Assembly (NCBI RefSeq): GCF_902713615.1
Contig: NC_052161.1
Span: 60,967,424-61,031,423 of the forward strand
Direction: 5' to 3'
DNA: 64,000 nucleotides
DNA from: Scyliorhinus canicula
Lineage: Eukaryota
In this document: positions 1 through 64,000 of the stretch, piece after piece
How the letters are laid out: each line of letters begins with the position of its first letter
How positions within the stretch are numbered: the stretch's first letter is position 1
Translations under genes and position numbers: made by a program
The notes under the pieces: model-generated
What the model was told of the DNA's origin: nothing
Database searches by the model: none
What the model saw: the letters and a program-made list of their open reading frames with translations, nothing else

Positions 1-436
1 CAGTGACCTACCCTTCTCCCCGTATACTTCAGGTATCATTGCTGTGTACCGAGAGGCATCAGGAAATTGTTTACAGATGCTCTCCAGTTTGTCGAGGTAG
101 GACTGAGCCTCTGTCAGTTGTTCCATGTGATAATATACCCAGGCATAGTTTCCATAGGTGATGATGATTCTTTTATCAAATTCATCTTCATGATTCTCCC
201 TCAGAAACTTTTCAGCATCCTTTAAGTTTTGAATCGCCTCCTCACAGTTTCCTTGCAGACAGTTTACAAAAGCGAGTTGGTTGTAAAACCTGGGTTGATA
301 TTTCTCATTTGTCTGAATTGAATCTTCTAATCTTTGCTTCATGTCATCCAAGTCAATATTTTCTTTCTGTGGCCCCCATGTGAAATGACATTGAAGCTGT
401 TCAAGCTTCTCTTTCAACAAATCCTTCTCTTGGTCA
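1..436 (-). CDS. IFIT: IFIT-family protein (IFIT-A), coding exon 2, 5' part; continues beyond the left edge
   Basis: Acceptor ...tttttctcttgcAG at 438-437. The frame reads (S)DQEKDLLKEKLEQLQCHFTWGPQKENIDLDDMKQRL...YGNYAWVYYHM...PEVYGEKGRSL with the IFIT CHFTW and YGNYAW motifs, is open to base 1, and is colinear without indels with 25127-25562. Confidence 0.93.
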
Positions 437-584
437 CTGCAAGAGAAAAACAAACCCATCAAACTCCATCTTGGACTAACTGAACCATTTTATAAGCCCC
501 TCCGTCCAGTTTTATTATCTGAGAGCTGTTCCTGACTCTGGGACTCAGTGAGCCTCAAACCTCTGGTCACACAATGATTATCAA

Positions 585-826
585 TGATGTGGAGATGCCG
601 GCGTTGGACTGGGGTGGGCACAGTAAGAAGTCTTACAACACCAGTTAAAGTCCGACAGTTTGTTTCGAATTACCAACTTTCGGAGTGCAGCTCCTTCCTC
701 AGGTGAATGATTCACCTGAGGTAGGAGCTGTGCTCCGAAAGCTAGTGATTCGAAACTAACCTGTTAGACTTTAACCTGGTGTTGTGAGACTTCTTACTGT
801 GCCCACCCCAGTCCAATGCTGGCATC
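585..826. mobile_element. Penelope-derived fold-back (inverted pseudo-LTR) element with degenerate minimal hammerhead motifs
   Basis: Near-perfect palindrome centred at ~709 (tcaggtgaat-g-attcacctga). Each arm has a CTGAGG(A/T)-GGAG..CTCC-GAAA hammerhead-like core. Confidence 0.65.
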
Positions 827-3800
827 CGGAGGAGGGATTGCTGGGGGAGAGGCGTAGCCTTCAGGCCAGGTTCGACCTATTGACTACCAGAAAGGCGGAA
901 GCTCAGTGGAGGAGAGCACAGGGGGCGGTGTATGAATATGGGGAGAAGGCGAGCAGGATGCTGGCACACCAGCTCCGAAAGCGAGATGCGGCCAGGGAGA
1001 TTGGGGGAGTGACGGATAGAGTTGGGAAGGTGGTGCGGAGGGGGATAGACGTTAATGGGGTCTTTAGGGACTTTTATGGGGAATTGTACCGGTCTGAATC
1101 CCCGGTGGGGGGGGGGGGGGGGGGGGGGGGGGAATGGGGCGCTTCTTGGACAAACTGCGATTTCCGAGGGTGGAGGAGGGGCAGGTGGAGGGACTGGGGG
1201 CGCCGATTGAGCTGGAGGAGCTGGGTAAAGGGATAGGGAGCATGCAGTGGGGGAAGGCGCCAGGGCCGGATGGGTTTCCGGCCGAATTTTATAAAAGGTA
1301 TGCGGACCTGTTGGGCCCCGTGTTGGTCCGGACCTTTAACGAGGCAAGGGAGGGGGGGGCTTTGCCCCCAACTATGTCACTGCCTCTGATTTCCTTGATC
1401 CTGAAGTGGGACAAGGACCCTCTGCAGTGTGGGTCATATAGGCCGATCTCGCTGCTAAATGTAGACGCCAAGCTGCTGGCAAAGATCTTAGCCACAAGAA
1501 TAGAGGATTGTGTGCCGGTGGTCATTCACGAGGACCAGACGGGGTTTGTGACGGGAAGCCAGTTGAATACTAATGTACGAAGGCTCCTCAACGTTATGAT
1601 GCCGGCTGTGGAAGGGGAGGCGGAGATAGTGGTGGCATTAGATGCGGAGAAGGCCTTTGATAGGGTTGAGTCGGGGTATCTGTGGGAGGTGTTGGAAAGG
1701 TTTGGGTTTGGGGAGGGGTTTGTCCGTTGGGCAAGGTTGCTCTATGCGGCCCCGATGGCGAGTGTAGCCACGAATAGGAGGAGGTCGGAGTACCTTCGGC
1801 TGTAACGGGGGATGAGACAGGGGTGTCCCCTGTCCCCCTTGCTCTTTGCGTTGGCAATTGAGCCCCTGGCCATGGCGTTGAGGGAGTCAGGGAACTGGAG
1901 GGGCCTGGTGCGGGGTGGGGAGGAGCATCGAGTGTCGCTTTATGCGGACGACCTGTTGCTGTATGTAGCGGACCCGGTGGGGGGGATGCCATAGGTGATG
2001 AGGATTCTCAGCGAATTTGGGGGCTTCTCTGGGTATAAGCTGAACCTGGGCAAGAGCGAGTTGTTCGTGGTGCACCGGGGGATCAGGAGGAGGGGATTGA
2101 TAGGCTCCCACTGAAGCAGGCAGGGAAGAGCTTCAGGTACCTAGGAGTCCAGGTGGCTGGGAGCTGGGGGGCCCTGCACAAGCTCAACCTCACAAGGGTG
2201 GTGGAGCAGATGGAGGAGTTCAAAAGATGGGATATGTTACCGTTGTCACTGGCGGGGACGGTGCTCCCGAGGTTTGTGTTCCTGTTCCAGTGCCTCCCCA
2301 TCCTTATCCCGAAGGCCTTTTTTAGGAGAGTTAACAGGAGTATTACGGGATTTGCGTGGGCGCATGGGACTCCGAGGGTGTGAAGGATGTTCTTGGAACG
2401 GGACAGCGATAGGGGGGCTGGCGCTGCCCAACCTCTGTGGGTACTATTGGGCTGCCAACGCAGCGATGGTGTTTAAGTGGGTAATGGACGGAGAAGGGGC
2501 AGCATGGAAGAGGATGGAGATGGCATCCTGTGTGGGCACGAGCCTGGAGGCGCTGTTAACGGCGCCGTTGCCGCTCCCTCCAATGAGGTATACCACGAGC
2601 CCGGTGGTGGCGGTTACCCTCAAAATTTGGTGGCAATGGAGACGGCATAGGGGAGAAGTGGGGGGCTCAATGGAGGCCCCGATACGGGGGAACCATCGGT
2701 TTGCTCCAGGGAGCATTGATGACGGATTTCTGAGCTGGCACAGGGTAGGGGTTAGCAGGTTGAGGGACCTGTTTGTGGAGGGGAGGTTTGCGGGCTTGGG
2801 GGAGTTAGAGGGGAAGTTTGGGTTCCCCCCGGGGAATATGTTTTGTTACATGCAGGTTTGGGCGTTTGCCAGGCGGCAGGTGGAGGGGTTCCCCTTGTTG
2901 CCTCCACGTGGGGTATGGGACAGGGTGCTCTCGGGGGTGTGGGTTGGAGGAGGGAGGATTTCGGACATATACCGGGTAATACAGGAGTTAGACGAGGCCT
3001 CGGTGGAGGAACTGAACGGTAAATGGGAAGAGGAGCTGGGTGAGGAGATTGAGGAGGGGACATGGGCGGATGCCCTGGAGAGTAAATTCCTCCTCTTCCT
3101 GTGCGAGGCTTAGCCTCATACAGTTCAAGGTGCTACATAGTGCCCACATGACTGGGACGAGGATGAGTAGGTTTTTCGGGGGCGAAGACCGGTGTGCTAG
3201 GTGCTCGGGGAGCCCAGCGAACCACGCCCATATGTTTTGGGCATGCCTAGCGCTGGGGGAGTTTTGGAAGGGGGTAGCAAGGATGGTGTCGAGGGTGGTG
3301 GGATCCAGGGTCAAGCCACGCTGGGGACTCGCAATTTTTGGGGTTGCAGTGGAGCCGGGAGTGCAGGAGGCGAAAGAGGCCGGTGTTCTGGCCTTTGCGT
3401 CCCTAGTAGCCCGGCGGAGGATCATGCTTCAATGGAAGGATGCGAGGCCAAGCCTGGAGGCCTGGATCAATGATATGGTGGGGTTCATCAAATTAGAGAA
3501 CGTGAAATTTGCCCTGAGGGGATCAGTACAGGGGTTTTTTAGGCGGTGGCAGCCTTTCCTGGACTTCCTGGCAGAATGGTAGGGAAATAGGCCGGCAGCA
3601 GCAGCAACCCGGGGGGGGGGGGTTTGGTTCGGTGGGAGGGAGAATTGGGTACATGGGTTTGTTGGATGTGGCGGGTGTTATCCCTTTCCTTTTTGTTGTT
3701 TGCTTTTTTTTTGTTTTTGTAGTTGCTTTTGTAGTTGGGTGGTTGTTGTTCATGGGTTTTTACCATGGCTGTTTTGTTAATATTGTTTTATTGTTTATAT

Positions 3801-3839
3801 TTTGTGAAAATCTTAATAAAAATTATTTTTTTTAAAAAA
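827..3839 (+). mobile_element. 5'-truncated L1/Tx1-clade LINE (degenerate ORF2 RT, C-terminal Cys-rich region, 3' UTR) in the IFIT-A intron
   Basis: ORF pieces KAPGPDGF, YRPISLLNVDAK, LDAEKAFDRV, RQGCPLSPLLF, LYADD, CARC..HAHMFW; stops and frameshifts; AATAAA and A/T tail at 3815-3839. Confidence 0.93.
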
Positions 3840-4059
3840 TTGATCATTTGAATCCATTCTAATCCATAATCGCACCGGGTACGCCACCCAAAGCCTCATG
3901 CCCTTATTATAAAATAATGCCTTTGTCCTATAGAAGGCAGCCGCCTCTTTGCCAACTCAGTTCCAATATCTTGATATATTCAGACCATATGCCTGTCTCA
4001 GTCAATTATCCAAATCTTTTTTGTCCATTCCAAGACCTTCTCCTTCCTTTGATAATTGG

Positions 4060-4610
4060 GTTAGTGGATTATCACCGCCCGCGCAGTGGCTTATTCGATC
4101 TTGGCTTTTGCCTGAGCGGCCAACGTACTCTATCCAATTCCGGAGGGGGGAAGCCTTCATCCCCTTCCAACAGCTGAAAAAGCATCTCGGAGAAATACTG
4201 GGTCGACTTTGAGCCCTCCATTCCCTCTGGCAGCCCCACCAACCTGAGGTTTAACCACCGTGAGCTATTCTCGAGGTCCTCCACTTCAAATCTCAGGTCT
4301 CTGCCAACAGCAGCAACTCTGACTCCTCCGAGGGGAATCAATCCTCGTGCCTTGACAATGTCTCTTCCACCCCGTTCAGCATCGCGCCTTGTGCCTTCAC
4401 CACGTTTGAAGTTCACACCAACTGTTCACGGATCAGACTCAAAGCCTGCCTCTTCAAAAGCGGCTTTAAAGGATTCTTTAATTTCCTGGTCCTGCCACTC
4501 AAATGGCCTATCCATTTGTTTGCCGACGGGCAACATGTCTGGTGTAATGGGCGCAGCAGCCATCTTCCCCCTTGCCAATTTTCATGCATTTTCTCTTTAC
4601 ATGATGTCAC
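4060..4610 (-). mobile_element. L1 ORF1 fragment
   Basis: VEDLENSSRWLNLRLVGLPEG...PPELDR matches the L1 ORF1 RRM-region motif. Confidence 0.75.
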
Positions 4611-4611
4611 C

Positions 4612-5270
4612 AGAGCCTCACGAGATCTAACGGGAGCTCGCAAGCTGTCGCAATCTGAATCTCGTCCATTGTGGGCGGGGTCAGTTTTCGGCAAATCCGC
4701 ATATTATAGTGAGGCAGCTAGTCCCTTTCGTCTCAGAGACCACACTGTTTAGTGCTGGTCCCCACAAATAGCGCCAGCCTGGCACTGCAAAGCTTTCCAG
4801 ATGGCACTGCCAGGGACGCGGCCATGGTGCCAGGCTGGCAGTGCCAAGGTGCTAGGCTGGCATTTTTAAACGCCAGGGATCAGGCACAGAGATGCCCTGC
4901 CCATGAGAGCTGAAGTGTGGGGGGGAAGGGCGAGGGCCCCCTGAGAGGTGAGCTGGTGCTTTGAAGGGAGTCAGAGTTCACGTCACGGAGGTCAAGAGGT
5001 CAGGCACCATTTTAAAATGGCGTCTCGATCTCCTCCTGCACTGCGGAATTCCGGCGAGCCGAGCTCCTCAGTGCAGGAAATGGGAATAAGTGCAGCCTCA
5101 GCGGGGCGTTACAACAAAGTTCCGTTAGATAGCATGACGTTTCTCAGTGCTGCGAACGCCAAGAAACGCCCGGCTAAATGCGCTCAACATGGGACTTCGG
5201 TTAGATTGGTTCCTTAGATTGCAATTCGGTTAGATTGGTTCCTTAGTCATTTTTTGGGAGAATTCTGCCC
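4612..5270. mobile_element. Non-autonomous TIR element (Harbinger/MITE-like) fragment
   Basis: Ends in gggagaattctgccc like the other TIR elements here, and shares ggcactgcca/tggcagtgcc internal repeats with 48162-49116. Confidence 0.5.
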
Positions 5271-5523
5271 CATATTGCTGTTCCTTCACTCTTGGCCACA
5301 ATACTGTACTCCTTTCCTAACAGCACTGTAGGTGTATTGACACGAGCTGGACTGCACAGTTCACAGGGCTCACCGTCACCTTCTCAAGGGCAATTCGAGA
5401 TGGGGAATCAATGCTGGCCCAGCCAGCAATGCTCACACCCCCAGAACAAAGAGAAAACTAATCCCAGTTCCCTGTGATCGAACTGCTTTGTAAAGTCTGT
5501 TTTATTCCTGAAAACAAGCTCTT

Positions 5524-5875
5524 TAGAACATAGAACATAGAACAGTACAGCACAGAACAGGCCCTTCGGCCCTCGATGTTGTGCCGAGCAATGATCACCC
5601 TACTCAAACCCACGTATCCACCCTATACCCGTAACCCAACAACTCCCCCCCCCTTAACATTACTATTAGGACACTACGGACAATTTAGCATGGCCAATCC
5701 ACCTAACCCGCACATCTTTGGACTGTGGGAGGAAACCGGAGCACCCGGAGGAAACCCACGCACACACGGGGAGGACGTGCAGACTCCACACAGACAGTGA
5801 CCCAGCCGGGAATCGAACCTGGGACTCTGGAGCTGTGAAGCATTTGTGCTAACCACCATGCTACCGTGCTGCCCC
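5524..5875 (-). mobile_element. tRNA-derived shark SINE (HE1/V-SINE-like) with (tagaaca)n CR1-type tail
   Basis: tRNA-like head with A/B boxes and a tail shared with CR1 3' ends. Flanked by ctcttt/ctcctt (probable TSD); the paralogous empty site aaacaagctccttg is at 49271. Confidence 0.9.
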
Positions 5876-5934
5876 TCCTTGTTCAACAGTCGACAGTTAC
5901 ATTCCAGGAGTAAAGTAATTCGAGTGAACTTTAC

Positions 5935-5939
5935 CTCAT
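5935..5939 (-). CDS. IFIT: IFIT-A coding exon 1 (ATG AG | GTAAAG)
   Basis: Minus strand cagcattATGAGgtaaag. The phase-2 donor fits the acceptor at 436 to give Met-Ser-Asp, the canonical vertebrate IFIT two-exon layout. ISRE lies 154 bp upstream. Confidence 0.85.
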
Positions 5940-6092
5940 AATGCTGATTGAATGAAAAACGTTCTGAATTGCTTTCTGAGCTTTAACTCAGCTTCGACAG
6001 GTTGATCGAGGAGAGTATTTGTTGTGTTGTTTTCCAGCTCTGTTTTGCTTTCCCGCAGTGAATTGCTTCAAATCATTTCCTCAATGAGAATT

Positions 6093-6104
6093 GAAACTGA
6101 AACT
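6093..6104 (-). promoter_or_regulatory. ISRE of IFIT-A
   Basis: GAAACTGAAACT (AGTTTCAGTTTC on minus), a perfect ISRE consensus upstream of exon 1. Confidence 0.85.
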
Positions 6105-6225
6105 AAAAAACGTAGCTGTGAAGCAACATGACTGAGCAGGAAGGAATGCTGCCAATACAGTCACACTGTGCTTTACCACAGAAAGCCAGATTAGTAATAG
6201 CAATGGATCATCATGCAATGGATTA

Positions 6226-6564
6226 GGGGCAGCAGGGTAGCATGGTGGTTAGCATAAATGCTTCACAGCTCCAGGGTCCCAGGTTCGATTCCCGGCTGGG
6301 TCACTGTCTGTGTGGAGTCTGCACGTCCTCCCCCCGTGTGCGTGGGTTTCCTCCGGGTGCTCCGGTTTCCTCCCACAGTCCAAAGATGTGCGGGTTAGGT
6401 GGATTGGCCATGCTAAATTGCCCGTAGTGTCCTAATAAAAGTAAGGTTAAGGGGGGGGTTGTTGGGTTACGGGTATAGGGTGGATACGTGGGTTGAGTAG
6501 GGTGATCATGGCTCGGCACAACATTGAGGGCTGAAGGGCCTGTTCTGTGCTGTACTGTTCTATG
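6226..6564 (+). mobile_element. tRNA-derived shark SINE, near-identical inverted partner of 5524-5875
   Basis: Same sequence as the reverse complement of 5524-5875. Confidence 0.9.
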
Positions 6565-6579
6565 TGGCCCTGAAGAGAA

Positions 6580-8498
6580 TTCCTGTATCCCCTGGAACAC
6601 ATATGCCTGACATGAGACCATATTCCCCTGGATTACGCGTCTCTGACATGTGACCTTACCCTCCTGGATTACACATCCCTGACATGCACGATAGCACAAT
6701 GGTTAGCACGGTTGCTTCACAGCGTCAGGGTCCCAGGTTTGATTCCCATCTTGGGTCACTATCTGTGCAGAGTCTGCATGTTCTCCCTGTGTCTGTGTGG
6801 GTTTCCTCCGGGTGCTCCGGTTTCTTCCTACAAATCCCGAAAGACGTGCTGTTAGCTAATTTGGACATTCTGAATTCTCCCTCAGCGTACCCAAACAGGC
6901 GCCGGAATGTAGCGACTAGGGGCTTTTAACAGTAACTTCATTGCATTGTTAATGCAACCCTACTTGTGACAATAAAGATTATTATTATTATGTGACACAA
7001 CGCTCCTGGATTACATGTCCCTGACGTGCGACCTTATTCCCCTGGAATACACGTCACGACATGTGACCATAGCCCACTGGATTACATGTACCTGACATGT
7101 TAGCGGACCCCCTGGATTACAAGTACCAGACATCTGACCGTATTCCCTGGATTATATGTACCCGACATGTTAACAGACCCACCTGTATTACAAGTACCTG
7201 ACACATGACCATATCCCCCTGAACTACACATCCCTGAGATACGACTGTATCCACTGGATTACATGTCCCTGATAAGTGAACGTATTCCCCTGAATTACAC
7301 GTCCCTGACATGCAACCTTATTCTTCTGAATTACATATCCCTGACATGCAATCTTATTCCCCTGGATTACATGTCCCTGACATGCAGTCTTATTCTCCTG
7401 AATTACACGTCCCTGACATGCAACCTTATTCCCCTGGATTACACATCCCTGACATGCAATCTTATTCCCCTGGATTACATGTCGCTGACATGCAATCTTA
7501 TTCCCCTGGATTACATATCCCTGACATGCAATCTTATTCCCCTGGATTACACATCCCTGACATGCAATCTTATCCACCTGGATTACACATGCCTGACTTG
7601 CATGGGTATGGGCAGCACGGTAGCACAAGTGGATAGCACTGTGGCTTCACAGCACCAAGGTCCCAGGTTCGATTCCCCGCTGGTCAATGTCTGTGCGGAG
7701 TCTGCACTTTTGTCCCCGTGTCTGCGAGGGTTTCCTCCGGGTGCTCTGGTTTCCTCTCACAGTCCAAAGACATGTAGGTTAGGTGGTTTGGCCATGATAA
7801 ATTGCCCTTAGTGACCAAAAAGGTTAGGAGGGGTGATTGGGTATGGGAATAGGGTGGAAATTAGGGTTTAAGTGGGTCGGTGCAGACTCGATGGGCCGAA
7901 TGGCCTCCTTCTGCACTGCATGTTCTTTGTTCTATGCGACCATATTCCCCTGGATTACACATCCCTGACATGCAATCTTATTCCCCTGGATTACACATGC
8001 CTGACATGCGACCATATTCCCCTGGATTACACATGCCTGACATGCAATCTTATTCCCCTGGATTACACATGCCTGGCATGCGATCATTTTCCCCTGGATT
8101 ACACATGCCTGACATGAGACCGTTGCCCTGGATCACACGTTCATGACATGCAACTATATCCCCTGTGGCCCTGCCGCGTGACTGTATCCATTCCCACATA
8201 GATTACACGTCCCTGACATGTGACTGTATCCCCTAAATTACACATCCCTGACATGTGACCGTATCCCCTAAATTACACGTCCCTGACATGTGACTGTATC
8301 CCCTAAATTACACATCCCTGACATGTGACTGTATCCCCTAAATTACACATCCCTGACATGTGACCGTATCCCCTAAATTACACGTCCCTGACATGTGACT
8401 GTATCCCCTAAATTACACGTCCCTGACATGTGACCGTATCCCCTAAATTACACATCCATGACATGTGACTGTATCCCCTAAATTACACGTCCCTGACA
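6580..8498. repeat. 36/35-bp minisatellite array interrupted by SINEs at ~6686-6990 and ~7610-7935
   Basis: Unit CCTGGATTACACATCCCTGACATGCAATCTTATTCC (36 bp, e.g. 7361 to 7397). The distal sub-array TATCCCCTAAATTACACATCCCTGACATGTGACTG has period 35 (8221 to 8256). Confidence 0.95.
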
Positions 8499-8599
8499 GT
8501 AGCAATCAACGGGTGGGAATCAGAACGCTTTCCAGTTTAATATGGAGTCAGGTTTCGCAGCCCTCTCTCTCCCGTCCTGGCCATGTGTTGTGTGTAATC

Positions 8600-9560
8600 C
8601 TTTGCTGGGTTGGGCGTCCGGCGGTGGTATGTAGAGGGTAGATGCACATGAGGTGTCTCCTGCATTTTTAACCCTTTTTGTCTGGTGTCTGGGGGTATTT
8701 TTGCTTCAAATCCCCACCTGATTGATGGTAAAAAGTGCCCAGATAAGGGAAATGCCCAGAAGGACCAGGGCAAAGACATTTGAAGAAAGAAAGTCATCGA
8801 GATAACGGAAGGCGTCTCGGCGCTCTTCCTTGGAGAAAATGGTGGAGGCTGCTGCTGCAACTCCATCCACTCCACCTTTGGCCGAGATGCTTACCGTCAT
8901 CTTGGCGGCTGAATTCGGGAAGCAAAGACAGTCGATAGAAGTGGCCCTGGCTCCCATTCGGTCGGCATTGGAGAAAACCAATGAGTTGGTTAAAGCGCAT
9001 GGCACTGCGATAAAGGGAGTGGAGGCAGCTCTCTCTTTCGCGGCTTAGTGACCAGATTGCCTCTCCAGATGATGACATGTTGCATATGGCTGGGGTGAAT
9101 AAAGCACTGAAGGCCAAAATGGACAATGTGGAGAATCATTCTAAGAGGCAGAATATAGATGTTGCCAGAGGGATTGGAAGGCCCAACTCCCACAGAATAC
9201 TTATGTAAGATGTTTGAGAAGATGGTGAGGGAGGGTGGATTCACATCCCCTTCCAAGCTGGATTGAGCCCACCGGACACTCTGACAGACGCCCCGTCCTG
9301 ACAAATCATCAGGAGCTGTTATTGTAAAGTTACATAGCTTTAAGGAAAAGGAGCGGTTCCTGAGATGGGCTAAGGAACATCAAGACTATAAATGGGAAGG
9401 CCTTGGCATCAGATTGTATCAAGATGTTGCTGGCAAGGAAGTGGGCAGCAATAAATACGGCTAAGGCCGCCCTTTTATGAGTGGAGTTTGATTTAGGGTG
9501 TTGTACCCAGCGTGGCTCAGAGTTACTTTCGCAGCCACCTTGGGTGGACCTGGTGACTGT
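8600..9560 (+). mobile_element. Degenerate L1 ORF1 region
   Basis: Coiled-coil-like segment followed by ENHSKRQN..LPEGLEG and LRWAKEH..WEG..IRLYQD motifs in broken frames. Confidence 0.7.
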
Positions 9561-9732
9561 ACTCTCGAAGCAGTAGTTGGATGACCCCTCTTGGTGGAAA
9601 TAGCTGACTTCAGTTCAAAGTGGGGGGGAGCCCCCAATTCGTAGGTCATCTGGAATGTAAGGTGGGGGGGTGAAGGACCCAGTGAAAAGGCTGACGGTAT
9701 TTGCCCACCTGAAAAGATTGAGTGCTGATATT

Positions 9733-11200
9733 GGGCGGGATTCTCCTTTTGACAGACTAAGTGCTGATTCCAGGACTGAATCACGGGGGTTCTGCAGTCG
9801 CGATGGGGTCCTGGTTGTGGAGCAATTCAGGGCATACTAATAGGCTAGCAGCGGTGCCAGGTGGAACTGGTAATGAGGCGGGTCCATCTGGGGTCCTTTG
9901 CCCCCAGCCACAACCACCCAACTCACTTGGTGATGAGTCGGTACCTCCTAGTGCCCCGCACCCCCAGCTGCAACCCCGCACTCCTCGAAGCACCAACCAG
10001 GGTCAACACCAACTTCTCGATACTGATTTCACCAACACTCTCCACCATCCCAGAGACACTCACCTCGGTTGGGCAGTATGGTGAGGGGGCTCCTGGGACA
10101 CTCTCTGGTGCACACAACATACATGGTGGAGGTAGGAACCTTCATGGGGACCGACAGTCAGAGGGCAAACTGACCTCTGGGACTAGCTGCCGTCCGGATG
10201 GATTTTGGACTTCTGGAAAGGATGGTCCCACCAATGCTGGAGATGTAGGCACAGAGGCAGGGACTGCAGGAGGGTTTGTCAGCAACTACCCAGTGCCTGC
10301 AGGTACAGTTGGAGAAACCCAACCACTTGCAGGAGCAGGAGGCGGTGCCCATCATGTGTGACACTCAGGCCAACACCACATGAGTGACATCTGCGGTGGA
10401 GGCCTTGCGTGCAAAGTTATCGGTCACTTGTCAAGATCTCCAAGGTCTGGGGCACTCTGTGCAGGCGTTGGCCGATGCACAAGACAGGGCGGCCGTATCA
10501 CAGGCAGCCATATACCAGGGCTATATAAACATTGCAGTGGTGCTCCAGAGCGTGGCCCAGTAACAGCAGGCCATGGCTGCGGGCACTGAGCATTGGCCTG
10601 GCGTTGGCTGGTCTAAGCCAGTCCCTGAGTGATGTGGCACAGTCCCAGAGGAATGTGGCACAGTCCAAGTGCTCCATGGCCACAAGTATTAAGACCCTGA
10701 TTGAGACAAGAGCCGGCTCCAGGACTGGCAGCGCCAGGTGTAGCGGAGCCCTCGGAGCTCACTCTGGTTGCACCCCATCCCAAGGAGTAGCCCAGGGGCC
10801 ATCCGGTCCACCGATGGAGGAGGGGGTGATGGGGCCTGTGCCAGTAACTCCCACAGAGGAGGTGCTGGAACACCTCAGCGTGTCTGAATCTGCCTCCACC
10901 TGTCCCTGGCGCATCCAATGGGCATCGGGCAAATATGCGTGGCACCATGTCACATGCCCAGAGACTGCTGGGCCCACGCAGGCTGGGTTACTCCAGAGGA
11001 AGGCCACCAAGGGGGACCCAGGACACAGAGCAGGCTGCCTCCATATCTGATGTACGGCCTTGGGGACCTCCTCCTAGACGGAGCATTAGGACACGGAATA
11101 TTCGAAGGGTAAACAACAGTAAAGTTGGCATGGGTGAAGCACATCGGTTAACGATAGGGGCTAGGCCAGTTATTGTACATAGCAGTATTAAACACCTATT
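9733..11200 (+). mobile_element. Probable Harbinger-type DNA transposon remnant
   Basis: Begins with gggcgggattctcc (the TIR seen in the MITEs of this window), followed by broken low-complexity ORFs; family assignment is inference. Confidence 0.35.
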
Positions 11201-11299
11201 CACCAACACTCCAAACTGCCTCTGTCTGAAGGGTCTGAGGGATGGGCTGGGCTTGGTCCAGAAAGGGGGTGTAGGATTTGGGTTGGTGGCAGTGGTGGG

Positions 11300-14200
11300 A
11301 GGCCGGGGATGTGGGGTGCGGGAGTTGAAGGTGGACACGGGCCAGATTTTACCCACAGGGTCGCCTACAGAGGCAGCAGGAGACGAGGCCAGATATGTGG
11401 GGGTGCCATGTGGTAGGGTGTACCTGGTGAGTGATCCATCACCGCCCCGATAACCAGCCCTGTCCCCCCCACCACCCTCAGGCCGAAACCCAAAGCCGGG
11501 AAGCTGCCGAGGGCGATCATCACGAAGCTCCACCAATATCAGGATCATGAGAGGATCCTGCGCTGGGCATGAGAATGTGTTAGCGTGGGACTGTGCTGCC
11601 TCGCTCTGATCAAACAACTTGGTCACAGAAAAGAGTAAGGACAGGTGAAGGTTTAATCTGGAAACCGGGTAGTCAGCGGCTAGAAGGAAGGGGCTAGACT
11701 TGCCCCGGGAGGGGAGCCACCATACTAGCAGGGATAGTTAGCACGGGAAGACAGACAGCAAGGGTGGGGGGGGGGGGGGGGGGGGCAAGGCACACTTCAC
11801 GGCAGGGAGGGAGCACCTGGTCAGTGGACCCACAGGGACAGGGAAGAGAAACGCATAAAGGGAGATGGGGAAAGGGCAATGCAGAGTAGGGGGTGTATGG
11901 GTGGGGGTCAAGGGAGGAAAAGTACACAAAAAGAGTTAGTTTTCGGATTAGCTTCAGCAGGTAAGGTACAGCCCGTGGAGACAAGATGGCTCTGCAAGCA
12001 ATTACTTTGGGAGGAAACCCTGGAGTGCAGGGGCGCACCCTCATGGTGTATATATAGTTGATGGGCATGTTGGACAAAGGGAAACCCCGGAGCCCAGGGG
12101 CCCGACCTCATGGTGAGAACAGTGACCGCAGCCATTTTGGACAGTCCCCTGCACTAAGGGAAACTCTGGAGTACAGGGGCACATCCACCAGGTAAGCATG
12201 GTCGACCCCACAAGAGCGGGGGAACCAACACACCACACCAGGATTATCTCCTGGAATGTCAGGGGACTTAAAGGCCCACTTTTCTGCAAGTTTGAAAGCT
12301 GACATAGTCTTCCTGCAAGAGGGATACCTGAGGGATAAGGACCGACTGCGGATAAGAAAGGGCTGAGCGGGACAGATATACCACTTGTGATCTGGGACGA
12401 GGGTTAGGGGAATAGCCGTACTGATTAGCAAGAGGATGAGGTGTACAGTAACGAGGATGATTACAGACCCAGGGGGACTGTACTTCATGGTCAGCAGTGC
12501 CCACACTGGAGCATCAGTAGTAAGTGTGTACACTCCCAACTTTGATGTTACAGATTTCATGAAAAAGATCATGACGGAAATCCCCAACATTAACACACAC
12601 CGACTGATCGTGGCGGGGGGGTTGACTTCAACTGTGTACATGACCCACTGATGGACCGATCGAATTCCAGATCGGGGAAAAGGACAGGCTTGGCTAGGGA
12701 ACTGGGAACATTCATGGAGCAGATGGGGGCACTGGACCCATGGCGATTCCTACACCCCAGTGGGAAGGAATTCTCATTCTTTTCGCTGTTCCACAAAGCA
12801 TACTCAAGGATAGATTTTTTTGCTGTGGGGAAATCGGTGCGTCCAGGAATAGTAAGGGTGGAATACTCCACAATAGCGATCTCCGTCCATGCTCCACATT
12901 ACGTGGTTGTGAGGCTGGAGATGGGCCATGCACAGTGCCCCACTTGGGGTTGGACATGTACCTCTTGGCCGATAAGGTCTTCTGCCAGAAAACATCACAG
13001 GCCATAGGTGAGTACATTACTAATAAGTAATGCAGCACGGTAGCATAATGGTTAGCACAATTGCTTCACAGCTCCAGGGTCCCAGGTTCGATTCCCCGCT
13101 GGGTCACTGTCTGTGAGGAGTCTGCACGTACTCCCCGTGTGTGCATGGGTTTCTTCCGGGTGCTCCGGTTTCCTCCCACAGTCCAAAGATGTGCAGGTTA
13201 GGTGGATTGGCCAAGCCAAATTGCCCTTAGTGTCCAAAATTGCCCTTAGAGTTGGTTGAGTGGGGTTACTGGGTAATGGGGATAGGGTGGTGTAGGCTTG
13301 GGTAGAGTGCTCTTTCCAAGAGCTGGTGCAGACTTGATGGGCCGAATGGCCTCCTTCTGCACTGCAAATTCTATGATAATAATACTAATGACCAGAATGG
13401 TGAAGTCTCACCTTCCACGTTCTGGGAGGCACAGAAGGCTGTGATTAGGGGATAGCTTCTAACCTACAAGGCACTTAGAGACATGGAAGAGAGGGAGGCC
13501 AGGCAACAGAACAGAAAGTACTCCCAGGCCCTGACCGTAGAGCTTCAGGTGGAAAGGAAAAAGCTAAAAATGGACTTTAACCTGCTATCCACCACGAAAG
13601 CAGTGCGCCAACTCCACCAGACATGGGGGACCTTCTATGAATACGGATGGGATGATACAAAATCCGAAGGGAATGTGGAGATGAAACAGTTCCTCAATGG
13701 ACTGGACATGCCAGTCATGGGCGAGGACAGGTGGGAGGAACTGGAAGTACCAATAGGATTGGGAGAGACCATAGAGAGTATCAGCTTCATGCAGGCGGAG
13801 AAGGCACCGGGACCCAACGGGTACCAGCAGACTTCAATAAAAAATTTGCATCAGTCCTGGCCCCACACCCACGGGGCATGTTCGCAGACTTGTTAGCGAG
13901 GGGCACCCTGCCTCCGATATTAACACAAGGCACAATATCGCTAATACCGAAAAAAGACCCGACAGAACATAGATCGTACAGACCCATTTCACTGCTCAAC
14001 GTAGACGCGAAGATACTCTCAAAAGCCCTGGCCAAGATACTGGAGAACTGCAACCAAAGGTGGACCAGATGGGCTTTGTCAAGGGTAGACAGCTAACTGC
14101 GAACACAGGCAGCTGCTAAATGTAATAATGATCCCATTCGGGTAGAGAACACCAGAGGTGATCGTCTCCCTGGATACAGAAAAGGCCTTCGACAGAGTCA

Positions 14201-16635
14201 TGTGGAAGTACCTCTTTGAGGAACTGGAGCAGTTTGGGCTGGGGACAGGATTCACTACGTGGGTGAAACTCTTGTATAACACCCCCAAGGCGAGCGTTTG
14301 GACAACACCACCTTCCAGCTGCACAGAAGCACAAGGCAGGGATGCCCACTGTCTCCTGTTTGCCCTGGCAATCGAACTCTTGGCGATCACTCTGCGAGAC
14401 GCGAAAAACTGGAAGGGCATCCAAAGAAGGGGCAGAGAGCAGAGTTTCACTCTATGCGAATGACCTGCTCCTTTACATCTCAGATGCACATAATGCCTGA
14501 AAGCAATAATGCAACTCCTGGAAGAGTTTGCAGCCTTCTCGGGCTACAAACTCAACCTGGGCAATAGTGAGACATTCCTGGTTAAACCGAGTGGGGGAGG
14601 GGCTGAGCTGGAGGGAATACCATTCAAACTGGCCCAAAGCAAATTCCACTACCTGGGGATCCAGATAGCCCACGACTGGACACAGATCCACAAGTGGAAT
14701 CTGACACATCTGACGGAGGAAGTATAAAAGGACCTAGAGAGTTGGGATGCACTCCCACTTTCCCTGGCGGGACGGGTGCAGACGATAAAGATTAACAGAC
14801 TGCCAAGGTCTCTCTTCCTGTTTAGATTAAATGAAAAATGAAAATCACTTATTGTCACGAATAGGCTTCAATGAAGTTACTGTGAAAAGCCCCTAGTCGC
14901 CACATTACGGCGCCTGTCCGGGGAGGCTGGTACGGGAATCGAACCGTGCTGCTGGCCTGCTTTAAAAGCCAGCGATTTAGCTGAGTGACCAATCTTCATT
15001 CTCAGGGCCTTTTTCCACAAGGTAGATAAAGTAATAATGGTGTTTGCGTGGGGGGGAAGAACAAGGTTTCCTAAGTTGTCACTGCAAAGGAGGAAAAATA
15101 TGGGTGAATCTACCACACTACCACTGGGCAGTCACAGCTGAGAGGGAGAGGGGATGGATACGAGAACCCAACACGGAATGGGTGAGGCTGGAGGAGTCCT
15201 CCTGCGAGGGAACGACAATCCGAGCCCTCGGCACGATAGTGGCCCCCATCCTCCCACAATAAAGTACGCACCCTGCCCAGTGGTCGTAGCCACACTGAAG
15301 ACATGGAACCAAATGAGGCAGCATTTCGTTCTAACCAAGATGCTCCCATGGCCCCATATGCGGCAACCATAAATTTCCACCAGCCATGCTCGACGTCACC
15401 TTTACAAAATGGAGACAGGACAGGGGGACACTAGCAGTCAGGGACCTTTACACAGGGGACAGACTCGCGACCTTGGGCGAACTGATGGATGACCTGGAAC
15501 TACCGACAGGACAGGAACTCGGGCACCTTCAAGTTAAACACTTTCTCTGCAACAAGACGGCACGTTACCCCAGGCCCTGAGAGATACACAATTAGAGGAG
15601 CTAATAAACACGGACAATAAGGAGGGGGGGAACTATAGGAGCATAAACGGACAGTTACTAGATAGGGCAAGACTACCACTGGATGAAGCCAGACGAAAGT
15701 GAGAAGATGAACTGGGGACGGAAGTGGGTTGGGGACTCTGGAGTGAAGCACGAGTAGGGCCAAATCCACCTCCTCCTGCCCGAGGCTAAGCCTCATGCAG
15801 TTCAAAGTGGTGCACCGAGCCCACCTGAACGAGCAGGTTCTTCCCAGAGGTGGAAGATAAATGTGAATGGTGCCAGGGAGTCCGGTCAACCACACCCACA
15901 TGTCCTGGGCCTGTTCCAGACTTGTCAGGTTCTGGACAGCCTTCTTCGAGGTGATGTCTAAGGTTGTAGGGGTGAGGGTGGAGCCGTGCCCGAGAGTGGC
16001 GGTCTTCGAGGTATCGGACCAGTCAGAACTACATATGGGGAAGAGGGTGGACGCCTTGGCTTTTGCTTCATTAATCGCACGCTGGAGAATCCTGCTCGGT
16101 TGGCGATCAGCAGCAGCACCCACAGCTACAGACTGGCTGGCAGTCCTGTCTGAATTTCTTCGTTTGGAGAAGATCAAATACACCATCCAAGGGTCGGATG
16201 AGGGCTTCCACAAAGCGTGGGAGCCATTCATCAGCCTGTTCCAAGACCTGTTCGAGGCCAATAGCGACTCGGGAGGGAGGCGGTGGGAGGTGGAAGGAGG
16301 GAGGAAAACAAATGAGGACACATACAGTGGAAAGAAGCAGAGGGGGAAAGAAGAGGAGGGAACCCATGGGAATCACTGAACAAAGCGAGGGGAGAAAAGG
16401 AAAGAAGGGGGGGCAAGGAGTGCCCCCCCCCCCCCTCCTTACTTCCCAGGGTATAAGCCAGCACCAAGAGTGAAAATTAAACTACCAACAGGGGGAAGAG
16501 AGGGGAGGAGGCAGATGGGGGGACCTGTAAAAATCTCTGTAAATAAGAACTTGCTATGTAAATACCAGGTTCACAATGGATTGAACTGTTACTCTGTAAA
16601 AACTGGAAAATACCAATAAAAATATTTCAAATATA
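11300..16635 (+). mobile_element. Degenerate L1/Tx1 LINE (ORF1 end, APE endonuclease, RT, 3' UTR) with SINE insertions at ~13031-13380 and ~14830-14985
   Basis: ISWNVRGL, YSRIDFF, YRPISLLNVDAK, SLDTEKAFDRV, HTHMSWAC motifs; AATAAA tail at ~16615. Confidence 0.9.
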
Positions 16636-16654
16636 TATATATAATATATGTAGT

Positions 16655-18790
16655 TGATGCCCAAAAAAGACAAAGATCCGACTGAGTGTGTGTCCTACTG
16701 ACCCATCTCCCTAGTCAATGTAGATGCAAAACTATGGAGAGCTGCATGCCAGAGATAGTCGCAGGAGACCAGATGGGCTTTTCAAGAGCAGGCAGCTAAC
16801 AGCGAACATCAGGCATCTGCTGAACATGATAATGACGCCATCCAGGGAGAGAACATCAGAGGTGATCATTTCCATGGATGCGGAAAATGCCTTTGACAGA
16901 GTCAGGCGGAAGTACCTCATAGAGGTTCTGGAGTGGGTTGGGCTTGGACTAGGGTTCGCCGCCTGGATGAAACTCCTGTACAACGTTCCCATGGCAAGCA
17001 TATGAACAAACACCACTAGCTCTAAATATTTCATGCTGCACAGAGGCACAAGGCCGAGATGCCCACTGTCCCTGCTGCTGTTCACCCTGGCAATCGAGCC
17101 ACTGCCGATCGCCCTCAGAACAGCGAAAGGCCGGAGAGGTATCTAAAGGGGGGACAGTGAGCATCCATTCCATGTGAATGACCTGCTTGTCTATATCTAG
17201 GACACTCCAAGCCAGAATGGAAGGGATATTTGGAACCTTTACGGGATACAAACCCAACCTGAGCAAGAGTGAAGTCTTCCCGGTGAACCAGCTGGAGGGA
17301 CGTCTGTTCAAACAAGCCCAAATTCCGCTACCTGGGGATCCAAAAAGGCCATGACTGAAAACGGATACTCAAATGGAACCCGATGAGTCTGGTGGAGGAA
17401 GTTAAAAAGGACCTGCAGAGGGCAGCACAGTGGTTAGGACTGCTGCCTACGGCGCTGAGGACCCAGGTTCGAATCCCAGCCCTGGGTCACTGTCCATGTG
17501 TAGTTTGCACATTCTCCCTGTGGCTGCGTGGGTTTCTCCCCCAGAACCCAAAGATGTGCAGATGGATTGGCCATGCTAAATAGCCCCTTAATTTGAAAAA
17601 TGTAATTGGGTACTCTAAATTTTAAAAATAAGACCTGCAGAGGAAGGACCCACTCCCAGTTTTGCTGGCAGGCACGATGCAGACGATCAAAATGAATGTA
17701 CTTCCGAGGTCCCTCCCGATCTACATCCCTCGGCCTTCATCAACACAGTAGACACATTAATCATGCAGTTTGTGTGGGGAGGGGTTGGAAAGAACCCGTG
17801 GACCCAAAAAAGTGTTCTACAAAGGAAAAGAAGTATGGGAGGCCTTCCCCTCCCAACCTACAGTTTTACGATAGGGCGGCCACAGCAGAAAGAGTGAGGG
17901 GATGGGGGTAGGAACTGGGAGTGGAATGAGTGAGGATGGAGGAGAGTTCCTGCATAGGGACTTCCCTTCAAGCCCTAGTCACGACTGCGCTCCCAACCCC
18001 CCCCCTGACCAAACACTCAAGAACCAGTGGTAGCAGCCACGCTCCAAACGTGCTATCAAATGAGTGAGAGAACACTTTAGCCTAACTGAAATGTCCAACA
18101 TGGCCCCCGTCTGTAACAACCACAGGTTCACAGCCGCAACAATGGTAACAATGGCTGCCACTTTCAAATGGTTGAGACAGGACGAGTGGACACTGACGGT
18201 TACACAGTCAGCAGATTAGTGATGTTGGAAGAACCTACGGAGAGGTACCAAGTACCTAAAGGGAATGAAATGAGGTATATACAGGACAAGAACTTCCTCC
18301 ATAGGGAAACGACGATCTACCCCTAGACACCAGGACACTTGTTAGCTGAGGGACTGTTGTAGGCGGGCAACTTAGGGAAGGGGAACTGCGGGGACCGGTA
18401 TGGAAGAGATACACTTACCCCTGGAAGAGACAAGAGAAAAAGGGGAGGAAGAACTGGCCACAGAAATGGGGGGGGTCTCTGGATCGAAGTCCTGCACAGG
18501 GTGAACTCCACCTCCACAAGCTCAGGGCTAAGCCTAATGCAGCTAAAGGTGGTGTTCAGAGCACACCCAACCAGAACGCAAATGAGCAGGTTCTTCCAGG
18601 AGGTGGAGGACAAATTCATAAGGTGCCAGGGAGGCTCGGCCAACCACACCCACATGTTCTGCTCAAGCCCCAGACTTGTCCGGTTCTGGACGACCTTCTT
18701 TGAGGCAATATCCAAGATTATGTGGAGCCAAACCCCAAAGTGGAGGTCTCCAGGGTTTCAGGGCAGCCAGAAATCTTTATGGGGACGGGG
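16655..18790 (+). mobile_element. Second degenerate L1/Tx1 ORF2 fragment with a SINE at ~17420-17630
   Basis: ISMDAENAFDRV, LSLMQLKVVFRAH, CQGGSANHTHMF motifs. Confidence 0.85.
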
Positions 18791-19439
18791 TCTATACCAT
18801 CAGGTTCCCCGTGGCCTCGGCTGAATATGATATCCCCCGATGAGGAAGTGGGGCTACACCCTGGGACAAGGGTATTCCAACCTGGGCGACCCTTTGGGGA
18901 GCAGTGAGTATGTTGAGTAAATTTATTAAATCCTTTTGTTCCTTATCTGTCATTGCTTCCTCGTGGTCACTCGTCCCTTGTTACACCTCCCTAAACCTTT
19001 CCCCATCTCTATCTCTCTTTCTTCATTTAAGCTCCACTTTACTACTTGCCACTGACCAAGTTTAACCTCTGTGCCCTAATATCACTTTACATGTCTTGGT
19101 AACTAATTTTGCTTCATAACACTCCTGCAAAGTGGCTTGGGCACTATGAATATGTTTTATACATGTAAACTGTGTTTTGTTGGTTAGGTTCCAAAGGGCA
19201 AGAATTGTTGACATATATCTGTGTCTATAATCATAAAATATAATTAATATTCATCTAATTTAATATCTACTTATTTTACCTGCCTCTATTGTGTCTTCCC
19301 TTAGCCCGCAGTCTCCCTTTGTAGGTTGTGTACAAGTTACTCTGTGGTGCCAAGACGAAATGTGTTCACCCAATGGTGACAGAACGTAAACATTACCGAC
19401 TTATTAATTATTTGATAGTATAGTTTGTAGTCAGTTAAG

Positions 19440-22400
19440 GTAAAGGGTAAAAATGGCAGGAGATCCCAGACCCGTGTTATGCTCCTCGTGCTCAATGTGG
19501 GAGTTCAGGGACGCGGCCGATGTCCCTGACTCCTTCATGTGCGCGAAGTGTGTCCAGCTGCAGCGCCTGTTAGACCGTATGATGGCTCTGGAGCTGCGGG
19601 TGGACTCACTTTGGAGCATCCGCAATGCTGAGGAGGTCATGGATAGCACGTTCAGTGAGTTGGTCACACCGCAAATTAGGATTGGTGAGGGAGACAGGGA
19701 ATGGGTGACCAAAAGGCAGAGAAAGAGCAGGAAGGCAGTGCAGGTGTCCCCTGCGGTCATCTCCCTCCAAAACAGGTATACCGTTTTGGATACTGTTGGG
19801 GGAGATGACTTACCAGGGGAAGGTAGTAGTAGCCAGGCTCATGGCACCGTGGCTGGCTCTGCTGCACAGAAGGGCGGGAAAAAGACTGGCAGGGTTATAG
19901 TCATAGGGGATTCAATTGTAAGGGGAATAGACAGGCGTTTCCGTGGTCGAAAACGAGACTCCCGAATGGTATGTTGCCTCCCGGGTGCTCGGGTCAGGGA
20001 TGTCTCCGATCGGCTGCAGGACATACTAAAGGGGGAGGGTGAACAGCCAGTTGTCGTGGTGCATATAGGCACCAACGATATAGGTAAAAAAAAAAGGATG
20101 AGGTCCTACAATCAGAATTTAGGGAGATAGGAGATAAGTTTAAAAAGTAGGACCTCAAAGGTACTAACATCAGGATTGCTACCAGTGCCACGGGACAGTC
20201 AGAGTAGAAATTCAAGAATAGTCAGAATGAATACGTGGCTTGAGAGATGGTGCAGGAGGGAGGGGTTCAGATATTTGGGACATTGGGACCGGTTCTGGGG
20301 GCGGTGGGACCATTACAAACCGGATGGTCTACACCTGGGCAGGACTGGAACCAATGTCCTAGGGGGTGCTTTTGCTAACACTGTTGGGGAGGTTTTAAAC
20401 AAATGTGGCAGGGGGATGGGAACCAGATTAGGAAGTTAGAGGTCAGTAAAGAGGCAGCAACTAAAGCCAGTAAGGTACGAGATAATAAACTCTGTGTGAC
20501 TAAGGGAAAGAGTAGACAGGGAAGAGATGATGAACGCAAAGGGGCAGGTGGTCTGACGTGCATTTATTTTAATGCGAGAAGTGTAGCAGGTAAGGCAGAT
20601 GAGCTTAGGGCTTGGATCAGTACCTGGGAATATGATGTTATTGGTATTACTGAGACTTGGTTGAGGGAAGGGCAAGACTGGCAACTGAATATCCCAGGGT
20701 ATAGATGCTTCAGGAGGGATAGAGAGGGAGGTAGAAGAGGTGGAGGAGTTGCATTACTCGTCAGAGATGATATCACAGCTGTGATTAAGGAGGGCACGAT
20801 GGAGGAAACGAGCACTGAGGCAATATGGGTCGAGCTAAGAAATAGGAAGGGTGCAGTAACATTGTTGGGACTTTACTACAGGCCTCCAAAAAGTGAGCAT
20901 GAAGTAGAGGTACAAATATGTAGACATACTGTATTATAGAAAAATGTAGGAGCAATAGGGTGGTTGTGATGGGAGATTTTAACTTCCCCAACATTGAATG
21001 GGATTTGTGTAGTGTTGGAGGCGTAGATGGAGCAGAGTTTGTAAGGAGCATCCAGGAGATTTTTTTAGAGCAGTATGTAAATAGTCCAACTCGGGAAGGG
21101 GCCATACTGGACCTGGTATTGGGGAATGATCCCGGCCAGGTGGTTGATATTTCAGTCGGTGATTACTTTGGGAATAGCGATCACAATTCCGTAAGTTTTA
21201 GAATACTCATGGACAAGGACAAGAGTGGTCCGAAAGGAAGAGTGCTAAATTGGGGAAAGGCAGAGTATAACAAAATTTGGCAGGAGCTAGGGAATGTGGA
21301 TTGGGAGCAGGTGTTTAAGGGTGAATCCACATTTGAAATGTGGGAGTCTTTTAAGGAGAGGTTGATTAGAGTGCAGGACAGACATGTTCCTGTGAAAATG
21401 AGAGATAGAAATGGCAAGATTAGGGAACCATGGATGACGGGTGAAATTGTGAGACTAGCTAAGATGAAAAAGGAAGCATATTTAAGATTGAGGCGACTCA
21501 AAACTGATGAAGCTTTGGAGAAATATCGGGAAAGTAGGACGAATCTCAAACGCGCAATAAAGAGGGCTAAAAGTGGTCATGAAATATAGAACATAGAACA
21601 TAGAACAGTACAGCACAGAACAGGCCCTTCGGCCCTCGATGTTGTGCCGAGCAATGATCACCCTACTTAAACCCACGTAACCCGTATACCCGTAACCCAA
21701 CAATCCCCCCATTAACCTTACACTACGGGCAATTTAGCATGGCCAATCCACCTAAATATCTTTGGCTAACAGGGTTAAGGAAAATCCCAAAGCCCTTTAT
21801 TCGTATGTAAGGAGCAAGAGGGTAACTAGAGAAAGGATTGGCCCACTCAAAGACGAAAGAGGGAATTTATGTGTGGACTCAGAGGAAATGGGTGAGATTC
21901 TTAATGAGTACTTTGCATCGGTATTCACAAAGGAGATGGACAAGATGGATGTTAAGACTAGGGATGGATGTTTAAATACTCTAAGTCAAGTTGTCATACG
22001 GAAAGGGGAAATTTTGGGTATTCTAATAGACATTAAGGTGGACAAGTCCCCAGGACCGGATGGGATCTATCCCAGGTTACTGAGGGAAGCAAGGGTCAAA
22101 ATAGCTGGGGCCTTAACAGATATCTTTGCAGCATCCTTGAGCACGGGTGATGTCTGGAGAATTGTTAATGTTGTCCCTTTATTTAAGAAGGGTAGCAAGG
22201 AAAATCCAGGGAATTATAGGTCTGTGAGCTTGACGTCAGTGGTAGGCAAACTGTTGGAGAAGATACTGAGGGATAGGATCTATTCACATCTGGAAGAAAA
22301 TAGACTTATCAGTGAAAGGCAGCATGGTTTTGTGCAGGGAAGATCATGTCTTACAAACCTAATAGAATTCTTTGAGCAAGTGACAACGTTAATTGATGAG

Positions 22401-23605
22401 GGAAGGGCTGTAGATGTCATATACATGGACTTTAGTAAGGCGTTTGATAAGGTTTCCCATGGCAGGTTGATGGAAAAAGTGAAGTCGTATGGGGTTCAGG
22501 GTGTACTAGCTATATGGATAAAGAACTGGCTGTGCAACAGGAGATAGAGTAGTGGTGGAAGGGAGTGTCTCAAAATGGAGAAGGGTGACTAGTGGTGTTC
22601 CACAGGTATCCGTGCTCGGACCACTGTTGTTTGTGATCTACATAAATGACGTGGAGGAAGGTATAGGTGGTCTGATTAGCAAGTTTGCAGATGATACTAA
22701 GATTGGTGGAGTTGCAGATAGCGAGGAGGACTGTCAGAGAATACAACAAAATATAGATAGACTGGAGAGTTGGGCAGAGAAATGGCAGATGGAGTTCAAT
22801 CCAGGCAAATGCGAGGTGATGCATTTTGGAAGATCAAATTCAAGAGCGGACTACATGGTCAGTGGAAGGGTCCTGGGGAAAATTGATGTACAGAGAGATC
22901 TGGGAGTTCAGGTCCATTGTACCCTGAAGGTGGCAATGCAGGTTGATAGAGTGGTCTAGAAGGCATACAGCATGCTTGCCTTCATCGGACGGGGTATTTA
23001 GTACAAGAATAGGCAGGTCATGTTACAGTTGTATAGGACTTTGGTAAGGCCACATTTGGAATACTGCGTGCAGTTCTGGTCGCCACATTACCAGAAGGAT
23101 GTGGATGCTTTGGAGAGGGTGCAGAGGAAGTTCACCAGGATGTTACCTGGTATGGAGGGTGCTAGCTATGAAGAAAGGTTGAGTAGATTAGGATTGTTTT
23201 CGTTGGAAAGACGGAGGTTGAGGGGGGACCTGATTGAGGTATACAAAATTATGAGAGGTATGGACAGGGTGGATAGCAACAAGCTTTTTCCAACAGTGGG
23301 GGTGTCAGTTACAAAGGGTCACGATTTCAAGGCGAGAGGGGGAAAGTTTAAGGGAGATGTGCGTGGAAAGTTTTTTGCGCAGAGGGTGGTGGGTGCCTGG
23401 AACGCTTTACCAGCGGAGGTGGTAGAGGCGGGCACGATAGCATCATTTAAGAGGCATCTAGACAGGTATATGAATGGGCGGGAACAGAGGGAAGTAGACC
23501 TTGGAAAATAGGAGACAGGTTTAGATAAAGGATCTGGATCGGCGCAGGCTGGGAGGGCCGAAGGGCCTGTTCCTGTGCTGTAATTTTATTTGTTCTTTGT
23601 TCTTT
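19440..23605 (+). mobile_element. Near full-length CR1 LINE: ORF1 (PHD-like Zn finger + SGNH esterase) and ORF2 (APE + RT), mutated
   Basis: ORF1 CSSC..CAKC, IGDSIVRG, HIGTND, DGLH; ORF2 GITETW, MGDFN, SDH, YMDFSKAFD, FADD, RPHLEYCVQFWSP; (ttgttct)n tail. A truncated SINE at 21586-21753 is flanked by TSD aaatat. Confidence 0.95.
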
Positions 23606-24079
23606 GACTGTCAGGAATGATCCAGCAGATTTTATCCCCACCATGTTCTGTACTAACCAAACTGTCAGCATTCACACTGATCAACCACGCAAATCAAATC
23701 TTAGCCATGCTTTCATTTTATTGACATACAACTTCTGATTATATAAATTAAATCTCTGTTTAGAAAATCAATATCTGCTGCCATTGTGCTTTATTCTCTT
23801 TAGCCCATTTTAACCTATTCTTATATCCTTTAGTCTTCCCTCCCTCTCCACCTTTCCACACCAGCAACAACTCTTGGGAGAACAGAATAAATATTATTTG
23901 TTTAGTTCATCAGTGGGGTCAATATTCCTGAATGAAACACAGAGATTTAGAATAATTACAATGAGATAATTTCAAAATTATCTCCATAACATGCTCCATA
24001 AAAAAAAACTCAGCAGAATGTAAGTTAAGTAGGCACCAGAGACTGTCTAGGATTAGAGAGTGTTAATTCATCTTTCAGT

Positions 24080-25562
24080 TCAGTGTTCGTTGGGAAAGTC
24101 ATTGTTGACCGAGATGGAAAGGCGTAATTCACAAAGAGCACTTAGATATTCTTCATTGTCAGGGTCCAACTCCAAGGCTTTTTCAAAGCTTTCAACAGCC
24201 TCGCGCTTCTTCCCATCCAGTTGGTGCATTAAGCCAAGAACACCATGGGCCTTGCTGTTTTTTGGATTCCTGCGAATTTGTCTTTCTGATATTGACTTCA
24301 AGTTCTCACAGCACCTTTTTCCTTCTGTTGAGTTAGAATCGACTTTCATTCCTTCCAGAAAATGGGTGATGGCGTTTGATTCCGAATTTTTCTGATGCAG
24401 TTCAAATAATCCAGCATCCAAACATATTGCCTGCTTATTTTCAGGACGTATATCTTCCAATCTCAGGAGATTATTGTAAATCTCCTCGACATTTTGATAT
24501 TCTTCATTTAATGAACAGATTCTGGCAAAATGCAGCTGTGCCCTAATAAATGTTAATGGGCGAGGTTCAAAAGCCTTTTTAAAATGATACTTACACAGTT
24601 CAATCAGTTCAGCTCTCTGTTGAAAAGCAGGTTCATCAGGTCTTTTGCTACATGAATTTTTATTCAAGAATAATAATTTATTTCTGTAACACACGCCTAT
24701 TTGATGGTGCAGGAAGGTAGAGTGTGGGGTCATTTCCAATCCTTTCTTCAACAGCTCCACAGCTTTTTCCACATCTCCTTTTAATCTGTAAAATTTTGCT
24801 GCATAGCGCAGCACATGTGGGAGATCAGGGGACTTCTGCAACGCTTTTTCAACTAATTCTATCGCTTCCTCACTTTGTTTGGAGTGTTGTAATTTTAGAG
24901 CTAACAGCACCATGGCTTCACCATGATTTGGATCAAACTCCAGCACACGTCTAAACTGCTTCATTGACTCAGTGGGTCCACGACTCTCTGTGGTTCCAGA
25001 AATATGTTCCAGACGAGAAAGAACAATCGCATATCCAACATTCCATTCAATATTATCTGGAACTTTCTCCACAGCCTTTTTGAAACATTCCTTTGCTTCT
25101 TCATAATATTGAGAACAAGACTTTAACAGTGACCAACCCTTCTCCCCGTATACTTCAGGTATCATTGCTGTGTACCGAGAGGCTTCGGGAAATTGTTTAC
25201 AGATCCTCTCCAGTTTGTCGAGGTAGGACTGAGCCTCTGTCAGTTGTCCCATGTGATAATATATCCAGGCATAGTTTCCATAGGTGATGACGATTCTTTT
25301 ATCAAATTCATCTTCATGATTTTCCCTCAGGAACTTTTCAGCTTCCTTTAAGTTTTGAATCGCCTCCTCACAGTTTCCTTGCAGACAGTTTACAAAAGCG
25401 AGTTGGTTGTAAAACCTGGGTTGAAATTTCACATTTGTCTGAACTGAATCTTCTAATCTTTGCTTCATGTCATCCAAGTCAATGTTTCCTTTCTGTGGCC
25501 CCCATGTGAAGTGACATTGAAGCTGTTCAAGCTTCACTTTCAACAAATCCTTCTCTTGGTCA
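24080..25562 (-). CDS. IFIT: IFIT-family protein (IFIT-B), intact coding exon 2 (495 aa with a Met-X exon 1)
   Basis: ORF 24080-25546 extended to the acceptor tttttctcttccAG at 25564-25563. CHFTW, YGNYAWIYYHMG, EKGWSLLK, LRYAAKFYR, LHHQIGVCY motifs and TPR repeats; no internal stop. Candidate AATAAA (minus) at 23790-23795 and 23717-23722. Confidence 0.96.
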
Positions 25563-26184
25563 CTGGAAGAGAAAAAAGCCCATCAAAATTCAGCTCAGAC
25601 TAACTGAATTATTTTCCAGCCCCTCCATCTAGTTTTATCATATAGCGCTGGTCCTGACTCAGTACTCAATGGCCCTGAAACCTCTGGTAACACATTGATT
25701 ATGTCAGCAAAATAAAGGGATTTACTTCATAACCTTTGTCTGTGCTTACACTTTTCTCATTTCTGTTAGTTGATATACTATCTGGAGGACATTTAAGTTC
25801 CTCACAAAATGAACAGTGAATCTCAACCACCTCCATGCTCAATGGGATGAAGAGGAGCTCTGGTTGAAGTACTCAATCGCCTATTGGTTTTGCCCAGTAC
25901 ATCACCTTCTCATTCTGCTCTGTAGGCCCCTCCTCACCGAGACTGCCTGTAGTCCCAGCATTGGCTCCACTCAAACCTGACACTGCTGAGTCTACAGAGC
26001 TGCTGGCCTGTCAATGGACTGGCTGCTCTCTCAGGTGGGACCTCCTTCCGAGTGAAGTGTGAAGTCGCAAGATAATTAATGCTGCTACCAGTGTTAAATT
26101 GATTCAGTGTTAGCTCCTCTTGAACCTTTAGCTGGGGTGTGGGGTTAGGATATGACGACTGTACCCTGTAAAATCCAGGCCGAT

Positions 26185-26373
26185 GAAATGAAAAAATGAA
26201 ATGAAAATCGCTTATTGTCACAAGTAGGCTTCAAATGAAGTTACTGTGAAAAGCCCCTAGTCGCCACATTCTGGCGCCTGTTCGGGGAGGCTGGTACGGG
26301 AATTGAACCGTGCTGCTGGGCTGCCTGGTCTGTTTTAAAAGCCAGCTATTTGGCCCTGTGCAAAACCAGCCCC
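26185..26373 (-). mobile_element. Short tRNA-derived SINE with (tttca)n tail; other copies at ~14830-14985, ~38990-39102, ~59735-59911
   Basis: Four near-identical copies of tgaaatgaaaatcgcttattgtcac...cccctagtcgccac...gggaattgaacc. Confidence 0.8.
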
Positions 26374-26584
26374 GGATGTTGAATTCTCATCCGGCTGAAA
26401 ATCTCCCTTCATTACATTGCTCAGGTGTTAAATCAAGCCAGCATCGGGCTTTTGTAGTGGTTCAGTTGGGTGTTAAAGATTCTGCAGCACTATTAGAGGC
26501 AGAACAAAAAGTTGTACTTCCCACATTCTTACCACAAGCAACACCACCAGAAACAGATGGCTGGTTGCACGTCGAATTGCTATT

Positions 26585-26695
26585 TTTGGAAACACGTCCC
26601 TGACATCTGATTGTATTCCCTGGATTACACGCTCCTGACATATGACCATATCCCTTGGATTAGAGCGCCCCTGACATGTGAATGTATCACCTGGC
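26585..26695. repeat. Three degenerate units of the 36-bp minisatellite
   Basis: acacgtccctgacat...tattccctggattacac...cctgacatgtga matches the 6.6-8.5 kb unit. Confidence 0.75.
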
Positions 26696-26999
26696 TGGGA
26701 TTTTACACTCTTTCGCCGAATGTGCTCGGGGACAGGAGCAGAAATCTCCCGAGGTCACGTCACACTGACATAAAATCATGAATAAACTGCCACAGTGCCA
26801 GGGGACGGTGTGCAATGCCTGGGCAATCACGGGAGGAAATGTAGGGCAGGGGTCAGTGCCCAGGCAGTCGCAGGATACAATGCCGTGTGGGGGTTGCGTG
26901 ATGGGAGCGTGGGTAGGGGTGCGGTGGGATGTTCCAAGTAAATTTCTGGCAGCCTTTACAAATGGCGCCCCAATCTTCAAAAAAAGAAGTTGCAAGAAC

Positions 27000-27220
27000 G
27001 GCATGCGGCACAATGGCTAGCACTGTTGCCTATGGCGCTGAGGACCCGAGTTCGATCCCGTCTCTGGGTCACTATCCATGTGGTGTTTGCACATTCTCCC
27101 CGTGTCTGCGTGGGTTTCACCCCCACAACCCAAAGATGTGCAAGGTTAGGTGGATTGGCCACGCTAAATTGCCCCTTAATTGAGAAAAAAAATAATTGGG
27201 TACTCCAAATTTATATAAAA
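27000..27220 (+). mobile_element. tRNA-derived SINE
   Basis: V-SINE-like body; flanking direct repeat aaaaagaagttg. Confidence 0.8.
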
Positions 27221-30200
27221 AAAGAAGTTGATGGCAGGGTGGCTTAATCAGAGTCGGCCACCCAGTGTGATGTAGAGAGACCCACCCCTTACCTTTTTTG
27301 TAACCTCCAATGTACTGCATTCATTGTATTCCATATATTTTTGATACGTATCATTTTCTATCTTGACATGATTTTAAAATTTATTATCACATAATCGTTA
27401 CAGTGCAGAAGGAGCCCATGCCGTCTATCGTCTCTTCAAATGAGCAAACAAGTATTAAACAAACAACTATACAGTAACTAAAACAAATAGCAAATAGACA
27501 ATAACTAAACTGGTCAAGGCAGGGATAGGAAGTTGGCACAAATGAACTTAAAACCTGTTTTACAAAACTGTTGGGTACAGGATGCATTCTGCCCTTAATG
27601 CAATTAACAAAATGTGAAATTGCCAACAGAAATTACTGGCACATTATTTATTTATCCAGCTGTGGTCATTAGATAAGGAAATCACTTGGCTGTCAGTAGG
27701 ATGTTTAGAACTGTTACCCTGGAAACAAGTGAAACATGTGAGGTAACAGGCAGACCACGGCAGCAATGAGAGATAATGGGCCAAAGTTGCTGACTTGAGC
27801 TTGGAACAAAACAGCAGCATTTCAGAGTTGTCGGTCAATGATTTGTCAGCCAAAGGGGTATGATATTTTGTGGAGCAGTCAAAGTCTGCCCGACTAGAGC
27901 CCTCAGACTGACCATATAAAGTGGGAGTTAAGAGGTGGCCGACTTGAATCTCCTTCCTGTGTCTGAGGAGGCTTTGGGGTAACAAACTGGTGAACACCAC
28001 ACTTCTTCTGAGACACACCAGATGGAGGACGGGACGTCCCAGGGATCGGGCACTCAACCTGGAGGCCAGGGCTCTGATAATCCCCAAGATGACATGCCTC
28101 TGGACCCAGTTGTTCCTCAGTTGCTGGAGCTCCAAGGGCAGAGTCAGGAGTAGCAGGAAGGAATGTGCACATCACTCTTCAGATTGCAAGGCTGACTGGA
28201 GGAGTCCCATCACATTTTGTTGAAGGAGATTGTGCCAGCATTCTGAGGTAACCAAATCAACACTGTAATGTTGCAGACGCAGTGGAGACCTTGGTGTAGA
28301 AAATGCACTACATGCCACGGGATGTTCATTCAATGGCTTGTGGCATGCACTCCATGGTTCAGGGAATCAACTCCGTGGTGCGGACACTTGTGAGCATCCA
28401 CGTGTTCCAGCTCCAGAGGATGTCAGAGATTCTCGAGCTCACAATAGTTGCCCCTCTATCCCACGAAGGAAGCCAGGGTCCCTCTCGCACCCATCATCGT
28501 TGTGGAAGTCCTGACACTATGATTCTCTGGGAATTGCACAGAAAGTTTGAACTTGTGATGGACAATTCCCTGACTCCACTGCAAACCCCTGAAAAAGCCT
28601 CCAAATCGGAGTTTGTGTCAGAGACTTTGAGAGTTTTGATTTACTCATTTGAATAGTCACCCAGGAAATGTTAGCAGAACACGTCTGTGGGTGGATTTCC
28701 TGTGCTCCCCACTGCCTGGTTCTCCACCAGTAGCGGTAGGCGGCCAGCCGTTCGCCAGCGGCAGGATCTTCTGTCAATAGAATTTCCCATCGAATCAACC
28801 CACGCCCCCCATCAAACCTCCCTCCCCCCGCTGCCGCCGCCTGGAAACCTGGGGCGGAGGTTCGTCGTCAATGATACCAGAAGATCCCAAAATCTGGAAA
28901 ATTCCGCCCGTATTTAGCTCCTGGGAAACAAATCAGATGACATGTCCCTCAACCCCCCCCCCCCCCCCCGCGCCCCCGCACCGGCACAACCTCATTTGAA
29001 CCCACAACCTAACTACCCCCTCGACCTCCTCAACCCCTCAGCTCCCCACTCTAGCCAGCCCCTGACCGCTCACCTCTGACCTCAGGCACCCCTTTAACAA
29101 GATCTGACTAGCCACCTGATCTGATGCCTCCCTGATCCATTTACCCCTGGCTCACCTATCCACTTACCCACCCACAAACGTATTCAGCTGCCATCCTGAC
29201 TACATACCTCAGCCACTTAACGGCTTACATATGTACATACTCACCCATTCACTCCATATTCATTCATTTATACACTGGGAAATGCTTGGGAAAGTTTAAA
29301 CGCTATCAGAATACAGCAACTAGTGATATAAAGTGAGGGTGCGGTTTTTGTGTAGATTCTTTTTGCTGCTCCCTGTGAGGGGTCTTGCGCAGAGGGAATT
29401 CTGCAGGACCCTCTATCAGCAGTCAGAGCTTTTATAACCTTTACAGGTAGGTGAGTAGTTTTCTGCCTGATCAGAAATTTTGGACCCATGTCCCCCTGTA
29501 CTAGACTCAGCAATCAGAGAAAGCCCAGACTCAGAGGTAAGTGTTTTACCCAGAGTCCAGAGTTTTTCCAGGGCTAGGCTGGCAGACCCCGATGAGTGGC
29601 ATGAGAGAGGTCGGGAGCCTAGGCCAGGGGAAAGGTAAAGTGGGAAGTATGACCATGGGCGAGGGGAGAACTCTGATGGGCTCAGGCAACCCGGAACAGA
29701 GGCTCCCTCCACCACCCTCCATTTCCAGGTAAAGCTGTGGGGATATCCGAATACTGTGGACTTCCCCCTGCTGCAGGCTGCAAGTAAAACACTGGGGGGG
29801 GCTGGATGAGGTCAGTTAAGGACCTTACTACGCCCAATGCCAGACAGCACAGGCAAACCTCCCACCAACCCCTGTAAAGTTTTAAACAGGTCAGGGGCAG
29901 GTGGGTGGGTGGCAGGATGGCCACCCGCAGGATTTTATGAACTTGCCACCTTTACCCATTTAAAGGGAGCTAAAAATCCAGCCCTAAGGTCTTAAATCCT
30001 GTTCTCCTCCTTAATCCATTCTGTCTTCAATGCCTACTTACCCTCATCATATCAGACGGTATCATTGTAATAATTTCATCCTTAATCGACGAGGCTATTC
30101 CTCCTCCTACCTTTCATCATATCTTTCCTGAAGGCCCGGTATCCTGGTATATTCAGTTCCCAATCCAGACCACCTTACAGCCATGCTGGGTATCATGTCA

Positions 30201-30639
30201 GACCCTCCAAGGTGGATTTTCAATTGCAATTCATTCAATGTGTTCCTCATATTTGGTGCGTTTATAGAATGAACGAGACACACACTGTAACCTGAGCTTC
30301 TGCTCTATGTTTTACAAACATATTTCCTATTGCTTTCTGCACCTGAGACCTACTCCCTCATTACTCATTCAAAATTCTGGTGACATCCTATTTCTCATTT
30401 CCACTATTACCCTAGTCTCAAGCTGGTTACGGTGGAGTCCTGAGAGTACAATACCTTCTTTTCCCAGCACGGATGCCAGTTTACCATGGAATTGCATCCC
30501 TCTTCCCACATCACCCCATCAGCCACATGTTCACCTCCCAATATCTACACCAATTTACACATGGCCTGGTTAATAAGCTGGAGAATTAGTGTGTCAGCAA
30601 TCTTTGATCGCATATTTCCTTGCTCCTAACTATTCACTT

Positions 30640-32430
30640 GCTTTAAACATCTGAATGTTGTTTCACAGATTACTGAACAAACAGTCCAACTCAAACAAAG
30701 GCCAATTGTTATCATTCAAACCTGGCTCCAGTTCAATATAAAATTGCTGGCTCTTTTCCCAGATTGAACAATCTTTCCTTTTCTTTTCTTTCTCCCCAGG
30801 TTTTCTACTTTAATCCACGAGTTCACTTCACATAAAACACAGGTTGGTATCGGGTGGAAATTCTACAGCATACCGAGGCGCTTTTCATAACTGACCCAAT
30901 TTTACAACCATATACAATGCTGGTGTCAACAACGACAATGGAGACCGATGCCTTTGTCCTCTTAGACGGACCTCTTGTTGAAGACCAAGTTGTGCAATGT
31001 TTGCTAAACTGTGCTGGCACAGCTGACTGTGTGCTGCATCTCATGCTGGATGGTAACCGTTTGAGAAAGGTAGCTGCCCAGATCTTGGAAGTGTTCAAAA
31101 ATTTCTAAGGTCTCCCATCAACGCTGATAGCTGGAGTAGGAAGTACTTGTTCCAGGGAGGGATACTGGTGGCTAATCGTGATCTTGCTGATGTTGCATGG
31201 AAGGCCCATCTTTTTCTATGCAGAGTTGAAGACATGGGCCAGGATTGCCCCTTACCTGGCGGGGCGGGGGGTCCCGGCGTGTCGGAGTGGCATGAACCAC
31301 TCCGGCGTCAGGCCGCCCCAAAGGTGCAGAAGTCTCTGCACCTTTAGGGGCCAAGCCCTCACATTGAGGGGCGAGGCCCGCGCCGGAGTAGTTTCAACTC
31401 CGCCGGCTGGCGTGAACGGCCTTTGGTGCCACGGCAGCCGGGGATGAAAGGACCATGGGGGTGCCCCCACGGTGGCCTGGCCCACAATCGGGGCCCACCG
31501 ATTGGCGGGCGGGCCTATGCCGTGGGGGCACTCTTTTTCTTCCGCCTTCGCCATGGTCTTCACCATGTGGAGGCGGAAGAGATCCCCTCCCCTGCGCATG
31601 CGATGGTATGATGTCAGCAGCCGCTGATGCTCCGGAGCATGCGCGGACCTACGCCGGCCGGCGAAGTCATTTCGGCCCCGGCTGGCATGGCGCCAAAGGC
31701 CATTCACGCCAGCCGGTGGAGTGGGAACCACTCCGGCGCGGGCCTAGCCCCTCAATGTGAGGGCTTGGCCCCTAAAGGTGCGGAAACGCCACTCCAACAC
31801 GCCGGGACCCCCGTCCCACCGGGTAGCGGAGAATCCCAGCCATGGTCTGAATGCTGCTTGCAATATGGGCCACAACTATGCACTTGTTTCAATTTTGTAT
31901 TGTGGATATGCTGGTAGGTCAGCTTACTCAGGCTGAAAAAATCTTCCTGTCAGGTAGAAGCTCAATAATGAACCCTTGGAATTTCATCATAAATGTGTTC
32001 CATGACCAGGCAGAAGTAGATAGTGATGGAGGTTGCTGCAATCACATAGCATTGCTGACATTCCAGATGTGAAAGGTCTCTGCCTCTAATCATTACAAAG
32101 GACAGATGTTGTCTTACCATCATGCAAGATTGGCAGGAGTTTTACAAATTTTGCTGGACATCCAAGTTTCTGGAAAACTTAACAAAGGGCTTCACGGTTA
32201 ATTTGTCAAATGCCTTTGGCAGATCAAGAAAGGTCATGTAGATTTTGTTGTGTTCTTATAACGATATGTCAAGATTATTTGTTGTATAAGACACAAGGCA
32301 CCGATCACTCATAAAGGACTGAGTAAACACATTCTGGGATCATTTATTAAAACTAGGCACATCAAACAGTCTTAAATTGTTCCATAGCTTGCAGCACTAT
32401 AAGCTGTCTTTCGTAAAAGTGAAACTAAAA
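30640..32430 (-). mobile_element. Old RTE-like LINE remnant interrupted by a MITE
   Basis: Minus-strand TFLDLPKAFDKINR and FQDLGSYLS motifs, heavily decayed. Confidence 0.55.
31237..31841. mobile_element. Fold-back MITE (Harbinger-like TIRs); relatives at ~28689-28909, 46269-46961, 48162-49116, ~49690-50078, ~51885-52552
   Basis: Termini ggccaggattgcc...ggagaatcccagcc flanked by atg/atg, with ~200-bp inverted arms. 48162-49116 has a 3-bp TSD aat. Confidence 0.75.
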
Positions 32431-32714
32431 CTGGAACATACTATACATACATTATTGCCTTTTTAGTAATGTATATAGTCACATCTTAAAGGCAACGCTC
32501 AACAGAGCTCTTTGCATTTTTCCAGAAACCGTTCATGAATTTGTCAAGTGACAAAGGTCATATTGATAGTTCCCCAGTTGGTCAGGGACCATATTGGATG
32601 TCTGGAAGAAGACCTCTGGTGATGGGTATGATGCAGTTCAGGGAGACTCATGGACTCATGTGAGAATCTTCCCCAGAGAATCAGAGGGGACTAGTATCTA
32701 CAAATGCTTAATTA

Positions 32715-33350
32715 TACGATAAAAAGAGGATTTTAGTATAGGAATAGGGATGTCTTGCTGCAGTTATACAAGGCCTTGGTGAGGCCACACCTTGAGTATT
32801 GTGTGCATTTTTGGTCTCCTAGTTTGAGGAAGGACATTCTTGGTATTGAGGGTGTTCAGCGAAGGTTCACCAGACTAATTCCCGGGATGGCAGGACTGAC
32901 AGATGAAGAAAGACCGGATCGGCTGGGCTTGTACTCACTGGAGTTTAGAAGAATGAGAAGGGATCGCATAGAAACATAAAAAATCCTGATGGGACTGGAC
33001 AGGTGAGGTGTGGGAAGAATGATCCCGATGTTGGCGATGTCCAGAACTAGGGGGTCACAGCCTAAGAATAAGGCATAAGCCATTCGGGACTGAGATGAGG
33101 AAGAACCTCCTCTCACAGAGAGTTGTTAACTTGTAGAATTCTCTACCACAGAAAGCTATTGGGGCCAGTTTGTTGGATATATTCAAGAGGAAGCTGGATG
33201 TGTCCCTTGTGGCTAAAGGAATCAAGGGGTATGGAGAGAAAGCGGGAGTGGGATACTGAATTTGGATGATCAGCCATGATCATAGTGAACCGTGGTGCAG
33301 GTTTAAAAGGCCAAATGGCCGACTCCTGCAGCTATTTTCTGTCTTTCTAA
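32715..33350 (+). mobile_element. CR1 3' fragment
   Basis: LYKALVRPHLEYCVHFWSP...RRFTRLIPGM plus a CR1-type 3' UTR. Confidence 0.9.
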
Positions 33351-33916
33351 ATTTTAGACAGAAAGTGATCTGGCGATTTTCTATCCTGGAATTATTATAA
33401 CATGGAAGGGGGTCTGTGACCAAAAAGAACTTCATGTGATGGTATTTTTATGAAAGGAAATATATGGGCCAGGCATGCACCTGGTGAGCAGTACTCCCTG
33501 GGGAACTCGGGACTGAATGCAGCTTTCAGGGCGGAGAGGATCTTGCCAGGCTAGTGCCAGAATAATGCCTGGACGTGCCGGAGTAGTGCCAGGTCTAGTG
33601 CCAGATAGTACTTGATGCTAGCTTGATGCCAGCTTGATACCAGGGGATGCATCTTGGTGAAAACTGTTTTCTAGTTTTCTCGCTGTGTGCTGGGGCGGCC
33701 TTTATAAAATGGCGCCCAGTCTTCGAGTCACTAACATGATGGCATGGGGGCCGAATCAGAGGCCGCCCGCCAGCGATATATTGTGGAACGCATGAATGCA
33801 GTTTTTTTTCTAAGCCCTGGATTATATGGTGGAAAAAACCGCCATTGTTGTTGATGGCCTCAATGCTGTTTTTCCTGCCTAACATTAGCCTTTCCTGAAA
33901 CATTTTGCTTTGCACT

Positions 33917-34153
33917 TGTGGTGATCCAGTGAGTAATTGTGTGTGTGCTTGGATTAGGGGATGTACAGCAGTACCTGTACTACAGGTTCGCCGGTAGCCC
34001 CTGCCGCTAGCTCCGCCCACAAGGAGCCGTATAAATATGGATGAGTTCTCCTGAACAGCCATTCTATCAGCTGCAGTCGGAGGATAAACATCTAACTGTA
34101 ATATAGCCTCTCTTGTACCCATTTGTGTCTTTAGTACAATTCATAGCACATCA
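33917..34153 (+). mobile_element. Solo LTR (Gypsy-type)
   Basis: TGTGGTGA...CATCA termini, internal TATAAAT, exact 5-bp TSD GCACT (33912-33916 and 34154-34158). Confidence 0.85.
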
Positions 34154-34488
34154 GCACTCTTCTGGGAAAATGAAAGAAAACAAAATTTTAGACCATTATA
34201 TTTATACTATTGGAGAAAAAGTTGTTGATCGGTTCCCAAGTCAATTCTGCTTGGCTGAGGGGTTTCCATAGAGGTAGCAACATCTCCCCAAGCTTCCAAT
34301 GGTGAAATAAAAAGATGCACTGCTCAAATATGTGGAGGATACATTGTTGCAATCTTTTGAAATTTGGCATTTTTGCTTTTGTCCTGATGAGTGCAAAACA
34401 AAAAGCTTCAGCAGCATGTCTCTTTATTCTGCAACATTCAAGTTCTTTACTACCAAGCAACTGTTTGTAAAGAGATTTGCTATTGTTA

Positions 34489-34667
34489 TTATTTTAATTC
34501 ACCAACAGCACTTAGGTATTCTTAATTGGCAGGATCAAACTCCAAAGCCTTTTCAAAATATTCAATAGCTTTACCCTTCTCCCCATCCAACTGGTGCAAG
34601 AACCCAAGAACACCAAGGGCCTTGCTGTCTCTTGGATTCCTGTGAAGTCGTCTTTCTGCTATCCACT
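34489..34667 (-). pseudogene. IFIT: IFIT C-terminal relic
   Basis: Translates WIAERRLHRNPRDSKALGVLGFLHQLDGEKGKAIEYFEKALEFDPAN*EYLSAVGELK*, homologous to the IFIT-B C-terminus. Premature TAA at 34524-34522; the rest of the exon is absent. Not in the ORF track. Confidence 0.9.
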
Positions 34668-36498
34668 CCTGCTATTCACGTTCTGCCTCACACATGTCTG
34701 TGTTCCAGTAATGTTCTCCTGTCATCACTCCAACTGTGGTCAGATGCTAGAATTGTAATGTATACAAACAGGCACTAATGTTCATATACAGTTCGGTTAT
34801 TATATTATGTGCACAGATGATAGTTCATATATCATCACATCCTCCTCTGTTTCAAGATGATTGTTAAATCTCCGACATGCGCAAATAAACTATAAACAGA
34901 TACATGAATTTTAAATGGATCAAATTGTATGGATGTAAATTTTAAATGTTCATCATTTTAAAAAGTCTATATCAGGCTTTTGCTGCCAGCCCAACTTCCC
35001 GATTAAGATTTGAAGGAAGTGGTTCCGTTTTACTTTGCTCATCTGATTTAGAACATAGAACATACAGTGCAGAAGGAGGCCATTTGGCCCATTGAGTCTG
35101 CACCAACCCACTTAAGCCCTCACTTCCACCCTACCCCCGTAACCCCTCCTAACCGTTTTGGACACTAAGGGAAATTTATCATGGACAATCCTCCATGTCT
35201 TTGGACTGTGGGAGGAAACCAGAGCATCCGGAGAAAACCCCCGCAGACACGGGGAGAACGTGCAGACTCCTCACCTGGGACCCTGGCGCTGAGAAGCCAC
35301 AGTGCTATCCACTTGTGCTACTGTGCTGCCCTGATTTATCTTTGAGCTTTTCAAAGTTTCTTTTGTCCTCTTCGGATCATCCTTTTTTGTGTTTCACCTT
35401 CCCAGACTGATGTTTCTGCCTTGCTTCCAACCTTCTCCCAGTGAAATCACTGTCAGACGTCTCTGCTTTTCTTTTAAAAGCTTCTGCTGCTTTTCCATTG
35501 AAATCGCTCACCAGTTTTGTTTTGAAACTGTTTGCTGGTTTTCCTTTGAAAATTCTCTTGTGCTTGTCGACTTCCGACATGAAAGTTGCGCATTGTTTCA
35601 GTCTCTCGAAGGCACCTGTATCTTCTTGGTCCATCATCCGCTCAGTGGAATCCTCTTTTCTGTTCCCTGTCTGTGGAAGACTAGCCTGTTGATCGGATTT
35701 ATCATTCGGAGCCTGTGCTAACTTTGCATCTGTGTTTATTATCTCATCGTAGCTTTTCCTGTCAAATTGGAATGTGTTAGATCAGTTAATTGCCTGGGGA
35801 CCAGCTAGTCATCAGTAGGGCTATTTTCCTGTGATCTGAGGCCCCCTGGAGTCTCTGGGCCTCCACACAAAGAGTAAACTGGTGTTTAAAAGCATTCCAG
35901 TTGGTGTCTACATTACCAGTCGTGAGGAGTGGGCCAAGAGTCCTGAGTGCTTCCATCTCACTTCACCTGATCGTCTCGAGTTTCGCAGCCGATCTCTTAC
36001 CTGTCGAGCTTCCAATTGTCCTTTTCAGTTTTTCTTGTCGTAACTAGTTTTTCCTAACTGCACTCATTTGACACTTACTCCGTGGTACCATGTAATACTC
36101 TCTGTATGCACGGATGCCGATACATTATCTTTGTGGTTGAAGTGATCAGAGAACATACAGCTTTGTAAATGAACAAAACTGCTTATTAACCAATTTAAAA
36201 AACTAAAGGGTTTCTATGTCTACTATGATTACAGTTGGATACTACGGCTAAATGCAAATAACTATGATTAACTAGTACTAATTATTCTTAACTGAGGAGC
36301 TACTTGATATGCAACTGGGCACGATGCCTGCTATCCATGTTCTGCCTCACATGTGTCTATGTTCCAGTAACATTCTCCTTTCGTCACGCCACCTGTGGTT
36401 GGATGCTAGAATTGTAATGTATACATACAGGCACTAATATTCACATACAGTTTGGTTATTATATTATATACACAGATGGTAGTTCACATATCTTCACA
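34668..36498 (-). mobile_element. Internally deleted Gypsy LTR retrotransposon (5' LTR 36091-36498, truncated 3' LTR 34668-34839; SINE at ~35050-35330)
   Basis: Direct repeat 34668-34839 vs 36327-36498; TG...TACA followed by a TGGTACCA PBS; gag N-terminus TGNVDTNWNAFKHQF; purine tract before the 3' LTR. Confidence 0.8.
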
Positions 36499-39414
36499 GA
36501 CACCAAATCCCAAGAATTATGTATTGTCCTCGGAGGGGTTACAAACTCATTACAAGCATTTGAGCACTTAAAAGGTTAAATTATGAGGTCAAGTGACATC
36601 ATATTTGGCTCATTGAGGGCAGGTTTAGCTCAGTTGGCTGGGCAGCTAGTTTGTTATGCAGGGTGAGTCGAACAACGTGGGTTCAATTCCCATACCAGTT
36701 AATGTTATCATGAAGGCCCCACCTTCTCAAGCTTGCCCCTTGACCCTCAGGTTAAATCACCACCAGTCAGTTCTCTCCCTCAAAGGAGAGGGCAGCCTAT
36801 GGCCATTTGAAACTATGGCGATTTTACTTACTTCCACCATATTGGTTTGAATTTCCTTCACTTTGGAAAGAGTGATCTAAATAACATCTTTAAAAGGATT
36901 AAAAGATTCAGCACATTTCAAAATGAGCTACTGATTCCAAATTTTGTAAACAAATCACTCTTGCCAAAACCCAATCTCTTGGCTCCCATTCTCAATGTCC
37001 CTTTCTTTCCTCCTGTAATGCATCGTGTCCATCTCCCTGATTTAACCACCACTCTCCAGACTCTCAGGTGGCTGAATCCATTCTTGGCCTTCCCATTTTT
37101 TCATTGTTCCCCTCACCCTTCCAATAGCCTGAATTCCAATCTCTTGCTAAAGTCTGCATCTCTCCTCGCCTCACAAGACCCCAGAATTTACAGGCAGGTG
37201 TACAGGATGAGGAGGAGGCTGAAAATGCCTCGAGAACCCAGGCTGGGGAGGGGCAGGTTTGGTCAAATGCAATGGCAGAATCCTGGTATCGTTTAATTGA
37301 CCCATTTCCCATCAGGGAGCCAACCAGATTGACAAACTGGCCAATGGGAAAGAGGGTAAACCAGTTGGATCTTTCAACCTGAGACTTTCAATGAGAGATT
37401 TGACGGGAGGAAGGCGAAGGATTGGGGAATGCTGGGTAGAGACTGCGATAGGCAGAAGAAAGAGGGGCTGCAGTAGGAAAGGTGAGAGAGGCCATGATGG
37501 GGTGGGGAATGCAGACGACTATTGGGATGTAGGAGAAAGACTGTGATGGGGAGGAGTTTGAAAGGCCACAATAAGAAGGGGAGAGAGACCACAAGTGGAA
37601 GGGAAAGGAGAGGACACCATGGCGGGCTGGGGGATGGGGGTGGGGAAGCTGAAATGGGGGGTGAGAGAGAGAAAGAAAATAAAGAAAACAGAGTAGCTGC
37701 AATGTGGAGAGGTGGGTGAGAGGCCACAGTGAGGTGGGGATAGAGAGATTGCAATGAGTAGGTAGAGAGAAACAGTGTGAGGTGAAGTGCGGAGCAGTCC
37801 AAAGATGTGCGGGTTAGGTGGATTGGCCATGCTAAATTGCTCGTAGTGTCCTAATAAAAGTAAGGTTAGGGGGGGTTGTTGGGTTACGGGTATAGGGTGG
37901 ATACGTGGGTTTGAGTAGGGTGATCATGGCTCGGCACAACATTGAGGGCCGAAGGGCCTGTTCTGTGCTGTACTGTTCTATGTTCTATGTTCTAGATACT
38001 GCAATGGGAAATTGGTTGGCAATCAGGAGAGGGGCAGCCAAACGCTTCCTTGTTAGGCCGAGATGGAGCAATAGTGTTGCTCATGGCCCACACAGTGCTG
38101 AGAAATACACTTACCTTGTGGAGCTGCCAGCTCCCACCTCCCTTTCATTGCTATGTTCCTCCACATGCAGGAAACCTGCACAGTAACAATGAATTTTAAA
38201 TCAGGCTCCCAGTTACACAGTGGAACCTGTGTTCTGCATGTTAATGAAATATCCTCTGAACTGTGAATGACTCTCACAGCCTGAGACACACCTCGATATA
38301 TAAGGTGGTTTGTGTGTGAACCACATGTTCGGCACCATATTCTCCTTATTTATAACCCATTGATGGAAGGGTCAAGAACCAAAGGAAACTGATTTAATGA
38401 TTGGCAAAAAAACCAGCAATAATTGAATCTTTATTTATCTGATAATAATCCAGTTGATTCTGAACAATTTTATTTCTCACATTAGGTGCATTTTTTTGCT
38501 TGATAATATTGCCAGTGTGTGTTTATTGCCGATTCAACAGGATCTGTTACATTCTTTAAGATCTATCGAATTGTCAGTATCTGTGGGGAGCTGAACTTTT
38601 TCCAGAGCACTTCTTGCTCCAGTGGTGGAAAGGTCCAACGTGCAGCCCGGGACCTGCAATCCCAGATCTTGCTGCTTCTTCAGAAACACTGGTCTGTCTC
38701 TGGAGAAACACAGTGAGCACAAATAATGAGTATTGTGCCCAAATTATAATTGGCAGGTGGCCGCAGATGGAAAAATAATACATCATATGTGTGGATAATG
38801 AGCTGGGACGCTGAAAGAACAGGAAATCTGTTTTTGTTTGCCGAGCTTCTGCAAGTTTGGTTTAAGGGGCACAGCCCTGCTTCTGTGGGCACTCTGAAAC
38901 AAAGTTACAGATGTTAATATTTAAGCTTAAACAGAAAATCTGCAGAATTGCACAGCACCATACTGAGGTCACGGCCAAAAGCCCATTATGAATGAAATGA
39001 AATGAAAATCGCTTATTGTCACAAGTAGGCTTCAATGAAGTTACTGTGAAAAGCCCCTAGTCGTCACATTCCGGCGCCTGTCCGGGGAGGCTGGTACGGG
39101 AACAATCCCGGCAGTGGGGGGGTTGGAAGATGCAACCCTAAGAGTTTACAGCGACAACTTGCATTGTGTAGCATCTTTAATATAAAGAAATGGATGCTAT
39201 CAAACAAAGTCCGACAGCGAACCCGCAATAAGATATTCGGGCACCTGGTCAAAGAGGAGAGGGTGAGGGAAGCAGCGAGGTTGAGGCAGGTGATTCCAGA
39301 GCTTGGAGCTCGGGCAGCTGAAGAGATGGCCACCAGTGGTGGGTGAAGGAATTGGGAGATGTACAAGAGGCTGGGGAATTGAGGAAATCAACATCAACAT
39401 TGTCACAATAACAT

Positions 39415-40025
39415 AAACAAAATACTGCGGATTCTGGAATCTGAAACAAAAACACAGAATGCCGGAAAAACTCAGGTCAGGCAGCAGCTGTAGGGAGAGA
39501 AAAGAGAGTTAATGCTTCGAGTCCACTTCACTCTTCATCGGAACTAAAAGAAAGGGGAATGTGTTGGATAGTAAACTGTAGTCGGGAGAGATTGTAGCAA
39601 AGATGTCGAAAACATTAAGAATAAGAGACAGATGATCAGGTGTGGCAGGGAGTGGCGGGGGCAGGTTGGGGGGTGGGGGGGGCGCGGGGATAGGGTTTTT
39701 CCATTGAGACCAAAAGTGTATGAGATATAAAAACAGAGGGGGTTAAGATGGAGGAGAAATGTCACAGTCTAAAGTAGTTGAACTGAATATTGAGTCCTGA
39801 GGGCTGTAACGTTGTCATGGTGGCTTGAGGGCTGCTGCTACCATAAATGTTCAGGGTGTTGATGGGGACCTCAATGGATCTGTCTGTACGCTGCGTATCC
39901 TGAGTGAGATATTGAGATGACAAGGTTTATCTCCCTACAGCTGCTGCCAGATCTGCTGAGCTTTTCTGGTAATATCTGGGGGGGGTTTCAGATTCCAGCA
40001 TCCGCAGTATTTTACTTATGTTATT
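39415..40025. mobile_element. Penelope-like element remnant with inverted terminal copies
   Basis: aatactgcggattctggaatctgaaac...ggcagcagctgtagggaga recurs inverted at 39930-40015; hammerhead-like remnant at 39505-39545 (minus). Confidence 0.6.
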
Positions 40026-40819
40026 CTGGCAATATTCAGGAGGGTTTTCTCCAGGCATTATATGAAATTTATTGCTAGCAACAGCTACATACACAACTCT
40101 GCAGATCTTGATCCATACCAGGTCCGAACAATTAAATAGGTTGATTACTTGACTACGTATATGCCTGACTCATAAGGTATAAATATTGCGTTTTACTGAT
40201 ACAGAGTCACAGACAGTAAGGATCACAGATAATAGCGAACATCTAATGTGGAGGCTGCACTATCTATCCTCCAGCTTTACACATGGTGATGTCCCTGTAT
40301 TGACACTGTGCAGCTTCTTTGAGCTATATGCCATTGCCTACAACACCATACATACAATATCACAACAAACACTGTTGAAGTTATCCAGCCCATTATGTCT
40401 CATGCAGTGTTTCCTTTGCATTATAGACTACTCGATTTATCTCAATTGGCTGGAAAGCTGGCTCGTGATGCAGAGCAAGGCCAACCACATGGGTTCAATG
40501 CCCACACTGGCTGAGGTTATTCATGAAAAACTCCATATGGGTGGCACTGCTGCCACACAGTGCCAGAGACCTGGGTTCAATTCCGTGTGGGGTCTGTACT
40601 TTCTCCCCGTGTCTGCGTGCGTTTTCTCCAGATACTCAGGTTTCCTCCCACAGTCCAAAGATGTGAGGTTATGCGGATTTGCCATGCTAAAAATTGCCCC
40701 TTAGTGTCCAGTGATGTGCAGGTTCAGTGGGGTTACGGGGGTAGGGTGAGGGAGTGGCCGAGGTAGGATTCTCTTTCAGGAGGTCAGTGCACACTTGGTG
40801 GGCTTCCTCGATGGGAATG

Positions 40820-42439
40820 TGTGGTGAATGTATTCACCGAATGCATGAGCTGCCTGTATAATGATGTGATCTATTGTTACCTTTGACCTGGAAGTGGTGA
40901 TACAAGCTACTTCCAGGTACTGTACTGGAATGCCGGTGGGCTCCGCCTCTGGCTCCGCCCTCACCGGGGCCATATGTAGGCCAACCACCTGTGGGTGGCA
41001 CTCATTTGTACAGCCAACCCTGGCAGGCGTGTTCATGGTTAATAAAGCCTAATGTTCACTCACTCTCACGGTCTCACAGTGAACTGACGGTATAACAATT
41101 TATTAACCATCGACAGCACCATGGAAGCCGCTCTAAAGCCAGATAAGCTCGAACTCGACGCGCGCGGGTCAAAGGCCAAGGAGATCTTTGCACATTGGCT
41201 TTGCTGCTTCGAGGCCTACCTCGACTCCTCCACAATGCCTCCCACGGAAACCTGCAAGCTGCGACTCCTCCACGCTAGGGTGAGCCATCGAATCTCCGTG
41301 ATGATAGAGCAAGCTGCCACGTACGAGGCGGCGGTCGCACCCCTCGAGGCACATTTTGTGAAACCCGTAGCCGAGGTGTTCACCCGCCACCTTCTTACTA
41401 CTTGCCGCCAACGAGCCGGAGAATCGCTGGACGAGTACTGGAAATCCTGACTCTACTCGCGAGGAACTTCAGTTATCGGGATGTGACAGCGGAGGAACAC
41501 ATGAACCTACAGATTCAGGACACCTACGTGGCTGGGGTCCGATCGAATTACATCAGGCAGCACGTGCTGGAAAACGGGACCTCTGTTCTACGGGACACGG
41601 TAAAGCTAGCTACCTCATTAGAGGTGGCCTACCAGAGCCTCAGTGCATTCCCCGCGGGCCCAGTGAACACCTCGTGGACACAATCATCGCGGCCCCCGTC
41701 GGACCCGACTACGTCACAGGCCTGTGCCGCGCACCTGCCGGCCCAACCCGGGGAACCGCAGTGCTACTTCTGCGGCCAGGGTCAACACCCCCGACAGCGT
41801 TGCCCAGCCCGCATAGCAACGTGCAGCAACTGTGGGAAAAAGGGACACTTCGCTCGAGTCTGTCTGGGCCGACCTAAGGCCCAGAAATCAAAAACCCACC
41901 AGGCCCGACCCATGGACCCACAGACCTCGCAATGTGGTTACGTGCCTGCCCGGAACGCTCCCTTCAGATGCGTCATCAGCTCGTGTGACTCGTGGGGGCC
42001 GCCATCTTGGCCGCCTGCTCTGGCACCAACCGACACGTGCGACCAATGGGGGTGGCCATCTTGGACACCAACTTCGCCCCAGCCCGACACGTGCGACTCA
42101 TGGGGGCCGCCATCTAGTGATACCACCGACCACACAGGCTACCCACAGTTTGGGGCAGTCACCCTTGACCAGTCGCAGCCAGAGCATCTGAAAAAGTCAA
42201 TGATGGTCGTCCGGGTCAACGGGCACGAGACCCCCTGACTTTTCGACTTCGGGAGCACGGAGAGCTTTGTCCACCCTGGCATGGTAAGGCGCCGCTCCCT
42301 CAATACCTACCCTGCATCACAAACAATCTCCCTTTCCTCCGGTTCCCATTCGGTCCAGATCCGGGTGTACTGTATCGCTAATCACACGATGCAGGGTGCA
42401 GTGTACACTCGTTTTAAGCTCTATGTCCCCGACCTCTGC

Positions 42440-42470
<31 letters not shown>

Positions 42471-45117
42471 CTGCTCGGATTAGATTTCCAATGTAATCAC
42501 CGAAGCCCGACCCCCGCCCCCTCACGGTATGCAGCCTCGCGACCCTCAAGGTCCCCCCCCCCCCCCCCCTTCGCTCTTCGCGAACCTCACTCCCGACTGT
42601 AAGCCCATCGCCACCAGGAGCAGTCGGTACAGTTCCCTTGACATGACTTTTATCAAGTCGGAGGTCCAGCGACTGTTGAGTGAAGGGATTATCGAGGCCA
42701 GCAACAGCCCCTGGAGAGCGCAAGTGTTGGTCGTCCAGACCGGGGAAAAGAACCGGATGGTTGTGGACTATGAAGCAGCCGGCCAACTCTTCCACTTCCT
42801 CAGGGTCCCCTTCGGTGTCACTAACGGGGTCTCGGTCTTTCAGAGAACGATGGACCGAATGGTGGACCAGTACGGTTTGCGGGCTACATACCCGTACCTG
42901 GACAATGTCACCATCTGCAGCCATGATCAGCAGGACCATGACGCCAACCTTCAGAGGTTCCTCCAGGCCGCCCAATCCCTCAGCATCACGTATAACAAAG
43001 AGAAATGCGTTTTCCGCACAACCCGACTGGCCATCCTCGGCTACATCGTGGAGAACGGAATCCGAGGGCCTGACCCTGACCGTATGCACCTCCTCACGGA
43101 ACTCCCTCCTCCCCACAGCCTCAAGGCCCTCAAATGATGCCTGGATCTGTTCTCCTACTATGCCCAGTGGGTCCCCAACTATGCGGACAAAGCTCGCCCA
43201 CTTATTCAAACCACCACTTTTCCCCTGACGGATGAGGCCCGCTCGGCCTTCAGCCGCATGAAGGCCAACATCACCAAGGCCACAATGCAAGCGATAGACG
43301 AGTCCGTCCCCTTTCAGGTAGACAGCAATGCATCAGGCGTCGCACTGGCCGCCACACTCAACCAGGTGGGCAGGCCAGTAGCATTCTTCTCTAGAACCCT
43401 CCACGCTTACGAAATCCGACACTCCTCGGTCGAGAAGGAAGCACTAGCCATAGTGGAAGCCGTGCAGCACTGGAGGTACTACCTAGCCGGTAGGAGGTTC
43501 ACCCTCGTCACCGACCAGCGGTCGGTCGCCTTCATGTTTGGCAAAGCACAACGGGGCAAAAGAAAAAATTGACAAAATCTTGAGGTGGGGGATCGAACTC
43601 TCCGCCTACAATTACGATATTAAGTATCGTCCTGGGAAGCTGAATGAGCCCCCAGATGCCCTGTCTCATGGCACATACGCCAGCGTGCAAGATGACCAAC
43701 TTCGGGCTATCTACGATGACCTCTGTCACCTGGGGGTCACCCGGCTTACCCACTTCATTAAGGCCCGCAACCTGCCCTTCTCCACTGAGGATGTCAAGGC
43801 AATTACCAGGGACTGCCAGGTCTACGCGGAGTGCAAACCGCACTTCTACTGGCACTTTCAGCGCCTAAGTATCGACTTCAAAAGGCCCCTCCCCTCCACC
43901 AATTGTAATATATACTTTCTAACCGTCGTCGACGCGAACTCCCGCTTCCCTTTCGCTGTCCCCAGCCCTGACATGACCTTGGCCACCGTAATAAAGGCAC
44001 TGCACAGCATCTTCGGTTTCCCTGCCTATGCCCACAGTGACTGGTGCTCATCGTTCATGAGCAATGAGCTGCGTCAGTGCCTGCTCAGCAAAGGCATCAC
44101 CTCGAGTAGGACTATGAGCAATGACCCGCAGGGAAACGGGCAGTTGGAGAGGGAGAACGCGACGGTATGGAAGGCCGTCCTACTGGCCCTCAGGTCTAGA
44201 AGTCTCCCGACCCGCCGCTGGCAGCAGGTCCTCCCCAACGCCCTCCACTGCATTAGATCACTCCTCTGCACAGCCACGAACGAGACCCCTCACGACCGTT
44301 TGTTTGTCTTCCCCAGGAAGTTCATCTTTGGGGTCTCGCTTCTATCTTGGCTGACGACTCCGGGACCTGTCCTTCTCCAGAGGCATATGAGGAGCCATAA
44401 GACTGACCCCCTGGTCGAGAGGGTCCAGCTGCTGCACGCCAACCCCCAGTAGGCCTACATTATGCACCAGAATGGACGACAGGATACGGTCTCCCTACGA
44501 GACCTGGTGCCAGCTGGTTCCCCTGTCAACGCGTTCCCCTACCCGCAGCCTACCATCACCCCCAGCACCCAGCACCCCTTACGCCACCCTGGGTCGCCTG
44601 TATTGTTCCGCACCGGCACTGCCACCACCCCCCTGCCTATCCCCAACCCCCCAACCGTCTCCGACAGGCCAGACTGAGGCTCAATCTCCAGACACAACGC
44701 CCCTGGAGTCACCACCTGCAATAACCATTCCCGCTGCATCGCCAGAGCTGCGGAGGTCCAAAAGAAAGATCCGGCCTCCAGACAGGAGTATTTAATGACC
44801 CACGTCACCCCTGCTGGACTTGATTTTTTTAATAGGGGGTGAATGTGGTGAATGTATTCACCTAATGCATCAGCTGCCTGTATAATGATGTGACCTATTG
44901 TGACCTATGACCTGAAGTGATGCGAACTACTTCTAGGTACTGTACTGGAATCCTGGTGGGCTCCGCCTCTGACACCACCCTCACCGGGGCCAGATATAGG
45001 CCGGCCACCTGTGGGTGGTACTCATTTGTACAGCCGACTCTGGCAGGCGAGTTCATGGTTAATAAAGCCTAATGTTCACTCACTCTCACAGTCTCACAGT
45101 GAATTTACGGCATGACA
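40820..45117 (+). mobile_element. Gypsy (Mag-like) LTR retrotransposon, both LTRs present, decayed gag-pol
   Basis: LTRs 40820-41097 and 44844-45117 (TG...CA), TSD GAATG, PPT at 44831-44843. Gag with double CCHC (CYFC..H..CPA..CSNCGKKGH), RT YLDN with an internal deletion after RMVVDY, RNase H EKEALAIV, integrase region. Confidence 0.95.
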
Positions 45118-45439
45118 GAATGGCTTCCTTCTGCACTGTAGGAATTCTGTGATTCTATGAAGGCCCCGCATCTGAACCTTGCTCCTTGCCTGAGGTGTGG
45201 TGATCCTCAGATTAAATCACCAGCAGCCAGCTCTCCCACTCAAAGGGAAAAATAGCCTGTGGTCATCAGGAACTATGGCAACTTTACTTTGCTTTTTCAA
45301 CCACAAACCTGATCAGAAATAATAACTGAAAGTGCCCAATAACCATAGAGCTGTGCAAAGCCAGTAATACTGCACTATGAAGGCTGGGGGCAATATTCCC
45401 AACTTTTCGGAGTTGATCTTAGTCATCACTGCCCTTCTT

Positions 45440-45760
45440 TAATAATAATAATAATAATCTTTATTAGTGGCACAAGTAGGCTTACATTAACACTGCAATG
45501 AAGTTACCATGACAAGCCCCTGGTCACCACATTCCGGCACCTGTTCGGGTAAACAGAGGGAGAATTCAGAATGTCCAATTCACCTAACAAGCACGTCTTT
45601 CAAGACTTGTAGGCAGAAACTGGAGCACCTGGAAGAAATCCACGCAGACACAGAGAGAACGTGCAGACTCCACACAGACAGTGACCCAAGCTGCGAATCG
45701 AATCCTGGTCCCTGACGGTGTGAAGCAACAATGCTAACCACTGTACCACCATCCTGCCAT
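45440..45760 (-). mobile_element. tRNA-derived SINE; further SINEs at ~36618-36832, ~37795-37992, ~47578-47903, ~54425-54645
   Basis: tRNA-like head and shared bodies/tails. Confidence 0.8.
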
Positions 45761-45769
45761 CCGTGAACT

Positions 45770-46200
45770 TGCATGTCTCAACTCTGACTCAGCAGGTTAG
45801 CAGCTCAATCCCCAACCCGTAGACCTGGTCAAATAATTGAGTCTGGCACTGCTGTGCCGCACTGAGGGAGGTGCTCTATGGTTGGAGGCACCTTTGGATT
45901 AGTCAATCAAACAAGGCTCCCTCTAACCGCTTCAGAGAATGTAAAGGATCCTATGGTGATATTGGAATTAGAGCAGATGAGTTATTTCCGTTGTCTTGGC
46001 AAGTATTTATCCCTTCACCAACATCACTAAAATAGATTACCTGGTCATCATCACATTGTGCAGCTTGTTATGTGCAAACTGTCACCTGCGCTTCCCACAA
46101 CACGACAGTGGCAAAGCCTTGGAAACACACTTTACTGCCTGTAAAACTCTTTGGATGTTCTGAGATTGGGCAGCATGTGATATCATTACAAGTCTATCTT
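45770..46200 (+). mobile_element. Old Deu-domain SINE (SacSINE1/AmnSINE1-like)
   Basis: gtaaaggatcctatgg...gagcag...tgtcttggcaagtatttatcccttcaccaacatcact...agattacctggtcatcatcacattg resembles the Deu core as recalled. Confidence 0.7.
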
Positions 46201-47180
46201 TTTATCTAATTGTTAATATCCTCAATCACAATCAGACATAGACCAGGAGATTAGGAACAAGACACTTTGGGCTTTGACTCTCCAATCCTGCGGTTATGTC
46301 GCAGGATCCGCCTCGTCTGATGACCAGAAATATGGCAGCGCCCCCACACGGATCCTCTGTCCGGTAGGGGGCTAGCAGCCGTGCAGCGTATAGCCCCCGG
46401 CTTTACCTGCAGATACGGCCGGGAAATGGCCGGTTCCGTGGCCGCACATGTGCACAATGGCGGCCTGCGGCAGCCGTGCCGTGCAACATGGCACCAGCTG
46501 CACACGGACCCAGCTTGCCAAAAACTGCCCCCCCTATAACCAGCCTCGCCAGGCCTGGATCCCCAGCCCCTCCCACCTCGCCACCAGTCCCCCCCAGTCC
46601 CCGCCAAATCCCCATCCTGCCAACAGAATAGTTCCCCTCCCCACCCCCTCCAGCAGAATAGTTCCCCTCCCCACCCCCTCTCGACTATGGCGGCGCTGGG
46701 CTCAGTACGCTGCCACCAGGTGAGGTCTCCGAATGGAGCGAATCCGTTGGGGGCTCGACCCTTCGGGGGAGGAGCTTCGGGGGATGACCTCAGTTGGCGT
46801 CCTGAGGCCGTCCATACGGTGTGCGGTGTACTCCCAGAGTATGCCATTTTTCAGGGGGCGGAGCTTCGCAAATACCGGACCACCCCGCTTCCAGCGTACA
46901 TGGGGATTCTCCAGCCTATCGCTGAACCCGGTTTCGGAGTCGGTGATAGGAGAATCCCGCCTCACGTATTTTAAAAGGGTTTCACAGATTAATAATATTT
47001 ACTGTTGCTTATAGCACTTGCTAATGAAGAGAGGGTGATTAGAAGTCTATCTTTTTATCTAATTGTTAATATCCTCAAACACTATCAAACATAAATCAGG
47101 AGATTAGGAACAAAAGGTATTTGTTTTCAGATGAATAATATTTACTGTGTTTATAGCAATTGCTAATGAAGAGTGGGTGC
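46190..47180. repeat. ~140-bp tandem duplication whose first copy is split by a MITE
   Basis: 46190-46260 matches 47043-47112, and 46980-47037 matches 47125-47180. Confidence 0.8.
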
Positions 47181-49335
47181 AAGATAAGGAGACTAAAACA
47201 GCAGAACAGTCACTGGAGCAGAGAGCAGGACTCTCCGGCAGCAGAGTCTTGGAAACAGGCAACAGTAACTGCCACTTCTTGGGCTTTTGGCGAAGATCAC
47301 ACATTGGATCAAGTGGGAGATCAGGTGCAATGTCTGTCCTGGTCGGTGTGGATCTAGTCTGTCCCTTTCTGGGGGAACATGGACTGAATCTGAATTCATT
47401 TTAGGAGCAATCATGGTGATGGATCAGGGACTTGCCCCATGTAGTCTGCACAATGGCTTTGTAACTCTAAAAGAACAGGAACCCGAAAGGTTTTCAACAC
47501 CAGCATCTGCTGACCAGCTGAGTGACTCTGGAGCCAAATTCAGATTCAAGATGGTCAATTGAATCCTGCAGTCTAATGTAGAATCATATAATCATAGAAT
47601 TTACAGTTTAGAAGGCGGCCGTTCGGTCCATCGAGTCCACACCGGCCCTTGAAAGAACACCCTACTTAAGCCCACATCTCCACCCTATCCCCGTTACCAA
47701 TATCCCCGCAACCTTTGGACACTAAGGGGCAATTTAGTGTTGCTAACCCACCAACCTGCACATCTTTGGACTGTGGGAGGAAACCGGAGCACCCGCGCAG
47801 ACACGGGGAGAAAGTGCAAACTCCACAGATAGTCACCTGAGGTCAAAATTGAACCCATGTTCTTTTTGCTGTGTGGCAATAGTGCTAACCACTGTGACGC
47901 CCCGATGTATTCTCCGTTTCTCTGGGAATTACAGTGCTGACTGATTTTGTCAGTTCATCAAGATCAGCTGCCCACAGTTTAATAATGAATAATTAGTTAA
48001 TAATTCCAGATAGCCGTGATCCATAATATCTGTCTGCGGTTATTTACAGAATGCTTGATTCCACATTGTGAGAGTTTAAAATTGAAGTTTATCTTTGTAT
48101 TTTCTGTAAAATCTGCTGGGAAAATAAGACTTACTGTACTTAAAATATTGCCTGATACAATAGCCGGGATTAACCGGCCTCGTCACGCCCGACTTGGTGA
48201 CACGATAAAACCATTGAATCTCGCAGTACGCCTCTGGCGAGATTCGCGATGATTGAGACGTCTCCCAAGATTCAACCGACCCTCACAAGACGGCATGATC
48301 TGGATCGCGCCTTCGCTGGGCGTGATCCAGATCAGCATATTTAAATGAGTCATTAGACTCATTTCAATATGTTTGCGCCAATTCTCCCGGCACCCGGGAC
48401 TGCCTTGACCGGACGCTGTTTAGTACTGGTCCACACAAGTGTGGATTACTCATAACAACACCTGAGGGGTCTCCCAGGCCATTGGAGACCACTAGGTGGT
48501 CAGGCTCTGGGCAACATGGTAACCTGGCTCTCATGCTGGAAACTGGGCAACTTGGCATTGCCAGCCGGACACCTGGCAGTGGCACTGCCTGGGTGGCACT
48601 GCCAGTTTGGCAGGGGCATTGCCACAGTGCAAGGCTGGTCATGCCAAGGTTCCACAGTGCCAGGTTGCCTGTGCCAGTGGTCAGCCTGGGGTGCCATGCC
48701 CTTCAGAGGCGACATGGGCTTAAGTGAGGTGCTCCTTCCAAGAGCCAGCGTAGACTCGATGGGCTGAACGGCTTCCTTCTGCACTGTAAATTCTATAAAA
48801 CAGGATGAGGGGTTCTCGAGGACCCCGTGGGGGGTGGGACATTGAGGGGGGGGAACCATGGTGGGGTTGCTGAGGAGAGTCGAAAGATCGGGGCTCCCTT
48901 TAAAAATGGCCCTCCGATCCGTGAGTAGTCTTCCTGCATTGGGTCAGTGCCAGAAGTGACTAAAGTGCAGTCTCAATGGGACGTTCCTAACTGAGGCCAA
49001 AAAAACAGGCAAAGTGTTGTTGAATAGGGGAGTGTTTCCCGCCACTGCAGCCACTGAGGAACATCCTGCTGAACCCGCCCGAAAGCAGACTCTGTTTATC
49101 TCATTGAATTGCAACCAATATTATAAATAGATCTGCCTTTTGTGTCTAATTTGTTCTGACAATCACTCGTCTCGGTGTGACAGTATATACATATCTGTAT
49201 GACTCACTGAGACAAATAATCCCACTCTCCTGTTTCGACTCTCGTGTAATTTAAACTATTGTATTTCAGAAAACAAGCTCCTTGTCCGCTGGTCAACGCC
49301 TAATCGTTTAACACACAGAATGTAAATAAATTTAC

Positions 49336-49340
49336 CTCAT
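49336..49340 (-). CDS. IFIT: IFIT-type coding exon 1 (ATG AG | GTAAAT); partner exon either IFIT-B or the destroyed 34.5-kb gene
   Basis: cagcgttATGAGgtaaat; flanks are homologous to the IFIT-A exon-1 region (aaaacaagctccttg, tgagaat.gaaactgaaac). Confidence 0.75.
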
Positions 49341-49456
49341 AACGCTGCTCGAAAGCCAAATTACTTCTTAAACTTTAGCTGCACCGGCGAGTTGTCGATG
49401 AAAATTGCTTGATGTGTTCTCATTTCCAGGTTAATTATACCACGAGTCTGAGAATA

Positions 49457-49467
49457 GAAACTGAAAC
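49457..49467 (-). promoter_or_regulatory. ISRE upstream of the 49340 exon 1
   Basis: GAAACTGAAAC 117 bp upstream of the ATG, in the same context as 6093-6104. Confidence 0.8.
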
Positions 49468-50829
49468 AGTTACGTAAATCCTAACCATCACTCCAGGGAT
49501 TGTGGTGCCAAAACAAAAGTTGTTTATAATTTCCCAGATTTCCATTGATCCATAGACCTGCCACAAACACAGAAACAATCAACAAGCCCAACCTGTTTGA
49601 TTAATCTCACCTATTCCTGTTTGCAATATTCCCCATATTCTCACAAGGAATCCACTGGCAGGAGATGCTTCAATGACTTTTCCAGGATAAATTGATCCCG
49701 GTGTCGGTAACACCAACATCTGGAAATTCTAGTCAGGCTGCTCAGCCACAGTCGCTCCTCTCTGTGCCATACCTCCTCTTTCTCTCCCTCATCAACCACT
49801 ACGCCGGTGTCACAATTTTAATAATCACAAGTAAACCGCGCGATCAGGAACTCAGCCCATCGGTGGAGGAGAATCGCAGAGGCCCTGGAGAATACCGGGT
49901 CTGGCCTGCTAATGATATCTAAATGGTGCTTACTGGTACATATTGGCGGCACTGAAGAGGTGTTGGAGAATTGCGATTTGGCATCAATTTGCCACTTGCC
50001 GCCATTTTGGCATCGGAACTAATTCTCCGCCCAATCGCGTTTTGCAATTTCGGCGCCGGCCAACGGAGAATCACGCCCTTAGTCTTTTGACCCGAAACCT
50101 TGGCTTGTATTGTAACATGACTATTCTGTCTCAAGATGGAATTGCTTGTCAGTGTTGAACTTCACAACCCATGTGATTAGCTTGAAGTTCATTAAATAAA
50201 TCCTAAATTAACCTGAGGAAAACTGAAATTTTATTTCACAAATGTTATTACAACACTAGAACAATTTATTAAATTTAATTAATTATAATAAGAGCAATTA
50301 AAACATAATTATTTGTGCCGTCTGAAAGAGCAGTTAACTGATTGGGAATGGACTGACAGTTAAAAGGATCTGTTTAGCCAGGGATAATTGAATACTCTGA
50401 GGTACTCAGTTCTTCGCATCATACACATGTATCAATTGTATTCAATAAAATGGAGCAGAATATCTTTCTCTGTAATTCCTGACCGGGGAAATGTTTTTGT
50501 GCAAAATACAAGCAAGTGAAATGTGAGTATCTGCAGTGGTGCCTATATTGCAAGTGTTCAGTACCAGTGCTCCAGCAGCTGAAATGGGTTCCTCTGAGGA
50601 ACCCAGCGGCAAAGATCCCAAGTTTCCAGTTCTTCACATGATGTCCCCGGAAAAGAGAAGAAAGAGGTTTGAGTCTGAGAGATTAATTCTGTTAGACTGC
50701 AGCAACACGTTACCAATCTTGCCATTTCCAATGCTGAGCTTGGCAGTGATGCCATCTCCCTCCAGTGCCAGTCCCGTGATCAGTGGGGATTCGACTCTGG
50801 GCCTCGCCCTCTCTGAATGGAATGATTAG

Positions 50830-52585
50830 CAGAAATTTGAAGGGGTGCTAGAAGCTATATTATAGTCGGATAGTCCAACTAGAGAGGTAGCTATACTGGA
50901 CCTAGGACTAGGGAACGAGCCCGGCCAGGTAATCAAAGTTACAGCGGGGGAACATGTGGCAAACAATGACCGCTTTTGGATACTCATGGAAAAAGATGAG
51001 TTTTGTCCTAGGGTTTAGGTGCTAAATTGGGGTAAATTGGGCTAATTGCAACCAGATTAGACAGGATTTGGAGGCTGTTGTTTGGGAGAGGCTGTTTGAG
51101 GGTAAATCCACATTTGGCATGTGGGAGTCTTTTAAGGAGCAGTTGATGGGAGTGCAGGACAGGCATGTGCCGGTAAAAAGGAAGGACAGGAAAGGAAGGA
51201 TTCAGGAACCTTGGATGACCAGGGAAATTGTGAGTCCAGTCAAAAAGAAAAAAGATGCACACGAGAGGTACAGGGAACTATAAGCAGATGAAGCACTTGA
51301 AGAATGCATGGAAAGTAGAAATGAGCTCAAGTAGGGAGTTAAGAGGACAAAAAGGGGTCAGAAAATGTCCTTGGTAGACAGGATTAAAGAGAATCCCAAG
51401 GCATTTCATACGTGTATTAGGAACAAGAGGGTAGCGAGAGAAAGAATTGGTCCACTCAAGGACAAATGAGGGAAATTATGTGAAGAACCAAAGGTAGTAG
51501 GTGAGATCCTTCATGAGTATTTTGCATGGGTATTCACAAAGGAGAGGACAGGTTGATTGTGGTGTCTCAGAGCGATGTGTCAACACTTTAGAACAGGTCA
51601 TTATTACAAGGAAGGAAATGTTAGGGGTGTTAAAAAGCATTAAGGTAAGCATATCCACAGGGCAAGATGTCATCGAGCCCACATTACTGAGGGAGACAAG
51701 AAATAAAATTGCTGGGCCTCGAACAGAAATCTTTGTGCCCTTGTTGGCACATGGCCACCCTTGAGATCCCAGAGGATTGGGGGTAGCCAATGTTGTACCG
51801 TTATTTAAGAAGGGTAGCATTGATAACCCAGGTGAGCTTGATGTCATTGAGAGTGAAATTGTTGGAAAAGATTCTCAGAGATAGGGACCGGGGTTTGCCC
51901 TTTTGGGGACTAAGTTCCCACGCCCGCCGGAAAATGGCCGGAAAATGGCAAAAATCACTCTAGACTTTTTCCTCGACAGTCCAGGGCGATTCCCCATTTT
52001 CCAGGGGGCTATCAGGCCCCAGCAGCATCCCTCAGCTCTAGCTGCCAGCGCGGCCCTGCAGTCCAGACCGCACGGACGCACACGCACACAGTGGCCGCAA
52101 GTGGGTCCGTGTCTGAGCACGGCGGCCCACTTTGGCGTGGTCGTCGCCGACACGGCGGACCCACACAGCGGGCCTGTGGGGAGAAAGGTAGGTCCTCCCC
52201 AGATGGCCTGCCAATCGGTGGCCTAGCGACCGCTGAGGCCTCCCCGGAGTCAGATTAATCCTGCCCCCCCCCCCCATCCCCACACCCCAACCAGGACCGC
52301 CACTGTGGTTGCGGGTCCGATCTCCCGCCGGGTGGTACCAGATGTGAACCACACTGGCAGGAACTCGGTCGATCGACAGTGTGGAATCTGCGCTGGGGCC
52401 CCACAGTCCCCGACCGGAGACATGTTGGCCTCGTGCGCGCAAATGGCGGGTCTTCAGAGAATTGCGGAAGCGCCGTGGTGCTGGATTTCCGGCGTGAACG
52501 GCTATTCTCCTCCAGGCACGATTCTGGCACGGAGCGTCGAAGAATCCCGCCCAGGATCTATGCACATTTGGAAGTGAATGGTCTT
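50830..52585 (+). mobile_element. Degenerate CR1 ORF2 fragment split by a MITE (~51885-52552)
   Basis: Colinear with CR1 21060-22310 (FEGKSTFGMWESFKE, EPWMT, KENPKAF). Confidence 0.85.
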
Positions 52586-52880
52586 TGTGGTGATATGCAT
52601 CACTGTAAAGACACAAGGGGTTAATGTAGAAACACTAGAACTAAATAAACTCTAGAGGGAGCACCAGAGACATCATGACACAGACATTCAACCAATAGGT
52701 CAGTAAGATAGGACACGACCAATGGGCAGTCAAGACACCCAGAGGTGACACTACCACCATGGGGCTACCCATATAAAAGGACAGGGCACACATGCTCTTT
52801 CTCTTTCCATAGGCGACACTTAGACAGAAGGACAGGGGCAGATCAGAGCATCACACCCAAGCATTGATTAGAGCAGACTG
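52586..52880 (+). mobile_element. Truncated LTR
   Basis: Starts TGTGGTGA like the other LTRs; two CCAAT boxes and TATAAAAG; no 3' terminus or TSD found. Confidence 0.55.
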
Positions 52881-52999
52881 GGATCCACAGGACAGTGGGA
52901 GCTCATACTGGGAATTTGATGCATCTTATGCCCAGTTGTGGATGTGAGGAAAACATTTTTCCAACTTCCGTTGATGTGGATGTGCTGAGTAGTCGCACA

Positions 53000-55900
53000 T
53001 CAGATGGCTCTCCTCTAGAAATCCGCATAATAGGCACCTTTGGCCGAATTTAGCCTGAAAGTTCGGACTCATTCATCTCCTCAACCACAAAGACAAGGAA
53101 GAAGAAAAGTATGGCAGGAAGCAGGAGTTCGAGCGGGTTGGCGGACCCACGAGGCGAGGGGTCCCTGGCCTCCCCTGGAGTGGGAGACCCGCGACCTGGA
53201 CGCCCGCCCCCCCCCCCCCCCCCGGCCACCGCACCCCCCCCACCCCCCCCCCCCCCCCCCCCCCCCACCCACATGGAGATGATTGGAAGATATTCCTAAC
53301 TAAGGAACCGATTCCAATGAAAGAGGAGCTCAAGGCGCAGATCCAAGTGGTGGTTAGGGTGATGTTGAGGGGTTGCTGGTCGCCATGCAGCTGCCATGCA
53401 TCAGGATGGGAAAGAAGCTGGAGGCCCAGGAGACAATTATTCAAGAGCTCAAAATAGCACCGGCCGAGATAAAAAGGTTGGTAGTGACCCAAAAGAGCCT
53501 GAAGGGGAAAGATAAGGAACAAGAGAACTGATCCAGGTGACAGAAGTCCAAATGGTGGGCTTGGCAGAGGGCTTTGAAAGTGACGCCCAACTGTCTATGT
53601 GGCCCAGATGCTGGGCAACTTGGTTGGAAGTAAAAGCTTCGCCAAGCTGCCGGACATCGATGGAGCTCACAGGTCGCTCCAACCGAAGCCCAAGGCTGGG
53701 TAGCAGCCAAGGGCGATAATAGCCAAGCTGCACAGGTACCAGGGCCAAGTGAGGATCCCGGGCTTGGTAGACCAAAGCAAGCAGTTGGGAAGGACATAGA
53801 ATATGGGCATATCAGGCCATTAGGGCGGACCTGGCAAAGCACAGTTCAACCGCGAGAAGTCAGCCCTGTACAAGAACAGTATAATATTCATGGTGTTATT
53901 CCCAGCCAGGCTCTGGGTGACATATAGAACAAGGAGCATTATTTCATCAACCCAGCAGAGGCGGACGAGTTTGTTCATGCGAACGACCTAAACAAAAGGC
54001 AAACAAGGCAGTGGTGAGGAAGACACAGGGAGAAAAAATGCTGGACATGGGCAAGGACTCATGCCTTGCTATGAGTAGGCGAACTAGCTCATAACAAGGA
54101 AATGGTGAGGACAGCAGAGCACTGGAGAGTGTGAGGAGGAGAGAGAGATGTCAGCAATGGAATGGGCATAGGAGGGGGTCAGAGCAACTCCAAGAGGGGG
54201 GCCACCACATTAGTGGAGAAAGCTACCGCAAGGAAGTAGGGGAGATATAGGGGGGCTGCCAGAGAGTACCTGCTGCGGGGGGGGGGGGGGTTTGGTACAC
54301 GTGGATGGGAGGAAGATAGGGGGACAAATAGAAAGGGGGGAGCACGGGGGGGGGGGGCTGAAAGGGAGATAGAGGGGGAATTGGGACCATGGAGAGAACA
54401 TAATGATAAGAATAGGAAGGGTTGGGCGGCACGGTGGTGCAGTGGTTAGCACTGCTGCCTACGGCGCTGAGTACCTGGGTCCGATCCCGGCCCTGGGTCA
54501 CTGAGTGGAGGTTGCGCATTTTCCCCGTGTCTGCGTGGGCTTCACCCCCACAACCAAAAGTTGTGCAGGGTAGGTGGATTGGCCACGCTAAATTGCTTCT
54601 TAATTGGAAAAAAAAATGATTGGCCACTCTAAATTTATTTTAAAAAAAGAAAGGGAAGGGTTTTAGATTGACTTCAGCAGGTCAGGTTCGGGATGAGGGA
54701 ACACGATGAGGGTAAGCAGCCACTTTGGAGGGTCACTAAACAAAGGGAAACCCCGGAGTGCAGGGGCGCATCCACAATGTACGTATGGTTGATCCCACAA
54801 GAAGTGGGAGACAGAAACCCCCCCGCCAGGATTATCACCTGGAACGTTCGAGGACTTAACGGCCCAGTGAAAAGATCCAGAGTCTTCGCCCATTTGAGAA
54901 ATTTGAAAGTTGACATAATCTTACACAGAAGATAGAACATAGAACATACAGATGTACCTTCCTCTGAGAGATGAACCTGAGGAAGAAGGACTGACTGTGG
55001 GTAAGGAAAGGCTGGGTGGGCCAGACCTACCATTCCTGATACGGGACAAGGGCTGAGGTCTGGAGGGTTAGCTATTTTGATAAGCAAGAGTTCGGTGTTT
55101 ATGGCCACTAAGACGGTTATGGACCAAGGGGGGACGGTATGTCATGCTCAACGGTGCCCTAGACAGAGCACCAGTAGTCTTGGTAAACGTATACGCGCCC
55201 AACTGGGACGACACGGACTTCATAAGGAAGGCCATGGCAGATGATATCGCCATGGCAACACACCGACTCATTATGGGAGGGAACCTTAACTGTGTACAGG
55301 ACCCACTGACGGACAGATCAAACCCCAGAACGGGGAAAACGACAGGCATGGCTAGGGAACTGGGAATGCTTCTGGAGCAGATGGGGGCAGTGGACCCATG
55401 GTGGTTCCTGCACCCAGGTGAAAAGGAATTTTTGTTCTTCTCACTAGTTCACAAGGTCTACGCCCGCATCAACTTCTTTGTAGTGAGGAAATTGGTGCTT
55501 CTAGAAATAGCCAGAGCAGAATACTCCGTGATCATAATCTCTGACCACAAGGAGATTGGATATGACCCTCTTGGCCGACAAGATCTTTTGCCAGAAAACA
55601 TCACAGGCCATAGGCAGGTATGTTTTGAACAAGCGGAACGGGGAAGTTTCACCTTCCACACTCTGGGAGGCATAGAAGGCAGTGATTAGGGGAGGAATTA
55701 CAGCCTCCAAGACCCACAGAAATAGGGAAGAGAGGGCGGCAAGGCAATAATTGATCGACTCCGCACTGGAGGTCGACAGAAGATAAACCAAGGCCCCATC
55801 CGTTGAGCTTCTGGGGGAGAGGAAAAAGCTACAAATGGACTTTAACCCGCTATCCACCAGGAAGGTAGTGAACAAAGAACAAAGAAAATTACAGCACAGG

Positions 55901-58900
55901 AACAGGCCCTTTGGCCCTCCCAGCCTGCGCAGATCCAGAGCCTTTATCTAAACCTGTTGCCTATTTTCCAAGATGCTCCAACTCCGCCAGACAGGGTGGA
56001 CATGGAGGGAATGCTAGCCACCAGCTGGCTCAGCTGCTGAGAAAGCAGCAGCCACAAGGAAAATAGCCCAGGTGAACGATAGCAGAGGCGGACTGGTAGC
56101 CAAACTAACAAAGGTCAACAAAGATTTTGAGGCCTTCTACCGGGAATTGCATACCTCTGAGAACCAATTATGGGGGACTAGAGACGGGGGAGGGGGGAGT
56201 TCGAAGCACCAATAGAACTGGGAGAGGTCATGGAGACCATCAACTCCATGCAAGCAGAGGAGGCTCCAGACTTTTGTAAAGAATCTGCACTTGCTCTCAC
56301 CCCACATCTGCGGGAGATGTTCGCAGACTCATTAGCGAGGGGCTCCCTGCCTCCAATGCTAACACAGGCCACCATATTGCTGACACCCAAAAAAGACAAA
56401 GACCCGATGGAATGCGAATCAGACAGACCCATTTCACTGCTCAATGTAGACGCGAAAATACTCGCAAAAGTCCTGGCCAGGAGAGTGGAGAACTGCGCAC
56501 CAGAGGTGGTCGCAGAGGACCAGACACGCTTTGTCAAGGATGGACAGCTAACTGCGGACACCAGGCGCCTGCTGAATCTGGGGAGAGAACACCCGAGGTG
56601 ATCGTCTTCCTGATGCAGATCAGGTCTTTGGCAGAGTCGAGTGGAAGTACCTCATCAATTACTGGAGCGGTTTGGGCTGGGGACAAGGTTCACCTCATGG
56701 GAGAAACTCTTGCACAACACCCCAAGGTGAGCGTTCAGACCAACACCACTAGCTCTGAGTACTTCCAGTTTCGCACAGCCACCAGGCAGGGATGCCCATG
56801 TCACCGCTCTTGTTCGCTCTGGCAATTGAGCCACTGGAGATCACCCTGTGAGATGCGAGAGGCTGGAAGGGTATCCAAAGAGGTGACAGAGAGCACAGAG
56901 TCTCACAATATGGATGACCTGCTCCTCTACATCTCAGATCTGCAAAATGGCATGAAAGAAATCATGAAGCTGGTGGGAGAGTTTGGAGCCTTTGAGGCTA
57001 CAAACTCAACCTGGGCAAAAGCAAAGTTTTCCTGGTGAACCCAAGAAGGGGAGTGGCAGAGCTGGAGGGTCTACCATTTAAAAGAGCCAGAAAAAAATTC
57101 TGCTACCTGGGGATCCAGATAGCCCACGTCTGTACACAGATCCACAAGTAGAACCAGAACAGTCTGGCAGAGGAAGTTAGAAATGAGCTACAAAGATGGG
57201 ATGCACTCTCACTTCCCCTGGCGGGGAGGGTGTAGACGACGAAGATGAATGTACTGCCCATGTTCCTCTTTCTGTTCAGATCCATACAAATCTACATCCC
57301 AAGGCCTTTTTTCAAGCAATAGGCAAAATGATTATGGTGTTTGTCTGGAGGGGGAAGACTCCAAGCATCCCCAAGACAAAGGAGAAGACGCACGGGAGGC
57401 CTGACTCTCCCGAACTTGCAATACGACCACTGGGCAGTCACGGCCGAGAAAGTGAGGGGATGGGTAAGGGAACCAAACACGGAATGGTTGAGGATGGAGG
57501 AGACCTCCTGTACAAGAACAACCTTCCAGGCCCTCACCATGACAGCACTCCCATCCCCACCAGCAAAACACTCAACCAGCTCAATGGTAGTAGCAACACT
57601 GAGAACCTGCAACCAGATAAGGCAGCACTTCCATCTGACTGAAGTGTTCCCCATGGCCCCCATCTGCGCAAACCACAGATTCCCACCAGCCATGCTAGAT
57701 GCCACCTTTAAGAGGTGGAGACACTGACAGTTTGGGACTTTTACACAGGGGACAGACAAGGGACCCTAGAAGAGCTGATGGAGAGACTAGAACTACCGAA
57801 CAGAGAGGAACATCTGCAAACCAAAAACATTCTCCGCAAGGAGACGACAATGTACCCATGGACCCCGCGAGACACAATGTTGGAGGAGTTACCGGACACA
57901 GCCTGGGAAAGGGGATCTGTGGGAACATATACGAACGACTGTTAAAAAGGACATGCTCCTCCCCACTGGACGAAACAAGGGGAAAATGGGAGGAAGAGCT
58001 AGGGACGGAAGTAGGGTGGGGACCCTAGAACAAAGCACTGAATGGGGCCAACTCCACCTCCTCCTGTGCAAGGCTAAGCCTCATGCAAGTGAAAGTGGTG
58101 GACAGGGCGCTTCTGACAAGAACCAGAATGAGCAGGTTTGAGCCAGAAGTGGAGGACAAATGTGAACGGTGCCAGGGGGGCCTGGCCAACCACACCCACA
58201 TGTTCTGGGCTTGCCACAGACTTGTCGGGTTCTGGACAGCCTTCTTCAAGGCAAATTCCAAGGTTGTGGGGTAAGGGTGGAGCCGTGCCCAAGATTGGCA
58301 TCTTCGGGGTATCGGACCAGCCATAACTTCATATGGGGAAGAGGGCTAACCCCCTTGCCTTTGCTTCCTTAATCCCCTGCCGGAGAATCCTGCTCAGCTG
58401 GCCATCAGTAGCACCACCCACAGCTGAAAGCTGGTTGGCAGATCTATCAGAATTTCTCCACCCCCGGAGAAGATCAAGAACACCATCTGAGGGTCAACGA
58501 TGGCTTCCACAAAATGTTGAACATTTCCACGTCCTGTTCAAAGCCAACAACTGAAAGGGTGGTGGGAGGGCGGAATGTACAGGAGCCACCGTAACAACAG
58601 AAAACGGCCAGGAATGAAAGGTCAGGGGGGGGGGGGGGGGGGCGGAGGAGGGGGGCAACAGGGGCGGGAGAGACAATGGAAAAACCTAGGGGAGGGCCAG
58701 AGAGAGATGGACAGGGGGACCAGAATGGAAGGGAGGCCAAGCGACGGGGAGAGGGAAGTGGGAAGGAGATTACTGCCCACAGACAAACACCGAACAACCA
58801 CCCACGGTGAAATAAAGGGCCTGGGATAAGACAAGACAGCTGAAGAAGGGAAGCGGGGGGGTGTGGGTGGTGGTGGTGGTGGGGGGGGGGGGGGGGTGGG

Positions 58901-59035
58901 GAACGGGGGGGAAGAGGTGCAAAGGGAGGGTGGAGGGTGGGGTGCAAAAAGGAACAACATGAAAGCTGTAACTGTCTCATCTATCTTTATGTTCAGTGTA
59001 AAAACGTAAACTTCAATAAAAATATTTAAAAGAAA
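53000..59035 (+). mobile_element. Near full-length degenerate L1/Tx1 LINE (ORF1 remnant, ORF2, 3' UTR)
   Basis: ITWNVRGLNGPVKR, VNVYAPN, GGNLN, ISDH, RPISLLNVDAK, CERC..HTHMFWAC; AATAAA and A-tail at 59015-59035; nested SINE and CR1 tail. Confidence 0.9.
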
Positions 59036-59333
59036 GGAAAGCCTTTTTCTTACTATGTCACTCTGAACGTGTGCTGGTATGTTGGTACCTAGGCACAGTT
59101 CATCGAAACTATTTCATTGATGGCATGTCATTGTAATCCCAAATCAGTAAATATAAAATGTATTATTTTATGACTTCAAGCATTTGTTGTTGAAGCAGAG
59201 GAGAAAGTCAACAGAGAGCATGTAGCAAGTTCCAACATAATTTTAAAAAAATAATCCCGTGGGGGCCTGGGGGGTGTGCTAATTTGCACCGGTGATGAGG
59301 TTTGACACGTTTTCTATGGATGAACAATCTATG

Positions 59334-59400
59334 ACTTTCGGTTTACAATCTCAAGCAGAATTCTGCAAAATCACCTGACTCGATAAAAAGTATAAAAATA
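59334..59400 (+). promoter_or_regulatory. IFIT-C promoter: ISRE-like element and TATA box
   Basis: ACTTTCGGTTTAC at 59334-59346 and TATAAAA at 59391, 160 and 104 bp upstream of the ATG. Confidence 0.65.
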
Positions 59401-59494
59401 TCTTTGAAAATCTCAGCGCAGGTAGTCCTGTTTCTGCAGCTGATCAGTGGGAGCAAACGTGAAGAATCATCTGAGCCTCTTCATTCTGATCATC

Positions 59495-59499
59495 ATGAG
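59495..59499 (+). CDS. IFIT: IFIT-C coding exon 1 (ATG AG | GTAAGA)
   Basis: catcATGAGgtaagag; 792-bp intron to the acceptor tttcttacAG at 60290-60291, giving MSDAERDSLKVKLLQLQCHFTW. Confidence 0.88.
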
Positions 59500-60291
59500 G
59501 TAAGAGTGATTTTCACTTCAGAATAACAGATACAGTAAAGGATAGTAACAGTATAGTGAAGAAGTGTCATCCTCTGTCTCAGTCCACAGATGCTCCCAGA
59601 TTTGCTGAGTATTTCCAGTGTTTTCTGTTTTTATTTCAGTCACAGTAAAGGTGTCGCTCATTGGTAACATTCCATTCTCAGAGTCAATGGGCCATGGCCA
59701 GTTTTGCAGAGCTGTACTATTGGAGGTGTCAACTGAAATGAAATGAAAATCGCTTATTGTCACGAGTAGGCTTCAAATGAAGTTACTGTGAAAAGCCCCT
59801 AGTCGCCACGTTCCGGCGCCTATTCGGGGAGGCTGTTACGGGAATCGATCCGTGCTGCTGGTCTGCTTGGTCTGCTTTCAAAGCCAGCGATTTAGCCCTG
59901 TGCTAACAGCCCGAATTTTCAGGTTGGATGTTAAACCAGGCCCCAAATGCTGTGGTAACAGTTGGATGAGGCTTCAGGATCTTTGCTGTGACTCTCGTGG
60001 CCTCTTTCCAGGGAGGCTGTGTTTCTGGCTAGTGGAGGGCAATGGGGGTGGTGATGTTGAAGTGCATCCTGATGGTATGGCACAGATTCTACTGGTCATT
60101 TCCCGTCCTGTTGTTTCTGTCTGTTTGTTTGTGTGTTTCAGCTTCCTGTGTCATTATAGTTGTCAGTTTTGGGAGCTGCTTATTAGCTTTTCTGAATTTC
60201 TGGGTTTGCCTGTGTGTAATAATTTCTCCAGTGCTATTTTGTTGCTGAATGTCCAATAAAATGAATAAATATTTAAACATATTTCTTACAG

Positions 60292-61722
60292 TGACGCTGA
60301 AAGGGACTCCCTGAAAGTGAAATTACTTCAGCTGCAATGTCACTTCACATGGAATCTGCAAGTAGAAAACTTCAATTGGGATGATTTGCTGGAACGAATA
60401 CATTATACAATAGAGTCCGATATTGTGAAATATAAAGTCATGCCTTACAATCTACTTACTTTTGTCAACTGGGTGAGAGGAAATCGTGAAGAGTCTTTCA
60501 ATAATTTATGGGAAGCTGAAGAGATCCTGAGGAAGTGTCACCAATTAGACATTGATAAATGGAGCATTGTCACCTATGGAAACGCAGCCTGGGTTTATTA
60601 TCACGTAGGAGAGCTGGAAGAAGCTCAGTCCTACCTCGACAAACTGGAGAAGATCTGTCAACAATTTCCTGATGCCTCTCGGTACACAGCAATGTTACCT
60701 GAAGTATACGGGGAGAAGGGTTGGTCACTGTTGAAATTTGGCTGGAAATATTATGAAGAGGCAAGTAAATGTACTGAGAAGGCAGTGACAGAGGATGCTG
60801 ATAACGTTGAATGGAATACAGTTCATGCAACTGTGATGTTTCGAATTAAAGAAACCTTTGGTGACCCACGGCTTCCTGAACACTGCAAAGTAGTGAAGCA
60901 GTTACACCGTGCATTAGCACTGAACCCAAAGGACTCTTTTCTCAAGATCATGTTGGCTCTTAGACTACAGGAATTTGATCAAGAAGAAGAATTTACAGAT
61001 TATTGGAGGAAGTGCTGCAGAATTCACCTGATGATCCGTATATAATTCAATACGCAGCCAAAGGTTTAAGAAGAGCACGATACCTTGATTATGCCTTGCA
61101 GATATTGAAAAAGGCACTGAGGTTAAGACCAAATTCTGCACTCCTTCACCACCAGATCGGCTTATGCTACAAAAATCGACTGAAGAAAATGTCTCATAAA
61201 TATTACGCTCCGCAAGAAAGAAAAGAATTGATTGAACTTTGCAAGTACCATTTTCAAAAAGCGTTCGATCAGAAATCCTCACTATTTTGCGCATTACTCG
61301 ATCTGGCAGAAATCTATGAAGAAACTCAAGAATATTCCAAAGTCGATGAGATCTACGAAAAACTGATTAGAATTGAGGATTGCAACCGTCTGAGCAGACA
61401 ATTAATACTGTGGAATTACGGATTGTACCAGCGTGACGTAAAAAAATCCCTGCGTAATGCCATTCAGCATTTCAAGGAATGCTTAAAACTCAAAGTTCCG
61501 AGCAAGAAGCACGACAAATGTCATTCAATATTGCAACAAATTGCTGAAGATCGACTGGACGAATATTCAAGAGACAGTGTAGCCTTTGGCATATTGGGAC
61601 TAATACACCAACTCGATGGCAAGAAATCAGAAGCCATTGGATTCTTTGAGAGAGCCCTGGAATGCGATCCTCATAATGAAGAATTTCAAAGTGCCCTTCG
61701 TGAACTGCAGCAGGCGCCATAG
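60292..61722 (+). CDS. IFIT: IFIT-family protein (IFIT-C) exon 2 with one apparent 1-nt deletion at ~60992 (young pseudogene or assembly error; 478 aa if repaired)
   Basis: ORFs 60317-61045 and 61003-61722 align consecutively to IFIT-B; no other lesion; AATAAA at 61790-61795. Confidence 0.9.
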
Positions 61723-62619
61723 AACAATGTTAAAGTGCATCTCTGATTTACCTGGGAACCTGATTCCTTTTCTCTGTCAGTTTCTTTGTAATAAATAGGT
61801 CACAAGTACTTTGGAGATTAATTGATATGTTAGTGTGCAGGATTGAACAGGACACAGGGTTAAGGATGGGAGGCAGCAGGGCATGGAACATAGCAGAGAT
61901 CCAGTCAGGATGCCTCACTGATGCAGTCCCTCCGCCCGGCAGGTTTCTCCATGGCAGGAGCAAAGGTCTATCATTTTCCCACTTAATGCAGACAAGCAGT
62001 TAATTTGAATATTAAAGGTGAATTTCCTAGCCTGCAATCCTGAGAAAATGTGTGTGTATCGCAGAATCAAAAAGCCAACCAGAAGCGCCCTATAAAAGTA
62101 TATCGCCAACACTCTCTCTGAATTAGGTCGGCAGAGACCACAGCTGAAATGGAAACCGGAAACCTTCTTCACAAAACTGCAGAACACCGGAATATCGAGA
62201 CCAACTATTCACCTGCTGAAACCAGCACTACTGGAGTCTCGAATTGCAATGGCCACAACATTCACTCATCTACTTCTCACGTGTCAAGGATTGTTTTGGA
62301 TACTTTTATTTAATCCCTTACTTACTGTGGACTGAATTCTTACTTGTAATCTGTTGGAAGATTTTTATCATTTTGGCATGTGTTTTTATCATTTTCTTGC
62401 CTTTTGTAGTTAGTAAACTCACTCTATCTTTAACTTAAGAAAGTCTGTTTAAATTGGATCCTTTTAAAATATAAATGTTGAATCTGGGGAAAGGTGGACG
62501 TGAAAGGCAGCATCCCTTTTAGATTAATCTTGATGCGACCAGCAGAGGGGGCTGAATAAAGAAAGAGAGTAGGTTCATCCCTCCTGACCTGCGGCTTAAC
62601 AACTGTTTCTTAAATTCAT

Positions 62620-64000
62620 TTTTATGGGATGTGGGTTTTGCTAATTACCATCACTAATTGCCCTTGAGAAGGTAGTGGTGAATTGCCTTCTGGAACCGCT
62701 GCAGTCCATGAGTTGTCGGTACACCCACTGTGCTGTTGGGGAGGGAGTTCCAGGATTTTGACCCAGCGACAGCGAAGGTACTGTCTTATATCTCCAATTG
62801 GAGGGAGGGGAACATCCATGTGATGGTGTTCCCATGTATCTCCTGCCCTTGTCCTTCTCGTGGGTTTGGAAGTTGCTGTCTAAAGAACCTTGGTGAGTTC
62901 CAGCAGTGCGTCTTGTAGATGGTACACACTGCTGCTACTGTGCATCGACCAAGGAGGAAGTGAATGTTGGTGGATGAGGTGCCAATCAAGTGGGCTGCTT
63001 TGTGCTGGAGGGTGTCGAGCTTCTTGAGTGTTGTTGAAGCTGCACTCATCCATGTCAGTGGGGAGTATTGCATCACACTCCTGACTTGTGCCTTACAGAT
63101 GGTGGATAAGCTTTGGGGAGTTGGGAGGTGAGTTACTCTCCACAGGATTCCTAGCCTCTGACCTGCTCTTGTAGCCACAGTATTTATATGGTTAGTCCTG
63201 TTCAGTTTCTAGTCAATGGTAACCCCAGGATGTTGATAGTGGGGGATTCAGTGATGATAATACTAACTAATGTCAAGGGGAGTTAGTTTGATTGTTCTTA
63301 TGAGAGATGGTCATTGCCTGGCACTTGTGTGGCACATCCCGACTGTCCCAGTGTTGTACAATTCCCCAGATGTGAGCAAGGAGGATTTGCAAGATTGGTT
63401 GGGCAGAGTATTGTTATTGGTGCCTGGGTCAATGCCGAGTAGTCCAGCCTACTTCATCATTTTTCAGCTTTTCTATAATAGTTTGTTACAGCTAAGTGGC
63501 TTGCTGGTCTATTTCAGAGGGCACTTAAGAGTCAACTACATTGCTATGAGTCTGGAGTTACATGTAAGTCAGGCTCAGTAAGGACAGAAGATTTCCATCC
63601 CTAAAAGACATTAGTGAGTCATATAGACGTCTCCAGTAATCCAGTAGTTTTATGGTCACTAGCTGCTGTGGTGGGATTTGAACTCAGACATTCATCTGGA
63701 TGTTTGGCTTGTTAGTCTATTATCATTACTACTATGTGACTGTTCCTCTACTTTCTGGTCTCTGGTAATGTCCAGGATGTGATGGTGGGGGTTGTTTTAG
63801 TGATGCTAAGACTATTGAACATCAAGGGCAGAATGTTGGATTCTATCTTGTTGGAGATGGCCATTGTCTGCCACTTGAGTGACATAAATAACGCTTATCA
63901 CTTATCAGTCCAAGCCTGAATTTTACCCAGTCTTGCTGCATATGGGCATGGACTGTTTCATTATCTGAGGAGTTACAATTGGTCCTGATCATTGTCCATA
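62620..64000 (-). mobile_element. CR1/L2-group LINE 3' fragments
   Basis: AGQRLGILWRV...KAQVRSVMQYSPLTW..LDTLQHKAAHLI; the 3' tail resembles 5295-5455. Confidence 0.8.

What the first reader, a model, noticed from the sequence alone, without database searches (positions are those of the whole stretch)
25563..49467. IFIT-B lacks an obvious ISRE/exon 1 of its own: possible promoter capture through interchangeable phase-2 micro-exons
Seen: the nearest canonical ATG-AG|GT exon with an ISRE is 23.8 kb upstream, and a destroyed same-strand IFIT relic (34489-34667) lies in between, so that exon probably belonged to the dead gene. A degenerate alternative (ATG AA|GTAAAT at 25730-25726, patchy similarity to 49326-49440, no clear ISRE) would give a 163-bp intron. 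Inference: all IFIT first exons here are 5-nt phase-2 units, so any upstream promoter could splice in frame to any downstream exon 2 (B or even A), forming a modular promoter-swap system.
Basis: partly seen in the sequence, partly recalled or inferred. Interest (0 to 1): 0.7.

Follow-up and report, generated by a model that had tools for sequence, protein, structure and literature searches.

The report
Catshark IFIT-B has a crippled first exon
In a catshark cluster of interferon-induced antiviral (IFIT) genes, IFIT-B still has its own interferon-responsive promoter and start-codon micro-exon 6.7 kb upstream, but that exon has lost its splice site. Whether the gene now borrows the intact first exon of a dead neighbour 23.8 kb upstream could not be tested.

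Summary
The window is Scyliorhinus canicula DNA with tandem IFIT genes.
- IFIT-B exon 2 lies at 24080-25562 on the minus strand.
- A stop-containing IFIT relic lies at 34662-34492.
- An intact ISRE/TATA/ATGAG|GT exon lies at 49468-49336.
- A lone ATGAA|GTAAAT lies at 25730.

One claim needs correcting. It has an ISRE, a TATA-like box and TTATGAG, but TGATCG stands where the GT donor should be. An ISRE followed by TTATGAG occurs 3 times in the window, against 0.003 per shuffled window.

The minus strand therefore reads E1-E2(relic)-E1(no donor)-E2(B)-E1-E2(A).

The indirect evidence is split:
- RefSeq models of IFIT-B use cryptic local exons (30196-30111 and 27354-27293). The S. torazame ortholog uses a third one.
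- Words of the 49.3 kb exon occur in three runs of one study. Two of those runs also hold IFIT-B exon 2.

The "modular promoter-swap system" is just the long-known phase-2 micro-exon architecture of IFIT genes.

The parts
24080..25562 (-). IFIT-B exon 2, holding the whole coding sequence except ATG+2 nt. The stop codon is 24082-24080 and the phase-2 acceptor AG is 25564-25563.
   Evidence: It is 100% identical to S. canicula XP_038629046/XP_038629045 apart from their N-terminal extensions.
25726..25730 (-). It has no ISRE and a weak donor (PWM score 4.5).
   Evidence: It matches the exon-1 consensus TTATGAGGTAAA at 11 of 12 positions. No gene model uses it.
27293..27354 (-). First coding exon of RefSeq isoform X2 (begins MIRIKNIW...), ending AAG|GTAAGG in phase 2.
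27913..28172 (-). Open frame homologous to the first coding exon annotated for the S. torazame ortholog (P0002 residues 1-87), ending TG|GTCAGT.
   Evidence: Identity is 86% aa with E 1.5e-45, which shows that P0002 is syntenic with IFIT-B.
30111..30196 (-). First coding exon of RefSeq isoform X1 (begins MIPSMAVRW...), ending AAG|GTAGGA in phase 2. A TATAAA box lies at 30266-30261.
   Evidence: The CDS range of 6117 nt equals 30196..24080.
32308..32432 (-). IFIT-B's own vestigial promoter and exon 1. It holds the ISRE AGTTTTAGTTTCACTTTT (32432-32415), the TATA-like TTATAGT (32402-32396) and ATGAG (32312-32308). ATGAG is followed by TGATCG, so there is no GT donor.
   Evidence: The composite motif occurs 3 times in the window against 0.003 per shuffle. 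Global alignment to the IFIT-A module gives p about 0.001.
34492..34662 (-). Relic of the exon 2 of a dead upstream IFIT unit (residues 426-482), with an in-frame stop.
34668..36498 (.). Element bounded by 172-nt direct repeats (34668-34839 and 36327-36498, 87% identical). It abuts the relic where the rest of the dead exon 2 should be.
40820..45117 (+). Truncated LTR retroelement with gag zinc-knuckle and integrase remains. Its LTRs are 88-89% identical. It lies inside the putative 23.8 kb intron.
49336..49468 (-). Intact IFIT promoter and exon 1: ISRE 49468-49451, TATAAT 49439-49434, ATGAG 49340-49336, donor GTAAAT (PWM score 7.8). Most likely the first exon of the dead unit.
5935..6104 (-). 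IFIT-A's own promoter and exon 1, used here as the comparison module: ISRE 6104-6087 and ATGAG 5939-5935. IFIT-A exon 2 starts at 436.
   Evidence: The RefSeq CDS range of 6956 nt fits this exon.

Best explanation
The minus strand carries three tandem IFIT units. Each was originally an ISRE promoter plus a 5-nt ATGAG exon 1, followed by one large exon 2.

- Unit 1 keeps an intact promoter and exon 1 (49468-49336). Its exon 2 is reduced to a 171-nt relic with a stop codon (34662-34492).
- Unit 2 is IFIT-B. Its own promoter and exon 1 survive at 32432-32308, 6.7 kb upstream of exon 2. The ISRE, a TATA-like box and ATGAG are present, but the GT donor is gone. Exon 2 (25562-24080) is intact.
- Unit 3 is IFIT-A, which is complete.

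So IFIT-B is an intact exon 2 whose canonical exon 1 can no longer be spliced. It sits downstream of an intact exon 1 whose exon 2 is dead.

Shown: the anatomy, the alternation of exon 1 and exon 2, and the phase compatibility.

Inferred and undecided: how exon 2 gets its start codon today. There are two routes.
(a) Splicing from 49336 over 23.8 kb, that is, capture of the dead unit's exon 1. This gives the canonical MSDQEK... protein under ISRE control.
(b) Cryptic local exons at 30.2 kb and 27.3 kb, as in RefSeq. These could be driven by IFIT-B's own ISRE promoter at 32.4 kb.
For: - Homology and coordinates of exon 2, the relic and IFIT-A come.
- The three ATGAG micro-exons and three ISREs are all on the minus strand in the same orientation, spaced 120-165 nt apart.
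- An ISRE (<=1 mismatch) followed 60-200 nt downstream by TTATGAG is found 3 times, against a mean of 0.003 in 300 shuffles.
- The 32.4 kb module aligns to the IFIT-A module with p about 0.001.
- Donor PWM scores are 6.6 (IFIT-A), 7.8 (49.3 kb) and 10.0 (IFIT-C). At 32308 the score is -16.5, and the weak neighbouring GTs score -0.4 and 1.3.
- A 6.7 kb intron matches IFIT-A and its sister P0008, both about 5.5 kb.
- The relic has an in-frame stop.
- The ortholog P0002 in S. torazame is syntenic. It has no other called gene within 10 kb upstream.
Against: - The 32.4 kb module was found with a composite motif built after seeing the two intact modules.
- Single-sequence nhmmer did not report it at E<=10.
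- Its alignment to the 49.3 kb module alone is not significant (p about 0.09).
- No orthologous DNA could be fetched to show that the donor loss is fixed or old.
- No read-level evidence was obtained.
Confidence: 0.7

Rival explanations
1. Exon-1 capture. After interferon, the main IFIT-B mRNA starts at the 49.4 kb ISRE/TATA promoter and splices 49336->25562. This reconstitutes one working gene from the intact halves of two damaged tandem paralogs. A likely order of events is: the upstream exon 2 dies, read-through splicing then gives IFIT-B a second promoter, and IFIT-B's own donor becomes free to decay.
For: - The two units carry complementary defects.
- The 49.3 kb module keeps its ISRE, TATA, ATG and donor, although the only remnant of its exon 2 has drifted to 82% nt identity.
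- The exon 2 frame is open in both S. canicula and the syntenic S. torazame ortholog, with 0 gaps over 491 residues.
- All 3 sampled words of exon 49336-49412 are held by runs X16, X18 and X25 of one study. X16 and X18 are also among the best holders of IFIT-B exon 2.
- CDS spans that imply first introns of roughly 18-30 kb are annotated elsewhere in Scyliorhinus IFIT clusters.
Against: - No 495-aa MSDQEK isoform of IFIT-B exists in the protein collection. The cluster holds only X1 and X2.
- No annotated CDS spans from 49340 across the IFIT-B or IFIT-A loci.
- Runs X1, X15 and X17 hold exon 2 well but none of the exon-1 words, although only 3 words were sampled.
- The nature of study P8 (RNA or DNA) is unknown.
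- Strong cryptic donors lie in between.
Confidence: 0.35
2. Local rescue. IFIT-B is transcribed from nearby starts, either its own ISRE promoter at 32.4 kb or the TATAAA at 30266. It takes its ATG from cryptic phase-2 exons (30196-30111 or 27354-27293), or starts at the internal Met34. The 49.4 kb module is then an orphan promoter.
For: - RefSeq isoforms X1 and X2 use exactly these exons.
- Both donors are strong, at 8.3 and 11.3.
- The S. torazame ortholog is also annotated with a local non-canonical exon.
- Other paralogs are annotated from Met34 or with odd N-termini.
Against: - The three annotated 'first coding exons' in the two species are not homologous to one another. They encode peptides with no relatives, as expected of cryptic or pipeline-chosen exons.
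- The 86% aa identity of the torazame-type exon is about what neutral drift would give (inference).
- No transcript evidence was seen here.
Confidence: 0.4
3. The 49.3 kb exon was always IFIT-B's own first exon, with a repeat-swollen intron. The relic would be an inserted fragment and the 32.4 kb module a chance match.
For: - Long first introns are annotated in this family.
- The relic is only 168-171 nt long and abuts a repeat-bounded element.
Against: - The 32.4 kb composite is expected 0.003 times per window by chance.
- It sits at the typical exon 1-exon 2 distance.
- Exon 1 and exon 2 alternate strictly along the strand.
Confidence: 0.07
4. The ATGAA|GTAAAT site at 25730 is IFIT-B's working exon 1, with a 163-nt intron, giving MNDQEK...
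For: - It matches the exon-1 consensus at 11 of 12 positions.
- An 'MN' start exists in paralog P0022.
- A GTATATCA box lies about 40 nt upstream.
Against: - There is no ISRE.
- The donor score is only 4.5.
- nhmmer reported no hit for it in searches at E<=10.
- No such protein is in the collection.
Confidence: 0.05
5. The missing G at 32308 (ATGAG-TGATC instead of ATGAG-GTGATC) is an assembly error or a private null allele. IFIT-B would then be an ordinary two-exon gene with a 6.7 kb intron.
For: One extra G would give GAG|GTGATC. By the same PWM this scores about 5.9 (hand calculation, not a tool output), close to IFIT-A's 6.6. It would also explain why aligners found no canonical junction.
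Against: The prior for an assembly error at exactly this base is very low. The S. torazame ortholog also lacks a canonical model.
Confidence: 0.05

Closest known systems
Canonical vertebrate IFIT gene architecture (Liu et al. 2013, PMC3688568)
   Same: Two exons. Exon 1 is the 5' UTR plus ATG plus 2 nt. ISREs lie within about 200 bp of the TATA box. Genes sit in tandem clusters that expand in a lineage-specific way. IFIT-A, IFIT-C and the 49.3 kb module fit this exactly.
   Different: IFIT-B's own exon 1 has lost its donor. The only intact same-strand exon 1 upstream belongs to a dead neighbour 23.8 kb away.
IFIT genes with extra exons or without ISRE (mouse IFIT2 and IFIT1B with three exons; human IFIT1B and zebrafish IFIT5A without typical ISRE; PMC3688568)
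   Same: They depart from the two-exon, ISRE-driven plan within an otherwise canonical cluster. The RefSeq X1 and X2 models of IFIT-B would be of this sort.
   Different: Here the ancestral ISRE module is still recognisable next to the gene, and the defect can be placed at the splice donor.
Conjoined genes / transcription-induced chimeras of tandem genes (PMC2953495, PMC2174484)
   Same: A transcript starting at an upstream gene's promoter would splice to exons of the next gene on the same strand.
   Different: In those cases both parents are live genes and the chimera is usually minor. Here the upstream parent is dead, so the chimera would be the only way to make the canonical protein. No such transcript has been shown here.
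Birth-and-death evolution and complementary degeneration of duplicates (general knowledge, not tested against a paper here)
   Same: Tandem paralogs suffer different disabling lesions.
   Different: The lesions fall in different exons of neighbouring copies, so the intact parts could still form one transcription unit.

Membership tests
IFIT gene family | TPR-repeat protein of about 470-500 aa homologous to IFIT1/IFIT5 | tested here: met
   The query is 100% identical to S. canicula 'IFIT5-like' XP_038629046, there are 1444 homologs with E<=0.001, and the hits carry Pfam TPR families.
IFIT gene family | Exon 1 is the 5' UTR plus ATG plus 2 nt, spliced in phase 2 to one large exon 2 | tested here: inconclusive
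   The acceptor is phase 2. IFIT-B's own ATGAG exists at 32312-32308 but lacks a GT donor. A heterologous intact ATGAG|GT lies at 49340. RefSeq uses other exons.
IFIT gene family | ISRE close to the TATA box or start site | tested here: met
   ISREs lie at 32432-32415, 49468-51 and 6104-6087, each 120-165 nt upstream of an ATGAG.
IFIT gene family | Induction by interferon or poly(I:C) | not testable with these tools
Conjoined gene / read-through chimera | Two neighbouring same-strand parent genes | tested here: met
   The dead unit (49.3 kb exon 1 plus the 34.6 kb relic) and IFIT-B are both on the minus strand.
Conjoined gene / read-through chimera | A transcript that joins exons of both parents | tested here: inconclusive
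   Junction 49336->25562 was not observable. Exon-1 words occur in 3 runs of one study of unknown type. RefSeq has no such isoform.
Conjoined gene / read-through chimera | Both parents are independently functional genes | tested here: not met
   The upstream parent's exon 2 is a 171-nt relic with a stop codon.

The most novel reading that the evidence does not exclude
Two neighbouring IFIT paralogs with complementary lesions now work as a single interferon-inducible gene. One has lost its exon 2 and the other its exon-1 splice donor. The surviving ISRE/TATA/ATGAG exon of the dead copy would be spliced over 23.8 kb to IFIT-B's orphaned exon 2. More widely, the universal 5-nt phase-2 micro-exon would let exon 1s and exon 2s of the catshark IFIT cluster be recombined at the RNA level. 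RefSeq CDS ranges elsewhere in the cluster hint at this: two IFIT genes share one CDS start, and one CDS spans about 1 Mb.
Probability: 0.3. Interest if true: 0.5.

Novelty: new member of a known kind. Interest (0 to 1): 0.33.

Why it matters
- It gives a concrete, testable map of how one interferon-stimulated gene cluster decays and may repair itself. The map shows which promoter belongs to which exon 2 and exactly where IFIT-B's own first exon is broken.
- It flags the RefSeq N-termini of IFIT-B (isoforms X1 and X2) and of its S. torazame ortholog as probably cryptic, which matters for anyone expressing shark IFITs.
- If the 49336->25562 splice is real, it would be a clean natural case of an orphaned coding exon kept interferon-inducible by the promoter of a dead neighbour. 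If it is not, the locus is ordinary birth-and-death evolution.

Tried and rejected
No junction could therefore be read. Local searches used a masked copy or skipped those places. One offline motif count read the whole window file.
- The look-up of encoding contigs returned no DNA for any shark record because the files are too large. Orthologous promoters could not be aligned; only CDS spans were usable.
- A search with the N-terminal 130 residues found no transcript-derived catshark fragments whose 5' UTR could have identified exon 1.
- P0001 and P0004 are not on record as the longest products of their genes.
- Single-sequence nhmmer with the IFIT-A, 49.3 kb and IFIT-C modules found only the IFIT-A/49.3 kb pair. 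The 32.4 kb module emerged only from motif searches.
- I considered the repeat shared by 26194-26372 and 59736-59912 as a possible promoter. I rejected it because it is a three-copy SINE-like repeat, which looks tRNA-derived by eye.
- IFIT-A's intron and IFIT-B's upstream region share only the first 140 nt and some repeats, so IFIT-A's intron cannot be used to trace IFIT-B's.
- The protein tree gave no resolved 1:1 partner for IFIT-B. Orthology with P0002 rests on synteny.
- Literature searches found nothing on catshark IFIT transcripts or on sharing of IFIT first exons.

Full report
**Identity of the locus**

The open frame 24083-25561 (-) is 100% identical to two Scyliorhinus canicula RefSeq proteins named "IFIT5-like" isoforms X2 and X1 (XP_038629046 and XP_038629045). 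They lie on a 145-Mb chromosome. tblastn of this protein on the window finds four things:
- IFIT-A, with exon 2 running from 436 off the left end of the window (minus strand)
- IFIT-B, at 25562-24080 (minus strand)
- a 57-codon relic at 34662-34492 (minus strand)
- a divergent, frame-shifted IFIT-C at 60292-61710 (plus strand)

**Check of the observation**

- On the minus strand at 49468-49336 there is an ISRE (TGTTTCAGTTTCTATTCT), a TATAAT box 11 nt downstream (10 bases between), and ATGAG|GTAAAT about 95 nt further on.
- The IFIT-B acceptor (pyrimidine tract, then CAG|TGACC) is phase 2. ATGAG joined to exon 2 therefore reads MSDQEK....
- The relic translates with an in-frame stop. It is homologous to IFIT-B over only 168 nt, at 82% identity.
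- ATGAA|GTAAAT stands at 25730-25726.
- IFIT-A has its own module: ISRE 6104-6087 and ATGAG|GTAAAG 5939-5935. The RefSeq CDS span of IFIT-A is 6,956 nt, which fits that exon exactly.
- IFIT-C has ATGAG|GTAAGA at 59495-59499 and a 792-nt intron.
- The IFIT-A and 49.3 kb modules are homologous (nhmmer E about 3e-5).

A search for the ISRE with one mismatch allowed gave a third hit on the minus strand at 32432-32421. Read in context, it is a full module:
- the ISRE AGTTTTAGTTTCACTTTT, which also matches the strict ISRE pattern
- 12 nt further on, the TATA-like TTATAGT
- TTATGAG at 32314-32308, about 120 nt after the ISRE, the same layout as at 49.3 kb (127 nt) and in IFIT-A (165 nt)

The composite [quoted passage not shown] occurs three times in the window. 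All three are on the minus strand. In 300 shuffled windows the mean count was 0.003. A global alignment of 32300-32440 to the IFIT-A module beats 999 of 1000 shuffles. The region has no other copy in the window, so it is not a repeat.

After ATGAG the sequence is TGATCG, so there is no GT. On an approximate donor matrix whose base frequencies I recalled from memory, this scores -16.5. The intact micro-exons score 6.6, 7.8 and 10.0. The neighbouring GTs score -0.4 (phase 1) and 1.3 (6 nt downstream, phase 2).

The module lies 6.7 kb upstream of IFIT-B exon 2. That is the usual distance in this clade: IFIT-A and its sister P0008 both have first introns of about 5.5 kb.

**Resulting anatomy**

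Reading 5' to 3' on the minus strand:
1. exon 1 at 49.3 kb, intact
2. exon 2 relic at 34.6 kb
3. exon 1 at 32.3 kb, donor lost
4. exon 2 of IFIT-B at 25.5 kb, intact
5. exon 1 at 5.9 kb, IFIT-A
6. exon 2 of IFIT-A at 0.4 kb

Each exon 2 has its own exon 1. IFIT-B is not promoter-less; its canonical first exon simply cannot be spliced.

The dead unit's intron and exon 2 were reshaped by two elements. One is bounded by 172-nt direct repeats and abuts the relic (34668-36498). The other is a truncated LTR retroelement (40820-45117) whose LTRs are 88-89% identical.

**How IFIT-B is expressed today**

Direct evidence could not be obtained. No shark DNA or transcript contig could be fetched. The indirect evidence is divided.

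Against capture:
- RefSeq has only two IFIT-B isoforms. Their first coding exons are at 30196-30111 and 27354-27293. Both end in AG|GT in phase 2 and have strong donors.
- No MSDQEK form is in the protein collection.
- No annotated CDS runs from 49340 across the IFIT-B or IFIT-A loci.
- The S. torazame protein P0002 is the syntenic ortholog. Its N-terminal extension maps to window 28172-27913 at 86% identity with E 1.5e-45. It too is annotated with a local non-canonical exon, and a different one.

These three exons are not homologous to one another and encode orphan peptides. They look like cryptic exons, or like ATG sources picked by the annotation pipeline. Several other paralogs also have odd N-termini or start at Met34. 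The annotation is therefore weak evidence either way.

For capture:
- The 49.3 kb module keeps all its functional motifs although its own exon 2 is destroyed.
- The exon 2 frame of IFIT-B is open in both species.
- The three sampled words of 49336-49412 are held by three runs of one study. Two of those runs are among the best holders of IFIT-B exon 2. Three other good holders lack the words, and the type of the study is unknown.
- CDS spans that imply first introns of roughly 18-30 kb are annotated in both Scyliorhinus species.

My odds are about 0.35 for capture as the main induced route and about 0.4 for local rescue. Small shares go to the other rivals.

**The "modular promoter-swap" idea**

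A 5-nt, phase-2 exon 1 is the conserved IFIT gene plan (PMC3688568). It makes every IFIT exon 1 formally compatible with every exon 2, so the idea is not a new mechanism.

One lead is worth noting. The RefSeq CDS ranges in the main catshark cluster include two IFIT genes that share one CDS start, with spans of 187.6 kb and 24.5 kb. One IFIT gene has a CDS that spans 999,557 nt across 14 other TPR-family (IFIT-like) gene calls. These may be real long-range splices. They may equally be artefacts of mapping junction reads onto near-identical exon 2 starts. IFIT-A and IFIT-B are about 96% identical in the exon but only 79% identical in the adjacent intron.

**The 25730 site**

It matches the exon-1 consensus at 11 of 12 positions and the 49.3 kb exon over about 24 nt (p about 0.014). 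It has no ISRE and a weaker donor (4.5), and it is used by no gene model. It could be chance or a scrap of an old exon 1. I give it about 0.05 as a working exon.

**Verdict**

- The evolutionary part of the interpretation, that the far exon belonged to the dead gene, is strengthened.
- The claim that IFIT-B has no ISRE or exon 1 of its own is wrong in detail.
- Capture is a fair but unproven hypothesis.

This is an ordinary birth-and-death locus with a neat, testable twist.

Noticed in passing
window 60292-61722 (+): IFIT-C is read in two frames (60290-60991 and 61000-61710), and the ORFs 60317-61045 and 61003-61722 overlap. This means one frameshift near 60991-61003, from either a pseudogene or an assembly indel. 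Its own ATGAG|GTAAGA exon (59495-59499) and TATA box (about 59390) look intact.
   Followed up: partly
S. canicula chromosome outside the window (look-up of encoding contigs locus of P0022): The RefSeq CDS of IFIT P0022 spans 999,557 nt across 14 other TPR-family (IFIT-like) gene calls. Two IFIT genes (497 aa and 460 aa) share the same CDS start coordinate, with spans of 187.6 kb and 24.5 kb. This is either real sharing of first exons or mis-mapped junctions.
   Followed up: no
window 594-826: A palindromic MITE-like element (56-nt outer arms 91% complementary, 51-nt inner arms) sits about 12 nt beyond the point where IFIT-A/IFIT-B homology ends (581 in A, 25702 in B).
   Followed up: partly
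window 5600-5876 and 6225-6565: The IFIT-A promoter and exon 1 are bracketed by two inverted copies of a repeat that are 95% identical to each other. More copies of this repeat are scattered through the window.
   Followed up: no
window 14829-14981, 26194-26372, 59736-59912: There are three same-orientation copies (86-91% identical) of a SINE-like repeat that looks tRNA-derived by eye. Each starts with GAAATGAAA motifs that mimic loose ISREs.
   Followed up: partly
window 36581-36592 (+): TTATGAGGTCAA, one mismatch from the exon-1 consensus, lies on the plus strand just outside the repeat-bounded element next to the relic. It is unexplained and may be chance.
   Followed up: no
window 27913-28172 (-): The exon that S. 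torazame annotation uses as the start of the IFIT-B ortholog is also an open frame with an ATG and a GT donor in S. canicula. The 86% aa identity is about what neutral drift would give.
   Followed up: partly
window 6990-8500: There is a long array of diverged tandem repeats upstream of the IFIT-A promoter, seen as many offset self-matches.
   Followed up: no

Follow-up and report, generated by a model that had tools for sequence, protein, structure and literature searches.

A short block of IFIT exon 2 in the catshark Scyliorhinus canicula is nearly identical across divergent paralogues and is probably homogenized by gene conversion

Gene conversion recurs between IFIT1 and IFIT1B in mammals and covers the 5' two-thirds of the gene, with a common breakpoint at a "pivot" (Daugherty et al. 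2016, eLife, PMC4887208). The 5' part is homogenized within species, the 3' part retains orthology, and the breakpoint is common to independent events (PMC4887208). The authors of that work suggested that the homogenized part carries a common function and that the remainder sets specificity (PMC4887208). Concerted evolution is also cited there for other tandem immune families, such as the mammalian interferon-alpha genes. Within the IFIT proteins, helices 7-9 of subdomain II clamp the 5' end of the RNA in IFIT1 and are domain-swapped in IFIT2-IFIT3 (PMC12570964, 2025). We found no paper that describes the IFIT array of the catshark (Scyliorhinus).

The window is the whole stretch of catshark DNA that was analyzed, 64,000 nt of contig NC_052161.1, and it contains three copies of IFIT exon 2, here called A, B, and C. 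Each copy carries the patch that is the subject of this report.

1 to about 470, minus strand: IFIT-A, exon 2; the window start cuts the gene.
1 to 108, minus strand: patch in IFIT-A, cut exactly at the window start (genome G000:C16:60967424-60967531).
24083 to 25495, minus strand: IFIT-B, exon 2 coding region, intact; reading-frame reference.
25127 to 25234, minus strand: patch in IFIT-B (genome G000:C16:60992550-60992657).
59495 to 59499, plus strand: coding part of IFIT-C exon 1, ATGAG, with the GT donor next.
59500 to 60291, plus strand: IFIT-C intron, 792 nt, GT..AG.
60292 to 61722, plus strand: IFIT-C, exon 2, all of the coding sequence but Met-Ser(partial).
60623 to 60730, plus strand: patch in IFIT-C, 36 codons, AQSYLDKLEKICQQFPDASRYTAMLPEVYGEKGWSL, 92-100% identity in 44 genomic copies.
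60992 to 60994, plus strand: T run of IFIT-C, TTT in the assembly and TTTT in RNA-like contigs.

IFIT-C has the two-exon layout of IFIT genes, with a tiny coding exon (ATGAG and then GT, 59495-59501) and the remainder in exon 2. The gene is expressed and spliced in run X1, as read from RNA-like contigs, and the splice joint 59497/60290 (cut +2) is present in such contigs. An apparent frameshift in IFIT-C is accounted for by TTT versus TTTT at 60992-60994, as the extra T behind 60991 has a depth of 767.4/767.4 in run X1 and of 38/49.9 in run X20. Because the 1-nt frameshift lacks support in the RNA contigs, small consensus errors or allelic differences occur at the locus. Catshark IFIT copies align over their full length to solved structures (IFIT5, 3zgq, E 4.7e-96, residues 2-467; IFIT1, 5w5h, E 3.6e-91), and the catshark proteins are named IFIT5-like or IFIT1-like by NCBI.

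IFIT-C lies on the plus strand, 35 and 60 kb from B and A, both on the minus strand, and it is strongly diverged from them everywhere but in the patch. The flanks of the patch are about 70% identical between C and A/B, the proteins of C and B are about 48% identical, and BLAST aligns C and B over 535 nt at most, patch included, at 73.6% identity. Within 60623-60730, by contrast, a MAFFT alignment gives 5 differences in 108 nt between C and B (60651, 60659, 60670, 60673, and 60695, of which only 60670 is silent) and 5 in 108 between C and A (60651-60652, 60659, 60695, and 60722), none of them silent. A reading made from the sequence alone had reported the same counts and the same divergence of C outside the patch, and both are reproduced here. 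The end at 60730 in the comparison with A arises because the window edge stops A there; near-identity of C and B stops at about 60733. In IFIT-A, Arg replaces the cap-stacking Trp (window positions 7-9).

The patch is carried by the entire catshark IFIT family that we compared. A six-frame search of the genome gave about 60 IFIT matches, and at least 44 exon-2 copies lie on contig C16 at 59.51-61.16 Mb, an array of 1.65 Mb, plus one on the unplaced contig C457. A DNA search with the 108-nt patch returned at least 40 matches at 93-100% identity, all within IFIT copies, and five further copies were fetched beyond those matches to give the 44 that were compared. Patch identity to C is 91.7-100% in all 44, including copies with proteins only 47-56% identical to B. 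Mean pairwise diversity of the 44 copies is 0.04-0.08 in 60613-60732 and 0.10-0.14 in 60450-60612, with an abrupt rise to 0.25 at 60733. Conservation within the patch is equally strong at all three codon positions. The patch has a GC3 of 0.53, and of 0.76 over its opening 12 codons, versus 0.37-0.39 for the flanks; the rise fits GC-biased conversion and is in the expected direction, over 36 codons only. Contig depth in the patch bin is raised 7- to 250-fold in three runs from three organisms, and contigs break there, as expected because the paralogues share 31-mers. Among the genome-wide patch matches listed, IFIT copies alone are represented. The patch had no match in a phage database, and a metagenome scan for shark IFIT loci returned distant relatives only, 23-43% identical and none of them shark.

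IFIT-C belongs to a subfamily of six catshark copies that we call C-type (L031, which is C itself, L032, L033, L034, L036, and L037), and the other 38 copies are non-C. In a tree of the region downstream of the patch, the C-type copies form a clade on a long branch (support 100*), and they differ among themselves by up to about 0.1 substitutions per site. Proteins 70-78% identical to C-type are found in Mustelus, Heterodontus, Hemiscyllium, Chiloscyllium, Pristiophorus, and Heptranchias, whereas non-C copies of any species, the catshark included, are only 44-51% identical to C-type. Thus, the duplication that separated C-type from non-C is older than the living shark orders. A split older than the divergence of sharks and rays was considered and dropped, as the downstream tree groups C-type with sharks against skates (99*); the alternative placement, with the C/non-C split before the shark-ray split, is not rejected on that tree (p 0.25).

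Synonymous sites set the patch apart from the rest of the gene. Within the genome, dS was calculated by the Nei-Gojobori method, and over 228 C-type/non-C pairs patch dS is 0.052, or 1.2 synonymous differences per 24 synonymous sites. Outside the patch, dS for such pairs is 0.85 and 0.65 in the upstream segments and 1.23 in the next 100 codons, and it is saturated beyond. In five C-type/non-C pairs, the lowest 36-codon synonymous window of the exon starts at codon 0 (60623) or codon -3, with a pS of 0-0.04 versus 0.59-0.64 gene-wide and 0.27-0.40 in the next-lowest nonoverlapping window. None of 20,000 codon shuffles reached the lowest-window value (P <= 5e-5). The sequence-only reading had proposed that dS should dip at the patch, and the patch is indeed the minimum in all five pairs.

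The limits of the patch are sharp, and the features that define them are as follows.

60461 to 60730, plus strand: span homologous to the wider low-dS island of the non-C copies (38 in all), from codon -54 to codon +35.
60619 to 60737, plus strand: widest possible tract shared by C-type and non-C; the nearest diagnostic sites are 60618 and 60738.
60722 to 60748, plus strand: 3' edge region, with the Trp147-equivalent codon at 60722-60724, the Lys151 equivalent at 60734-60736, and variable codons 37-41 at 60734-60748.

Fully diagnostic C-type/non-C sites number 189 in 1639 nt, with 0 in 60619-60737, and sites that split the copies 38:6 reach up to 60618 with none inside the patch. Because there are no diagnostic sites between 60618 and 60738, the shared tract is 108-119 nt long and its edges are sharp. 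Among the non-C copies the island is wider, reaching about 160 nt farther upstream, and only the final 108 nt of 60461-60730 take part in C itself. For non-C pairs, pS is 0.03-0.21 in the island (0.03-0.13 except for two windows near codons -36 to -30) and 0.29-0.47 after 60731, with a jump at codons 30-36 from 0.04-0.08 to 0.34-0.46; dS for these pairs is 0.094 in the patch versus 0.41-0.48 downstream. Homogenization is weaker at the far 5' end of exon 2 than in the island. Differences that remain in the patch are mostly amino acid changes (pN of 0.044, close to the pS of 0.050, versus a flank pN/pS of about 0.5-0.6), presumably because selection keeps them. The consistency index of patch sites on the downstream tree, 0.44 versus 0.49-0.55 elsewhere in the gene, is not discriminating, and tests of the GENECONV type carry no information, given how little the region varies across all copies.

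We conclude that the patch is probably an island of concerted evolution produced by interlocus gene conversion, a reading to which we assign a probability of about 80%. Conversion itself is inferred from the footprint that it appears to have left in the sequences. In the tandem array on C16 (59.5-61.2 Mb), nonreciprocal recombination would repeatedly copy a short stretch of exon 2 between paralogues, and the repeated copying would wipe out synonymous differences within the island. The homogenized stretch is about 270 nt in the 38 ordinary copies (the homologue of 60461-60730), and the old, diverged C-type subfamily joins only in the last 108-119 nt. All copies have a common 3' edge between the Trp147 and Lys151 equivalents, ahead of the variable residues. 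That edge may be held by selection for differing downstream pocket residues or by missing homology that blocks heteroduplex extension.

How the patch behaves between species bears on whether exchange or constraint keeps the copies alike. The between-species DNA set consisted of L066, a carcharhiniform-like shark IFIT gene on a JGI metagenome contig; L085 from the whale shark; six copies from Leucoraja erinacea (L079 to L084); and L078, on a Logan skate contig. L066 is sister to the A/B clade in the downstream tree (100*). Catshark copies differ from L066 by a dS of 0.09-0.15 in the patch and 0.26-0.33 downstream, from the whale shark by 0.29-0.33 and 0.6-0.7, and from skates by 0.73-0.78 and 0.94-1.10, respectively. 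From this gradation, silent sites of the patch evolve between species at about 0.5-0.75 of the rate in the rest of the gene, where downstream dS may be inflated by nonorthologous pairs. Given that ratio, some weak nucleotide-level or codon constraint may act on the patch. Within the tract, dS is 0.05-0.09 among catshark paralogues and 0.16 among skate paralogues, and at synonymous sites the paralogues of one genome are closer to each other than orthologues from different species are.

One alternative is purifying selection on a nucleotide-level element within the exon, whether a structured RNA, the target of a small RNA, or a site that serves splicing or regulation, and the sequence-only reading had itself raised a hidden element. 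The equal conservation of third positions across the 44 copies, the between-species ratio of 0.5-0.75, and a neighboring window of 12 codons (60551-60586) with a very low skate-catshark pS of 0.07 are all in keeping with such an element. Patch dS, however, is greater the more distant the species (0.1, 0.3, and 0.75 in turn), and silent substitutions between catshark and skate are fixed at codons 19, 20, 27, and 32. Moreover, one skate copy, L083, has a patch dS of 0.75; the patch matched no Rfam family at E <= 1; its fold energies are ordinary on both strands (z of +0.17, -0.67, and -0.31); and the genomic matches listed are all in IFIT copies. A hidden element is therefore quite improbable as the cause, and that part of the sequence-only reading did not hold.

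Gene conversion is further favored by the skates, which are an independent show of the same homogenized island. Five L. erinacea paralogues have a skate-specific patch haplotype in common, and paralogue dS in that species is 0.06 in codons -24 to 0, 0.16 in the patch, and 0.42-0.72 downstream. L083, a skate copy of a divergent subfamily, shares a chromosome with L081 at a distance of 33 Mb, and its patch encodes related amino acids. Since patch dS is nonetheless 0.75, amino acid constraint alone does not hold silent sites. The homogenized catshark copies lie in one 1.65-Mb array and on one unplaced contig, and L083 is the sole copy seen that is not homogenized, a single case.

The whale shark gives a similar answer for the catshark C-type copies. 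As C-type genes exist in Orectolobiformes, C-type and non-C copies of the catshark should, without exchange, show at least the 6.8 silent differences seen between non-C copies of the catshark and of the whale shark; they show 1.2 (Poisson P of about 0.009). Whale-shark patch dS is 0.29 from catshark C-type and 0.33 from non-C, and thus the catshark C-type patch behaves as catshark sequence and not as C-type sequence. Trees agree. A tree of the 108 nt separates the catshark copies and L066 from all skates at 100/100, with C-type scattered among the catshark copies and not monophyletic, whereas the downstream tree keeps the C-type clade; this is the contrast of patch and flank trees that the sequence-only reading had put forward as a check on conversion. 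The tree of the 5' region is star-like, and in AU tests on the short alignments (108-363 nt) alternative placements are not rejected (p 0.08-0.35).

A single recent and private microconversion between IFIT-C and A/B would also explain why the silent differences over 36 codons number 0 for C versus A and 1 for C versus B, and this is what had first been proposed, over a distance of 35-60 kb. Conversion stands, but a single private event does not, as 44 of 44 copies carry the patch. All six C-type copies have it even though their downstream regions have diverged by as much as about 0.1 substitutions per site, C is separated from A or B by 5 differences but from the family consensus by 3, copies L010 and L022 are no farther from C, and a C-type protein of Mustelus carries the same carcharhiniform patch. 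We consider a private event quite improbable. The last C/non-C exchange can be dated loosely: with dS at 0.05, the patch has some 40% of the divergence between catshark and L066, and the exchange need not have been very recent.

Strong amino acid constraint, combined with chance or codon preference and no exchange between copies, is very improbable, even though conservation of the patch protein goes deep. Elasmobranchs show PEVYGEKGWSLL almost without variation, and it is recognizable in IFITs of coelacanth, caecilian, and human, and the C-type patch protein differs from non-C of other species at 13-28% of residues versus 50-60% in the flanks. Amino acids do not hold synonymous sites, however, and these codons vary without restraint from species to species as well as in L083; moreover, the permutation result was obtained on synonymous differences alone. 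The claim that protein conservation does not explain the missing silent change is thus borne out. "CQQF" of C-type is retained in all species, which suggests that selection holds some residues against homogenization.

Protein comparisons also show lineage-specific residues that C-type and non-C have in common: TAL in Pristiophorus, NGS in Heptranchias, and RF in Orectolobiformes. For 139 proteins from about 21 elasmobranch species, we calculated an index of species differentiation as (between-species - within-species difference)/between-species difference, and it is 0.55-0.74 over residues 85-138 versus 0.15-0.25 elsewhere. The middle of the patch bears signatures that are common to the paralogues of one lineage (QFPDASRY in Carcharhiniformes, LFPEASRF in Orectolobiformes, QFTDGSRYTAL in Pristiophorus, and PL(S/T)DGPRY in rays), and subfamily markers begin directly after WSLL. 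In Scyliorhinus, Mustelus, and Pristiophorus, the C-type patch has its nearest match in the non-C copies of the same lineage, and in Heptranchias these rank second; at the protein level it is not nearest to own-lineage non-C in Orectolobiformes or Heterodontus. Because the match to own lineage is found in four lineages only, exchange between C-type and non-C is lineage specific and not universal.

Finally, an assembly artifact, whether paralogue collapse or chimeric joining in the reference, is hardly credible: the T-run frameshift of IFIT-C is absent from RNA-like contigs, but run X1 has contigs that agree with C at every position of 60312-60689 and 60708-61017 and span both edges, the same block occurs in annotated proteins of about 20 other species, and the whale-shark and skate assemblies share the catshark patch anatomy. 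At each edge, the RNA contigs run from the patch into C-specific flank, and the chimera that the sequence-only reading had wished to exclude is not there.

Where the patch ends is of interest for the function of the protein. HMMER alignment to PDB chains places the patch at approximately residues 114-149 in human IFIT1 and 113-148 in IFIT5, and the Trp of GWSL corresponds to W147 of IFIT1 and W146 of IFIT5 (alignment to 5w5h and 3zgq). We take the IFIT1 chain index to be one off the UniProt numbering, on the basis of the known K151 and Y157 of IFIT1. The equivalent of Lys151/Lys150 is codon 37, the second codon past the patch, and alignment to the IFIT1 and IFIT5 chains confirms the earlier placement of the patch as leading into the Trp147/Lys151-equivalent contacts. 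Across the 44 copies, codon 37 encodes Lys (19 copies), Ser (13), Asn (8), Thr (3), or Arg (1), between five and eight residue types occur at each of codons 38-41, and Arg takes the place of the Trp147 equivalent in two. At the variable codons after the patch, pN/pS reaches about 0.6, a high value that does not exceed 1; diversifying selection past the patch edge is at most suggested. A model of the shark structure has a pLDDT of <50 at residues 129-142, and helix numbers of the patch are not assignable with confidence.

Whether the island, which encodes part of subdomain II with the cap-stacking Trp, is kept by selection and not merely by the mechanics of recombination is a tentative matter, and we think it rather doubtful. 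If it were so, an interchangeable segment in at least 44 paralogues would permit a common scaffold or co-assembly, the Lys151 equivalent and the next four residues would diversify RNA-end specificity, and the same boundary would have been maintained from before the shark-ray split. The position of the edge, beside the equivalents of cap/triphosphate-contacting residues and ahead of a variable stretch, yields a concrete hypothesis about the residues on which paralogue specificity depends. Homogenization of the N terminus also means that IFIT trees of sharks and rays built from the whole gene or the N-terminal third mislead, and orthology in these animals is best read after residue 150.

Gene conversion in the catshark array would extend concerted evolution of the mammalian IFIT1/IFIT1B type to cartilaginous fishes and to a far larger family. 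Relative to the pocket of human IFIT1/IFIT5 (5w5h, 5udi, 6c6k, and 3zgq), the catshark copies align end to end (E of 5e-96 for IFIT5 and 4e-91 for IFIT1), but only 19 of the 44 have Lys at the position of Lys151, and RNA binding by the shark proteins is putative. As the interferon-alpha type of family is portrayed where PMC4887208 cites it, the catshark locus resembles it in its tandem array, probable interlocus conversion, grouping of paralogues by species, and, as far as 36 codons tell, GC-richer tract, and differs in the small size of its tract, its sharp and common edge, and its occurrence at the same place in sharks and skates. The closest likeness is to mammalian IFIT1/IFIT1B, which belong to the same family and are likewise homogenized within species, synonymous sites included, up to a recurrent breakpoint. 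In mammals, however, exchange involves a pair of paralogues and roughly their first 950 nt, with a breakpoint two-thirds along the gene, whereas in the catshark at least 44 copies are homogenized over an island of about 270 nt (108-119 nt in the oldest subfamily), with the breakpoint one-third along the gene, at the cap pocket.

The window lies inside an array of at least 44 IFIT exon-2 copies that spans 1.65 Mb of the catshark contig NC_052161.1 (G000:C16:59.51-61.16 Mb), and many of these copies carry in-frame stops. The spacing and near-identity of one group of three loci, L007, L002, and L034, recur in the three copies of the window, A, B, and C.

60.4676, 60.4926, and 60.5219 Mb on G000:C16: L007, L002, and L034, respectively
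60.9675, 60.9927, and 61.0280 Mb on G000:C16: A and B (minus strand) and C (plus strand), respectively

The shared spacing and near-identity suggest that the two triples arose by a segmental duplication with an offset of approximately 500 kb. B and L002 encode proteins that are 98% identical.

IFIT-C appears frameshifted in the assembly, which reads TTT at window positions 60992-60994. RNA-like contigs from sequencing run X1 instead read TTTT (depth, 767.4/767.4), as do DNA contigs from run X20, which come from a related organism, and the TTTT version restores the reading ...EEEFYRLLEEVLQNSPDDPY... IFIT-C is expressed and spliced in run X1, which makes a pseudogene unlikely. The discrepancy reflects either an error in the assembly or allelic variation. 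We note that a TATAAAA-like box is found roughly 100 nt 5' of the ATG in exon 1 (window 59390-59399). The intron contains a very high-copy repeat (window 59728-60015) at which contig depth reaches up to 10^5-10^6 in every run, with abundant RNA reads from both strands; by its loose-end consensus (GGGAATTGAACCG...), the repeat looks tRNA derived and resembles a SINE.

A stretch of 12 codons a short distance 5' of the near-identical 108-nt patch in IFIT-C exon 2 (window 60551-60586; RIIVTYGNYAWV) hardly differs at silent sites, even between skate and catshark, with a proportion of synonymous differences of 0.07 versus 0.33 to 0.66 in the surroundings. The low value may be due to chance, as the segment has only about 10 synonymous sites and many windows were tested, or the segment may be a small constrained spot.

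IFIT relatives were also found outside the catshark. One skate locus belongs to a divergent subfamily.

Leucoraja erinacea CM054021.1:43145093-43156875: L083, divergent skate IFIT subfamily

The L083 patch reads EVMCGPLTQGPHDTAMVPEVWGEKGWSL and is not homogenized, and the same chromosome carries another IFIT copy 33 Mb away from L083. Amblyraja and Rhinoraja have related proteins (P0136, P0140, P0144, and P0146). A 3.4-kb metagenome contig (JGI 3300026616, Ga0262470_10359) carries an intact shark IFIT gene, L066. The encoded protein has the AWVNYH signature seen in Mustelus, so the contig probably represents DNA from a houndshark-like host that was present in a microbiome sample. Two ENA "human gut metagenome" contigs (L067 and L068) encode IFIT relatives 37 to 38% identical to the shark query and presumably represent animal DNA, either host or dietary.

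Finally, at the position aligned to the cap-stacking W147 in human IFIT1, 2 of the 44 catshark copies, A and L007, have arginine instead of tryptophan.

Window 7-9, minus strand: arginine codon of A
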